Origin: Chara braunii
Taxonomy: Eukaryota; Plantae; Charophyceae
Direction: 5' to 3'
Assembly (NCBI GenBank): GCA_003427395.1
Contig: BFEA01000008.1
Location: 2,174,336-2,238,335 of the forward strand
DNA length: 64,000 nucleotides
Shown: one piece after another, positions 1 through 64,000 of the stretch
How positions within the stretch are numbered: the stretch's first letter is position 1
Layout: the number at the start of each line of letters is the position of its first letter
Notes under the pieces: model-generated
What the model was told of the DNA's origin: nothing
What the model saw: the letters and a program-made list of their open reading frames with translations, nothing else
The model's database searches: none
Made by a program: the position numbers and the translations under genes

Positions 1-1420
1 CATGTGTTGGCGATGCCGGTGGCGGGGGTGTTAGAGGTGTTGGTAGGGGTGAGGGCAGTGGGGTGGACGAGTGGCTGTCCAGGACTTCTGTAGTGATGGG
101 GAGGCCAGACAACGGATGGTGGATGGTCGAGAGTGGTCTTCTTGGCCACAGTCATTCTGTCTGCCACCAAGGTTCCCACCGTATCTGGAGAGAGTCGTCC
201 AGGTCTCCCAGTTTACGGTCTGGGTCTAGCCATATGGATTTGAATGTTGTTTTCATCTCTTGGTGTCGCACCTGGTTGTCTGTTGTGCTAAGATTTTGTT
301 TAAGCTGAACCCATGCATTGTGGATATTACAGCGTATCGTGTCAATGATGTGCTATATTGCTTGAAGGAAGCCAAAGGTGTGCTCTTTGTGCTCATGCGA
401 GCAGCGGGCTCGCCATGCTGTCATCAGGACTTCCAACCTCGTATGTTTGAAGACGTTAATCTGGAAGTCGGATCACAATCTCTGGCCACTGGGTGTTTGG
501 TCAAGAAGTAGTGCCCCTGGATCCCATGGTAGGTCAATGTTTGTGAGGAACGACCAGGCGACACTCCACCATTGCCAGATCTGTCTGGCCAACTGGCAGT
601 ATAAAAGGCAATGCTCCAAATCCGCTATCTGAGGTTGCATTGTAGAGCAACAGAATGAGCAGATTGGTGACAGCTTACCTTGTTGTTCCAGATGGGATCT
701 GGAGACTATCCAGGCCGACGTCGGTAGGCATCGATAAATTGTTTGCCATTGAAGCGCTCAGTGAAAGGTTGCAGATAGATAGGCATATGTTGACCATTTG
801 AAGCTCTGTAGGCTTGCTTGATCTAGATCGGAGTCTATCGCCCATCTTCTTTTAACAATGTCGGTGGTGTCAATGATTTTGTGTATTTGCCTATAACAGT
901 CTTTGACTGTGTATTTCCAAAAACGGAAGTGGGTGTGGTCCCTCCCATTGCCATTCGGCCGGGTCGAACGGTAGGAGGCACAGTGGCGTCGTCATTTCGT
1001 AGGCCCACCACCCATCTGACTCTTCGCCCAGAACCCGGATTCTTAATAAGGCTGTCGCTGGGTGGGTGTCGATGTGTCATCCCACTCGGGGTTCCGAGTG
1101 AGTCGGGATAGTCTTGCTCTGGGTAGTGTTGGTTCGTATGCAGCTAGCTCCACCTGCGAGGTTGTACAGCGGAAAACCGTGTAGAGTTTGTAGACTACAA
1201 TAGGGAGGGGGAGCGAGGCCTCAAGAACCACCCAGTCTCCTTTGCAGATTTGTGGGCCTCGACGCATGGCTTGTAGCCACGCCATAGGGATGGCTTCTTG
1301 GATTTGTTGCAGTTCCTCGGGGATGTTTCAAATGTGATTCAATTGATGGCGAAGTTCCTCTATTGTTTTCCACCTTCCTGCCTGGGTATCCCACAGATCC
1401 CCCACAAAGGGTTTGTGAGT
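1..1420 (-). mobile_element. 3' part of decayed L1/Tx1-like LINE (ORF2 C-terminus with zf-RVT); continues from 27752
   Basis: Minus strand ~760-570 reads LQWQTIYRCLPT...PICSFCCS...DLEHCLLYCQLARQIWQWW (zf-RVT CCHC), homologous to ORF 40163-40957. Joining across the insertion restores AHPLT*LTNPLWGI, similar to ADPLMWLENRDWPI in the LINE at 44.8 kb. Confidence 0.85.
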
Positions 1421-1746
1421 CTGTGTTGCCGAGCGTTCGTTGAACGCGGGTTCCGCGTTCAGCTTTTGAACGCGTTGAACGCGCGTTCAAAGAACGCGTG
1501 TGCACGCTCTAAATGCGAACGCGCAGAGCGCCACCCACGCCCGGGAGGCCCGTCGGGGGCGTTGGGGAGCGGCGGCGGTGCTTGGGGGGGTTGTGGGCAG
1601 TGTGGGGAGTGGTGGCGGTGCTTGGGGGAGGTTGTGGGCCAATGCCCCAGGCGAAACGGGCAAAAAAAAAAAAAAAAAAAAAGTGTGTGTGTGAATTTGT
1701 GTCTGTGTGTGTGAATGTGTGTTTGTGTGTGTATGTGAAGAGTCGG

Positions 1747-2574
1747 TTTTTTTTTTCGGGGGTGTGGGGGAATCCCCCTAACACGACTCAGACGGCCTAT
1801 GCAGGCTATCTGAAGGGTCCTCGCAGCCATGCAGCGCAGACCCCCCCACCAAAATCAAGGCAGGCAGTGAATATGGAGTAGAGCACGAGCTGGACGAATA
1901 TATACGTAAGATTCGAATTCAGGTCTGTGTTTTAGCAGTTATGGGTTGCTCACGTAACACGTGATTCTCAGGGCTTGGCTGCACTACTCACCAAATGTGC
2001 AAAACTAGAATGAACCTTCTGCAGAACATGCAATAATATGCCGCCATATGTTTTGTCTTTTGTGCATGTGGTGAGTAGAGGCCCTTAGGGCCACTGCACG
2101 TATTCATGAGAAAAGAAAAACGAGAAAAAATTCTCGTTTTTTTTTTTTCTTGTTTTTTTTTTTCTCAATTTTTTTTTTTCTCATTTTTTTTTTTTTCTCG
2201 TTTTTCTTTTCTTAAGAATACGTGGAGTGGCCCTAAGGGCCTCTACTGACCACATGCACAAAAGACAAAACATATGGCAGCGTATTATTCCATGTTCTGC
2301 AGAAGGTTCATTCTAGTTTTGCACATTTGGTGAGTAGTGCAGCCACGCCCTGAGAATCACGTGCTACGTGAGCAACCCATAACTGCTGAAACACAGACCT
2401 GAATTCGAATCTTGGATATATATTCGACCAGCTCGTGTTCTACTCCGTATTCACTGCTTGCCTTGATTTTGGTGAAGGGGTCTGCGCTGCATGGCTGCGA
2501 GGACCCTTCAGATAGCCTGCATGGGCCGTCTGAGCCGTGTTAGGGGGATTCCCCCACACCCCCGGAAAAAAAAA
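1747..2574. repeat. Foldback/long inverted repeat (~380-bp arms, T-rich spacer)
   Basis: 1747-2130 is the near-exact reverse complement of 2191-2574. Arm homology appears to continue after the giant insertion (ATGTGAAGAG at ~1735 vs GAGCTTTT|ACACAT at 27489-27494). Related diverged copies at ~39090-39185 and ~54125-54200. Confidence 0.9.
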
Positions 2575-2582
2575 GAGCTTTT

Positions 2583-2613
2583 AACATGTTATTCGTTAAA
2601 ATAGGACATTATA
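2583..2613 (+). repeat. Left TIR of giant element
   Basis: AACATGTTATTCGTTAAAATAGGACATTATA. Confidence 0.9.
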
Positions 2614-2659
2614 ATATGTCCTCTTTCTAACGAATTCATTTTTGGCTGCATTCCAAGCA

Positions 2660-3260
2660 ACGTAGGCACGCCCATCCACGACTTAAGCACATGCAGAAGT
2701 GTGCCGAGATCCGTACTTGTGGAACTTTATAAATGATATCCCAAATGAGGAAGCGTGTTCAAACCCGTACATGTTAGGCACGCCGCACGGGAACCTTGTG
2801 TGGAAGTGTGCTGGGATCCTTACTTGTTGAACTTCAAAAACATGGCACTGCTGGGAATCCTGTGCGGAAGTGTGCTGGGATCCGTACTTGTTAAACTTCA
2901 TAAACGAATAACGACAGACACGCCCATCAGGGAACCCTGTGCGGAAGTGTGCTGGGAGCCTCACTTGTTGAACTTCAGAAATGTGTCGTGAATCTTGTGC
3001 CGAAGTGTGTCGGGATCCGCACTTGTTAAACTTCATAAACGAATAACGACAGGCACGCGCATCAGGGAACCCAGTGCGGAAGTGTGCTGGGATCCGTACT
3101 TGTTAAACTTCAATTCCATAATTGTGACGAGCAATGTGTCATGATTGCATCCTCGTTGGATAATTATATTAGAAGACGTAGAGTAGCGACAGGCACGCCC
3201 ATCCGGGATGCCTGTGCGATAGTGTATCGGGAGCCACACTTGTCAAACTTCAAGTTTGTG
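2660..3260. repeat. Left subterminal tandem repeats
   Basis: ~7 copies of GAAGTGTGCTGGGATCCGTACTTGTTAAACTTCA-like units, a variant of the 24-bp motif. Confidence 0.8.
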
Positions 3261-3959
3261 AATGTGATGAGCAAGTTGTCATGATTGAATCCTTGTTGGA
3301 TAATACTATTTATTTCTTTTATGCGTGAGTTGTATATGCATGGCTATCGTCTCGTCCGAGGCGGTTGTCTGGATGTTGTAGAGATTCAGACTTCTTTAGA
3401 AGTACAAACAGTAACTGTTATTTTTGACATACAATTTATTTTTCCCGGTCAAGAACGCAAAATTGTCGGTCACATGTAATTCAAGCGGTCACAAGTACAT
3501 GATTGTCTATGCACACAAGAGACGTGATGTCACTGGTCTTTCACTCTTTGCATAACGAACCTCACACCCACACACTCGCCGAGATTTGTCGTGCATCCAC
3601 ACTCCAATTCGTCATGTCGCACCACACACACGAATATCATTTCGAGGTGAATTATATGCACAATCTTGGATGACCTGGACACAATTTGCAACGAGGACTG
3701 CAATGCAATGAATGTAATGACACGACAAACGAGCCGGACCTGACAGAGATTCTGAAGGCAATACGTGACACCAAACTGACAGTCAACATACCAAAGACAA
3801 CTCAAACCCGCAACACTGAAAAAAAATAATGTCGTTGTGAAAGCGACAGTTAAAATATGAAATATTCTGAAACAGAAGTTTGCAAATCAATCGAATCCAT
3901 CAAAGACAACGACATTCCAAGACACATGATGCTAGTTGTCGTCTAATATACGGAATATT

Positions 3960-4643
3960 TTAACAAGAGAACCTGAAAGGCGGTCGATCGCCACGTTGCA
4001 ACAGTGTTGCAAACATCAACATAAACACCCCGCAACGAACTCCATCCACTTGTCTAGGAACTCCCTCTATAACAACATTTGCTGCCACCGACTTCCAGCA
4101 CCTGCACGAGCGCCTATGTGATGTTTGACATTCCAAATAGTGTACGATCAACTCGAAAACACTAAGGTAAAAACTAGAATCGGCTACAACGCAAGGAAAA
4201 GAATCGAAAATCTCAAGAACATTATCTCTCAAACTCACGGAAAGGAGGATCCAGTGATCATTATCTTTGAGGACTGAAACAAAGATAATATCATATTCAA
4301 GCAGATCCACGTTTTTAACCCATCTTTCCACCCCGCCGTGCCCTTGAAGTTGCAGTTTACTGAAGAAGAAAGAATTAAAGGTGAAGACTCGAAGGCCTGG
4401 CGGGATGTCACTTGTCCCATATGCGGTCGTTCCTAATAGCGCCATGTAGAAGTTGACCACCTCATCATTCACCCTGCCGTCGGTAAGTGAGAGGGTGAGA
4501 ATATCCTTCGCTGCAATTCGCAACTGGCCATCGTGGAGGGTTGAGAGTACAGTGTCAGGTGGCACCAAGCCTCGTTCAATGTCGTCTAAAACCCGCAAGC
4601 TTCCAATCGCAGTCACTGCTGTTCCAGGTGCCGTGGCCTGCAC
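3960..4643 (-). CDS. Ulp1/SENP-family (peptidase C48) protease domain, probably a terminal exon
   Basis: LSLTDGRVNDEVVNFYMALL, FNSFFFSKL, VERWVKNVDLLEYDIIFV, DHWILL (His), FDS (Asp), PRQVDGVRCGVF (Gln/Cys). ORF begins at a GTG beside a pyrimidine-rich TGCAG acceptor-like site. Confidence 0.9.
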   Translation of the reverse strand: MQATAPGTAVTAIGSLRVLDDIERGLVPPDTVLSTLHDGQLRIAAKDILTLSLTDGRVNDEVVNFYMALLGTTAYGTSDIPPGLRVFTFNSFFFSKLQLQGHGGVERWVKNVDLLEYDIIFVSVLKDNDHWILLSVSLRDNVLEIFDSFPCVVADSSFYLSVFELIVHYLECQTSHRRSCRCWKSVAANVVIEGVPRQVDGVRCGVFMLMFATLLQRGDRPPFRFSC

Positions 4644-5012
4644 TGCACAACATCGAGCAAAGGACAGGGGGGGGAAGTGAGAAACGGAACACTAAGGATT
4701 CTCCTTCATCACACGGCGAGTAGCTAAGTATTTCTCATACATGGCCTGACCCCTAGTCACAGATCGTGGATATGTCCTTTTCTCTGGGGGCAGAAGGGAA
4801 AGACACTCCTCAATGGCAATGGCATGCTCCTTCTTCCCGATTTCGACATCAACCCTTGATGCCCTTAACATGTCCTTGTGTTTTGTCGTCAACCCCGGGA
4901 CTGTATGCAATATGTGTTCCGGATATTTAGAGGGTCTCCGTGTTCGAGACGACCCTACCCCTCTACAACAGAAGAAAGACAAAACGGAAAGTGAATACAC
5001 GTTTCCGAAGAA

Positions 5013-5570
5013 GAACCCGACGAAACGACAATTAAAGGACCACGAAATCTAAAAGACACAAGACCCATGCAATTACAGAACCCCGTCATGCCATGAGAGT
5101 GCGAGAGAGAGAACTTCCGCACCAGCCACGTTGCAAAATAAAACGAGCAGTGCACTCGAGCTCGACACCCCCGCCCTTCAGAAGGGAAAAGCACATCAAG
5201 TCACAGAAGGGGAAGGCAAACATCTATGAAGTCCGGATCCCGGCGGACTTTTCCAACCCAGGGAGATGACCCAACCCCTGTGCCACCGAAGGAAGAGAAA
5301 ACGAAAAATGAACTCACGTAATCCAAGACGAACCCGACGAAAACGACAACTCAAGAACCACGAAATGTAGAAGACGCAGGACCTATCTATTTACAGAGCC
5401 CCGTTTAGCCATGAGAGAGATATAGAATACTTCCGCGCAGGCCCCACTGGAAAACAAAAGGAGCAGTGCGTTCGACATCGACACCCCGCCCTCCAGAAGG
5501 GAAAACCTCAACAAGCCACAAACCCGGAGGCCAAACATTTGTGAAGTCAGGATCCCGGCGGCCTTTTCCC
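5013..5570. repeat. ~245-bp diverged direct duplication (5013-5256 / 5330-5570)
   Basis: Both copies start GAACCCGACGAAA(A)CGACAA and end in a copy of the 24-bp motif. Confidence 0.75.
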
Positions 5571-6800
5571 AATCGAGACACCAAAAGAGTAACCGCGTTA
5601 CGCAGCGGCCTTGGCAGTGCGGATCCCGGCGGACTAAAACCACCACTCGTGTGAGGGAACGCTTCAACAAAAACACACATGTTTTTGTCTCGTCCGCATT
5701 GACAGACACTGCGGTCACTAGCGCGCAGACAGAGTGGCGTTTGTCACAGCTTACCAGCTGGTTTGTCTCTCCACTCCATAATCGGCGAAGTTGGTACGGG
5801 CAAGGCCAGCACGTCGAGAGCTCGAGTGTCGGCGACAGTTTTTTAGGGGATGTGACATCTTGTTGTCCCCCGATCCCGCCTTCTCCTCCGCTGGCGATGG
5901 TCGGCGGCAGCATCGGAGAGCTCGTCGGGGAGAAATCGACGACAGATCCCCCGGAAGGTTTGACGTCGAGAGGGTCGTCGACACCAGGCATCAAGGACGG
6001 CTGCGCGGACATGTGGTGGTCGCCCAGGATGCCGTCGATAACTTCTTCGATGTCAATACACACACTCGGTTTAGTCAGACTGACTGTTACACGAGCTTCG
6101 TTGAACCGGTGTTGGAGATCGACGGCAGACATCATTGCTTGGACCTCATAGTCATCACGTTCTGCCGAAAGGCTTGTGACCACCTCTGTCTCCATACCCA
6201 GTGCCGTGTCATCGTCGTCGTTGTCTTCCTCGCGGTGTTCTCCATACAGCTGCCCGAATCCGTCAGAAGACTCCCCAGATCTGTCATCGTCGTCGCTGAA
6301 AGTCTGTTCGTCGTCTCCTGTATCGAGTTCACCTTTTTCCCCCTCCTGCCCTCCTAGCAACCCAGCCAACTTCGTTTCTTCCCCTTCCTCTCCTTCATCC
6401 TCTTCTTCCTCCCCTTCATCCCCTCCTTCCTCCAATTCCTCCCCTGTGTCTCCTTCCTCCACTTCCTTCTCTTTGTCCATCACCCTGCCTTCTTCCCCTG
6501 CATGCAATGCAGCCACTTCGCCCGAACCCGTGTCGATTTCCGATGAATGCGCTTCCCGCCCGCCGCACGCAGCCCCTCTCGCCAACACCAATATCCCTGG
6601 TTGGCCCCCCTTGCCTGAAGATGTTCGGATCCCGACGAACTTCGCCGACTCCCTGTCGCTGGGCCCTCCACACGCCTTGCCTGAAGAAGTTCGGATCCCG
6701 GCGAACTTCGCCGTCTCCCTGTCGCCGGGCCCTCCACACGCCTTGCCTGGAGAAGTTCGTATCCCGGCGAACTTCACCGTCTCCCTGTCGCCGGGCCCTC
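5383..6800 (-). other. Acidic/low-complexity ORF (probable linker of the cargo gene) with a 66-bp tandem repeat x3 at ~6600-6800
   Basis: E/D-rich 464-aa ORF; repeat unit KFAGIRTS.GKACGGP.DRE, each containing the 24-bp motif. Confidence 0.45.
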
Positions 6801-7044
6801 CTTCCGCACCCTCTCGCTTCGACTAAAGCGGTTGGCGATCCCCCACAGGCGGCGAAGTCCCATCCCTCACCGCACCGCTGTCTATTTTGGGATGACGACT
6901 CGCCACCCCCGGTCCTGACCAGCTCTACGTGTCCGTCCTCTCTGTCCGCTCTGTAAGCATTGAAGTTCGGATCCCGGCGGACTTGAACGTTTCGACCGAG
7001 CCGGCACGGAGAGCAACCAAGGCCGCCATCACCGAGCAGGCGGA

Positions 7045-10000
7045 TCAACTGGGCACGTCCTTCGACTGTGCCGAGCATTCCGGACCGGGACCGGTAGACT
7101 GCTGACGCCCGAGGGCCTCCCCCGTTACCCCGCCGCTGCCTTCCGTTGTCGTGGTGTCGCCCTGAGACCCGCCCTCATCCTCGTCGCCCTCGTGTTGTCG
7201 CCCCGGGACTTGTTTGCCGCCCCCAGCCTTGTCGCCCTTGTTCTCCCCACCGTCCGGTCCCCAGGACCCTGTACTTACATGCATCCCACAGGGAGGGGGG
7301 ATTTTCCAGTTCACCCTTCCTTTGGAGGGGCTCGTGTCGAGGTCGTAGTAGTCCTCCGTCAGCTCCAACCAGCACTTGTCCTGAAGTTCGGCGAACAATC
7401 GCCCGGCTGTGGAAATGACGGACACGTCTTCGCGTGCGAAAGAGCCATTCTCGGCCCTCACTTGCTGGAGGACCGCAATTCTAGCGATGTCGAGGAAGTC
7501 AGACTTCGACCCGCGAGGGAGTGGCATCCATCCTCCGTCCGGGACAGCGACCACCACGATCCACTCACCCTTTTGGATCGCCGGCTGGATGACTCCTGGA
7601 TGCTTAATCATGTCATGGCCCCAATCCGCCTCCGTGGAACGACTTTGAGGCTCAGGCAGGAAGTGAATGTTGGCATTCGTCCAAGACAGATGATCGGGCG
7701 GGATGTCAGACCCGGGACGCAGTGAGCGATGGCCGGAGGCCAGAGCTTGCATTCTCTGCAGCAACTTCATCGGGGTAGTGCTAGGCGCTGGTTTCGCTAT
7801 CGGTGACACAAGGGACGCTGGGCTTGTTGACGGACCTGCCAAGGACAACCCTGTAGCGTGCTGCGCGGAATGTTGGTCGTACTGCAGGTCGAGGCTTTCG
7901 GTGTCGCTGCCCTCCTCGTCCGCGGTCGCGTCGAACTCGATGTCGGTGGTTTCCTCGTCTTCCGTGGAGATCAAGGAGGAGTAACTGTCAAACGTCAGCT
8001 CCTCCTCTGACTCCACGAAGCAAAGGGACTGCAACCTCTCGAGGAAGGTCTTCGTGTTCATGCGGGAGGCGTCGTGGTAGTTGTCGAGCAACGTGAACAT
8101 GTGGTCCTTGCGGTGCACGTACTCGGCGTCGGTGTCTCTCTTCGGCCACGTTTACAAGAACAAGAAGTCGTATATCTTGTTCCGCTTCCTCGCACTCAAC
8201 TTGAACCACATGTCCGTCTTGTTGTTCCACGCGCGAGCCCGAGTCCCGGTGACGACCATGAACTCGCAATTGTGGGCACCCGAATTGACCTCGCTTTTGA
8301 CGAGATCAATTGTAAATTGCAAGAGCTCGGAGTTCCCTTTCTTCGCGATGACGTGTCGTCCTGCCTTCAGTACTTCCCAGACTGACCGCGCGTGTGGCTT
8401 CCCGAGGAAGACGACACCCTCCCCCTTCTTGGTGACGGATTCGAGAAGCTGAACGAATTGGGCAGGGTTGCATTTCATGTCCCCGTACACAATGCCCCGA
8501 CGTGCAGGCGAGGAATGCAACCAGTCGCAAGCGTTGAATGGGATGTCGGACACATCCGTTTGCGTAACCTTCTGTGGTACCCGCACTGCAGCAGCGGTGC
8601 CTGCCGGCAGTTTCCCCTCGTAGACAATGGACGTGTTGACCCGCAAATCGTCGCCTTTGAAGAGTATGTACATCCGGTCGTCTTCCGTGTACAAATTGTT
8701 CCCGACGGGGAAGCTTTTCTTCTGTTGACTCCTCACCCACTTCCCTTCCAGCAGCTTGACGAAAGAAAGATGGTTCATGCAGGCCAGAAAGTAGAGGTTT
8801 TGCTGCCGCAGAATAAAAACAACGAGCATCCAATGCGACGGACACCACGTCTGGAGTTGGGAATCCAGAGTGTCGAACGCTTGCGGTTTCAAAAGCTTCA
8901 GGTCCACCAGTTCGTACAGATCGAGGACGAAGGTGTGACTCTTTGTGGCAACCACTGCCTCCTTCACCTCCGCACTCCTTATGTCTGCCTCCAAGGGGTC
9001 GTTGCCGAATGGCGCGATGGATGTCACGTTGCCCGTGTCATTCCATTTTATGTGCACAATGCCTTCGGCGAGCGCGATCTCTCGACTCTTCAGTCTACTG
9101 CCAGTCAACACGGACAGGACCTTATTCCTCCAGTCGACGGACAACTTCTTGTGACCGGCCAGCTTCTCCGTCGCCTCGATCGATCTGTCGTCGTCGCAGC
9201 CCATGTAGGGCGGGCAGTCCTTGAACAGCGAGGAGTCAGTGACGTATTTCGTGCTCCCATCCCACAACTCAGCATCCAAACCACGACTCTCATTCCGGAC
9301 CTTGATTTCAGGAACGCGAACCTCTGGCTCCAATCCACGTCCAGCCTTTTGTCGTGCTTGAACTAGTAGTAGTTCCACAGACGCACCAGCACCCGGTTGC
9401 ACTTCACCAGATTCACCACCTCCTGGACGCTCAACTTTCCGAGCTTCGCCAACGCTGGGGAGCCGGCCTGTACCCAAAACACCTCGCAAGCGAGCACCTT
9501 TTTCAGGACGTGGCACTTCTCGTTGTCTGTCAGCGACTCCATCGTTTTCCAACAATGCGCGTCCGGCTCTGGCACTTGCACGAACCACTCGCCCTCCTCT
9601 TTCTCCTTTTTGCCTTTCTTTGTCAGCGGGTCCATAGGGACGTTGTACACGACCTCCTTCCTGCCCAGCTTGTCATTATGGATGTATGCAACCCCAGGCT
9701 TCACATTTTTGACTTTCTTCTTCCGCATGATCCACTTTGCGCCGTCGTGTTCGAGCAATATGCCTGTCTCCCATTTCTCGAAAAACTTGACGGCCAGTTT
9801 CCAGACGTTCTCCCCTGCCATCGCCAGTGGGAAATAGGAGCGCAGGGCAGCGCCTTGTTTCCTGATGGCCTCATCGCCCTGCTGATCTGCGAGAATCCAC
9901 AAGTTGTTGTGCGGTGTCATGTTGAGTGCGACATTACAGAATTCACGCCACTTCCGGACCTGATCCTGTTTTCCGATGGGGTTCCCCATAACAGCACGCG

Positions 10001-11629
10001 GGCAACCGGCGCGCTTCCACTGCCACCTTATGTCCCTCATTGACAGCTTCAGCTGTCGTGGGGGCGCCTTCAGGTCCTTCTTGTTGTCCTGGGAACTGAC
10101 AAGGAAGTACCCTTCGAAGTCGTCGTCCGAAAAGTTGACCATTCGTCCAGGCCACCGCTCGAAATCGTATTTCCTGGCCACCTCGCTGCCGAGCATCGAC
10201 CTCGCTGCAGCCGCATTGTGCTGCCCACACACCGCGTTGTAGTAGTATTGTCCCGCCAGCTCATCCCTCCAATCCTCCGGCCTCAGATGTTCTGCCTTGG
10301 TCCCCGGAGTCGGTTTATCAAGCCCCAGCACGCCAGCTTCAGGGTTGGTAAATCGTAAGATTGGGCTTTGTTTTCGAACGCCAACCGCATCGCTTCTTTG
10401 ATCCCTTCCACGAGCACGGGATCCAGGGACCACTAGTTGTACAGGTCCTCCCAGTCCCCGAGGTCGACGACCTGCGCAGGGCTAATGTCGAACTCCCGCT
10501 TTGTCCGAACGCCGTCTTTGTACTCGAGGAAGTACCCGGCGTCGACGTCGATGGGAGTCCCTGTTGTCGGTGGAGAAGACGGTCCAGACTCAGGCTGCTT
10601 CTGTCTCGAAGACGGTCGTTTGGCAACCTGCCGGCCCTGCTCCCCCTCGGTCCCCTTGCGTTTCTCCCCCGCAGTCCTGGGGGCCTTGCTCTTTAACTTC
10701 TTCGTAGAACCGGCAAACTCGTCTCGACGATCCCCCCTCCTCTTTTGCGGAGCTCCTTGCGAGCCTAGGCCTCCCTCGTCCACCTCCTCCACACCCTGTC
10801 CCTCGCTCGCCTCCAAGTCGACCTCCGAATAGGCCGCCACCTGTACTGCAGGCCCCGTACTCTTCCGCTGAACCGGAGCATCAGTCTGAACCCCAGGAAT
10901 AGACAACACAGACCGCCGCATGTCACTCAACGACAGAGCAGTCCCCTCATCCTCGCTGTCGTCGAACTGACCTCGGCTCTCGCCACGGTGCAGCTGAGTG
11001 GCGGGACCAGAACCCAGATCACCGCCCTCCGCCGCTGCCCCGCTTGACTGGCAACCACTGCATAGCTTCAACGACAACGACAGCTCCAGGGATGGGTTGA
11101 CGTCGCAGGGGACGTCTAGAGCGATGTTTTTGTCCTCCAACATGTCGAAAAATTCACATGCCAAAACAAAACTGCCCCCGAGAACGAGTTCTCTGTAGAA
11201 CAGGGTGTTCACAGCACCCGCTCCGAACCCCTCACACAATTCAAGGTCCAACAATGTCCTTTTCGAATTGGCAACGACGTTGCCCTTGGCGCCATAAACT
11301 TTCTGCATATAGAAATGTCGCCGGCCCCCCTTTGCGTCCTCCCACCGCAAGACGGCACCAAGCACTCTACGCCTTCTGCTGTCATCGATGAAGATGACTG
11401 GACCACATGGCTGCCCAGTGGGGTTGGAAGCATCTCCACAGCACCAGTCGATGAACCATTTCGACCTCGAATGGTTCGACCACCCCTGCGTGGCAGTAGA
11501 CGACCGCCTTGTGGAATCTTTTCGTGATTCCTTCACGGAGGTCCCTGTTGGCTCCACCTCGCCCTTGGAAGAAGACGTACTGTCTGCGAACGACAACGCA
11601 AATCGAACAGCACACCATGAAGTCAACGT
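7045..11629 (-). pseudogene. Long disrupted cargo gene: N-terminal domain, ParB/Srx-like domain (~10500-10050), beta-class N6A/N4C DNA MTase-like domain (~8950-8290), unknown C-terminal domain
   Basis: ORFs 10433-11626, 9363-10433, 8152-9588 and 7045-8118 join through in-frame stops (10433, 9363, 8152) and frameshifts (~10332, ~9290). ParB-like: FDISPAQVV..YN*WSLDPVLVEGIKEAM..LPTLKL..YYYNAVCGQHNAAAARSML..WPGRMV..LVSSQDN. MTase-like: FVLDLYE..GKWVR..NNLYTEDDRMYILFKG..NPAQFVQLLESVTKKGEGVVFLGKPH..VLKAGRHVIA. Confidence 0.65.
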
Positions 11630-13048
11630 CTGTCAAAACACAGGAGAAATAGAACACTTGCTGCTGCACGTCAATGCAGGCTGTAGCGCAGCGAAAACCG
11701 CACACGAAGACACCCGGGCACCCAAATCCGGAACGGTGAGAAGGGGTAGTCCGCCGGGATCCGAACTTCAAGTGAGCAAGAGACCGAGAGGCAGACAGAG
11801 AGAGAGAAGCAAGTGAAAACTCGCAGTGCGCATGGGATCACGCGCTGTTTATGCAACACACAGGGCACCCCGTAGAACAAAGATAGACAAACGCACAGTG
11901 AAAATCGCGAAGTCCGCCGGGATCCGAACTAAAGGACGGTGCGTGAGATAGAGACGGTGGAAGCAGATTTCGGGAATTTTTCGCAGGAATCAACTGGCGG
12001 TCATGTTCGAAGCTCTCCGGGTGAGATAGAGCCAGCGTCCCAAAACCGTGCTCGACCAAACGCACTCCGGAACCGTTGTTGGGCGGGTTATGCAACCCAC
12101 CCGGAACCACGAAGACTCACGACAATGCAACGCACCTCCCGAAACGTGAAGTTCGCCGGGATCCGAACTTCAGGACGATGCGACAGGCAGAAACGGCGTC
12201 AGGGACACACGATCCTTAAGTCTAAGGTTGTTAAACTCAACCCCGACCCAGGAAGACCACATCGGAATGAAAGGCTGGTTGAAACTAAACCGAACTACTT
12301 CTGATTTCCGATCTCGCGTTATGCACAACTTGGCACTGGATGAACCCAAGCTCGAAAGCGACAGCCGTGTCAACATTTCATAGGTCCTTGGACTCTGGCT
12401 GTTGCCGGAATCCACGAGGGATCCGGAAGACCACCGTCTGTGGCAATAGACAGGCGACTCCTGAAGTTCGCCAAGACCCGAACTTCAGGAGGACGCGAGA
12501 AAGAGAGACAGAGAAAAACATTGGAGCAACTTCGAGTCCAAACGCAAGACGGTGTTCGACCAAGGCGCACCAGGAAAAACCCCGAGGTTCCACAGCCGAC
12601 CGCAGGTTTTGATGGCAGCAGTCATTGAGTCCAGGCATAATTGGTAGCAGGACCGTTTCCGACTCCGCTCAGCACTCGAAGCTCGGAGGCCGGTAGGACG
12701 CACAGGCCAAACCGCGAAGTTTGTCGGGATCCGAACTTCAAGAGGGCGCGACACCGAAAGAGACGCATGCACTAGCAACTGCTGCCTCCCGCGCCTTTCT
12801 CCACTACTAAAACTCTGCTATGTTCGGCAGTACACAAGCCTCTCACTCGTCTCCCTTCTTTTCGCTTAAGCAGGATGTCCAACCACACATCCAAATTTTG
12901 TGACAATCGCGGTTACCCGGGGACGAGGTCGCGAACCGTAGCCATACGAAGCATTCATTGATGATCCGTAAACGCGGACCAGCGGATCGTCGACCGTTGC
13001 AGTTTCTGAAAAGACGGACATGTATTTCATCCTAACAAACACTCCCGG

Positions 13049-13962
13049 TCATGCTAAGGAGTTCCCTATACAGCCCCGTATGGCGGACACTTTCTCCTCG
13101 ACCTCCCTATGCAACGAAAAGTTTTGGACCGGCCCTGCTATAACCAAATCTCGCCACCCATCTACACGTTCAGGCCCGCGCGTCGGCACGAATTTGGACC
13201 CCTCAATTACCACCTCGTTGTGTGATACAAGCACAACTGCATCGACGAGTTTCCTGCTCTTGTTCGACACAGCGACACATAGAACTCTGGCGAAATCAGA
13301 CCCAGACACTTTCAATCGCACACAACAGTATGACACAACTTGTGGAGAATTCCCGGGGCACCGGAGCGGGTACTGGTCCAAGAACGAGCAGTGACGAGCG
13401 CAGTCCAACAACTCTTGTTTCCACGAGCCTCCCCAAGTTCGTGGCGACGACCTGACCTGACATAGTGGCATTCGAGGTGGCTGAAATTGCGGCTAATGCA
13501 GCCCAGTGCTCTGCGCATGTGGTTCAGGAACTTGTGTCCGAGGACAGCATTAGGCAGCGGGATGAGGTTCCCGAACTCCAACATGTTGGCGAATTTGTAC
13601 TGGCTTGCCCAAGGGCAGCGACTCTCCATCGTGGCCCAATTCCCATCACACCAATCGTCAATATCCGCGTCCCTGCATGGGACAACGGTCATCCAGGGGT
13701 CCTCGTCGAAGTCCTCTGTGGTCGCTTCGTGGATCGTAGTCACACCGTTGAAATGCCGCACTGATCTCGCGCAAGGAGGAAACGGTTCTGCCAAGCAAAT
13801 GTGCGTTTCGGGACTCATGGTTTGTGGTGTCGAGAAGATCGACTCAAAGATTCGTGGTGTCGAGAAGGTCCCATCCATTACGTGCCCTACACACCACGCG
13901 CACATACCAAACGACACACACGGGGACGCTGACACTCGTAAACATAGTTGGCGAGCAATCAA
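13049..13962 (-). pseudogene. Frameshifted ORF pair of unknown function (cargo gene or upstream exon)
   Basis: Overlapping ORFs 13312-13962 and 13049-13471 give a complex, protein-like ~280 aa with a shift near 13450; same strand as the other cargo. Confidence 0.4.
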
Positions 13963-13977
13963 ACGACATAGGTCCCT

Positions 13978-14890
13978 CGCTGTGGTTGTGCACTGGGGTT
14001 GGAACGCAAGTTGGGTTTTACGAAAGGCAAGAACCTGAAGTTCGCTGGGATCCGAACTTGGCGAAATGCCGTGGGAGAGACACAGTTGTCTATCAAACTC
14101 GCATTTCCATTCTTTCTTGAAGTTCGGATCCCGGCGGACTTCACATTTTCACAGGTCCACTGTTGTGGTTGTGCACTGGGGTTGCAACTGGAGTTGGGTT
14201 TTACGAAAGGCAAGAACCTGAAGTGCGCTGGGATCCGTACTTGGCGAAATGCCGTGGGAGAGAAATAGTTGTCTGTCAAACTTGCCTTTCCATTCTTTCT
14301 TGAAGTTCGGATCCTGGCGTACTTCACATTTTCACAGGTCCACTGCTATTGTTGTGCACTGGGGTTGCAACTCGAGTTGGGTTTTACGAAAGGCAAGAAC
14401 CTGAAGTTCGTCGGGATCTGTACTTGGCGAAATGTCGTGGGAGAGAAACAGTTGTCTGTCAAACTCGCCTTTCCATTCTTTCTTGAAGTTCGGATTCCAG
14501 CGGACTTCACATTTTCACAGGTCCACTGCTGTGGTTGTGCACTGGGGTGGCAACTCGAGTTGGGTTTTACGAAAGGCAAGAACCTGAAGTTCGTCGGGAT
14601 CCGTACTTGGCGAAATGCGGTGGGAGAGAAACAGCTGTCTATCAAACTCGCCTTTCCCTTCTTTCTTGAAGTTCGGATTGCAGCAGACTTCACATTTTCA
14701 CAGGTCCACCGCTGTGGTTGCCCGATGGGGTTGCACCGCGTGCTAGGTCTTGCGGAAGGTGTGAACCGGAGGTCCACCAGGATCCGAGCTTGGCGAGATT
14801 ACGTGGGAGAGACACAGATGTCTATCAAACTCGCCTTCCCATGCTTTCTTGAAGTTCGGATCCCGGCGGACTTCATATTTTCATAGGTGC
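13978..14890. repeat. 183-bp tandem repeat x5
   Basis: Units start at ~13981, 14164, 14347, 14530, 14713; each has two oppositely oriented 24-bp motifs. Confidence 0.92.
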
Positions 14891-16153
14891 CCCGCTGTCG
14901 TGTGGTGGCTGCAAAACGTTCGTCGTTGGATGACCAACAAGTTTCGATGACCGACGAGGTTTGCCTTCCAGTGGCGTTCGATGTCCGCCAACATTTCGAT
15001 GCCCGCCGAGGTTTGATGGGGCGCCAGGTTCGATGCCAAACAAGGTTCGATGGCCAGCAACGTTTGATGTGCAACAACGTTGTCACGTACTGTCTTTTGT
15101 CCATTCCCGAACAGGGATCGACCTTTTTCATGGGTTTCTACCGTCTGGTGGACCAATCGCCTTGCATGCTGTGTGCGACCAATGGACGAGGAGGCAGGTC
15201 GAATGCAGTGCAATCGGGGCGAGAAAAGTGAACCGCTCGGCTGGCATGTCGGTGCCCTGGTCGGCGAGCGGCCGATCAATCAGCTAATTGGACAACCACG
15301 AACCGAAAAGTTGATCAATCAACTAATCAGTTACTCGTGCTGGATCGGTCGTACGTTTGTTGGATCAGTCGTACGCCTGCCGGTTGGGCGATCGCACAGA
15401 GGGTGATGCCACGGTTGCACCGCAAATACACGTTCGGTTGTATGGTTGGTGGACTGCTGGATCAACCGGTCGTCCGACCGAAGTCCGAACAGTCGTTCAG
15501 TGATGTTGGTAGTGATGGATCTATTGACCAGTCTACTGTTCGCTCGGGGTACATCAACGAGTGTGATGGATCGGTCGCTCGCCGCCCGGTTGGTCGTTCG
15601 CGCATGGTGCCACGTGTGTTTTGTTATTACATTTGATACTGCCAAAAAACACACATGCTGTGACAACATTGAGACAGCACACGCGATCAATCGACCGATC
15701 GCAAGCTCTCTATTCGTGTTCGGCGATTGGTCGACTGGGTGCGTCTACTGTCTCGACAATGTCACCTCCTGCTTTGATTGATCATCCATTCGGCAGATCA
15801 GCGGCGGTATCGTGATCAATCGTGATGGTCCTGTTTATCACTCACGTGCGGTATCGCCGATGTCACCACTCACGTGTGGATGATTGATCTGATGAGTGGA
15901 GAAAGATCCGATCTGCCGCGCGGTTATTATGTTTCGTGATCGGTCGCCTCGCGCTCGATCGAAGCTTTCATCATGCATCAGTTACTCAGCTCATGAGATC
16001 TGCCCAATGAACGACCGATCGAAACACGCGGTGACAATGTCGAGAGTGATCTGATCGTGCTCCGTCGATCAGGACTGCATATAATCAAGGAATATTATCT
16101 ATCTTGTTCTCTGGACTGTCTATAATCAATAATGAATACTATCAAATCAATGA

Positions 16154-16689
16154 ATGTTGTCTATCTACCCATCTATTGTATCTTTGTCGCCGCGTGTTTC
16201 GATTAATCATCCTTTGGGAAGATCGATGGCTACTGCGTTGGGACAGCAAACAGGAACAATGGAGTGTGGTCAGTGGTCAGGATGTGATGAACTGACGAAT
16301 GCCGATAGCTCCGATCGAACGGGCTGTGGCCGGTCACGAAACATAATCACCCCGCGCTCGATCGGATGTTTCTCCATTCATTAGTTTCATACACAACAAG
16401 ATCACATGAGATCCACACACAAACGTGTGGATCTCGTGTGCTCTTGTTGTGTATGAAAATGATGAATGGAGAAACATCCGATCGAGCGCGGAGTGTTTAT
16501 GTTTCGTGACTGGCCACAGCGCGTTCGATCGGAGCTATCGGCATTCATCAGTTCATCACATCCTGACCGCTGACCACACTCCATTGTTCCTGTTTGATGT
16601 TTGAATGTCGTAGCCCTCGATCTGCCCAAAGTATGATTGATCGAAACACGAGGCGACAGAGATACAATAGATGGATAGATGGACAACAG
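16154..16689. repeat. ~535-bp near-perfect palindrome (loop ~16419-16424)
   Basis: Arms are reverse complements (GAGATCCACAC-acaaac-GTGTGGATCTC at the centre); a degraded extra arm lies at ~15875-16040. Confidence 0.92.
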
Positions 16690-17892
16690 ATTACAGTTCT
16701 TCATTACAGCGTACGCAATCGCCGGCTATTACGCACGCACGTCGCTCAATGCCAGAATACATCAGGATTACCCTCGGGATGCGAAACAATTCATTCAACC
16801 ATCGCCGCACACCTTGGCGACAATCTACGCGTGTTCAATCGACAAAACAACACACACGCACATGAACAGACACATGCACACACACACGCACACACAATCG
16901 CACACACGCCGCGTACACAAACACGCCCCTGACATAGAGACACTACATACGCAAACCCAAAAAAAAAAATGCTTTAACACACAATCAGCCGCATGCGCAC
17001 ATGCAAACATACACTCGTCACGCACAAGCAAACACAAACACAACCGCACGCACACATGCAAACACACACTCGTCACGCACAAGCAAACACAAACACAACC
17101 GCACGCGCACCTGCAAACACACACTCGTCCAAACAGCGCAGACGTGTCAGCAGAAAAGCCGCCCACAAGCGCTCACAGAAACACACACGTCCCGGGTTCG
17201 TGCGCACTCACCTTGTGAGAGTGTCGAGTGGAGATGCGTGCGGATCTGGACGTCGATCGAGACAGGAATGCTTCGACCTTGTGCCGTGCGCTTTGTGTTG
17301 GTGATGGTAATGCGTGGAGCGTCGGATGCGCTAATCCAGAATCGAGATGTCGTCGTTGAGTCGACGGGATGTCGACGCGCGACGTCGAAGATGACGCGGG
17401 CAGCGACTAGGGAGGTGGAGGGAGATGCGTCGTAGAAAAGGTAGTGACCGGGGTTTAGAACGACTATCCGTTCGCTTCGCTACCTATGGTGCTCCAACTG
17501 TGCGGGGCGATGGTGTTGACGACAGTGGTGGTGCGAGGCGTCCGTCCGGCAGCATCTCCCCAGCAAAAAACGCAGAAAGCGGCGCTCACGCCCCGGGCGC
17601 CGCTCGTATTTGTAGGCGCGCGTGGGTCGGGTCCCCTTCGGGTCTTCCATTTCGGAGTGCCTCGCAGGGTCCGTTTGACGCCGCGAAAGGTTGGCCACAC
17701 GTCGGTCCGCACATCGAACGGTGGCCACACGTCAAATTTCCCGCTAGGGGGGACCCGGTGCGCGCGACATGGCAAAAAAAGTCCCTTCGAACAGGGCCTT
17801 CCCGGGGGTCATGGAAAAGGGCCGTCGTCCCTGGCCCCTTGCATTCTTGTGTTCGCGTTCGCGGGCCCCACCAAAGGGGTTTTCGGGCTGCG

Positions 17893-17893
<1 letters not shown>

Positions 17894-17933
<40 letters not shown>
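17894..17933 (+). repeat. Poly-G tract (40 nt)
   Basis: Seen directly. Confidence 0.9.
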
Positions 17934-18795
17934 CGGAGGCGGTTGGGCCCGGTTTTCCGCAGTGCGCATTGCGAAGTCGCATTCTGGCTGTTCGATTTGC
18001 GGATCGGACGACCATAGTGTGTCTTCTAACATGGTGTCACGTCCTGCGCGGGCGTCCGACGTGCATTTTCGAACCTGGCGTGGGGTGCGACGACAAATGA
18101 GTATCTGAGTGGGGTCTGGTGCTGCCCATTTGCGTCTCCTGCCCGACGAGCTGGTCCGCGCGACGTCATGTAAGCGACTTCCTCCATCGCCTGAGCAAAA
18201 TCCGTTGTCGCGCCTCGTGTCTCCGAGAGCGGGCGTCTTGATTTCCCCCCGCCATCGCGTCAGTCGAATGACCTTCAACATCCCCTCTTGCGTTCCGCGT
18301 CATCGCGTGTCCGCTGTCGTCTGCGCTTCGCCCTCGTGACATGGCCGACCACGCCATTCAAGGTACAGTGCTGTTCTGTCTGGCCACGTGTCCTCCATCG
18401 ACTACAACTGCTGACGTTGGGGTTGAGGTGCATGCTTGTGTGACCATGAGACGCGTTGCATCGTGCCACGTATAGCGGGTGGCGGGTACCCCTGTCGACG
18501 TGAAGGGATTTGAGTCCGCGGCGTCCATCCCTGCATGTTGTTCACTCTCGCTCATTCATTCCTTTTCTGTGATTCGTTTTCTTGTTCTGTGTTCATTCTC
18601 GCTCGTTCATTCCTTTCATGACTTCATTGCTTGTCCCTTTCGATGTAAACCACCCCCGCGCAGATATGTGCGCGGGATTGAGACGACACTAGTTGCCCTT
18701 GTGTTGCCACGTAGTCGACAGAGCCACATATTCAGTGACGAGAACCTGAACACGGATCGATGACGTCCTCCCGTTGTTGAGCGCCACCCCTACTC

Positions 18796-19085
18796 AGCGT
18801 AAGAGACAGCCACTGCATGCCAAGTGGATGATCGAGAACCGCGCGCAGATCCCTGTCGTGCTCGCACAGTCGCCNCCCCCGCCCCCCCCCCTGTGTGAGA
18901 GAACCTTTCTCTCACACAGGGGGGGGCGGGGGGGGCGACTGTGCGAGCACGACAGGGATCTGCGCGCGGTTCTCCAAATGATTAAATGTGCGAGCACGAC
19001 TGGAGGGCATTTGTGCGAGCACGACTGGGATGCGCGCGCGGCTCTCGATCATCCACTTGTCCTGCATTGGTTGTCTCTTACGCTT
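18796..19085. repeat. GC-rich hairpin/inverted repeat centred ~18905
   Basis: CCCTGTCGTGCTCGCACAG...CTGTGTGAGAGA-acctt-TCTCTCACACAG...CTGTGCGAGCACGACAGGG; outer arms AGCGTAAGAGACA / TGTCTCTTACGCT. Confidence 0.88.
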
Positions 19086-20119
19086 AAGATGGCTGGTGTC
19101 CAACACCGGGAAGACGTCTTGCCACTGAACATGTGCCTCTGTCGCCGTAGAGACCACGTGTCAACCTGTTCCCCCCGCACACAGCGTGCAGATCATCCGT
19201 CCTAGAGCCCACCGATGTTGAGCGCGAGCTGCTGGCGCTGGTCGTGAGCGATGCGCTGCGTCACTCCTTGCGACCAGCGAGAGGAATGTGTGCGCGACAT
19301 CTGAGGGCTCCATGCCAAAGAACGCACAAGCGGTGTGCGCGCGATGGAGAACGACATCGCAAGTCGCCACAACGACGATGCCGTTTTGTCGGCGTGATCA
19401 CCGCTTGCGTCGTGGAGAACACCCCGTGGTCACCGGTTGTGTCGTGAAACACCCCGTTTTGTCGGCGTGATCACCGCTCGAGTCGATGGCCTCGTTCAAC
19501 ATCGAACAACGTGGTCCCCGCCGCGATACCAACGCGGCCTCCATGTTGTTCACTCTCGCTTGTGTCGAGGGCCTCGTTCAACATCGAACAACGCGGCCTC
19601 CATGCTGTTCACTATCGCTTGTGTCGTGAAGTGTCATGGTGATGTCGTCGCGTGGCCATGGGGAAGAGCGCACGCACATGACAACACACCAACAATCATG
19701 TTGTAGTTCGCGCTTGCAGTTGCAACGGCGACCCCACTTGCCCGCACGAGTCGATAGCTCCGAACACCCTGCCAGCCGCCACCGTGCGAGGGTCGCAACA
19801 CGAAGTTCGGATCCCGGCGAACTTCGCTTGTTGGCGCTTGCGATGTGGCGAGCTGCGCAAGGAGTTTGTCGGCGTCATCATGTAGACTTGCGCTGTTAAA
19901 ACCACATAGCCAACGCTGTGAGCTTCCATTGTCGGTGCACGTAATGACACAAAGCGCGTCTGTCGCTTTATTTCCTCTCCGCACGAACGTAAGAGCATAT
20001 CCAACACTTTTGGCTGTTCAAACTACGGTCCAAACATTTCTACAAGCAATTTCTTCTGAAAGAATTCCTGGAATAACCTTCTGAGGCAGCCGCCAGGCCG
20101 TGGTGATGTCACCTTCTAC

Positions 20120-22300
20120 AATCCAAGTTCGGATCTCGGCGGACTTCGGGGTTCCGCGCAAATCCAACCGCCCCGTTCAAGACCCCGGACTGTCCGACGT
20201 GGTCTGCTAGTCGGAAACCCTGGGGTGCGCAAAATGCTCGCTTCGAGAAATGGCTTATAGGGGTTTATGGGGGGGTGCGCCCAAGCATCGCCTGCTTCTG
20301 TGCAAACGCCAAGCACCTGTTCCTATAGATGCGACCGCGCGAAAACCTGTTACTCGCTACACTCGCATCCGCCAAGTTCGGATCCCGGCGGACTTTGAGG
20401 ATCCGCGGGAAACTAACCGTCCTTCGCATGAGGTGTGGACCTTTGCGTGCGAGTTGCTACCGGGAGGAGTATTGGTTCGTAAAATTCCTCGCTGTATGGA
20501 ATGCCCATTCAGGGGTTTACAGGGGTTTCCATCGGTGCCATCAAGCGTGTCCGTTATCGGGGTGCCGTCGATCCCGACGAGTTTTGGCAGTCGGAGGCCC
20601 TGGGGTGCGCCGAATGCTCGCTTCAAGAAATGGCTTGTAGTTGTTTACTGGGGGTGCGCCCAATCATCATCTGCTTCTGTGCAAACGCCAACCAACCGTT
20701 CCAACAGTTGCAGCCGCGCGAAAACCTGAGACTCGCTGCACTCGCATCCTCCAAATTCGGATCCCGGCGGACTTTGAGGATCCGCTGGAATCCAACCGTC
20801 CTACGCATGACGCGTGGACCATTGCGTGCGACTTGATTGCGAGAGGAGTATTGGTGCGCAAAATTCCTCGCCGTCTGGAATGCCCTTGTAGCGGTTTAAG
20901 GGGGTTGTCGTTGGTGGCAGCAAACGTGTCCGTTGTCGGTCTGCCGTCGATCCCGACATGCTCTGGTAGTCGCACGTTCACATAGCTGCAGCCACAAGAA
21001 AATCAGTTGCTCGCTGCACACACATCCGCCAAGTTCGGATCCCGGCGGACTTTGAGGATCTGCGGCAATCTAATCGTCATTCGCATGAGGCGTGGACCTT
21101 TGCGTGCCCGTTGCTTCCGGGAGGAGTTCTGCTGCGCAAAATTCCTCGCCGTCTGGAATGGCCGTGTAGGGGTTTATGGGGGTTGACGTCGGTTACTGCA
21201 AACGTGTCCGTTGTCGGTCTGCCGTCGATCCCGCAGTGTTCTGGTAGTCGCAGGCCCTTCGTTCCGCAAAGTGCTCGCTTCAAGAATAGGCGTTTAGGGA
21301 TTTATGGCGGGCGCGGCCAAGCATCACCAGCTTCTGTGCACACGCCAACCACCCGTTCCAATAGTTGCAACCGCGCGAAAACCTGTTACTCGCTGCACTC
21401 GCATCCGCCAGGTTCGAATCCCGACGGACTTTGAGAATCCGCATGCATTTAACCGTCCTTCGCATAAGGCGTGGACCTTTTCGTGCCAGTTGGTCCAAGG
21501 AGGAGTATTGGTGCACAAAATTCCTCGCCACCTGGAATGCCCGCGTAGGGGTTTATGGGGGTGGTCGTCGGTGACAGCAGACGTGACCTTCATCGGTCTG
21601 CCGTCGATCTATGTTGCCCCCTACGGGTTTGGACCGTCGCGGAGCGCGGAGTCTTGTCGTGGACGTGCTCGTGTTCCGGTGCGCTTTCCGGTTCGCGCTG
21701 TCGCACGTCGACGTTCCCGGCGCGCGAATCGGGGTTCGCCTTGTCGATTGGCGGAGTCGGGGTTTGGGAGGGTTGCAGGGGAGGGGGTCTTTCATCCATT
21801 TCTGCATTTCGACATGTTATTTACGGGAATCTGACCGTGGGAATCTAACCGTTCTTCGCATGAGGCGTGAACCTTTTCGTGCGAGTTGCTTCCAAGGGGA
21901 GTATTGTTGCGCAAAATTCATCGCCGTCATGAATGCCCGTGTAGGGGTTTGTGGGGGTTGCCGTCGATGACAGCAGACATGTCCATTGTCAGTCTGCCGT
22001 CGATCCCGACGTGTTCTGGAAGTCGGAGGCCCAGGGGTGCGCAGAATGCTCGATTCAAGAAATGGCTTATGGGGGTTTGTGGGGGGTGCCCCCAAGCATG
22101 GCCTGCTTCTGTGCAAAAGCCAACCACCCGTTCCAATAGTTGCAGCCGCACGAAAACCTGTTAATCGCTGCACTCGCATTCCGCCGAGTTCGGATCCCGG
22201 CGGACTTTGAGGATCCGTGGGAATCTAACCGTCCTTCGCATGATTCGTGGACCTTTGCGTGTGAGTTGATTGCGCGAGGAGTATTGGTGCGCAACATTAC
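20120..22300. repeat. ~380-bp diverged tandem array (5-6 units)
   Basis: 24-bp motif at 20373, 20752, 21030, 21409, 22185 with shared flanks (CGCGAAAACCTGTTACTCGC, AAAATTCCTCGCCG). Confidence 0.85.
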
Positions 22301-24614
22301 TCGTCGTCTGTGTCTGTAGGGGTCAATTTGGGGTCGCGCTGCGCCGAATTGTATGGTGGTACATCCACCGCTACCCTTTGTTCTGCGAGTGTTGTCGCAC
22401 GACGACCAATTGAAAGCGTGATGGCCTTGCTTCTGTGCGCCCGAAAATAACGTTCCTTGCGTGCCCCCGCTGATGCTCCCTTCAAATGACACCAGTCGCG
22501 CAAAAACCGGTTCCTTGGTGCTCCAAGGCCCGCTTGAACGACGACTCCCTGCGAGCTTCGGGACTCTCCGTTATTCTGACCGTCATTTTCAACGGCTTAG
22601 ACTTCCCCGTGCGTTTTTGTGCGCGGTGGCCTGGTGGTGCGCAAAATTTTTCGTCTTGAGGATTGCCCTTAAAGGGGTTTATTGGGGTTGACGGCGGTTT
22701 CTGTGGCCGGTTCGAAATGCGGTCTGCCGTTGATCTTCGTTGCCCTCCGATNAAAGGAATCGTCGCGACAGGTGAGGTTCAGTCGCCGATATGCTTCTGC
22801 CTCGGCGTGCTTTGCAGTTCGCGCGGTCAGGTGTCAATATTGCCATCGCACAAGTCGGAGATCGCATTCTCGTTTTCGCGGACCAGGATTTGTTGGGGTT
22901 CTGGGAGGGTCTTCCATCCATGGTTGTAATTTTCTTCTCCACGCCGCCTGGGTGTTGGAGTTGAGCGTTGTTCTACCTTTGCCTTTCGAAATCAGGTAGT
23001 TTGGTCGATAGGGGCAATCGGTGTTCGCAGGGGTCTCTTGGGGCCCGCGCTACGACGACTTGTGAGGTGCTGCACTCACGACTAGCCTTCCTACTTACAG
23101 CGGCAGAGCGTGGACACGAGGTTCGGAGCGCGGCGAACTTTCCAGTTCTGGGTGATGCTAACCGTCCTTTTGCGCGGCCTGGTCCATCGCTTGTGTTGTT
23201 ATTGTCGGGGACCCATGGGTGCGCAATCAAGCTCGCCGTGTGTGTTGCCGTGGTTGGGGTATATAGGGGTAGCTAATGGTGGCAGTCATTATTGTCGTTC
23301 GCGTGCGGAGACGCTTCGGTGAGAAGCCGCGCGGGCTGCAAAGGCTTTCAGTACAGACACACATACTTCGAATCGACATGTAGTTACTCGGGGGTTGTGG
23401 GGGTCGGTTGAGGGTCATTAAACCATGTTATTTTTTGTCTTCTTCCTCTCATACCATTGCTTTCGTTACGTCGATTGGCCGACNNNNNNNNNNNNNNNNN
23501 NNNNNNNNNNNNNNNNNNNNNNNNNNNNNNNNNNNNNNNNNNNNNNNNNNNNNNNNNNNNNNNNNNNNNNNNNNNNNNNNNNNNNNNNNNNNNNNNNNNN
23601 NNNNNNNNNNNNNNNNNNNNNNNNNNNNNNNNNNNNNNNNNNNNNNNNNNNNNNNNNNNNNNNNNNNNNNNNNNNNNNNNNNNNNNNNNNNNNNNNNNNN
23701 NNNNNNNNNNNNNNNNNNNNNNNNNNNNNNNNNNNNNNNNNNNNNNNNGGGGGGTTGGCCCTTAATTCTGTAGTAATCGTGCTTACAGTTTGCTCTGCTG
23801 TTTTGCAGGGTGTGGAGACGAATTCGAATGAACCGTTTAATCCGCACTGGATAGTTTAATCGATTTCGCTAACGGGAATCACAACCGTTGCACCGACGGT
23901 TACATGACGGCGCCAAAGACGGCTCGGCGAANGGCCGCATGAAACGGNANATGGAAACTGAAGAAGCCGTCGACTTGCATTGCCAGCTACAACACCTGGA
24001 ATTGGCCCCGACGAGCTCTTCGGACAGTTCGCCGTTCCAACAGTCCACTGCAGTTTTCCTCAGAAAAAGAAGTCTAGCTTTTCGTGAGAGCTTTGGAGGT
24101 TGCATCCAACTGCCTACGGATTTGGCGACAACGTCCGCAGGTGAAGAACCGTCTGCCTCCTGGATCGAGTTCCACTTTCCTGGCGAGGTGAACCTCGCCA
24201 CTTCGGCGCACAGCAGTTGCGCGCGAATGGGTGCTTCTTACACAACATCTGATGACGAGAGTGAGAAGTTGGTGGCCACTGATTACTCATCTGGACAACA
24301 GTCCTCTTCCACTAGACCTTTGCTTCGCGCTACCTCCGGTAGTACGGAGTTGGTAGCCACCGACTATTCTTTGGAGGAACTTTCCACAGCACGGGCAAGT
24401 CCAACGCAAGTGCGAAGTGATGATGCGAGAAGGGCGATACTGCAGATTTTGCCCGCACCTCTGTCAGGGGTGATGCAGAGAGAAGGGCGATGCAGAGAGA
24501 AGGGCGATACAGAGTCAGACTGTGTCGGAAGCGTCTGACACGGGTGATGCAGAGAGAAGGGCGATACTGCAGATTTTGCCCGCACCTCTGCCAGGCGAAA
24601 GACGAACGTATAGC

Positions 24615-26177
24615 ATGGCTAATAGGAACGCTAGGAGGAGAGAACAGTACAAAAGAGCGAGAAACATGTTGTCCGAAAAAAGAATGCTCATGGTGCGCGG
24701 CATGGCATGTTGCAAGGCTCGATGTTCTTACGACGTGTCGCCTGAGGAAGTGCGAAAGGTTAGATAAGGACTGTACAGTAAGACTCCGGTGGAGCGAGCT
24801 GAGTGGTGGATGAAAAGTATTAAGGATTTCACAGTGAATGAGGGTGGACAGAGACGTGTCCGCCCCGTGGAGTTTGAACGTTCGATGTGCGTCAAGGCGT
24901 ACTGCAATGTACTCGGTGTCTCGCGTAATACATTTTACAGCTACAAAAAGCGTTTCGACAATGCTTACGTGCGTTCTGAGCATGGCCTGACGGGAAAATG
25001 TCGGCCAACCAGTAAGACGGTCGCCATGCTTGCCATCATGAGAACGTTCATCGAGTGTCATGCGGATAACATGCCGAATGAGGTGGCTAATGAAGGTGAG
25101 GTTTCTAGATCGAAGCTTCAACTCCCCGCTGCTTTCACGAAGCGATCAATTTATGAGTCCATCAAATCAGACTTTCTGGCCGCTGGCCTCGCTGTCTTGT
25201 CTGAGTCCAACTTCTATAAATTGTGGCGGAAACACTTTTTCCACATTTCCCTCACGCACTCTAACACGTTCACGAAGTGCGCCGTCTGTCATGAGCTGAA
25301 GGAACGTATACAGTATGCTCCTCTTCCTCGAGATCGAGAACAAGCTCGAGACGATATGAAAGTTCACCAAAGGAGGCAAGTTGAACACAGATTGGACTAT
25401 AGTCGAGCGAAAAGTGATTCGATGGTCCGTCGGAACGAGCGTTTGTGTCTCATCATTGACGGCATGGATCAGAAGAAAACAACTATCCCCCATATTGGTC
25501 AGGCTAACTACTCGAAAGCACTTAGGCACGAGATGATGATGAAGACGAATCTGAGAGGCGTCATTGCACACGGTAGAGACCCTAGTATATATGTATACAC
25601 GTGGTTTTCGTGTTTCAAACACGATTCGAACACGATCGCTACTTGTGTTATGAGAACCCTTGTCGAGATTCAAGGGAGCGGGACGCCACTGCCACGATGT
25701 TTGCGCATTCAAGCGGATAACTGTTGGCGGGAAAACAAGAACAAGTACATATATGCGATGGTTGCGCTGTTGGTTAAGTTCAAAGTTTTCGAAGAGGTAG
25801 AAATAGGTTTCATGCTGGTGGGACACACCCATACAGACATTGACGCTACTTTCTGTGTTTTCTCGAAGAAATTGAAAGACATAGATGCTTATATTATGGA
25901 CGAGTTCTTCGAGCTCATAGAGCAATCACACAAAAAGCCTCCCAAATGTATTTTCCTCGATACGATGGAAGATTGGATTAGTATAGTAGACCCGTGCGTT
26001 GCGTCAGACATTACCGGTATTTCGAAACCGCACTTGCTTAAATTTTTGATGGTTGGAGATAATCCGGGCATGTTGTACAAGGAGTTTTACGATGACGACG
26101 AATGGTTGCCCGAGAAAGGTCCGATTTATTGGAGATTGTCAGTCGAATTGATGAGGTTTATAAGTGGCATGAGGTAG
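24615..26177 (+). pseudogene. Sola-like/DUF7869-type DDD transposase with one in-frame stop at 24765-24767 (intact 462-aa portion 24789-26177)
   Basis: CCKARC, CAVC...H zinc-type motifs; CLIIDGMDQKK, GVIAHG, HDSN, LRIQADNCWRENKNK, FMLVGHTHTDIDATF (three candidate catalytic Asp). Family name is from recall of these motifs. A possible N-terminal extension from ~23939 is disrupted by a local duplication (24420-24590). Confidence 0.8.
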
Positions 26178-26659
26178 AGCAAGTGACATGTTGTGTGCGT
26201 GACGCCATCGGTAAGTCCTTGGCAAGTGTCTGTAGGTTTGTAAGGGTGAAGTACATTTCGGTGTTCTCGAGGGTGGCGACGAATGGACAACCACAAACCC
26301 TTGTTTTCGAGTCGTCTATGAATGCCTTATACGGGTTTGGTTCTAACGGGACGCGGGGACATCGGTAGGAACTTCAAATTTTGTAAATGATAGCGTTTTT
26401 GAAAGTTTACATTTTTGCGGCTCGTAGCGTTTCATTTAGACGTAGTTCAATGTAGAGTTCGCTTGTAGCGTTTAATGTAGACGTACTTCAATCTTGCATT
26501 TGCGATTTTTTGCATGTGTCGATACAATGTTGAACTTTAGTTACCAATACAATTTTTGACTTTTAATTTTTCATGGGTACGACATTTCTTGGAGTGAGAC
26601 AGAATCCATGGTACTCACGTGAATTTCAGCTTCATATGACAATGTCATATCGGTTTTTG

Positions 26660-27300
26660 ATTTTTTGTCAAAGTGCGTCGGAATCCATACATAAACCATC
26701 TAGTTTCGCCTTCACACAATGTCATGTGTAGTACGTCTGATTCAAGTGCATTTCAATGCATGACAATGACATGTCAGTTTCGTCTTTAAAGTCACATAAA
26801 TTGTCGAAGTGTGATAGACTCCAAAATTATCGAAGTATCACAGTGTTGGAATCCATTCATTAATCACACCGAACAGACTGAGTGTCACGTCTTTTAATAA
26901 GTATGTAGTACATAAATTATCAAAGTGCGATGGAACCCATAGTCACTGTACTTAAACCGTAATCTCATTTGTCGTGTCATTCGTTTGTCGTGTAATTCGT
27001 TAAACTTTGTCGTGAATAGTATACATTTAATAGAGTTAAAGCAAAAATTATCGAAGTGCGACGGAATCGATACTAGACTATTAGTACTTAAACCATCCGT
27101 GTGCTTACCGTAAATGTCTCACTTCGATTGAGTTTCAATAAATTAAGGGAAGTCACAATGTCATCTAAAAGAGGTTCGACTCAATGTTGACTCAAAATTG
27201 AGCAAGGTGTAAAGAAATCGAGAGTTCAACAATTCATGTTGTAACCGTAACGACTTTTAAGTTACAAAATTGATGGAAGTGCAATGGAATCCACACTTAA
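26660..27300. repeat. Right subterminal degenerate repeats
   Basis: ~6 copies of AAATTATCGAAGTGCGACGGAATCCATAC-like sequence, related to the 24-bp motif. Confidence 0.6.
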
Positions 27301-27453
27301 TCCATCATGATCAGTAAGTGATTGCCTTGAATCTCCAGTTTATATTCAATTTATGGTCTCTCAATTGCATTCTTCGGGTTCCTAAGTTTCATTCAGGTCC
27401 AAAATATAGCAATTTTAACATGAAATTAATAGCGTGCGAGTACCAATTTAAAA

Positions 27454-27484
27454 TATAATGTCCTATTTTAACGAATAACATGTT
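27454..27484 (-). repeat. Right TIR of giant element
   Basis: TATAATGTCCTATTTTAACGAATAACATGTT, the exact reverse complement of 2583-2613. Confidence 0.9.
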
Positions 27485-27751
27485 TTTTACACATGGTGGG
27501 GGGTGACGTGGTAGGGGGCGTAGGCCTCTGGGGAGTTTTTTTTTTTCACTTTTGGGGTTCGCTGAACGAGGCCCACCACCCCGCAGTCCGCAATGTGCCC
27601 GCACGCCCACCGGGGTCGCGTTCAATTTTTTCGCACCACGTAGCGCGCAGCGCGTTTGAACGCCATTAAACACGGCCCCAGGAGGTATAAATGCTCACGT
27701 TTGAACGTGAACGCGCGTTCAGCGCGTTCATCTGGTTACATAGTTGTGAGT

Positions 27752-30600
27752 CATGTCAGTGGGTGCGCTTGTTTGTCGGCCGATGTTATGGGAGTCAGGC
27801 TTCATAGCTGGATGTGGACTAGCAGGGCCCATGGGAGGTCGTCGGCCATCATAAGTCTGACTATTGCCTTTAGCAATAGGGTTTTAATTTGATCCTCCTG
27901 GTCTATGATGGCTAGACCTCCCCGGGTTCGAGGTTGGGTTATATGTGCCCATGCCACTCTTTTTATGCACGCCCTCAGTTCCTGGTCGTTCCTCCATAGG
28001 TATGTTGCGATGGCTTCTTTGAGGTTGGGAATATGTCTGGGTGCCAAGGGCCAGAATGCAGTTTTATTATTTATACCAAATAGTGGAGAGGACTGCATTA
28101 TTGATTACCAATGCTCTGCCCTCTAGGGATGTATGCAGTCCTTTCCGTTTGGCCATCGCTTGTATGGTTGTCTGGACCAGGTGGTTCCCGTGGTCCTTCG
28201 GTGGACCCAACGTTGCGAGGCGGACTCCCAGTAAATGTATTGCCTCTTCTTTCTGCCGCCAGTTCACTGCTGGCTTCTCTGGTGGGGGCTGACCCATTGT
28301 GTGGAGCCACCACACTTCAGTCTTATGGCCCCAATTGACTTTCATGTCTGCGGCAATAGAGAAGAGGTGAATGGTCTCTGCTAGAGCCCCTAGACTGGAG
28401 GGGGTGACTTTGATAAGAACAGTCAAATCGTCAGTAAATAGAGAAGTAACCGGGATTTTTTGTTCTGGAACGCGTTCTATATCTTGGTTAGTTCTAATTA
28501 GGGAGGCGAGGACTTCCATGACAATAATGAACATCAACAGGGCTATCGGGTCTCCCTGTCTTACCGATCTCTGTAACGGGAAGGGGTGTGTCAGGTGACC
28601 GTTGAGCATGGTGTTGGTAGTGGAGGATTGATGCAGGGTGATGAACCTGTGGTAAAAGATCGGGCCAAAATTCAACTTTGATAAGCATAGGTCGAGAAAT
28701 TTCCAGTCTACATGGTCGTATGCTTTCTCAAAGTCTATAAATAGGACAGCCTCGTCCACCCTCCTTTGTTGAGCATACTTTATTGTTTCATTGACCAACA
28801 ATATGTTGTCCTGAATGTTGCGATGTGGCATGAATCCTGTCTGGTCCATGTGGATGAGTTGGCCCATGTTTTGTAGCAATCTGTTACTCAGTGCTTTAGC
28901 CACTATTTTATACGGTATAGGAAGGAGAGTAATCGGTCTGTAGTTACGGATCGCTGCTTAATCTCCTTTCTTATAGATCAACGTAGTAACTCCTTGGCTC
29001 ATCAGGTGACCAAAGCCACCCTCCGTTTGAGTAGTATGTATATATGCCATAAGGTCCTGATGCAAAAGTTCCCAGAAATGGAGCCAGAATTCCTTCGGGA
29101 GTGCGTCTAAGCCCCAAGTCTTTTCGTCCTCCATTGCGGTTAGCGCAACGTGTATCACGTTTGATGTGAGGGAGGCTTCTAGCGTGTCCCTCTGCTGGCT
29201 TGATAAGAGGGCTGTGAAATTGTGTAGCAGGGCGGCTCGGGCTGGTTCGAGTGTGTCTTCTCGCAGTCAGGCATTCTCGGAAGTGAAAAGTTTTTGATAG
29301 TATCGGGTGGTGTAATCCACGATTGTGTAAGAGTTAGTGGCGTCGGGGAGCTGTCGATCAAACGGGTGGTGGAGCGTTGAGACAATGTTTTGCCTTGCTT
29401 TTCTTTTGACCTTTCGAAAGAAGGCTTTGGCCATTGTGCCTTCAGTTGCCCTTTTTCTGATTCGGGCTTGGATGCGCCATGCCTCCGATTCTTGGTCTAG
29501 GTAGTCTTGCAAGTGATCTCCAGCTTCCTGCAATTGGTTGAAGGTGGGGATGTTCAAAGGTTTCTGTCGCATCCGGTCGTCCCATTGCTCAAGAGTATGC
29601 AGTAATATGTCAATGGTTTCCTTGCAGTCCCTCGCGTGGTTGATAGAAAACTTTTTTATTCGGTCCCTGAGTCTGGCTATCCCTGTGTTGAACTAGTCTA
29701 CCAGCGAGGGGTGAGCAGTCTTTTGTGTGGACCAGTATTGCCAAAATTGTTCAACCAGTTCCTGCAGGCTAGGCAACTTGAGCAAGGAGGAGTTAAACTT
29801 ATAGAAGTTGGGCCCCCGTGTGATCTGTCGGTGAAATGATAGACCCAAGACTATCCCCCTGTGGTCAAAGGATCGGCACGGGCTCAACGGTTGTATTTCA
29901 GCAACTATAGCCAGACCTGACAATGCCTGTGACAACAAAAGAAGTCAATTCCTGAATTAGACAGTCCCGCTGCGCCCCGGGACCTGAGATAAGTGTAGAC
30001 CTGTTTGGTGGGATGGAGCATTATGAAAATGTCGCAAAGCTGCAGCTCCTCCATCATTTGATGCAAAGCAATGATGTCTGTGGTGACTTCACCATCATAA
30101 GGTCATGTCGTGGATTGTATGTCTAGGTATGGGTCCGGGTTAATATTGAAATCCCCAGCCAGTACGAGGGGGATGTCTGCTAGCAGTGCCTGTTGTAGAG
30201 AGAGCAAGAACTGCACCCAGTCATGGGGGTCATTCGGTCCATATACGCTCACTATACATATTGTCTCATCCCCCATTGTTGCTGTGAGGTAATCCCATTG
30301 CCCGTCTTGTCTTTCATAGTCGTATTGGATCGGCTTCAGACAGGACAAAGCCGGTAGCCATATAGCTACCCCTGCTGAGGCACGTGCTGTGGCAGGAGCA
30401 GTGTATGTTGCATGTGGCCAGACTTCCCGCCTTTTCACTTCATGGATGGGGGAGAGTGAAAGGTGAGTCTCTTGAACGCACACTGCATCTGGCCAGTCCT
30501 TGGAGTCATGATCTTTAATAACATTCCAAATGGCAGCCCTTTTGNATTGATCTGNCGAAATCAGTCCATTAAGATTGATAGATCGGATGTGGAGATCAGT
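27752..30600 (-). pseudogene. LINE ORF2 (APE endonuclease + reverse transcriptase), fragmented
   Basis: SINLNGL, VCVQETHL, LAGDFN, FDHRG; GLDALPKEFW, IYKKGD, DQTGFM..RNIQDN, IDFEKAYDHVDW, SVRQGDP, LFTDDL. Confidence 0.93.
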
Positions 30601-33600
30601 CTGGGCCAATTTTTTGGTCCAGGGTGGGGGTTTGCGGAGAGGAGGGGGTACAAACGGTGAGGGAGGAGTGGGGCATCGGTATGGGGGGGAAGGTTGGGGG
30701 GATGGGTCTGGTGTGTGTTGCGATCTGGGGGGCGGTTGGAGTTGTGGGCTACCCCTAGACGGAGGAAGGCGGTTACTGTGCGGCATGTGATCTCCCATAT
30801 TTCGGCTTGGGTTGATATGAGGTAGCGAACTTGAGAGGCCGGGCTGCCTAACGTGGTGACTAATGAGGATTCGTCCCATCCTCTGGATGCCTCCAGGAAA
30901 GGGCTCTCCAAGATTGCCTGCATAAATGTCAGAATTTGTGGGAGGCGCCAGGCAAAATTGGGTCTACGTCTTGAGGTCGGTACCTCGGCCAACTGCCCTT
31001 GTGAAAACCACAAGATCGATGAGGGACTGTAGTTCTTCGAGCCTGTTGTCTGTCGGTTATCGAAGAGAGCAGTTGCCATTAAGATTCCTACTGGGAATGG
31101 ATGGTCTGTGTGCAGTGCTATTCCGTAGACATCTCCGTCCCGATTGTCATTGATTAATGTCTTGGTGAGTTGATATGCCTCTGGATTCCCATAGGTCCCT
31201 CGCCAGCCTTCCACTGTTAACCCTACCAAGTTTGTGTTCGGTAGGGTACAATCCGCCAACGGTCTCGTGACCCGGAGCCCCAGTAGCCATTGGTGTGTGT
31301 CTGGCTGTCTCTTCAACAGGAGGATGAGGAGACCAAGCACCGGTTCGTAGGGCTGGGGGGTCTTGTCGGGCGCCGTGGGACGTATTATGTCTTTCAACTT
31401 TCCCCTTGTACCCGGCCTGTGTCCGTTGTCCTTGTCTCCTTGTGTGAGCTGGAGTAGAGGGGCTTGTGGAAGTTGCAAGTCACCAGATTCGTCCGATTCA
31501 TGTTCGTGTTGCTCCCCCAGAGATTGTTCTGAGGATGAATCGGAGGAGGATTCAGAGGAGGATTCGGAGAGCAGATTGATGACACTGGTGGAGAGGGCTT
31601 GACCAGTGGTTTCACTGTCGGAGGACTGGCCATGGGCAGGGGTTATATGCATCACTGGTTGCAGGAGCTCCAATGGGAGGAGGTCCTCGATCGGTTCTAC
31701 CATTGTAGAAACCGCCCCCTTGCTATTGAGGCTGTCAAGGACCCCAACCACCTCCTCGATCAGGATAGGAGGCCACTGTTGGTCATCAAAGGTCAGCGAG
31801 TAGTCTGTGTTTCGTATTGACAGAATAGCCAGTCCCTGTTCTGTCTGTGAGGGGGTAGCCACTGCACTGACTTTTTCGATCATGTGTTGTATTGTTATGA
31901 TTATGGCTTTGCCCACCAGTTTCCAGTCCACTTCAGTGGGCGATGGGTACACTGTGACGCAGGCTCTGATGCGCCTGTCTTTTATGACTGTCTGCCGGAT
32001 TTTTTCCCAGTGGAGCGGCGGGATTTTATCATGCAGTGACCCTGACTCCGGGGAGAGGATCTTGAGAAGCACCCAGTCCACCATTTCTTTGAGTTTTTTT
32101 TGTACTTTCTTGTTGGACCACGTTGTGTGCTTTTCAGGAGTCTCCCGCTTTTGAGTCGTGCTCGCTCTCCCTGTATATGTGGGCTGCCCAGTTGTTGTCT
32201 CCCCGCCGAGCGCTTCCCCCCCTCTTGCATTCTCTGATTGTCGTCGTTCCTCACTTTGTTGGGGGGGAGGGGGGTCATTTCCCATCATGATGTCACCTTG
32301 TTCGTCCTTGTCTTCCAGTTGTTCTCCCTGTGTTTCTAGAGGTGTGTTGCTCACCCCCTTTGAGTCCAGGCAAATATCCCCTTGGTGGTCTCTTGGATGG
32401 GGGGATAACTGTTCAGATCGTGTCTGGTGGGGGATGTCCAAGATCCGAGTCTATTGTGAGATCTGTAGCTTCACTTACGAAGACAGCTGGTGGTATGTGG
32501 ACTGCTGGTTTATTGCCCAAGCATATGCCTGCCTCTGAGCCTCATACTGTAGTATCTGTTGTTGCTGTGCCAGGGTCACTGCCTGTGCTTGTTGTTGTGC
32601 TTGTTTCTGGGTCTCTACCAGTGCCCAGGCTTGCGCCTGGAGGTGTGCGACTCAAATTCCGTCACCTGGCTGAGGGGGCAGCCCTGGTTCTGCGCTTGGT
32701 TTTGAGTGTATGAGAGCACTGCCACAGCAGATTCCGTAGTCTAAGACTGATGTGTGAATGGTGAAGTGTGCTCCTGGGCCTTGGCAGGTTGGTATGGTTC
32801 GTCATTATTGTCGAGCATAAGGTCTCCTTGGTAATCTGTTGGCAGGGACGGTAGTGAAATTGATTGTCCATTGTCTGTTTCCCTTGCCGATAATGGGGCC
32901 ATTATTCAGGTTTTTGTGCACTTGCCTGGTCATCAGCCATTGTGAGCGGGTCCTCCAACCATTCTATGGATGGAGACTGCTGGTCGGGGAGGGAATCCTG
33001 TTGCAAGCGGGCCTATTGCTGCAGTTGTGGATGAGGCAGCATTTGTTGCTCAGAATCAGTGCTCCCTTGTCCCAGTTAGGTTGATGCCCAACTCGTGAGT
33101 GGCGGTACTGTGTATTGCTGCTGGTCTTGTTCTTGAGCCAGTCGTCCGGTCTGTAACTGTTGGGCTGGGAGTGTATGTTCCTGCGGTTGCACCAATGCGT
33201 CTTTGATTCGGCCCATCCAGTAGTCAACATAGTCTGATACTAGTTTGACTGGGGTCCCCGCAGTCCTATGAGGGGGTTCCCTCAGCGGAGAGTGCAGCGG
33301 TGTCAGTGCGAGGGTCCGGGAGCCTTCCCCCTCCGGGGTGCTTGTATCTTGTCGTTCCTCAGTGTGCGTCGGTCTGGTGATCAAGTGATCTCCCTGTCGC
33401 AGCTCCTTTGTTCAGCCCCCTCCTTTCCTTGACAGGACTTTGTTTTCCTGTCTGGCCATTGTTCTCAATTTCAACGGTCTGAACTTGTCCCTCAGAGCTG
33501 TGGTGTTTGTTTGCGGCTCTTTGCACTGAGGGGCATTGTACTCCAGCTTTGGTTGGTGTGATGAGGAGGAGGGGTTCCCTGTTCGGGATACAGTTGCTGG

Positions 33601-36600
33601 TCTCTCTGCCCCAGCTCTATGACGACAGGTACTCCAGGAACTGGGAGCAGGGGGTGCAGTTCTGCTCCTGAAGCGGACTGTGCAGTTGCTATTTGCATAT
33701 AGAGCTGCGAGTTTTGTAACTTTGTATGCCCTCAGCGTGCGCTGTTTGGGTCGGCCACTACTGTACTGCTCTGTCCCCCTCCTCCCGCAGGGAGGGGGGA
33801 GGCGATTCCGGTGTTGTGGCCAGTACCGAAGGGCCCTCTCGCTGAAGCTTTCCATCGGTCGTAGGTGGGGGGAGCTGTTCGGTGTGTCCGGGCATTTGGT
33901 GAGCGACCGTGGGCCTGTCCATTCTGGACCGGAGCCTGACTGGTCTGCAAGTTCTCATCACCACCCCTCTGTTGTGATTGGTGTATCTTGGGCCGGGCAT
34001 ATGAGACCAGATCCGGATCCAAGGTCCGGATTCTGGCCCCTGATGTGGCTGCCGACAGGGACGGATCTCCTCCATCAGTATTTGGCCTCGCCCCTGGATC
34101 ATCAGGTGTCGGTCTGTGGTCCATGACGGGCTCATTGAGTCCCTGATTCTGTGGTTGCTTGTCAGGACTTGTTAAGGGGTCCAGCGGCCCTCTTGTGTCT
34201 GAACGGGGCTGGCCGGATGTGGAAGTGTTTTCACCGCGAGGACCTTTCGACGCTTTCATTGTTTGTTTTTCGGTCGATCTGTCTAGTGGTTTGGTTTTGG
34301 GGTCCGCGGTTCTCGGGGCGTGTACCTCAGAACTAGCAGGTGTGGCTTTTGGAGAGCCCTCCCCTCTCCAAACCCACTGGTTCCTGGCTTTCCCCTTCTC
34401 GGAACAACCAGCCTGTCATTTTTGGATCTTCCTCCTGCCATATTCCTGCCTGTGATTTGTATGGTTTTACCAGGCCAATCAGGTTTTTTCTGGTCGCATT
34501 TGGGCATTCTTCATCGGTGCAAAGATGGCCCCTGGTCTTACATGCATAGCACCAGGGATCCTGGGTGTGACTCAGAGGGACCCCGTATGTTCTGCCCTGA
34601 TATGCATATGTCCACTCCCATAACAGTGGAAACTTCACTGAAAGGGCTTTGTTGGGTCCCAATCGAGAGCGACAAGCAGACAATCATCTGGCTTAGGCAT
34701 GAATTGTGGAAGATCATGCACATAGCCTTTGATTGGTGCCAACTCCTGCAAATCGGCCAGGATGGCACCTTGAACATTGAGTGGGGCAAACCGAAATTCA
34801 ACCCAGAAGTTATGTTTCATGACCAATTCCCGCCTGTCGTCTGCCTTTAGCGGAAAAGGGGGAGACCACGATCTTGTCTGCACCAGGGTAGACTTGAAGG
34901 AGAGGTTCTTCAATGTCAACAACTTCGATCTATCCGGTGCATACAGGGACAGCACTGTGATCATGTCTGCTCCTGCTGTCTCAACCAAGAAGTGATCAGT
35001 CACGTCTTTATACGCGAATTTGATGGATCTCAGTCGTGCATGGACCCATTTCAGTTTCTCATTCATATGCACCGAGATGACCTCTTTTGAAAATCGAAAC
35101 TGCATTGCATTGTGGAGTACACTACTGTTTTATTTGCCATTGCCGGGGGGGGGAAGAGAGAGAGGGGGTAGATGTAGCCATCCTCCTCTTGATATTTCTT
35201 CTCCAGGGGCATGTGGAGTTTGTAGATAAAATGCCCTCTTAATGGATGTATGGGATCCAACGAGAGGAGGGTGTTGGGTGCCACTTGTCCTGTGGCAGTG
35301 AGTGCTGCCATCAACCCCGGTGATTGCGGTATTTTGGCTGCAGGTGGACCCACAAGACTATCTTGCGCTCTCAGCTTCTCTGCCCATGTCATATACTTCC
35401 CTCGGGATTCGGTCCCCAAGGGGGGGGGCTGCCATAGCCATCGGCTGGTGGTGTCATTTCTTCGGCGGGTCAGTCGCTGCCACTTGTCCCGTGGTTGTGA
35501 GTGCTTTGGAAGCCGGTGGCCGCGCAGGGCTGTCTTGCTCTCTCAGCTTCTGTGCCCATGTCATGGGCTTCCTCCGAGAGCCAGTCCCGGGGGGGGGGAC
35601 TGCCGTTGCCACCGGCGGCCTTTCACACTCCTGCAGTGGGTCAGACGCTGCCACTTGTCTTATGGCTATGTGATCTGCCAGCAAGCCCGGTGATAACTGG
35701 ATTTTGGGTGCTGGTGGATCCGCAGGGCTATCTTGCTCTCTCAGCTTCTCTGCCCATGTCATGGGTTTCGCCCTGGACCAGCCCCCGGAGGGGGGGCTGC
35801 TGCTATAGCCACCGTCATCAGGTCAGAGTCCTGCGGCGTGGCAGAAGCAGTTGCCCCCCAGACCTCGGTCGTGGTGTGTGGTGACCGGGGAGGGCATGGC
35901 GTTGTCCGACCCTGATCTGTTCGAATCTGTGTGGCCTGGGCGGCAGGAAGGGGGGTTATCCCTCCCAGTTTGTTTTCAGGCGGCCTTCTCACATGTTTAT
36001 TAATCAACTGCCCTTCGTCCTTTCCCCCCTGACTGGTCGCTTTCTCCCTCGTCATGTGTGGGGGTTGTTTAGAGAAACGGTACGCTCAAGGTGAGAGCAG
36101 CATTCCCAAGGGGATTCGAACGGATTCAAAGTGGGGTGATGGGAGTAGGGATACAGGGGGAGTGTCTGGCCTGTGGGGTGGTGGGTGTAGAATACAGGGG
36201 GAATGTCTGGCCTGGTGAAACTGATACCTCTCTTATCGCCCTTATATGAGGTTCTCTCGTGCGTCGTCGTCTTTCCCCTGCCGATCTCTGGTGAGCACTT
36301 CTGCTTTGTATATTCGTGTAGTTTTTCTCCTCGTCCCGCCCTCTTCTCTTCCTGCTGTTATATCTGGTTATCTCTCCTTATGTAACCTTCGTCCACCTCC
36401 CACCCCTTACTTTCCTTGAGTCCCTGCTGTTGTATCCAGTGCACCGTTGTTCAGTACTCCTTCATTCCCTGTGTTCCTTTATCTTCAAATCCCAGCTGTT
36501 TTCAGCGACGATGTTTATGGCACTGCTTTCAGCGACAGTGTTCGCGGGGTCTCTCCCGCCTCCCCAACAGTTTCTCCCGATGTCCTGGTCTCGTTGTTCA

Positions 36601-36780
36601 CTCCATTCCTTTGCAAGTGTTCGGCTTGTCTCTCTCGCCACCACTCATGCCGTCATGAGTGTCCTTTCCCACTGTCGGGGATTGTGTGGTGTATTCTCTT
36701 CTCTATGCTGATGTGTTCGTCCGTTGTTTGTTCTCGGCTTCCTGTCTTCGTTCTTGGGCTCTTCTTCAGAATCGATCGCT
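30561..36780 (-). mobile_element. LINE 5' region: long fragmented ORF1 with CCHC zinc knuckle, ~180-bp 5' tandem repeats (35270-35810) and 5'UTR
   Basis: WCYACKTRGHLCTDEECP at ~34550; MTWA(E/Q)KLR repeat x3; contiguous and co-oriented with ORF2; 5' boundary approximate. Confidence 0.7.
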
Positions 36781-36870
36781 CTGCAACAGAAAAATTTCCC
36801 AGAATTAAATAATCATTCTAGAGCAAAATTACATTCTAAATTTTAAATTTTCATTCCATCTTAAAAAATG

Positions 36871-37226
36871 CTGCGTAGCGCGGCGAACGTGTTCGCGCCC
36901 AATCATGTTCGCGCGAACAGCTCGCGAACATGTTCGGGCGAACATTTTTTTTTTTCGTAAAAAAAAAAAAAAAAAAAAAAATTAAAAAAATCGGTTTTTG
37001 ATTTTTAACTCATGATTGGCTACGAATTTGAACATGATTCCAAGGCAAAAGTTGCTTGTATTGTTATTTTACATAACATATATTTGTTTCAGATTTTTCT
37101 GAGAATGTTTTGTGTTTTTTTTTTTATATATTTTTTATGTTCGCGTTCGGAGGGTTTTGGGCGCTTATTCGCGTTCGGGCGAACATGTTCGCGTTCGCCT
37201 CCGAACGCGAACACGGTGCTACGTAG
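36871..37226. mobile_element. 356-bp MITE with 8-bp TSD
   Basis: TSD AAAAAATG at 36863-36870 and 37227-37234; termini CTGCGTAGC / (rc) CTACGTAGC; subterminal GCGAAC/GTTCGC clusters. Confidence 0.88.
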
Positions 37227-37324
37227 AAAAAATGTAATTCCAATTTTAAAATTTTCCGTCTTACTTAAAAACTTTCCTTCCAAGAATGGGGTATTCCTTC
37301 TTATTTGAACTGCATGCTAGAGCT

Positions 37325-37491
37325 GGAATGAAAGTCTGGATGAGTTCATGAAATATTTTAATTGGACTGTCATTCTAAGTAAGGATTTCCAATCATAAAT
37401 GGGTTAATCCAATCTAAATTAGACGATATTTATTGTAATAGAATGAAAGTCTAATTAAAAAATTTCATAAACTCGTCCAGACTTTCATTCC
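37325..37491. repeat. AT-rich inverted repeat, core of an older foldback (~36790-37610)
   Basis: GGAATGAAAGTCTGGATGAGTT ... AACTCGTCCAGACTTTCATTCC. Confidence 0.7.
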
Positions 37492-38538
37492 ATCTTGAAC
37501 AAATAGATGTAGTTGGAAAGGAAAGGTCATGGGAACTTATCAAATTAAATTGAAAATTTTAGAATTAGACAAACATTGGAATGATAATTTATAAATATGA
37601 AGGATTTTTTTTTTATGAAATGTTTTTTCAACTTTTATTTCTCATGGGAATTTTTATGTTGTGCCTCCTTGACCTATGTGATAGTCAGTTCTCTTCTTCC
37701 GATAATGATCAATACGAGAGGACGACTGCAGTATGTCGACCACATGATGCTACCATCCTGCCCATTCTCGTCCAACCTTGTATCCATTTACCCCCTCAAC
37801 ATCCCCACTGTTTTGTCACACTGCTGGGCGATCATGTCAACATCTTTCGTCCTCCTCGAAATTGTCGAAGAATCGGGTTTCAAGACCGCTGGGCCTGCCA
37901 TGCGGTTCGCTCCCGCGCGCTCGCGTCCTTCGAGCTGAAAATCCCCCAAGGTGCCACGAGACCTGATACATTCAAGATACTGGACTCTTCTGAATGCACC
38001 TGATTCAGAAATTGTCCTAATGCATGTAGATTGTTGTGTAGTGGAGCCAAAGCCTATGGCAAGAGAGCAACAACATCCACAGGGGATGATCAGGCTGGGA
38101 GTTAGGTCACGTTGGGGCCTGGGCAGTGTAATGGGTCTAGCTCCACTGCTCACAAATCTATGAATTTCCAAAGTCCAGCATCACTCCACTTACTTTGAAA
38201 TAGGGTTCTTGACAACCCATTTCGCAAACCTGACTCTCAAAAACCTCTTTAAATTTGACTTTTCGTACAAAACCCTCTGCAAGTTGATAGCTACAATCCC
38301 TGTGGCCAAGCAGACAGGTCCCTGTGGCCAAGCAGTCAGGTCTCCAGTGGCCGCACACCCATGGAGGGGTTCCAGCATCAGGGGGGTCAACTCCCATTAG
38401 CAGGGGGTTCGTCACCCTTCCTACCATCCAATTTGACATCTCACGGCTACATTGTGGCCACGTTGAAAAATACCCAGAAGGAAGTCTAAAAGCAGTCTGA
38501 CCCCCCCTAGTGGGTCTTAGCCAATAGGCAGTTTTCTT

Positions 38539-38542
<4 letters not shown>

Positions 38543-38616
<74 letters not shown>
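38543..38616. repeat. (TC)n microsatellite; similar tracts at 44145-44215 (GA) and 62358-62399 (CT)
   Basis: Seen directly. Confidence 0.95.
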
Positions 38617-38618
<2 letters not shown>

Positions 38619-39428
38619 ATCAGCCCGGATCATAGGATGTACATTATCAAAGATTACTGTCCTCTTCATTATGGCTACCGTCTTACACCGAACACAACAC
38701 ACCTCGCATACAATCTATCTTCCTCGCCTGTTGCAGCCGAAAAGAGGGTGCGTTGTTGTGTTCGGGGAAATACTGTAGGGGTCAGACTAGAAGGTGCATC
38801 TGTCGGTGAGTGGTAGTCTATCATTTCTGGAATTCAGGACTTTTTTTTTTTTTTTTTTTTTTGTGGGGGGGGAATAAACACTCCAGTCTATACGTGGGGA
38901 GCAACACGTGCTGGGAATCGGGCCCAGCGTTCCATATTGAATTATACAAATCGTTTGAAATACCAGGGTCAGTGATCTCCATCTGGAATTCTGGAGTTTC
39001 AAATTACTTTCAAGATCATAGCCGTTGGTACTGGCATGACTATGGTAACCCCACCAGCCTACAGGTCTCTCCACTACTCCCCAGAGTGACCACATGCATA
39101 AAAGATAAATTATGGTGGTGCATCTTTCCATGTTCTCGGGGTAGATTCATTCTCATTTTGCACATTTGGTGACTGGTGGAGCCAGGTCCTCCATGATCCC
39201 AGGTGTGTTGGTGGGTAGGATGATGTCAAGGATGAAATTTTAAAGAAAAACCGGCAGACACGGGCAGGTTTTGAGTCCCAGATATGTTGGTGGGTAGGAT
39301 GATGTCAAGGATGCAATTTTAAATTAAAACCGGCAAACACGGGCAGGTTTTGAGTTCGTAAAGGCAAAAAAAGCATGCGGGGCAAAAAAAGCATGTGGCG
39401 CCCACTTCTAATAGTCAATTTAGATCCA

Positions 39429-39500
39429 GCAGCCTAGCTCAGTGGGTTAGGCATGCAAGTGGCGCTCAGGAGGTTGTGGGTTCGAGCCCCATAATAGCCT
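39429..39500 (+). mobile_element. tRNA-derived SINE head or tRNA pseudogene
   Basis: A-box-like TAGCTCAGTGG and B-box-like GGTTCGAGCC with tRNA-like spacing; no convincing acceptor stem; truncated by a gap. Confidence 0.55.
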
Positions 39501-39658
39501 GCGGCGCACTTAGTGCCAACCAACGGTGATGGTTCNNNNNNNNNNNNNNNNNNNNNNNNNNNNNNNNNNNNNNNNNNNNNNNNNNNNNNNNNNNNNNNNN
39601 NNNNNNNNNNNNNNNNNNNNNNNNNNNNNNNNNNNNNNNNNNNNNNNNNNNNNNNNNN

Positions 39659-39698
<40 letters not shown>

Positions 39699-40162
39699 AA
39701 AACAAGGCTCCAATCTATTCGTGGGGAGCAGCACGTGCTGGGAAGTATAAAAGTTTGAGAAACCGAGGCCATGACAACAATTTAGCCAAAGCTCAAAAAC
39801 AACTCAGAAACCCCCCATCAATCCTCTTTACCTCACTCCGGCAAGCCTTACTGCGGCAGAGCCACCATCTCCGCTGCTGTTGTACCCTATTTCCATCCTT
39901 TTTTTTCTTTTCTTTTCTTTTTTCACGGGAACGATGCTCCATGTATTGGTGGGAAGCATCACCTGCTGGAAACCGGGTCCAGCGTTCCATAAAATATATC
40001 TTTTGAAACCTTGAACATGAACCATAAAAATAGATTGTTGTGTTGAAATTCGTGCCTCTTCACCCTAATCAGGGCGCCTGAAAAACATGTCATTCCAAAC
40101 ACTAGATCAACCCTCTATGTATCAACAGAATAACCAAAAGCAAGGTTACCAGAACTAAGGGT

Positions 40163-42110
40163 TCATTCATATCCATACCAAGATCTGGGAACCAAACATA
40201 GATTTGATCGAGGAAAAGGATCAGGGAAGTCCATCAGAGGCCCTAATGGAATAGCAGGATCAACTTTCATCCAGTCATTGAAGATCAAGCGGTAGTTCCT
40301 CTGAAGCCCATCCTGATCATTTTCTTGTGCCCCCTCCCATTCCACCCCCCCTAACCTCCCTCCCTTGTACCCCCCAAGCCAGCTTTGAATAAATGATTTA
40401 ATGTGTTGCAGGATTTCTTTTTTTTGTGTCAGATACTGTATTTTTTCTTTTAGTTGCTTAATAGTTTCAGTAAACTCTGACTCATCCAAGCGTGCACCTT
40501 CCATTTCATAGGTACATCTTCGTGTCCATATTGCCCAAATAACTGCTTTCCTTCCAGTTGTAAACAAATTTAATGTAAAGTCATCAATCTGAACAGGATT
40601 CCAGGCTTCCAAGAGGACCGCCTTCCAATCCCAGGGCCAGGGGAGGGTTGTTCCCAATTGATTCCGAATCGTGTCCCACCAACGCCATAACCAGACTGAT
40701 CCTGGACATTGGAGAAAGATGTGCTCTATTGTTTCTGGTATTAGTTTGGAAGGGAAGGCTGATTTACATAACTTACACCATGGGTGAGCTATACCTCTTT
40801 GTTCTAATGAGGTTTTATCTATAATCCAATCATTTGTGGGGAGGCAACGATGGGTAATCTGCCACTGCAGAGATGCTACCTTGGCTGGACAAGATTTAAC
40901 AGAGAGAAACCATTTAACTGATTGCAATTCTTCTTTACTTACATTTAGCTGTCTCATCCATCGACTTTCTATCTAGAGAAAACTACGGCGCAGTCAGGGT
41001 TACAGTTTGTAATTGCATTTGAAACTGCGTTTTAGCAGTTTAGTTAGGGCCCGAGTTTCAATTGCATTTGAAACTGCGTTTTTGCAGTTTGAAACTCGGA
41101 CTGGCTTTTTCTAGCAGTTCAGTCAGGNNNNNNNNNNNNNNNNNNNNNNNNNTTCGGTCGCGTGCTGCAACGCGCCGCGCTGTTCCACGGCTGGAAAAAA
41201 AAAAGAAAAAAGAAAAAAAACAGCCCCATGGTTGGGCCACGGCCGAGATGTCTCGGCCACACCCCAGACTGGCCGCGGCCGAGATGTCTCGGCCACACCC
41301 CAGACTGGCCACGGCCGAGATGTCTCGGCCACACCCAAGATTGGCCAGGGCCGAGATGTCTCGGCCACACCCGAGATTCGCAGGCACTACCCTTCACAGC
41401 CCAAAGTGAAGTCTCAAGAGTAGCCTACTCCGAAGAAGTGGGGGGCTCGGGGCACGGATGGAGGCCAAAAAAAAGAAAAAAGAAAAAGAAGAAATAAAAA
41501 AGTAAAGAAACGAGGAACTTCGAATCCACCTACGTCGGGAAGGCCCTCACCTCACCAGTGCTTTGAGGAATGTATCTGGCCAGGAAGTCAGGAAACATGA
41601 AACAGGTGGTTTTCCTTTTTTGTTTCTTCTGTGAGGTCCTTGTAGCGCCCTGCCAGCCAGGCAGGGCGGATTCCACGCGAGGCAGCTAACTGCCTTGCTT
41701 CATTCAGTTCCCGACAAACACTGTAGCATCCTGTATATGACCGCAATCACAGCGTAAGGGATGTTGTTTTTTTGTAATTTTTTTATCTGCTGTTAGTGGA
41801 TAGACGAGGGCCCTGATTGAACTGCTAAGCCCGAGTTTCAACGGCAATTGAAACTCGGGCCCTGACTAAACTGCTAAAACGCAGTTTCAATTCCAATTAC
41901 AAACTGTTTTCGTGACTGCGCCGTAGTTACCCCTTCTATCTATTTCCATCCTACAAGCTAGCCCGCTCACTAGTAGGACGCTTGATATCCCACCATCAAC
42001 TCCTCTCACCTTTTCTTGAAAAATTAAGAAGACCTCCCCCTGCCAGCATTGATTGCCCCGGAAACCAGGGGATACCTCTGATAGGTCTTAGTAGGGTCCT
42101 TGGCCAACAC
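40163..42110 (-). mobile_element. LINE 3' fragment (zf-RVT), interrupted by a MULE-like element
   Basis: LQWQITHRCLPTN..WCKLC..ETIEHIFLQCP..WAIWTRRC; frame resumes across 40976-41933 (GWK*IESRWMRQ). Confidence 0.85.
40976..41933. mobile_element. Mutator-like non-autonomous element with internal 36-bp tandem x4 (41235-41375)
   Basis: 9-bp TSD TTCTATCTA (40967-40975, 41934-41942); ~120-bp TIRs starting with G (GAGAAAACTACGGCGCAGTCA / GGGGTAACTACGGCGCAGTCA). Confidence 0.88.
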
Positions 42111-42929
42111 GGGTGTAAGTGCGAGCATGGGTTGCATGTGGTGTGTGGGAGAGTGTTGGCTGTAGACACTGCTGTTATTCGGTTGGGGGTGGGGGAGGAT
42201 GAAAAGGGAGGCGCAGAGGATGGAAAGGGAGGCGCAGCTACTGGCAAAATGCTTGGTCTTTGCATTAGCTGGACCCCCAACGGCGGCCCCACCCCATTCT
42301 TGACCACCATGGTTGGGTTGAGGGAGGGCAACATGCATCACCTCTGATGGGTGGAGGGAGACAACAAAGCTACGTTTGCAGGGGTCCCCTGTATAAGCCT
42401 TAGGAGAAGTGGTAGGTAGGTAGTGAAGCTGAATTGAAAGAATTTGAAAGACGATGAAAGATTTGAGAGAAGAATATATAGCGTAGTTTTTAAACAAACA
42501 AACAAAAAAAGAAAAGCCAATTTCGGTCGCAAAGTATGTGTTGGGCTTTTTTCTTTTTTTTTTCCCCCATCTGACACCACAGCCGACCCCTGTAAATATG
42601 ACGCCTGGCCTGACACCACGGCCGCCGTACTTTCATTGCCCTTTTCGAACTCGAGCCTGGTTTCTTTGCCAACGCATGTTTTTTTTGCCCCCTACGAAAC
42701 TCAAATGTGACATGAACTTTTTTTTTTTTTCCCCGAACCCCCCCCCCCGCAGTGCTAGCGGTGCTGGTAGAAACAGGCACCACTAGCACCCGGGGAGGAC
42801 TTCCATCTTTTGGTCGGGAGCATCACCTTTTAAGACTCTCAGGGCATACTCACATCAGCATGTTTTCACTAATGTATAGACGGAATTGCTGTCAGATGCA
42901 TACATGTTGGGCCTTCCTAAAGTCGTGCC

Positions 42930-43625
42930 CGTTAACAAGCCACAATTTTAGGAAATGTACGGCCACTACAGGAGCGCCCAAATTCATTCGACTAGAAACT
43001 TTTCTACTCTATCTTTTCCCTCAGCCTATACCTGGGCCAAGTACTGGTGGTTTAACATAGTGCTAGTGTGCAGTGTGTCCTCAGATCAGCAGATTACATC
43101 TGCTAAGAGAGCATCCCAGTGGCTTACGCATCACTTTAAACCGCCAGTACACAGCCCCAACCTTGCAGAAAGTTTAAGTCACCACAAGCAAAACTCAGAG
43201 GCCCCGCGCGGCCAGGCCCGCCGTTGAAAAACAAATCGATGGCCTCCGAAGTGGTGCGGGTTTCATGCTGACACCCGTGGGCCGTTATGTGGTGTACTGG
43301 TGCTTCAAACCATCAGTACTTCCTAACATCGTGTCCTCGAACTTTAGGAAACGTATGGGCCACTACAGAAGCGCCCAAATTCATCCGACTAGAAATGTTT
43401 CTACTCTAGTCTTTCCCGCGGCCGATAGCTGGGCCAAGTACTGGTCGTTTAAACCGCAAGTACACGCCCCCAGCCTTGCAGAAAGTTTTTGTCACCACAA
43501 GCAAAACTCGGAGGGGCCACGTGACGTGGGGCGCCGTCAAAAAAAAAATATCGGCGGCCTCCGAAGCGGTGCAGGTTTCGTGCTGACACCCGCGGGCCAA
43601 TGTGTGGTGTACTGGTCCTTTAACA
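42930..43625. repeat. Diverged direct duplication (spacing ~395 bp); a further partial copy at ~52340-52420
   Basis: Shared TTTAGGAAA.GTA.GG.CACTACAG.AGCGCCCAAATTCAT..GACTAGAAA. Confidence 0.7.
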
Positions 43626-43849
43626 TGCAGCAAAAAAAGAAAAAAAAAGAAGAAAAAAGAAGAAAAACTTTAACATGCATTTCAGAAATTAATGGGGTGT
43701 ACAAAACTGAGCACGTACTTAGACGGGGAGGGAAGAGGAGTGGATGAGACTCTGAGAAGGAGAGAAGGGAGGAGATGTCCTGTTGACATATTAATGACTC
43801 GGTGGGACATAGGTAGACACATTTGCTGTAAAATTTTAATACCCGATAC

Positions 43850-44141
43850 CATGGTAACCGACCTGACGTCCGGACCAGGTTCCAGACAGTCCGGAACAAC
43901 ATGTTCAGGTCCAGTGTCCGGTCCATGATGTCTGGATGGAGGCCCCCACAGCAAAAATCAAAAACAAAAAAGGGGCACCCCAGGACATTTTTGGGGTCCT
44001 GGCCGCCCCTTCAAAAATAACTGGGAAATTTTTCAGGGTCCTTCCAGGCTTTCACCCAACAGGACAGGGCCTAGAGGTCCGGACACAAAACACTGCAGGT
44101 TTTTGGGGTGGCCAGTTTCACACAGCCCGCCGTCGCTGCCC

Positions 44142-44215
<74 letters not shown>

Positions 44216-47200
44216 ACTGACAGTGCTGCCGGTCTGAAGACTCTGACGTTCTGAACTGCAAAGCTCAAACTTTTTTTTTTTTTTTTTTTTTTTTTTAAGC
44301 TCAAACTTTTAAGTTATCTGTAGTTATGAACTTTTTTTTTTTTCTTTTTTTTTTCCCTTTAAAAGACACGCCCTCGCTGTGCTAGTGATGCTGGTAAGAG
44401 CAGGCACCACCAGCACTCCGGGGGAGGCTCCATCTATTGGTGGGGAGCGTCACCTGCTGGAAAGCGGGTCCAGCGTCCCATATACAGATTGATGCATGTG
44501 AACAAAAGGGAGAAACCTGCCAGCATTGATTACTCTGGTCAGAGGATTGACTGTGCAGATTTGTTCAGATGACCGCAATACGAGCGAGCTTTGAGGGGGG
44601 AGAACCTCTTCACCATGTACATTGGCGCCAGATCCCTACTGCAATTCCTAGTTCTCCCACCACTCCTCATCTCCTGTTTTCTAAACAAAATTTACGACTA
44701 ACCCTTGCTGGCCTTTATGCCCTCAGTCTCTCTTCTCTCTGCTATTCGACTGCCAGCTCCTTACATATTGCCGGCCTCGATTCGTCGACCATCCCTTTAT
44801 AAACCGCGAGTCCCGTCGACGGAACGCTCTAGGTATGGGCCAATCTCTATTTTCAAGCCACATCAACGGGTCAGCAGTTTCCTTCGTTGGAGGGGCCAGT
44901 CTCGAGATTTGTTCCAAGGCCAGGCCTCTCCACGGTGTGTCCTTATTAAAAATAAGTCGTTTGATCCATTGTATAGCCAGCGCCTTTGTCTGTGTGAGCG
45001 GGTCGATGATCCCGAGTCCTCCCTTTGCTTTAGGCTGAGTGATAGAGTGCCACGCCACTCGGCTGATGACATTTTGTCCGTCATGGTCCCCTCTCCACAA
45101 GAAGGCAGCAAGTTGGCGTTGCAAGGGGCGTATAGTTTTTTTGTCCAGTGCCCAGATTGCCGATTTGTACCACATGGAGGCCAGCACCACATTGTTGATA
45201 ATGAGGGCACGGCCCCATAATGAGGTATGCTTGTTTCTCCAAAGTGCCATTTTCGCTAGGGGTGGACCCGTGATCCATTCCTAGTTAGTGGATGGTCTGC
45301 CCTCCGCCGTCAATGAGATCCCCAACACTCTAATAGGGGCCTCCTTAGGGAGCCACTTGAGTCTCGGGTGTTCTGGGGGTCGCACGCCGTGGTGGTGAAT
45401 CCACCAGCCCTAAGTTTTGTTTCCCAAGTTAACTGTCATGTCCGACAATTGGCAGAAGCGGTCCATCATCCGCTGCACTCCTTCCATCGATTCCCTGGAT
45501 GCATCAACCATTAATGTCAGATCGTCGGCAAACATTGAGCAAACCGGGATTGCATCTTTGGGTATCGTCGATACCTGGATCCTTTTGATATCTTTGTGGG
45601 TCCTGAGGTTAGCTTCCAATGCTTCCATGACGATGACGGATAGGTAGGGGGCAATCGGGTCCCCCTGTCTGACAGATCTCTGCAGCTTAATGGGAGGAGC
45701 CAGGTTATTATTCACCATGACCCTAGTTGCGGCGTTTGTGTGCAGAATTTGGACCCAGCGCCGGAAGTTGGGCCCAAAGTTAAACTTTTCCAGACATTTA
45801 TCGAGGAAAAACTAGTCGACATGGTCGTAGGCCTTTTCGAAATTGATGAAGATAATCGTTGCATTGTTCTGAGATTGCCTGGTTAGCTTGATCATTTCGT
45901 TGACCAGGAGGATATTATCCTGGATGTTTCTTCCTTGGATAAAGCCCGTCTGGTCCGGGTGGATAATGTCTGTCATTATTGGCTCCAGGTGATTAGTCAG
46001 AGCTTTAGCAATTAGTTTGTAGATAACCGTGAGCAGTGTGATGGGTCTGTAGTTTCTGATGTTTGTTCTGTCCCCTTTTTTATAGAGGAGGGTTAGCACT
46101 TCTTGACCCACGAATTCCCCCGTTCGACCAGTCTCCTAGACCTCGTGGTAGAAGTCCATGAGATCTTGTGAGATAAAAGGCCACATTGCTTCCCAAAATT
46201 CTTTTGGCAGACCATCTATGCCTGGGTTTTTTTCCTCCTCTATTTGCCTCAGCGCATCTCAAATTTCCTCCTTTGAGAGGGGGCTATCAAGTGTTTCTCT
46301 TTGCTGTGCCGTGAGGGTCGTGGACAACGGGGCCAGGAAGTCCTCAATTTCCGATTTTCGCTGGTCTTCGGACTGGGTTCTACAAGTGGATGTGAACAGT
46401 TCCTGGTAGTAGTCTCTGGCTATTTTTGTGCATTCGGCTATGGATGTGACTAAATGGCCCCGGGAGGTTTTGGGGTTTTCTAACGCTTCAATCACCGTTC
46501 TCCCATATTTCATTTTAGCCATCGCGAAGAATCTGGCATCCATCGCACCTTCCGTGTTGTGTTTAGAGATCTTGCCCCGAATTCTGGCCCCCTGCCATCT
46601 GCGTTCCATATGAGATAACATGTCCTCTTCCAGCCTTAAGATGGCATTAGCTACGTCGATGTCCAAGTCGCCTATGTCAGACTCCTGCTGTTGGAGATGA
46701 TACAGGCGACGTTGTGTCTCAATCTCCGCTGCTTGACGGCGTGCTGCCAAAAGTTTTGAGAATTTGTTGCACTTGCGGCCCAGGAAGGCTAGGCCGTTGT
46801 TAAACCATAGTATGTCGTCGCTTATTTGTGCTCTTTGTTTTTGCCAGTAGGACCATACGTCTTTCAAGTAGGTCTTGAAGGTTGCCATTTTCAGAAGCGA
46901 TGTGTTCAGTTTATAAAACCCTTTGCCCTGGTCTGGCTTTTTCCTGAAGGAAAAGACGGCGAGGCACATGGCGTGGTCCAGGCCCGGGATGGGGCTGTGG
47001 GGGAGTATTTCAACTAGTTGAAGAGCGCCCTGAAGCTCTTCGGAGGCAAGGATCACATCGATGCGAGATTTGGATGCGCCCTCCGTGCCAGTCTTTCGCA
47101 GGCAAGAGAAGCGGCGGTATGTGGGAAAGCGTCTTCGGAATGTGTCGAAGAGATTAAGGGATTGCGAGAGCTCCGTTATTATTCTCTCATCGTTTTCTAT

Positions 47201-48178
47201 ATAGTAAGGGCATGGTGAGGGGATTTTTCATCTGTCCAGCCAGCGATCCGGGGTCGCATTGAAGTCCCCTGCTATGATAACGGGGATCCCCACCGGAAGT
47301 TTCTCTCTGAGGGACTCAAAGAACCCTTGTCATGCTGACGGTTCATTAGGGGCGTATATGTTAAGAATACTGACCACTTCCAATTCTAACATGCCCAGGA
47401 AGTAAATCCACCTACCCTCTTGTCGGTCTGCTTCCCAGTTAAGCATTTCGATCTTGGAGTTTGGGGGGATCCATATCGCTACGTCCCCGCTTCCGGGTCT
47501 CGGGGCGTGGGCTCTATAGGCTTGGTGTGGCCAGAGTTCTTTGTGTTTGTAGTTGTGCTCCGGGGTGTTCATGAGGTGGGTTTCTTGTAGACACACAACG
47601 TCGGGCCACTCTCTCCCCCCCACCCCCTTCAGCTGGTCAATGATGGCTTGCCTCTTGGGGGGTTTCGCTGAAGCCAGGCCATTCACGTTAAGGGAACGCA
47701 AGTCGAGATCAGCCTGTCTTTTGCAGATCTTCCAGATTTTGTCTTTGCCATACAAAGCGTCGACTGTATTCATTTTCCTTTTTTGGTGCTGTGAAGTTAT
47801 GAACTTAATTCAAAGTGAATCATACTTTTTTCTTTCAATTTTTTTTCCTCTGTTTCTCTAGTCTTGTGCCTGCTTTGCACTGTTTGCAACTCTACATGTC
47901 TGCTAGTTGAATGTGCTTGTTGATTTGCTGCAAGACAGGTGCTCCGCTGCCTGAACTACAAAGTGCAAAGCAGGTGAGTGCCTGCCAACACCCCCACCCA
48001 CCCACCCACTCCCACGGTCTGTTTTTGTTTTTGGGTCTGGACATTTTGCACCCCCTGACACCGGTTCGGACTGTCCTGTCCGGTGATGTCCAGGTGTCCG
48101 GTGATGTCCGGACCGATCCAGACACTAGTCCAGAAGACTATCCCGAAGTGTCCGGTGTCCGGGTCTGCGGTTACAATG
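43850..48178. mobile_element. Probable hAT-like MITE split by a LINE insertion
   Basis: Termini CATGGTAACCG / (rc) CATTGTAACCG; degenerate 8-bp TSD CCCGATAC / CTCTATAC; GTCCGG/CCGGAC clusters near both ends. Confidence 0.55.
44490..47730 (-). pseudogene. Second LINE ORF2 remnant (endonuclease + RT)
   Basis: SLNVNGL, VVCLQETHL, NIYAPN, LDHA, LYKKGD..NYRPITLL, HPDQTGFIQGRNIQDN, FEKAYDHVD, SVRQGDP, MFADDL. Confidence 0.93.
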
Positions 48179-50299
48179 CTCTATACCCATATTAATTTTT
48201 TAACGGTTTTTACTTTTTATAAGAATTTTAAAGCAGTTTGGTGCGAACTGCCAATATGCCTGCTGCTGCAGGGTTAAAAAAAATATAAAAAAAATAAAAA
48301 GCCTGCGGCTTGTCCAGTGTGAGGGGAAAGGCAGGGAAATAGGAGGTTAGACTCCCTCCTTTTTTTTTCCCTTGTTTTTTTTTGACAGAATTAGACTCAC
48401 TTTCTGACGTCAGCTTCCAGTTCTGCAGGCGACTTGCCACACAGATCGATACATGTGTCAGAGGACCTCGGTGTGCCCTACGATTGGCACAGGGCAATAC
48501 AATTTGCTCATAAATTCATAATTCAATTCATTGCATTCAAGTCCTTTTTTTTTTCCTCTCCTTTAAAAAACAAAACAAATGCTGCAACGGGCCCTGAGAT
48601 GTCATCATATATGAACTGACCTGGCCTAGCTAATTCAGAATTGCAGTACTACTCTGGGCCGAGGTCCCACTAGCAAATAGGATTGGATTGACCTCCTGAA
48701 TCTCGACGTGTTTGATGCAAAGATGAAGAAAAGCAGTTCAAGCTCCATATTCTGCACCTTTGCACGAACGTGTCCATATTCAGGAGTTCAATCCAATCCC
48801 CTTCCGTACCTCGGCCCTGGTCTGCTTCACCTGCTTCGAGTGGAGTTCGAACTCAGTGGTTTTGGGACCCCGGCCGTGGTCTGCTTCATCTGCTTCGAGT
48901 GGAGTTCGAACTCAGATCTGTAAAACCACTGCAGTACGAGGTTACTGCACAAAAGCGGCACGGTTTTTTGAGAGAGCCATGACTACCACGGGGAAATTTT
49001 GGAGAGGGAGTTACATATTGGAGCAAACGAATGGCTGATTACCTTGGAGAACGGACGCGGATGGCTACTGTAGCAGGAGATTGTGAGGGACATGTCTTTA
49101 CGACTGCAAATGGAGCGCGAGGTCGAAGGGGGAGCGATTTCTCAAGCTAGTTGGCTGAAGGAGAAAAGTGAGGACATGCTGGAGATCATATGGGAGCTGG
49201 AGGAGGGGCCGGATCCTCGGCTTGACGTCTGCATCGACTGGAGGAGGGCAGATGGCATCATGCCTGTCTGCAAAACCCTCTTCAATGAGGGTCGCAATCT
49301 GTGTGCTCTTCTGGAAGATCGGTTGGAGGGCGTTATTGATCGTGAGGACGCGCATGTGGCAAGTGAGGTAACAGCGTTAACATCAAGACCANNNNNNNNN
49401 NNNNNNNNNNNNNNNNNNNNNNNNNNNNNNNNNNNNNNNNNNNNNNNNNNNNNNNNNNNNNNNNNNNNNNNNNNNNNNNNNNNNNNNNNNNNNNNNNNNN
49501 NNNNNNNNNNNNNNNNNNNNNNNNNNNNNNNNNNNNNNNNNNNNNNNNNNNNNNNNNNNNNNNNNNNNNNNNNNNNNNNNNNNNNNNNNNNNNNNNNNNN
49601 NNNNNNNNNNNNNNNNNNNNNNNNNNNNNNNNNNNNNNNNNNNNNNNNNNNNNNNNNNNNNNNNNNNNNNNNNNNNNNNNNNNNNNNNNNNNNNNNNNNN
49701 NNNNNNNNNNNNNNNNNNNNNNNNNNNNNNNNNNNNNNNNNNNNNNNNNNNNNNNNNNNNNNNNNNNNNNNNNNNNNNNNNNNNNNNNNNNNNNNNNNNN
49801 NNNNNNNNNNNNNNNNNNNNNNNNNNNNNNNNNNNNNNNNNNNNNNNNNNNNNNNNNNNNNNNNNNNNNNNNNNNNNNNNNNNNNNNNNNNNNNNNNNNN
49901 NNNNNNNNNNNNNNNNNNNNNNNNNNNNNNNNNNNNNNNNNNNNNNNNNNNNNNNNNNNNNNNNNNNNNNNNNNNNNNNNNNNNNNNNNNNNNNNNNNNN
50001 NNNNNNNNNNNNNNNNNNNNNNNNNNNNNNNNNNNNNNNNNNNNNNNNNNNNNNNNNNNNNNNNNNNNNNNNNNNNNNNNNNNNNNNNNNNNNNNNNNNN
50101 NNNNNNNNNNNNNNNNNNNNNNNNNNNNNNNNNNNNNNNNNNNNNNNNNNNNNNNNNNNNNNNNNNNNNNNNNNNNNNNNNNNNNNNNNNNNNNNNNNNN
50201 NATCTGTGTGCTCTTCTGGAAGATCGGTTGGAGGGCGTTATTGATCGTGAGGACGCGCATGTGGCAAGTGAGGTAACAGCGTTAACATCAAGACCATCA

Positions 50300-50383
50300 A
50301 CAACATCAACAAATGGGTGCGACAACAACAACAGCAACAACGCTAACAACGGCGACAACACAAACAAAAACAACAGCGGTGAG

Positions 50384-50426
<43 letters not shown>

Positions 50427-50643
50427 GCAACAACAACGATAATATCAACAGCAACGAGGACGACGATGGCAGTGGCGACTTCGGAAGCGGCGGGGNTGAC
50501 AGCGGNGCCCGTGCAGATGTCGATCATCATCGACATGATGGGGGAGATGCCGCAAGCGGACGAAGGGGAGATTGGGGTTGGTACGGAAAACGGGTTTGCT
50601 ATCTCCCCCCCTCTCAACGATAGTGACGACGACGACGACGACG

Positions 50644-50689
<46 letters not shown>

Positions 50690-50720
50690 CGTCGACGACG
50701 GCGACGGCGGTGGCGACGAC
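50300..50720 (+). repeat. (AAC)n/(GAC)n low-complexity tract between gaps
   Basis: Seen directly. Confidence 0.85.
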
Positions 50721-51703
50721 CAAGGGAGCAGCGGGGTAGGAAGCGGCATCCGGGCATCTGAGNNNNNNNNNNNNNNNNNNNNNNNNNNNNNNNNNNNNNN
50801 NNNNNNNNNNNNNNNNNNNNNNNNNNNNNNNNNNNNNNNNNNNNNNNNNNNNNNNNNNNNNNNNNNNNNNNNNNNNNNNNNNNNNNNNNNNNNNNNNNNN
50901 NNNNNNNNNNNNNNNNNNNNNNNNNNNNNNNNNNNNNNNNNNNNNNNNNNNNNNNNNNNNNNNNNNNNNNNNNNNNNNNNNNNNNNNNNNNNNNNNNNNN
51001 NNNNNNNNNNNNNNNNNNNNNNNNNNNNNNNNNNNNNNNNNNNNNNNNNNNNNNNNNNNNNNNNNNNNNNNNNNNNNNNNNNNNNNNNNNNNNNNNNNNN
51101 NNNNNNNNNNNNNNNNNNNNNNACAACAACAACAACAACAACAACGTCGACGACGGCGACGGCGGTGGCGACGACCAAGGGAGCAGCGGGGTAGGAAGCG
51201 GCATCCGGGCATCTGAGATTATCATCAGCGTGATGGGAGTGATGCTGCAAGCGGACGTGGTGGGATATGGGGTTGATATAGAGAAGCGGCTTACTGCTTT
51301 CCCTCCCCCCAACCTCGATACGGAGTTCTTCCTTGTGGTTTGGCAGAGGATAGGAGTAGGATAGCTGGGGGTGATTAATGTTGCCCGGCCTGCAATACCA
51401 ATCATCAACGGGGGGCTGAGCTTCTTGTTGGTTGGCTGTGGGCTGTTTAGGGATTAGGTAGCAGGCGGTCATTCCTTCCTTGCGCAGGGAAATAATCCAT
51501 GCCCCCTGACAGTTTCACATGATAATGCATATTGGATACTGGACTTGACGTCCAGATCATACATCTCTCATCCTTGACAGAGCTTTGCTTTTAGGCTTGA
51601 TTGATAAAAGATCATATCGTGCCTAGGGTTTAGTGACTAGACTCTGAATAAGGACATATATAAACAAGTTTCTGACTGTTGGACATAGTACACAACACGA
51701 TAT

Positions 51704-52330
51704 AGGGACGCTGGACCTGATATCCAGCAGATACAAATTACTTCATTGTGATACACATCACATCATGGTTAGGGTTTCGTTTGATTGGCTTGATGCCTCA
51801 GTTTGTTTTGGAGACTCTATAGACTAGTAGATGGATAGGGACGCTGGACCCGTTTTCCAGCACACATATTCACACTATTGCACAGGGACGCTGGACCTGA
51901 TTTCCAGCACATGCATTTTCATCATTGTACAGGGACCTTTCTCTCCCCCCTTCATTGTCATGAAATTTTCTGATGGTTTTTCTGAACGTACTCAAGGGAC
52001 GCTGGGCCCGGTTCCCAGCTCGTGCCAATTTGAGAGGATATGGTTGTATCTATGGGACGCTGGACCCGGTTTCCAGCAGGTGCTGCTCCCCACCAATAGA
52101 TGGAGCGTGTGTGCTTTAAAATAAAAAAATAAATAAATAAATAAATAAATAAAATCATTGTACAGGGACGCTGGACCCGATTTCCAGCAGGTGATGCTCC
52201 CCACCAATAGATGGAGCCTTCAAGCACGGGGCCTACTTACAGGGGATGCTCTTATCACCTCGTTAAGTAGGTTTCCCGTATACGAAGTTCAGATTAAAAA
52301 AAAAAAAAAAACAAAAAAAACAAAAAAAAA
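51704..52330 (+). repeat. Cluster of short repeats with GGGACGCTGGACCCG head, some poly(A)-tailed (SINE-like family)
   Basis: Heads at ~51704, 51838, 51884, 51996, 52054, 52165; dispersed copies near 38880, 39710, 39935, 42760, 44365-44479, 53673, 54600. Confidence 0.7.
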
Positions 52331-52730
52331 ACTGGTGCCCTTTAACAAGCCACAATTTTAGGAAATGTACCGGTCACTACAGGAGCGCCCAAATTCATCT
52401 GACTAGAAACATTTCTACTTCATTTCAGGGAGGTGGTTTAAGTTCGAGAGATCAGGGGTGTACCAGCTGAGCTAGGCCAGTACTAAGTATGGCATTCATT
52501 CATTGAATTCGAAAAAGACTCCTTGAAGAAGTTCCAAAAGGAAAAAGAAGAAAAAAAAAAAGAAACTCCTTTGTGGATGACGTGCAAAGCAGACAACACC
52601 GTGATGCAAACCCATCATGACCATCATGGTTTTCCTTAATTATATTTTTGATTTTTTTGGATGCGAAACCCCACCATGAGGATCATTTACGTACTCATGA
52701 TGGTAGTAACAATTATCACACACTGGCCCC

Positions 52731-52803
<73 letters not shown>

Positions 52804-53766
52804 CAGTCAGCAAACAATGCAGAGTACTATGCAACTCCATTCTGGCTAACAAGCAGTAAACACTCCAGTGGAAAAAAAAAAAAAAAAAAAAAAAAAACCC
52901 TAATATAATATACTAATAATTTTATAGCCGTTTTTTCTTTATCCCCTGTTTTCTCCTTCTCCCCCTGTACCCTCCCCCCACCGCCAGCCCCCCAATACCA
53001 TGTCATGTGAATGCCCTGTCTATTTTCATGATTGAGCAAATTACCAACCCCCTTTAAGTCTCATGAAGACTGGCCCATTGACTATTTTATGCTTTGATTC
53101 CTGACAGAGGGTTCCAGATTCACAGAGGTGTCCAGGTTCACAGAGGTGTCCAGGTTCACAGAGGGGTCCAGGTTCAGGATCATCGTGTCAGACCCTGACA
53201 TACGACGCTGACAGGCTTGTCTGAATCCAGACAGGCTGGAAGAGGTTGCCCTGACAGCAACCCTATCGTGTCAGCATTGTCTTTTATTCTTTGCCTGAAT
53301 ACCACTCCTTTCTTTTTTTTTTTCCTTTTTTTTTTTTCTCCTTTTTCAAAATCACTCTTCGATAATGATGTCAGCAAGATTCCAGTCCATGCTCTGATGC
53401 ACTCCGTCCAGGTTCATGCCCCCATCGCGGTGGCCAAACAAAGTTACTCAAAAGCCAGACTGTGCTATTGTTTCAGTGTTTGAGTGATCCGTGGTCACAA
53501 TAAGGTTGGTGTGCCGTGCCTAGTTAGATGGTGTTTTCCTGGACATTTTCACTTTTCCTTNTGTTTACAAGAACGACAACGTCAGTAGGTCAGTAGGNTG
53601 GCAGCTTCCTGAGCCTGCGTCGTGGTAGCCAGAGGATACAGTTCAGTTCTTGGAAACTCTTTTATGATGTAAGGGATGCCGGACCCGTTTTCCGGCTTGT
53701 ATAATTCAAAAGCGGTCGCTGTGTGAACCAGGCCGGAGCGCCTGGATCACACGGCACTGGCCGCCC

Positions 53767-53801
<35 letters not shown>

Positions 53802-56776
53802 GCAAAATTTAATGCTCAGACAGTTTCAGATCCCCTGTATCTATGAACCTTATAATGCCTCTCCTTGGTGTGCGTAATCAAATGAGCTGAGTCTTTTGTG
53901 AAAAAAAAAAAACAAACAAACTCATAACGAGGCAAGAGCGAGGTAGCAGCCGGGGGAAGAAGACGAAGAAACGACAGACAAAAGGACAAAAATTTACAGA
54001 CCAAGAAGCAATGTTGCAGTCATCAAGTTCCATTGGGATTTGAACCTGGGTCTGTACTTCAACTGTTGCAGCTAATGGGTGTGCGGACTGAGGGCCTCGC
54101 CACACAGCCTGTCGAAACGCGAAAACGACAAAAATGTGGCAGGTGCATCTGGCCATGTTCTAGCGTGAAGTTCATTCTCGTTTTGCACATTTCCACAGCC
54201 TGTGTGGCGAGGCCCTGAGTCACTGAGATAGGCTCACAGGCATGATTTTTTAACCAATCATCAAACCACATCAAGTTGGGACCAGGGCTAGCCCTTTAAT
54301 TTTACGGTTTTATCAGAACTAGGCTAGAGGTAAGAATGCTGGGCACGTACTTGTTGGGGCCTGGGCCCTAAGAACCGACTTAAGATTAGGCTTGGGAACT
54401 TTCTCTTAGTTTTCACGTAGGCAGGTAGTTTTTTTCTTTTTTTTTTTCGGAAAGTCGTAAATTATATTGCAAAACAAAATGGAGCGAGGCCGGGGACCTC
54501 ACAATTCAACCCGGAGTTATCCTGGCAGCCTCAGCCAGTTTCTCTTACGAGCCCAGCTCGAGATTGCTAATCCAGCTCTAACCAACAGACTATGAGTACC
54601 TGCTGAAAACCGGGTCCAGCGTCCCTTTCAAAGGCCAACTTCCCAAAAAATGCACCTTGAACCACAGAGTAAAAGGTTGAGCTACCAAGAACAGGCTAGC
54701 TCTTAGCATCCTCGTCCCCAACAGTTTATAACTACTGCAAAGAAGCTAGAACCTCCTGAAAAACAGCTGTCTGAAAACCGAGTCTGGCATCTAGTTCATA
54801 GACGCTCATGACTGTTGGGAGTAACAGTTTTCATCTGCCCAGTGTAATAAAACCTTAATCTTCCCGGGAGCTAAAACAATGTTAAGTGCCTACCAGTACC
54901 AGCCCTTCGTTGGCCTACCATAGCCAACTACAAAAACAACCCAAACTACGTTAACCATTTAGCTATTCTCAATGTGTTGTCCGGGGTAACAGAGGCCAGA
55001 AAGTCAGGCTCTGTCCAAGTTTTCTTGAAGCGAAGTGTGCCCAATCTGAGTTTCTGTTTCGATCTCTTCCATTCCGTCTAAATAGATCTGCTTAACTCAG
55101 CGCAAGGTAGGGAGATCAACACTCTAGCTACACGTTGGCTGGGTTGGTTGGGATTGGCTCCAATCAGTGAAGAAAGAGTTGGACGGTACAAAGCCTAACA
55201 AGCCGGTTGGGAAGAGAAACGTGCAGCATGTATATAAGCATACATAAGAAAAGGGCCGGCTACCTACTCTGTTAGTAAATAAAAAACGGCTAGCTAAGCT
55301 GCATAGCCTAGCAATTCCATCCGCCACAATTTAACGTCCAGCAAAGATTGCAGTGCATTCAAATAACAACACCGTAGCGAACTTGTCGATCTTGAATTTG
55401 GCAGCGCACAGGCGTACACCTCAACCTTCCATGCATGGGCGTGGCAGTAAACCTCCCATCTCACAGTGCATACACGTTCAGTATCATAACGACCCATCCA
55501 GCAGAGGACTGACCGCGGACTTTCCAGTCCAAGAGCCATTTCCTCCTCAATAGGAATACCAATAGATCGATATCACAGCGCACAGGTCCTCAGCGTCACC
55601 ACGAACAGCCCACCAAACTTCCCAGTACGATAAAAAAGAAAAGCGTAGGGGCCAGTCCACCTCCCGTCTCACCATCTTACGGTGCACAGGTTCTCATAGT
55701 GTTAAACAACGAGCCATCCAGCAGACGACTCACCACAATTTCGAGTATGATAAACATTACCACGACCCGCCAAACTTCCCAGTACGATAACGAAGAAACG
55801 CTTAGGGGGCCAGTCAACCTCCTATCTCACCGTATTACGGCGCACGAGCAGTCGGTATTAAACAACGAGCCCTTCAGCAGACGACTCACCACGAACATTC
55901 GAGTATGATAAACATTTGCCTCTCACTTTCGATACCCAAGAAACCCGAGGACAACTTTATGAACCTCGATATTGATTGAGGACACGCATCAGGACCAGTC
56001 CACGTCCCATTTCACAGCTTACAGGAGTTTAGAATCACAGCGTACCGATAACGTGCATAAGCGTCAGTCAGCTTCCCATTTCACAGCTTACCGGAGTTCC
56101 GTGACACAACGAACCATTCACCAGACGACCGACCACAAAATGTCATGTAGTATGACGATCATTCGCCACTCTAAAACCCAAAGAGACTCGAAGAAAAGAC
56201 GTTAACCTCGGTATTGGCGAGCACTCTCTGAGACATTCAATAGCCCAACAGTTCCGATACCCAAACCCCATACGCGCACTTGCTGCGTTGGAAATTGACA
56301 AGCCCTGTGCGAGAGAGACATCGTAATTGAAGCAAGCTCCTTCAAGACTCGGCAAAATCCCATGTATTTTTGGACATAAACTCGAGGTCAACGGTGTCCC
56401 ATTGACTTGAACAAATTTACGAAATCACGCGGGGTAAATCACCAGAATAAGTGAATCTACTCGAGGTAATTCACAAGAATGAGTGAATCTACCCTAGAAA
56501 CGTGCTTAGGTGCGCTGTATTTCCAACAATATCGAGAACAACACACACCCAGGGCAGAAACCTCCAACCGCGCGGAGCAAAGCACCACCGGTCTCAGTTA
56601 TGAAAGCAATCCAACCGCCCTGGAGTGGGGAGCCATAACGACGGCTCCCAAACGACAAATCTCACGTATAAAACGATCCAACCCCAGTGGTAAGTTCTTA
56701 AATAGTTGTGTATCGATAGGACGCGTGCTTAGTACCGAAATCAACGTTTGGAGGTCATGGAGAGATTAGATACAGA

Positions 56777-57015
56777 CTAGCACTTAGCAGGCATACTTCC
56801 AGAGGCATCGCTCCCACCACTACCCGTAGCTCTCCCACAGCTTCGAGAGTGCCGATGTCCGTGTAACCACACCTGCTATGCACTGGTTGATGCTATGAGC
56901 TAGCACTTAGCAAGTTAGCAGACACACTTCCAATGGCATCGCTCCCACCACTGCCCATAGCTCTCTCACAGCTTCGAGAGTGCCGATGTCCGTGTAGCCA
57001 CAACTGCTATGCACT
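56777..57015. repeat. Direct repeat x2 (spacing ~123 bp)
   Basis: CTAGCACTTAGCA...GCTTCGAGAGTGCCGATGTCCGTGT...CTGCTATGCACT. Confidence 0.85.
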
Positions 57016-59039
57016 AGTCCCCATCAGCCGTGAGCGAAGTCTCCCTGCCCCCGGGTATTCCACGGGGGAAACGCAGTAAAACCATACAGCGCGGGAGATG
57101 GTTGGCGACTTGAGAAATACAAGAAACGACGCACAACTCTGAAGGAGGACAACTTCTTCCAGCCCCTAGGTCTTCCCTAGGGGAAACGTAGTACAGTCCA
57201 TACCACGCGGAAGAAAGTAGGTATCGCCAATAGAAAGCAGCATACAACCTGCGACATTCTCCACACATCGCAAAAAAACCCAGCGACAGAGTGCGCGTTG
57301 TCGAGCGCATCGGTCCGGCACCGCACGTGGCGGCGCGGGACCCTCTCGGCCGCGTCACGCAGGAGTTGGATCAACCTCGACACGAACACGCATATGGAGC
57401 TTCCTTAGGCCGCTCCGGCCGAGTGCGCCAGTCATACCTCTCGCGAGCCCCTACGACAGGATAGGGTCTACGCGAGGTACAACTTACCCCCACCTTACGG
57501 AAGATGTCACCTCCCTTCTGTGGGCGTATCCCCGTCGAGCTACCAGTCCACAATACGAAAGCTAATCAGTTGCAATCGCAGAGGTGGACCAGCCGAGGGC
57601 GTTTCTCGTTCGCTGTAGCATAGGGGGTACGCGCGGTAATACGCCTATCGGTCCCGCACGCGAGCCGACATCTTGGGGGGCTGAAGTCCCAAGCGCGGCT
57701 CGACGCCGGTCGACTAGGACGCATCCTACACACCATGCGCACGCCACTCTACGAACACAACAAAAATAAATCACACACACACACACGCGAAACGACACAA
57801 TGTAAACAACGCGATAACGCTCCTAGCCCCTCGGTAGTCATCCCATAACTCTCCGATGCGGAATTCGGACAGGCGTCGTGCGCGAGCCTCGATATAAAAC
57901 CGTGCGGATGCAGGGCTAACTCATACCGACTCGCAACGCGAACGTACGCAAGCAAACGCAGTGATGGCGTACCATGTAGTACCCATACTCATGCGGTCCT
58001 CGTTAATCTCGAGGGTCGCGTTCGACACTCAAGTGTCGGCTGACATGCGCCTTGAGGGTTAATCTCTCGATGCTGGACAACCGCCATGCGCGGTTGAAGA
58101 CCACACACCCTCTTTTGCACCTTATGCAGAGCGGGTGGTACACAGGTCCACACCTGTGGTGGTAGTTGTCTCTCGCGGCCCTAGGGGTAAGTCCTCCCCG
58201 GACCTAGGCGAAAGTCAAGGGGTTTGACTTTGACGGCTGCCACGGACTACAACGTCCAACCATACAAACTCTAAAAAGCAAGGGTAAAAGGGGCTCTCCC
58301 TTTTCTCTCGAAACACAATTTGGTTAACCCTTATGCACAATTACCGTAGGTCTCTCAAATACTCAGGGCCCTTATAAATATATAAGGGTTAGTTATATAA
58401 GACGATCACTTCTCACAGTCACAGTGGGGCTCCTCTCAGCCATATATGTATGTAATCGCAGGCAATCGCATCCAGAATCCGAACCATAAACGCACCTGCA
58501 ATCACATCATAGATTCAATCAAAAATTCACGCACTACACGGAGTCAACTTCAACCATTCCTTGCACTCATACCCCTCGCTTTACCCATACAAGCCTCATT
58601 CGTGCAACTCTTAAATAAATACTCAGTACTTTTGTTGGATGACCATTCAATAAAGTCCGGGTGAAAACACAACGAAACAGTTCAATCACAAAGCTAAAGC
58701 CTTTAGGTTGAGTGGCAGGAGTGGATTGGAGTTGAATCGTAAACCGGCGAATCGGCAACCGACCTGTTATCAGTGATAACAGAAGGTGATCCTTGTAGGA
58801 TCAAGCTGAATCTAGTCAAGGTCCTGAATCAAATGGTCAAGAGGACATGTAACACAAGACAGATCAATCCCCAGGCTAAACCTATAAGTCCGTGGAGAAT
58901 GCAACTTCATAATACATTATTACCCAAGATCCTTCTAATTGACCAAGTCTGAGTCTACCGCTAAGCAGTGCCCAAAGCGAAGGTAGACCCTGGTGTAATC
59001 TCCCCTATACAGAGTGGACTGCCAGAATCGCCACCTGTC

Positions 59040-59620
59040 AAAATATAATCTAACTCCTCTGATTTAGGAAAATTTCGGCAGCGCTTCCCGTAGGAAAAAT
59101 GTCTTTTCAGAATTTATACAAGCCCAAATATCAACGCAGGAGTAGTCTATAACTTTGAAAAGTCACATTCTGTCTAACTCCCTGGATCAGTAAAAATTTG
59201 GGCAGCATCCCCTTTGAAATTGGGGATTTCTCAGATTTATACTAAGCCAAATTTGAACTCAGCTTCCAACCTTGAGCTCAACTTAGACAAAGTCTGGCTA
59301 GCTCCTTAGTTTTGCAAAAATTTCGGCAGCACTCCCCCTAGAAAAGTGCTCTCCCAAAATTTACACAAAGCCAAGTTTAGAACTTGAGACTAACTCTGAC
59401 ATCCCAAAACTCAATTTTGTCTAACTCCCTGAATTAGCAAACATTTGGGCAGCACTCCCTTTAGAAAAGGAGGCTTTTCAGATTTTTACTAAGTCAGATA
59501 TGACGAAAAGACAAGCTGAACTTTGACAGGTCAAAATTTATCTAACTCCTTGAATCTGTAGAAATTTCGGCATCCCTTCCCGTAGAGAAAGTAGCTTACC
59601 AGAATTTATGCAGGTCCAAG
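59040..59620. repeat. ~123-bp diverged tandem array x5
   Basis: CTAACTCCT...AAATTTCGGCAGC...CAGAATTTA units at ~59050, 59173, 59297, 59421, 59542. Confidence 0.8.
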
Positions 59621-59909
59621 TACAATAGTGAGCCTCAGAAAATGCAAAAATCGATCCAAGTAAAATAAAGTCAGCTAAGAAAATACAGGAATTGACTTAA
59701 CTCCTATCGCTCCAGCACGTGGCGAGTCTTTAAAGCAACTACCTGTCAACCTGAAACCCAGACCAAGTAGTAATCTCACCCAGCCACATGCAGGCCAAAC
59801 CACAAAGGTAAGTACTCTCACCATCCCCAAGTCAATCTAAACAAACAATAGTTCATGACCTCTCAGTGCTTTAACCCTTTATACCCAGCTTTACATAAGG
59901 CATAGGTCA

Positions 59910-60750
59910 GACCACCTGAACTTACAGAGTGCGCCCAACTTAGCCAGGCCTAAAGTCAGAATACCTAAACTTATAGAGCGTTCTGACTTTAGCCAAGTAT
60001 ACACAAACAGAGGGCACAACTACTTTTCTCTTCTTTGGGCATGTGACTAGACCACTCTAGTCGCCCTGAATTGTTTACATAGCCAAGTTATATATACCTC
60101 TCTGCACTTAGCCTTCCAAATGGACATAGGGCTGAGCCGCTCATCTTAGAATGTTGCTCAGCCTGCCCTAGTTTACCTTCAGTTATATCTCTTGATTATA
60201 CTCTCTTCGAATTACGATAAGCTATAGTCAGGCTGTCCAATCTTAATAAAATAGTAATAGAGTATATCCAAATTATAACCATTGGGTTCCAACATATGAG
60301 AGGCATTGGGTCAGACTACCTAAACTTATAGAGCGGTCTGACCCTCTGCCATGTTCGTTTCTCTCTGATCCAGTCTGTGCGAGGCAGTAGGCCAGACCAC
60401 CTAAACTTATAGAGCGGCCTGTCCCCTACCAAAATTAATCCCTCAGAATAAAACAGGAGAAGGGTCGAACCACCTAAACTTATAGAGCGGTTCAGACCTC
60501 CTCATTCAGAAACAAAAGAAACTCAGGAAAACCCAGAGAAACCAAGGCAACTCAAGGCACCAAAACTTATTGAGCGTCCTGAGTCCCTGAAAGTCAATCA
60601 CAGTCAAACTCCTCGCAAGATAGAGCAGCCAGGACACCTAAACTTATAGAGCGTCCCGACCCTCCACGCAACTCACAGCACCCGGTCTCCCCAAACTTAT
60701 GGGGACATCCCAGCCTCCAGAGCTTCAGGCTACCTAAATTTATATAGTGG
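59910..60750. repeat. Irregularly spaced ACCTAAACTTATAGAGCG motif (~9 copies)
   Basis: Seen directly, often flanked by short inverted arms (GGTCAGAC...GTCTGACC). Confidence 0.8.
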
Positions 60751-62354
60751 CCTGATGCACCATGCAAAAACAAAATAAAACAGAGCACTGGGTTTCCCCA
60801 GCCTCAGCAACCCAGTCAAACCGCACACAATACTGCCTTCCTCCCAACCTTCCCCCAGATGCAACCCCTTTTTGTTCACAATCTGCTTTCAGGCGACCAA
60901 CAACTCTGAAACTGACATTGCACACACATTCCTTTACTTAACTTGAGCTCAAGTCCTAAGAGTCAAACCAAGATCAGAGTACAGGATTCACGCAATACAC
61001 TCAGTCAAACCATAGAAGGACGTACAGATAGGGGTTATAGTTGGGTTTATAGAAGGAGTCAGGGAATTACCACTCAGTTCCCTGCCTCCAGGACTCCTCC
61101 TGAGTCCCGGCAGAGCTCCCGCAATCGGTGGGGCGAACCTCCCACATAGGCCTTGGCGCGGATTATGGGTTGCAATCCCGCCTGCCGCCTTCCTCTCAGA
61201 ACCAAAGGACCAGACTTAGAGTAAGAATGGCAGGAAGATAACGTTTGAGACTCTCAGATCCAAGAGTGGTGCTCTCAGACTCACATGAGAGGGCCTAAAA
61301 ACCTTCAGCGCTTGAGGGCCCCGTAATGGTGGCCGGATGACACAGCAGCTTGGTCAACGTCGGAGTCAAAACTATCGGAGCTAGTCCTCTGACGAACCTC
61401 CAACTCACGGCAACACCTTCCTCCCCCGACTCCGTCCACCGTCCAAGTCCAAGCGGCGCCGCGCCGCAGGCTGTAATAGTCAGCAGCCAGCCAGTTGCGG
61501 CATGCCGCAATGTACCGTAGTCAATGAGTAGGCAATGGCAATACCTCCGCAGTCAGCGATAGCTCATACGCAGTCAACAGACCCAGTCCGCGCCCCGTCC
61601 GCAGCAGCAACAACATGTCGCAACCTTGTCCTTCGCCCCCCCCTGCTCACTTGTACCCACCGAAAGCGCAGTTTGCAGCCGCATAGTGCCCGGAACCAGC
61701 CCTGCAAAAGCCAGCACCAAGTTGCAGCGAGGAGTGCTCCGGTTCTTGAATCAAAGCCAACAACCACCAACGGTTTGCAGCAGCCAGCAACAACCGCACT
61801 GCATGAAGACGCCGATCCCACAAACCGCCGATCTTGCGGGCTGCCAACCTTTGCAGACTGCTACCGAGTCCAGGTATGTACCCCTGTCCTACTCACTCTA
61901 CACCATCATGTCCCATAGTGGAACCACAGTCATATGACCCTCCCGTCCGCAGTAGACTCCGTCACCGCTGCAGCAGCTCGGCAACGAAGGCGGTCTGCGA
62001 AGCCCCCAACAGAAGGGTCGTAAAGACCACTGCAGTTTTCTATTCAGTGGCCACAACAGCCTCCCCTCTCCAACCTTTGCAGATGTCGGACACCTCTGTT
62101 GGGTCGTCTTCGGAAGGGCTCGAACCGGCGGGTCACGGGCAGAAGGACAACAGCGCGGCGTAGACAAGGTCGCTCATGCATCCAGCACAGAGCAAAACAG
62201 CACATCACGTACTCACACCACGGTTGAACACAGCAGAGTATCGGTTCCCTCCACCCCCTGAGGAAGGAGGTTGCCCTGACACACATCCGCCGTTCCCCAC
62301 AGGCGCCTGAGACGTCCCAACCCTCGCGGTCTCCTACTCCGCCCAGGTACGTGA

Positions 62355-62399
<45 letters not shown>

Positions 62400-64000
62400 N
62401 NNNNNNNNNNNNNNNNNNNNNNNNNNNNNNNNNNNNNNNNNNNNNNNNNNNNNNNNNNNNNNNNNNNNNNNNNNNNNNNNNNNNNNNNNNNNNNNNNNNN
62501 NNNNNNNNNNNNNNNNNNNNNNNNNNNNNNNNNNNNNNNNNNNNNNNNNNNNNNNNNNNNNNNNNNNNNNNNNNNNNNNNNNNNNNNNNNNNNNNNNNNN
62601 NNNNNNNNNNNNNNNNNNNNNNNNNNNNNNNNNNNNNNNNNNNNNNNNNNNNNNNNNNNTGTTCCGACAGTCAATACGGACCCGAATGAACCTGCCCGCA
62701 AATGCGGTTAGGTCCATTCCCCACTCTGGCGAAGACTACTACTCCCTCTCCCAGGCACAACTCCCACAGTGTTCCGCGCCTAATCCACTCATTCCGCTCA
62801 CAACCCGAACTCTTCATTAAATTCGCCATCCATGAAAATTTCCAAACTGTTTCTTCTCTCGCTCGATTTCGTTAAGGAACGAGCGAGTTACTCAACTTTC
62901 GATTCCCGCCATGTCTGCCTCCGTTACCCCCTGCGCACCACTTTTCTCTATTGACACCCATTCTACTCATCTACCCCCAAAGTTAACCCCGCCATTCATC
63001 TCGCAACCTCACGAAACCCCCGTCCAGCACTTTATCTCGCTAAAATCCATCGAGGATTGAGCGAGATATAGAACTGCCACTCCCGTCATCTTCACCCGCA
63101 CACCCAAAGGCACCTTGGCGCGGTTCATGTCCCGATTCACGCGCCGTACTGCCCGACCAGCCCCACTCTTCGTTCGTTGGTCTGCCGCTTGCGCCCGGCT
63201 CCCTGCCTTGTCTGCGACTCTGTGGCTCCCTACCTCCGGCCGCCCCTAGCGCAATAACCGGCCTAGGTTCAGTCGCCCTATCTCCCGCTGTCGCCTACTT
63301 CATCTCGCTGCCTCAGCCTTGCAGCGCCTGTACCTGGCGCGAATGCCCGTCCAGGTGCGTTCGCCCACTCCTGCCATCCCGTCGCCTCACTGCGCCTCAG
63401 TGCCTACGCCCTCGCCCGTTGCGCTTCCTACTCCTCCCACCTCAGCGCCTGTCTCCTTGTCAGTCCGCCCATCACTCCTCTTCGCTCGCTGTCTCCTCAC
63501 CATCTCCGACTGCACCCGGCCCATTCTCCCGCCCGGGTTCACTTCATTCTTCTTCGTGATCCCCCGCTCCCTACCTTGTTGCTCTACCTCAGACATCCGC
63601 TGCCCAGGCACGGTTGACGTCCCGAATCGTGCAGCCCGACGGCTACGGAATGCTGAGCAAGAAGCATTCGGCCGTCGGGTCATCCCCCTTCTTATACAGG
63701 TCGTCCCTTCCGCAGAGACCGTGCTAATCTCCTCTGTAGCGTTCCAATTTTGATGGATGTCCCGAAGGACTTGACCGGGGCAATGCCTCACGGCATTTCC
63801 AAAGGCCGCCCCGGCCTTCTCTCTATCATTCCAGTTTTAACGGATGTCCCGAAGGACTCAGGCAGCTGGGGCCACCCCGCCTTCTTAGTACCCCGCGGCC
63901 CTACAGACTGGCCCCGGGGTAAGCCAGAATAGGTCCGTATTTCAACAGTTCATGGGTGTGCCCCACTAAGCTTGGCTCTTAGGCCCCGGGTGTAACCACG

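Follow-up and report, generated by a model that had tools for sequence, protein, structure and literature searches.

According to our analysis, the 64,000-nucleotide stretch of Chara braunii DNA studied here (the window) carries a decayed transposon copy. It belongs to an old and diversified lineage of giant Sola1-type cargo elements in Chara, with self-recognition of the VANDAL/Spm kind. We put the probability of this overall reading at about 0.6; the self-recognition is inferred, not shown. TIRs and variable 4-bp TSDs define the family, and the window element very probably belongs to a transposon family with this cargo. This cut-and-paste family of 25–31 kb in Chara appears to be undescribed. 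The features of the window copy are:

2579–2582: left TSD TTTT, flank of the left TIR
2583–2613, + strand: left TIR, 31 bp, first bases AACATGTT, identical in L001, near-identical in L005, L006 and L008
2697–3304: left subterminal repeat units of 135–140 bp, one palindrome variant in each
2697–23140: subfamily palindrome AAGTNCG-N8-CGNACTT, ~35 dispersed copies in 19 different flanking contexts
3963–4598, − strand: SUMO protease domain of Ulp1/SENP type; the translation contains the His, Asp, Gln and Cys residues
4716–4961, − strand: short conserved coding segment between cargo body and Ulp1, 73–88% identical in paralogues
5747–11578, − strand: large cargo gene, a pseudogene in the window copy, with N-terminal, ParB-like, helical, MTase-fold, C-terminal and low-complexity regions
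8155–9030, − strand: beta-class amino-methyltransferase-fold domain, DLC[ED]P replacing DPPY and FLGKxHA replacing DPFxGxG
10080–10480, − strand: ParB/Srx-like region, recognised only from its predicted topology and a GQH[NT] motif; a stop and a frameshift break it in the window copy
13055–13878, − strand: ORF-X, a ~250 aa gene with no assigned function, frameshifted in the window copy
13970–14888: 183-bp tandem array of 5 units, each holding a pair of oppositely oriented palindromes
20123–23280: ~380-bp degenerate array upstream of the transposase, with a single palindrome in each unit
23484–23748: assembly gap, non-coding, upstream of the transposase, with a poly-G run at its right edge
23873–26132, + strand: DUF7869/Sola1-type DDD transposase gene, with frameshifted start, stop at 24765–24767 and C-terminus deleted
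26120–26224, + strand: junction of a ~1.75 kb deletion at 26120–26132, with short microhomology, fusing the transposase to the tail of a downstream ORF-X copy
27454–27484, − strand: right TIR, 31 bp
27485–27488: right TSD TTTT, flank of the right TIR

The two TIRs are identical at 31 of 31 positions (2583–2613 versus 27454–27484), and identity ends at bp 31. Three complete copies were found in Chara braunii, all loci being drawn from a single assembly: the window copy and two on other scaffolds (29.4 kb and 31.4 kb), within a family size range of 25–31 kb. The other two have the termini and gene layout of the window element but different 4-bp TSDs (CTTT/CTTT and CACT/CACT, against TTTT in the window), which rejects a chance match of the TTTT flanks in T-rich DNA. 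No TIR pair was found where one was looked for at the Riccia and amphioxus loci. The adjacent foldback (1747–2574) is a dispersed repeat distinct from the element, and L005 and L006 contain it too.

A mis-join at the internal gap (23484–23748) is likewise rejected, since independent related copies are collinear there. L006 crosses the region without any N, with 955 bp (~0.95 kb) between anchors; L005 has 734 bp, its own 74-N gap included, and L003 is collinear as well. Because an N-free copy spans the gap, the join is sound; its real length is likely 0.7–1.0 kb.

The + strand ORF at 24768–26174 matches PF25273/DUF7869 (Pfam, E 2e-54) and holds DGMDQ, DNC.RENKN and GHTH.DID motifs. The encoded protein is a DDD transposase: its motifs are of Sola1 type, and its RNase H fold is predicted by model. 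Of 92 homologues, at least 90% keep catalytic D231, D317 and D359 (numbered from 24768); in the model (pLDDT 88) two of these residues terminate beta1 and beta4 and the third lies on the next helix, and the top Foldseek matches are IstA, Mos1 and retroviral integrases. Signatures near the catalytic residues agree by eye with the Sola1-1_AP row (PMC3985635 supplement), and the Sola1 assignment is this motif comparison only, without a profile score. Sola2 and Sola3 were rejected on their unlike DFAENY-type and DWSQK-type motifs (Sola2-1_HM and Sola3-1_HM rows; PMC3985635) and on the ends. Termini of Sola2 and Sola3 are GRG or GAG; those of the window element are AAC, and its TSD differs from TTAA.

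The transposase tree took in DUF7869 proteins only, without Repbase Sola1 sequences. There, the transposases of L002 and L011 are sisters (support 100/99); that of L011 has DNCGGQNKN. DUF7869 is widespread and uncharacterised, occurring in molluscs, echinoderms, cnidarians, amphioxus and liverworts, and a metagenome scan with the transposase returned one short contig only. An NIPBL match of alignment A1 falls in animal C-terminal extensions and was disregarded.

The sequence-only reading of this element had claimed perfect 31-bp TIRs with TTTT flanks, a + strand transposase ORF with three motifs near the right end, minus-strand cargo near the left end and a Sola-like DDD identity. All of this held: the ORF is PF25273/DUF7869 with an RNase H fold and Sola1-type motifs, and the cargo comprises Peptidase_C48 at 3963–4643 and a gene at ~5.7–11.6 kb. 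Its proposed check on TIR pairs was also met, pairs elsewhere enclosing transposase and cargo between different 4-bp TSDs, and its worry about a mis-join was not borne out. The empty site it suggested looking for at the foldback was not found. It overlooked the broken state of the copy, the subfamily-specific palindromes and ORF-X.

The window copy is dead and non-functional, because it carries stops, frameshifts and the 1.75-kb deletion. Besides the transposase stop (24765–24767), the cargo has stops at 10433–10435, 9363–9365 and 8152–8154 and frameshifts near 10325 and 9300. No fully intact gene set was seen among the copies, each of which is damaged.

At the left end, the minus-strand segment 3963–4643 is a Peptidase_C48 domain (Pfam, E 9e-19, 68.6 bits versus a cut-off of 20.7), and the Ulp1 His-Asp-Cys triad and oxyanion Gln are intact in the window copy. 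This domain is likely the last exon of the cargo gene, an assignment that rests on automatic gene models, splicing not being shown. ORF-X gave no match in Pfam or PDB; L005, L002 and L004 have paralogues of it on the downstream side of the transposase.

The fold of the large cargo protein was modelled on a paralogue (P0170), not on the window copy, whose cargo pieces were searched singly. Foldseek against PDB and BFVD matched the P0170 model, with probability 1.0, to beta-class N6A/N4C DNA methyltransferases (Mbo45V Mod, M.BceJIV, M1.HpyAVI, CcrM and RsrI; E 5e-6 to 3e-5). The domain is permuted, motif IV preceding motif I. Catalytic motif IV, [DNS]PP[YFW], occurs within the domain in 0 of 133 proteins (consensus DLC[ED]P), and SAM-binding motif I, FxGxG, is absent from all family members (consensus FLGKxHA). 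At the catalytic positions the family has a conserved set of residues peculiar to it (D 24/30, G 27/30, K 28/30, H 26/29), and past FLGKxHA an acidic residue follows the next strand in 28 of 30. Since DPPY and FxGxG are missing family-wide, the domain is probably a pseudo-enzyme; this, like the absence of methyl-transfer activity, is inferred from sequence and fold. Sequence searches with the cargo in Pfam, NCBIfam, PHROGs, PDB and phage genomes gave no meaningful match, only weak Rossmann similarity to KtrA. The sole relative found outside Chara is on one freshwater-type metagenome contig, a blank limited by the length filter of the homologue search.

The predicted strand/helix order of the ParB-like region fits ParB, and 59 rows carry GQH[NT]xxA, not the GxxRxxA arginine patch of CTP-binding ParB. 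Profile similarity to ParB was not significant in PDB, Pfam, NCBIfam or PHROGs (best E 0.27); hhalign comparisons with P1 ParB and with six phage ParBs also fell short of significance, within the shuffled range, and BFVD gave a weak ParB match (E 0.06). The likeness is unproven and no more than possible. Of the labels the earlier reading gave the cargo, the SUMO-type protease held with its triad intact, the DNA-MTase-like label held for the fold and not for the catalytic motifs, and ParB-like received no statistical confirmation. As an enzymatic activity, the possible "chromatin-modifying" role lacks support, the catalytic motifs being absent.

Four diverged subfamilies have a common layout, and gene order is kept though synonymous sites are saturated. 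The cargo runs from the ParB-like region through the amino-MTase fold to Ulp1 and is oriented divergently from the transposase. L011 and L019 are laid out as the window element, with cargo just 22–33% identical. We observed dN/dS of 0.13–0.45 in all cargo segments and domains; the cargo is under purifying selection in the four subfamilies. Between the window copy and L005, dS is 0.16 for the transposase versus 0.5–0.9 for the cargo, a contrast showing that copies recombine with each other.

Scanning the window at ≤1 mismatch gave 31 palindrome matches, all within the element (0.07 expected by chance). Palindromes are 19–26 bp long, occupy the non-coding interior and are distinct for each subfamily, with mutually exclusive counts; the TIRs stay nearly unchanged. 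L002 and L011, with sister transposases, have common palindrome arms, and several palindromes have GATC-like cores. Variants begin 115 bp inside the left end, and most copies occupy two promoter-side spacers. The palindrome is absent from the conserved cargo core, the transposase and the last 4.3 kb of the window element up to the right TIR, and none lies between TIR and transposase in L008. It is not better conserved than the remainder of the 183-bp unit (0.83 versus 0.87); between orthologues its conservation is 89% versus 74%, a comparison biased by alignment seeding. A related Riccia element has a palindrome of this kind and Ulp1, with no MTase-fold gene within 10 kb, which makes the transposase the likelier palindrome binder. 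Spacer CpG o/e is 1.08–1.18 in five copies versus 0.52–0.70 in neighbouring DNA, a raised signal not seen for L008, L011 or Riccia (0.83–0.99). On the window branch, C-to-T excess is 8.1% at CG and 5.1% at CHG versus 3.0% at CHH; therefore, the window copy was methylated.

In the mechanism we propose, the transposase would act on the conserved TIRs to excise and insert the whole 25–31 kb unit. A dimeric DNA-binding protein encoded by the element may use the palindromes for self-recognition, an inference without binding data; by analogy with Spm TnpA or AtMu1, the binder would most likely be the transposase itself. The cargo protein is inferred to be a non-catalytic DNA or chromatin binder that would carry an active SUMO protease to the element, where, by analogy with VANDAL/KIU elements, the protease would oppose SUMO- and 5mC-based silencing. 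Our confidence in an anti-silencing role of the cargo is slightly below even, as data on binding, expression and methylation are lacking. The MTase-shaped protein, SUMO protease and palindromes together resemble a kit for marking or protecting the element's own copies.

A rival that remains possible takes the palindromes as purely mechanical transposase-binding sites, spread inward like CACTA/hAT subterminal repeats and pairing ends 25–30 kb apart, with cargo that aids transposition (target access, transposase deSUMOylation) and has no silencing role. Variants from 115 bp inside the left end, a motif that tracks transposase kinship and its occurrence without the MTase-fold gene favour it. Against it stand the strong asymmetry (none within 4.3 kb of the right TIR, promoter-side spacers holding most) and the complete turnover of palindromes while TIRs are conserved.

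It is unlikely that an active, remodelled amino-methyltransferase binds the palindromes and writes a 6mA/4mC self-mark that blocks or counters host 5mC. The beta-class fold and motif order, the conserved own residues at catalytic positions, purifying selection, GATC-like cores and the active transposon-borne C5 DNMTs of charophytes (PMC5890265) speak for it. However, all members lack the PP-aromatic motif for the flipped base and the glycine-rich SAM loop, the Riccia element has palindromes and no such gene nearby, and DIRS1 is a precedent for an inactive transposon-borne N6A-MTase domain (PMC4738411). Also unlikely is a bolder reading, epigenetic self-marking of bacterial or viral origin, in which the ParB-like/MTase-fold/SUMO-protease protein reads a parS-like subfamily palindrome, or is brought to it by the transposase. 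The protein would then write, read or mimic an N4C/N6A mark. If true, 25–30 kb would be shielded from host silencing, and protein and palindrome would co-diversify between subfamilies. A reading of the cargo as fragments captured from host or virus, and of the palindromes as repeats multiplied by slippage and gene conversion, both riding along neutrally, is very unlikely: many palindromes do lie in tandem arrays, each copy seen is damaged and copies recombine, but dN/dS well below 1 in every cargo domain largely refutes it for the cargo, and gene order is common to four subfamilies and one palindrome occurs in 19 unrelated contexts.

Our preferred reading, a Sola1-type cargo transposon with self-recognition, can be set beside known systems. 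The Sola1 group of the Sola superfamily was reportedly described by Bao et al. 2009, with TIRs and a 4-bp TSD. Sola1 elements are typically a few kb long. The Chara element shares the DDD transposase with SNxIxTC, DNCxxxN[RK]N and F..GHT as in Sola1-1_AP, short TIRs and the 4-bp TSD, but it is 25–31 kb long, has a DGMDQ-type first motif (DUF7869 branch) and additionally carries ORF-X, palindromes in its interior and the large cargo gene in divergent orientation. The VANDAL and KAONASHI MULEs of Arabidopsis carry Ulp1 cargo and family-specific motifs in non-coding tandem repeats (PMC5735166, PMC13317346). Ulp1 cargo on a DNA transposon and non-coding tandem motifs differing between related families are thus common to both, whereas the Chara transposase is DUF7869, not MULE, and its palindromes are 19–26 bp versus 8–9-mers. 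No VANC-like match was found in the Chara cargo by Pfam search, and, unlike for VANDAL, motif binding and demethylation are not shown. Self-activation by Spm/CACTA TnpA and the AtMu1 transposase also involves family-specific motif clusters (bioRxiv 10.64898/2026.08.24.746577). In both cases clusters diversify with lineage and a transposase-type DNA-binding domain is the likely binder; their motifs are terminal, whereas the Chara palindromes fill the interior, alongside an MTase-fold protein.

The cargo has the beta-class fold and motif order of M.RsrI, CcrM, M1.HpyAVI and rotifer N4CMT, but replaces DPPY/SPPY and FxGxG, sits in a protein of >1000 aa and has been seen only in Chara and on the one metagenome contig. 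Charophyte and dinoflagellate retrotransposons carry C5 DNMTs (PMC5890265), and DIRS1 carries an inactive N6A-MTase (PMC4738411). These too are transposon-captured methyltransferase domains, inactive in the DIRS1 case, but of other MTase classes and in retrotransposons, whereas in Chara a DDE DNA transposon carries a domain of beta-class fold. A giant cut-and-paste element with prokaryote-type amino-MTase-fold cargo was not found in the literature searched.

With this element, DUF7869 is linked to a genuine transposon that has TIRs and 4-bp TSDs, and about 100 or more Chara gene models labelled "hypothetical" are explained as cargo of transposons, not host genes. As a cut-and-paste transposon it is unusually large, and it carries a prokaryote-type amino-methyltransferase fold. 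Sequence-specific anti-silencing is so far known from MULE and Spm elements of flowering plants; the subfamily palindromes offer a direct test of whether it had an independent origin in a different superfamily, in an alga related to land plants.

The element has cut-and-paste anatomy and belongs to a transposon family. Its TIRs are identical at 31/31 bases (2583-2613 against the reverse complement of 27454-27484) and TTTT flanks both on the outer side, as the sequence-only reading had claimed. The features of this copy are:

2583-27484, element, about 25 kb
3963-4643, minus strand, Peptidase_C48 (Ulp1), E 9e-19
13055-13878, ORF-X, a small gene of unknown kind
24768-26174, plus strand, DUF7869 ORF, the transposase, E 2e-54

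That reading had also proposed looking elsewhere for paired TIRs, 4-bp TSDs and conserved cargo order, and all were found. Complete copies lie on scaffolds BFEA01000144.1 (L005; 29.4 kb, TSD CTTT) and BFEA01000084.1 (L008; 31.4 kb, TSD CACT). L008 represents a distant subfamily, with 53% identity in the transposase and about 38% in the cargo, and its TIRs are almost identical to the window's. At two related copies, L001 and L006, the left end alone was seen, each with different flanks. Still remoter subfamilies (L011 and L019), whose termini fall outside the loci covered, keep this arrangement, with the transposase on one strand and, past a long spacer, the cargo on the opposite strand, followed by Ulp1. 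The cargo forms a large family: one cargo piece was matched by 111 clusters at 50% identity; 9 of 10 distant cargo clusters checked are from Chara, and 30/30 matches of the piece at 8155-9672 are C. braunii gene models. From these matches and the nearest transposases, a C. braunii origin of the window is inferred as very probable. Two family copies, at L001 (12269) and L003, share a scaffold, in head-to-head orientation with about 77 kb between them. The one in L001 lies immediately downstream of a different subfamily's transposase, which suggests nesting or clustering.

A mis-join at the internal gap (23484-23748), a concern raised earlier, was ruled out by independent copies. In L006, which is collinear on both sides, the anchors are separated by 955 read bases. 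The corresponding interval of L005 measures 734 bases and contains a short gap of that copy's own at this spot; L003 is also collinear across the region. The 265-base gap estimate is probably too small. The missing sequence is non-coding and finishes on a poly-G run, with the transposase downstream of it; no open frame runs through.

The nearest transposases come from Chara braunii, and the next nearest from animals and Riccia (a liverwort). In our tree, the Chara transposases and one JGI protein form a single clade (support 100/100) separate from those of Riccia. The AlphaFold model (pLDDT 88) supports the predicted RNase H/DDE fold: D231 ends the first core strand, D317 ends the fourth and D359 lies on the following helix, and 92 aligned sequences show conservation of 90% or more at each of the three. 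Foldseek ranked IstA, Mos1 and retroviral integrases at the top. Compared by eye only, the motifs agree with the Sola1-1_AP row in the supplement of PMC3985635 and do not match the Sola2 and Sola3 rows. In an amphioxus gene model (P0019; L012, 10001-22916), DUF7869 is fused with a weak Ulp1 domain, a possible sign that Ulp1 is a long-standing partner of these transposases. No TIRs were found at that locus.

The window copy is dead because of stops, frameshifts and a loss of about 1.75 kb. The transposase carries a stop at 24765-24767, and its start is also disturbed; the loss (at 26120-26132) corresponds in L005 to the transposase C-terminus and a second ORF-X. The cargo carries three stops where paralogues have Gln, plus two frameshifts. 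Window-specific C-to-T changes (CG 8.1%, CHG 5.1%, CHH 3.0%) follow the pattern that a methylated, decaying copy would show. Compared with L005, the window copy is 92% identical at the transposase end and 77-84% at the cargo end (dS 0.16 against 0.5-0.9), which suggests recombination among subfamily members.

The window cargo pieces were searched one at a time, without a joined spliced model, and the fold was taken from a paralogue (P0170, residues 278-1290). The structural model of this paralogue has pLDDT 83. Its matches, at probability 1.0, are beta-class N6A/N4C DNA methyltransferases (Mbo45V Mod, M.BceJIV, M1.HpyAVI, CcrM, RsrI and rotifer N4CMT), with phage and giant-virus methylases among its hits in BFVD. 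However, throughout the family DLC[ED]P stands where the catalytic DPPY is expected and FLGKxHA replaces the SAM loop. The earlier methyltransferase-like label therefore held for the fold and not for the catalytic motifs; on motifs alone, the domain is predicted to be a scaffold that does not qualify as an enzyme. The ParB-like label was not confirmed. The conserved N-terminal block has a strand/helix order and a GQH[NT] motif reminiscent of ParB/Srx domains, but all statistical tests of this similarity were negative and the ParB arginine patch is absent, so ParB remains only a possible lead. The SUMO-type protease held, with its catalytic residues present; several automatic gene models, lacking transcript support, fuse Ulp1 to the cargo. 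Across all cargo segments dN/dS is 0.13-0.45 even with post-insertion decay included, therefore the cargo functioned for active lineages. A nearly open homologue on a JGI metagenome contig (sample 3300064063; L007, 1-5167) is 29% identical to P0170 and shares the degenerate motifs.

In other copies ORF-X lies downstream of the transposase. L004 (18960-22876) holds four in tandem, one 92% identical to the window's, and 2/4 precede sequence ending in the TIR-like AACATGTT. The interior ORF-X has no match in L003. ORF-X may duplicate or move independently.

A feature absent from the sequence-only reading is a 22-bp palindrome, AAGTNCG-N8-CGNACTT. The window has 31 matches at no more than 1 mismatch (0.07 expected by chance), all within 2697-23140; a looser scan gave 35 copies in 19 flanking contexts. 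L003, L005 and L006 carry 27-46 copies. Distinct palindromes occur in L008 (26 bp, 54 copies) and L011 (two, with 13 and 11 copies); L002 has 8 copies and the Riccia sorocarpa element 11-14. Cross-matches between subfamilies are zero, and no palindrome stood out in the partial loci L004 and L019. The Riccia element has an Ulp1 divergent from its transposase, and no ParB-like or MTase-fold gene was found within 10 kb. This, together with the palindrome arms common to L002 and L011, whose transposases are sisters, points to the transposase as the likelier binder, although neither observation proves it.

Other repeats surround or interrupt the element. A foldback at 1747-2574 (384-bp arms, 94%) stops 8 bp short of the left TSD; L005 and L006 also contain pieces of this repeat, which mark it as a separate MITE-like family. 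Two spacer hairpins, 16155-16688 and 18762-19118 (264-bp arms at 91%, 107-bp arms at 83%), may be nested MITEs. Directly outside the right TIR is a decayed minus-strand LINE (28070-35129; RT 28070-28903, endonuclease 30106-30963; CpG o/e 0.55), with further LINE pieces at 40166-40957 and 47333-47773. About 10 copies of another palindrome, GCTGGA-N7-TCCAGC, occupy 39965-54626, accompanied by a 91-bp inverted pair (39901-39991 and 52051-52141) with related sequence in L002 and L004; this is likely a different element with the same palindrome habit. Several dispersed short repeat families (35-90-bp units) lie at 55609-60758, possibly the edge of another element, and segment 57749-58311 is found again in L001 and within the L003 copy.

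Sola elements, transposons with Ulp1 cargo and methyltransferases carried by transposons have all been described before (PMC4455052, PMC13317346, PMC5890265, PMC4738411). The literature searched, which excluded most subscription papers and Repbase reports, contained no paper on their combination or on DUF7869 in Chara.

The element itself, its conserved cargo and its subfamily-specific palindromes are shown; function is inferred only. Indirect support for anti-silencing is mixed. In five copies the spacers have a CpG o/e of 1.08-1.18, where the DNA next to them has 0.52-0.70, but in three others the value is 0.83-0.99. The palindrome is better conserved than its flanks between copies, a comparison subject to seeding bias, and is not more conserved than its surroundings within the 183-bp array. 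Among rival explanations, the palindromes may be purely mechanical transposase sites. The cargo may be an active, remodelled methylase, with the fold for it and the missing motifs against it. A third rival, that cargo and palindromes are neutral passengers, sits poorly with dN/dS as far as the cargo is concerned. In the preferred, anti-silencing reading, the palindromes would serve as self-recognition sites, by analogy, and the cargo would bind DNA or chromatin without catalytic activity of its own. On the model of VANDAL/KIU and Spm (PMC5735166, PMC13317346, bioRxiv 10.64898/2026.08.24.746577), it would deliver an active SUMO protease that opposes silencing.

Follow-up and report, generated by a model that had tools for sequence, protein, structure and literature searches.

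The window, a 64-kb stretch of Chara braunii DNA, contains in its left part a giant DNA transposon with perfect terminal inverted repeats (TIRs). Between these repeats lie a Ulp1 SUMO-protease domain, a long multidomain gene on the minus strand, a DUF7869 open reading frame on the plus strand and a dispersed array of palindromes (Table 1). We identify the multidomain gene, with high confidence, as transposon cargo whose product is predicted to join a ParB domain to a pseudo-methyltransferase (MTase) domain of the beta class.

Table 1. Features of the transposon and its cargo gene, in window coordinates.
Feature	Position	Strand	Basis or remarks
TIR DNA transposon carrying the family gene	2583..27484	.	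24.9 kb; TIRs, TTTT flanks, junction pile-up
Left TIR	2583..2613	+	Perfect 31-bp inverted repeat; TTTT outside at 2579-2582
24-bp palindrome, 34 dispersed copies	2697..23141	.	GAAGTTCG-GATCCCGG-CG(G/A)ACTTC; 8-bp arms, 8-bp spacer
Ulp1 (Peptidase_C48) SUMO-protease domain	3960..4646	-	Pfam E 1.1e-18; His, Asp, Cys triad residues present
Conserved C-terminal domain of ~105 aa (WGHDMIWHP type)	7318..7632	-	Behind acidic linker; 101 jackhmmer rows; no Pfam match
Predicted pseudo beta-class N6A/N4C methyltransferase domain	8260..9060	-	Fold matches of paralog model and motif counts
GRHVIA	within 8361-8332	-	
EGVVFLGKPHA	within 8421-8377	-	
CNPAQF	within 8478-8455	-	
DDRMYILFKG	8682-8653	-	
GKWVR	8745-8728	-	
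FVLDLYE	within 8940-8905	-	Catalytic-loop position
Mostly helical region between ParB and pseudo-methyltransferase domains	9061..10089	-	From model; stop and frameshift in window copy
Predicted ParB/Srx-fold domain with N-x-R and GQH boxes	10090..10537	-	Paralog model residues ~10-157; broken in window copy
Conserved N-terminal domain of ~110 aa	11093..11467	-	71 rows; jackhmmer among 200 stored proteins
Multi-copy coding region upstream of main gene	13049..14148	-	Matches 18/200 gene models; no Pfam match
DUF7869 protein	24768..26177	+	Pfam PF25273, E 2.5e-54; high multi-copy DNA depth
Right TIR	27454..27484	-	Perfect 31-bp inverted repeat; TTTT outside at 27485-27488

The boundaries of the element are supported by reads at its right end, which is the end covered by the read-based junction test. 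Two DNA runs from a single sample yield 34 and 39 contigs that diverge from the reference exactly at 27484, and because the flanks of these contigs are unlike one another (agreement 0.37 and 0.35), this end is present at many insertion sites. TIRs, a target duplication, a putative transposase and many insertion sites, the features of a TIR DNA transposon, are thus all found, and the proposal of the first-pass annotation that the gene is transposon cargo holds. The DUF7869 protein, which we take from its motif patterns and position to be the DDE-type transposase of the element, is encoded about 13 kb from the family gene on the opposite strand. Summed DNA depth is ~900-2900 over the family gene versus 4400-11200 over the transposase, with single contigs at roughly 10-16; these depths point to many copies and are not themselves a copy number. 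The 4-bp target duplication is TTTT rather than the AWWT described as the hallmark of the Sola1 superfamily (PMC3845634), and a 5-bp duplication with an uneven end fits the flanks as well.

Several conserved parts accompany the two principal domains. Ulp1 is fused to the family gene in 17/200 gene models, including distant ones, whose linked Ulp1 domains are 26-42% identical to that of the window. The coding region upstream of the main gene reaches the highest DNA depth within 3400-13900. At the N-terminus of the protein is a conserved domain with no match in Pfam or PDB sequence searches; these searches gave no support to a BAH-like identity.

The window copy of the gene is a pseudogene. Relative to paralog P0028, it has three stops (10433-10435, 9363-9365 and 8152-8154, where paralogs have Gln) and two frameshifts (near 10330 and 9291, with a DNA contig carrying 13 extra bases at the latter position). 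The ParB-MTase fusion that had been read from the window is therefore continuous only in paralogs such as P0056, P0106, P0028 and P0039, whereas in the window its parts are out of frame. Neither the pseudogene status nor the element-wide palindrome array figured in the first-pass annotation. The methyltransferase motifs that it quoted all share a single minus-strand frame (stop-to-stop ORF 8152..9672), with their order kept from 8940 to 8332. The interval first given for the domain, 8290..8950, does contain them, but the domain is slightly longer, at about 9060-8260. One motif reading did not survive comparison with the family: the Tyr of FVLDLYE, seen as an echo of DPPY, is private to the window copy, as the same column has Tyr in 0/56 rows and Cys in 40, and the family reads DLCE. 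We thus reject DLYE as a remnant of DPPY. At the motif-II position, the window copy has a Lys that is likewise private to it, compared to the Glu or Asp that follows motif I in 67/69 family rows.

Sequence searches of Pfam (PF01555 included), NCBIfam and the PDB return no methyltransferase or ParB match to the domain or the family. We compared a 56-row family profile with one made from 40 beta-class MTases, namely E. coli YhdJ together with relatives from viruses. The local score is 30.7, whereas 30 column-shuffled profiles do not exceed 19.0 and the reversed profile reaches 13.0; the HH probability is only 19%. The global profile alignment keeps a colinear order, with the VLDLCEP strand falling at DPPY, and hhalign pairs the family FLG with the F-x-G of FxGxG. 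Because of the low HH probability, structural evidence is needed. A model of the window domain itself, built from 10 close sequences, is poor (pLDDT 40) and has no Foldseek match at E<=0.001, the best row being a beta-class Mod subunit at E 0.054. We instead modelled 850 residues of P0056, an intact paralog that is 54% identical to the window domain, using AlphaFold2 with an alignment of 81 sequences (pLDDT 84.2, pTM 0.62).

In the P0056 model, the predicted domain has a permuted Rossmann fold in which the catalytic region precedes the SAM-binding region, so that the reading of the first-pass annotation withstands its own structural test. Among the Foldseek matches listed, 34/34 belong to the methyltransferases of the beta class or of MT-A70 type; CcrM (E 5.3e-7), M.BceJIV, M1.HpyAVI and M.RsrI stand at the top. 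Against 48,161 chains, residues 490-767 align best with M.BceJIV (Z 16.6, rmsd 4.0, 220 aligned), followed by CcrM (16.5), Mod of Mbo45V (16.1) and M.PvuII and M.RsrI (15.6 each), the last two being the enzymes that the first-pass annotation had named for comparison; the rotifer N4CMT (8s9n) has Z 15.4. VIA ranks 1-11 are occupied by prokaryote-type beta enzymes (Z 13.9-16.6) and ranks 12-20 by MT-A70 enzymes (9.4-13.6), while the C5 enzyme M.HhaI has a Z of only 5.3. With these lower Z-scores, we reject an MT-A70 or C5 origin of the domain. The motif order and fold of a beta-class amino-MTase, as originally proposed, are therefore supported by the profile score above shuffles and by the paralog model. 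In the viral library (BFVD), amino-MTases of phages and giant viruses are the top named matches and proteins annotated as ParB rank lower, and in the ESM Atlas, clusters of ~330 aa come first (0.95), with an N6_N4_Mtase cluster at rank 13 (0.86) that serves as a lead only.

The loss of the canonical catalytic motifs is a property of the whole family. In those rows of the 81-row alignment that span a given motif and have no more than one gap in it, the motif-IV sequence is [CS]H-T-x-V-L-D-L-C-E-P; Asp is present in 53/56 and PPY in none, and a search for [DNS]PP[YFW] across 180 family proteins gives 0 matches. Motif I reads V-x-F-L-G-K-[AP]-H-A (Gly 61/68, His 59/68, Phe 53/68), in which the D-P and the second Gly of the canonical DPFxGxG are replaced and no more than F-x-G remains, according to the alignment register. 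At the position of HPTxKP, the family has an invariant E-R-x-P. Nine subfamilies, 20-47% identical, can be told apart among the 52 rows with coverage of 75% or more of the domain; all nine lack the canonical motifs and share the same derived ones, and 28 columns are retained by eight or all nine of them. That the altered DPPY and FxGxG are shared at this divergence indicates that the motif state is old and conserved rather than the product of local decay, and it answers the earlier question of whether other copies retain the canonical forms in the negative. The suggestion that the domain is inactive stands in part. In the rotifer N4CMT, a change of SPPY to APPA abolishes activity (PMC8885841), which makes methyl transfer unlikely in the Chara family; however, the motif-IV Asp, motif-I Gly and motif-II acid are conserved, so inactivity is likely but short of proven. 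On these sequence grounds, the domain is an old, conserved and probably inactive derivative of the beta class.

The ParB-like domain that had been placed upstream of the methyltransferase is likewise predicted in the P0056 model. Its N-terminal part matches PadC and KorB (Z 7.2 each, rmsd about 3, 94-98 aligned), SerK (6.7), and Pnob8-like ParB, SbnI, sulfiredoxin and Atu1540 (5.3-6.0), such that seven ParB/Srx-fold entries, each with a moderate Z, converge on the same region. The N-x-R of Box I is conserved (Asn 47/48, Arg 43/48), and Box II reads GQH[NT], without Arg and with His in 46/50 rows, which we liken to the DGQHR type. All of the ParB Z-scores are below 8, a range in which the search tool warns of a merely common arrangement. 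By language-model features, the top ESM Atlas look-alikes of this region are fungal DUF3723 clusters (0.96), and Pfam detects no DUF3723 in 23 family proteins.

The 34 palindromes are found on both strands (20 plus, 14 minus; a 20-bp core matched with no more than 4 mismatches), and 34/34 matches in the window fall inside the element, with none elsewhere in the 64 kb and 0-1 in each of 20 shuffles. As the core was derived from the repeats of the element itself, the shuffle test speaks for repetition and not for function. The first copy begins 115 bp inside the left TIR, and none occurs in the final 4.3 kb before the right TIR. Peptides encoded by the palindrome are found in 20/32 proteins of the window subfamily versus 0/20 of other subfamilies. 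This subfamily-specific pattern resembles that of the targets of VANC proteins, which are reported to bind subfamily-specific motifs that have built up through tandem repetition within the elements encoding them (PMC5735166), and ParB folds are described as loading at palindromes and sliding on DNA as clamps (10.1101/2025.10.10.680097). By analogy, the palindromes are candidate binding sites for the ParB-pseudo-MTase protein, with the transposase an equally possible binder.

All sequence relatives that we could confirm are from Chara braunii, apart from one JGI/IMG protein. Searches with the window domain retrieve 21 near-length and 82 longer proteins, 103/103 of which are Chara gene models; one model, CBR_g310 (P0024), agrees with the window at 96-100% over most segments. 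Many of the family gene models are fragmentary. A 10-copy profile searched against 1.84 billion representatives gives 123 matches, 46 of them named Chara, and the 20 of the remaining 77 that were looked up consist of 18 Chara proteins, the JGI/IMG protein (P0122) and a Parashewanella protein (E 5.6e-8), which is spurious as a bacterial relative, being matched through eight short repeats. A search with the 81-row alignment finds 102 proteins, all from Chara, among the 7990 candidates sharing most words; metagenome scans contain no confirmed relative, and neither the profile nor the alignment search yields a prokaryotic or viral relative or donor. The earlier claim of horizontal acquisition thus keeps its plausibility, as the fold is nearer to prokaryotic beta enzymes than to MT-A70 and ParB-N6_N4 fusions are phage-enriched, but does not gain a donor sequence. 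In full-text searches of the literature, covering the main texts of accessible papers, we found no description of the family.

Poly(A) reads were counted over 3400-13900 in three runs (6-13% of each), giving 61 in X6, 461 in X7 and 92 in X8. Those of X6 and X8 are mostly at simple repeats, while those of X7 fall on both strands in 29/30 bins, across coding and non-coding sequence, with only 4 at >=99%. Carry-over of DNA or diffuse transcription from other copies could produce the X7 pattern. The three runs contain no stranded mRNA signal of the window copy, which says little about other copies or tissues.

When compared to known systems, the family falls outside the active beta-class MTases, and what is new is the presence of an already known type of ParB-MTase fusion in a eukaryotic giant transposon. 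With the beta-class amino-MTases (PF01555; CcrM, M.BceJIV, M.RsrI, M.PvuII, M.MboIIA, M1.HpyAVI), it shares the predicted fold and the permuted order of motifs across ~220 residues (Z 14.7-16.6), as well as the motif-IV Asp and the motif-II acid. It differs in lacking PPY and a canonical DPFxGxG, in its 8-13% identity without a PF01555 match, and in being embedded in a eukaryotic multidomain protein. Homodimers are typical of beta-class amino-MTases. The closest architectural likeness is to the ParB-N6_N4-MTase fusions of phages and prophages, which are likewise carried by mobile elements and have the ParB fold on the N-terminal side of the beta-MTase fold (10.1101/2025.10.10.680097, PMC4738411); the Chara family has no sequence-level relative that we could find among them and differs by its TIR transposon, a helical insert of ~330 residues and a degenerate active site. 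In the survey of ParB folds, such fusions are described as occurring mainly in phages, with sulfiredoxin as the commonest eukaryotic representative (10.1101/2025.10.10.680097).

Other eukaryotic cases differ in class or in setting. The rotifer N4CMT (PMC8885841) and Marchantia DN4MT1 (10.1101/2021.02.12.428880) have a bacterial-type beta fold but are described as active host enzymes with SPPY/TSPPY, unlike the motif-less, ParB-linked transposon cargo of Chara. Retention of a dead amino-MTase fold is seen in METTL14 and in the N6A-MTase of DIRS1, in the latter case by a transposon; however, as portrayed in PMC4738411, the DIRS1 domain is a group-2 (PCIF1-derived) one within a retroelement, METTL14 serves as a partner subunit of MT-A70 type, and neither has a ParB domain. 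The same source describes ParB-HTH-fused Dam enzymes in chlorophytes, which are of a different class from the Chara family. VANC of the Arabidopsis VANDAL elements offers a likeness of genomic layout only, namely a transposon accessory gene with family-specific short motifs within the element (PMC5735166), as the Chara motif is a 24-bp palindrome and homology is not expected.

Taken together, these observations suggest a scenario in which the element family took up an ancestral ParB-beta-MTase fusion of phage type, methyl transfer was lost early and the MTase fold was retained as a module for DNA contact and dimerisation. The ParB domain would bind NTP and load the protein at the 24-bp palindromes of its own element, from which the loaded protein would spread along the element and, with the linked Ulp1 SUMO protease, keep host silencing off it, as VANC does for VANDAL. 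As a whole, this mechanism of a self-recognising DNA-binding protein that loads at palindromes, with Ulp1 countering silencing, is plausible if slightly doubtful. Its boldest form is unlikely: a giant transposon family would possess its own ParB/parS-like system, in which an NTP-gated ParB clamp joined to a dead, DNA-reading and dimerising phage methyltransferase loads at element-specific palindromes, spreads over 25 kb and shields it from silencing, with DUF3723 of Starships being a distant relative with a similar job.

Alternatively, the pseudo-enzyme may be a transposition accessory without a role in anti-silencing, a ParB-like clamp or bridge that condenses, pairs or partitions the 25-kb element by attaching to its palindromes or its ends. 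Such a role would agree with the loading and sliding of ParB folds on DNA (10.1101/2025.10.10.680097), with a reported drop in transposition efficiency as TIRs move apart (PMC6431247), with the start of the palindromes near the left TIR and with the resemblance to DUF3723, a conserved Starship cargo gene (PMC9156397). Yet the Ulp1 linkage and the subfamily-specific motif arrays are better suited to a chromatin conflict, the palindromes are missing from the right end, and the DUF3723 resemblance finds no echo in Pfam, so we regard this explanation as rather doubtful. The domain may still bind SAM, and in a further reading it does so as an atypical active amino-methyltransferase or as a sensor of SAM/SAH through which the ParB domain is regulated. 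The conserved motif-IV Asp, motif-II acid, and motif-I Phe and Gly, the invariant E-R-x-P and the pairing of FLG with F-x-G speak for such a function, but PPY is missing from all 180 proteins, the D-P and second Gly of DPFxGxG are replaced, and the APPA change inactivates the rotifer enzyme; we find such an enzyme or sensor unlikely.

The two remaining readings question the bond between the gene and the element, or its function altogether. It is highly improbable that the gene is part of a different mobile unit, or of a host gene family, and lies inside the DUF7869 element by chance. The transposase is present in 0/200 gene models, such that its linkage to the gene is known from this copy only; its DNA depth is several times that of the gene, and fusions to hAT, Plavaka or retroelement domains occur among the gene models. 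Fused models with the transposase are, however, not expected given its distance and strand, and copies of one motif family extend across the gene from 2697 to 23121, within perfect TIRs that are flanked by a duplication and enclose no inner terminal repeats that we could see. That the domain is a neutral, decaying relic carried by the transposon is barely credible. The lesions of the window copy, the fragmentary gene models and the scarcity of RNA would be expected of a relic, but the derived motifs and full domain length shared across subfamilies of only 20-47% identity, together with the confident fold of the family model, point to long selection in active lineages.

The interest of the family lies in its depth (>100 Chara gene models, invisible to Pfam) and in the transposon that carries it, which belongs to an alga closely related to land plants. 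With a candidate target site at hand, ParB-type loading on eukaryotic DNA becomes directly testable, and the family may add a second kind of transposon counter-silencing beside VANC. No new source of 4mC or 6mA in plants is implied unless the domain is an atypical enzyme after all. Finally, the family offers a lead on DUF3723 (PF12520), which is presented in PMC9156397 as conserved Starship cargo of unknown function: kinship with the Chara proteins is without HMM support, and Starships use tyrosine recombinases, but DUF3723 is both the top language-model look-alike of the ParB region and, like it, cargo of large eukaryotic transposons.

The 24.9-kb transposon appears to lie within a single LINE interrupted by nested insertions, since both of its flanks resemble a second, fragmented LINE copy. 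Between transposon and LINE lie the two parts of a MITE-like element, at the right-hand end of which (27740) 30 contigs depart from the reference, with unlike flanks. Further repeats are found at the left side of the transposon and in its interior, where two long inverted repeats are probably nested MITEs themselves.

Repeats and coding features in and around the transposon (window coordinates)
Feature	Position	Strand	Remarks
LINE (endonuclease, RT, C-terminal part), two pieces	1-1430 and 27750-32450	-	Resembles second LINE copy
Second LINE copy	40163-47227	-	Fragmented
MITE-like element, two parts	~1432-1740 and 27485-27740		Surrounds the 24.9-kb transposon
828-bp fold-back	1747-2574		384-bp arms, 94% complementary; directly adjoins the transposon
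66-bp tandem copies	6609-6806		Inside coding sequence
Coding region	13049-14148	-	Pfam match sought, none found
183-bp and ~379-bp tandem arrays	13967-14998 and 20194-22310		Contain the 24-bp palindrome
Two long inverted repeats	15889-16688 and 18762-19118		Within the transposon

Within the left half of the transposon, DNA depth reaches its maximum (5000-8000) over the coding region listed in the table. Towards the other end, loose ends occur at 26129-26132 from both sides, in the DNA runs as well as the RNA runs, and suggest an indel close to the 3' end of the transposase that sets the copy in the window apart from most others.

The family of the main gene also includes a complete, divergent member, the JGI/IMG protein P0122, which is encoded on a 7672-bp contig, shares about 20-29% identity with the other subfamilies and may come from another charophyte.
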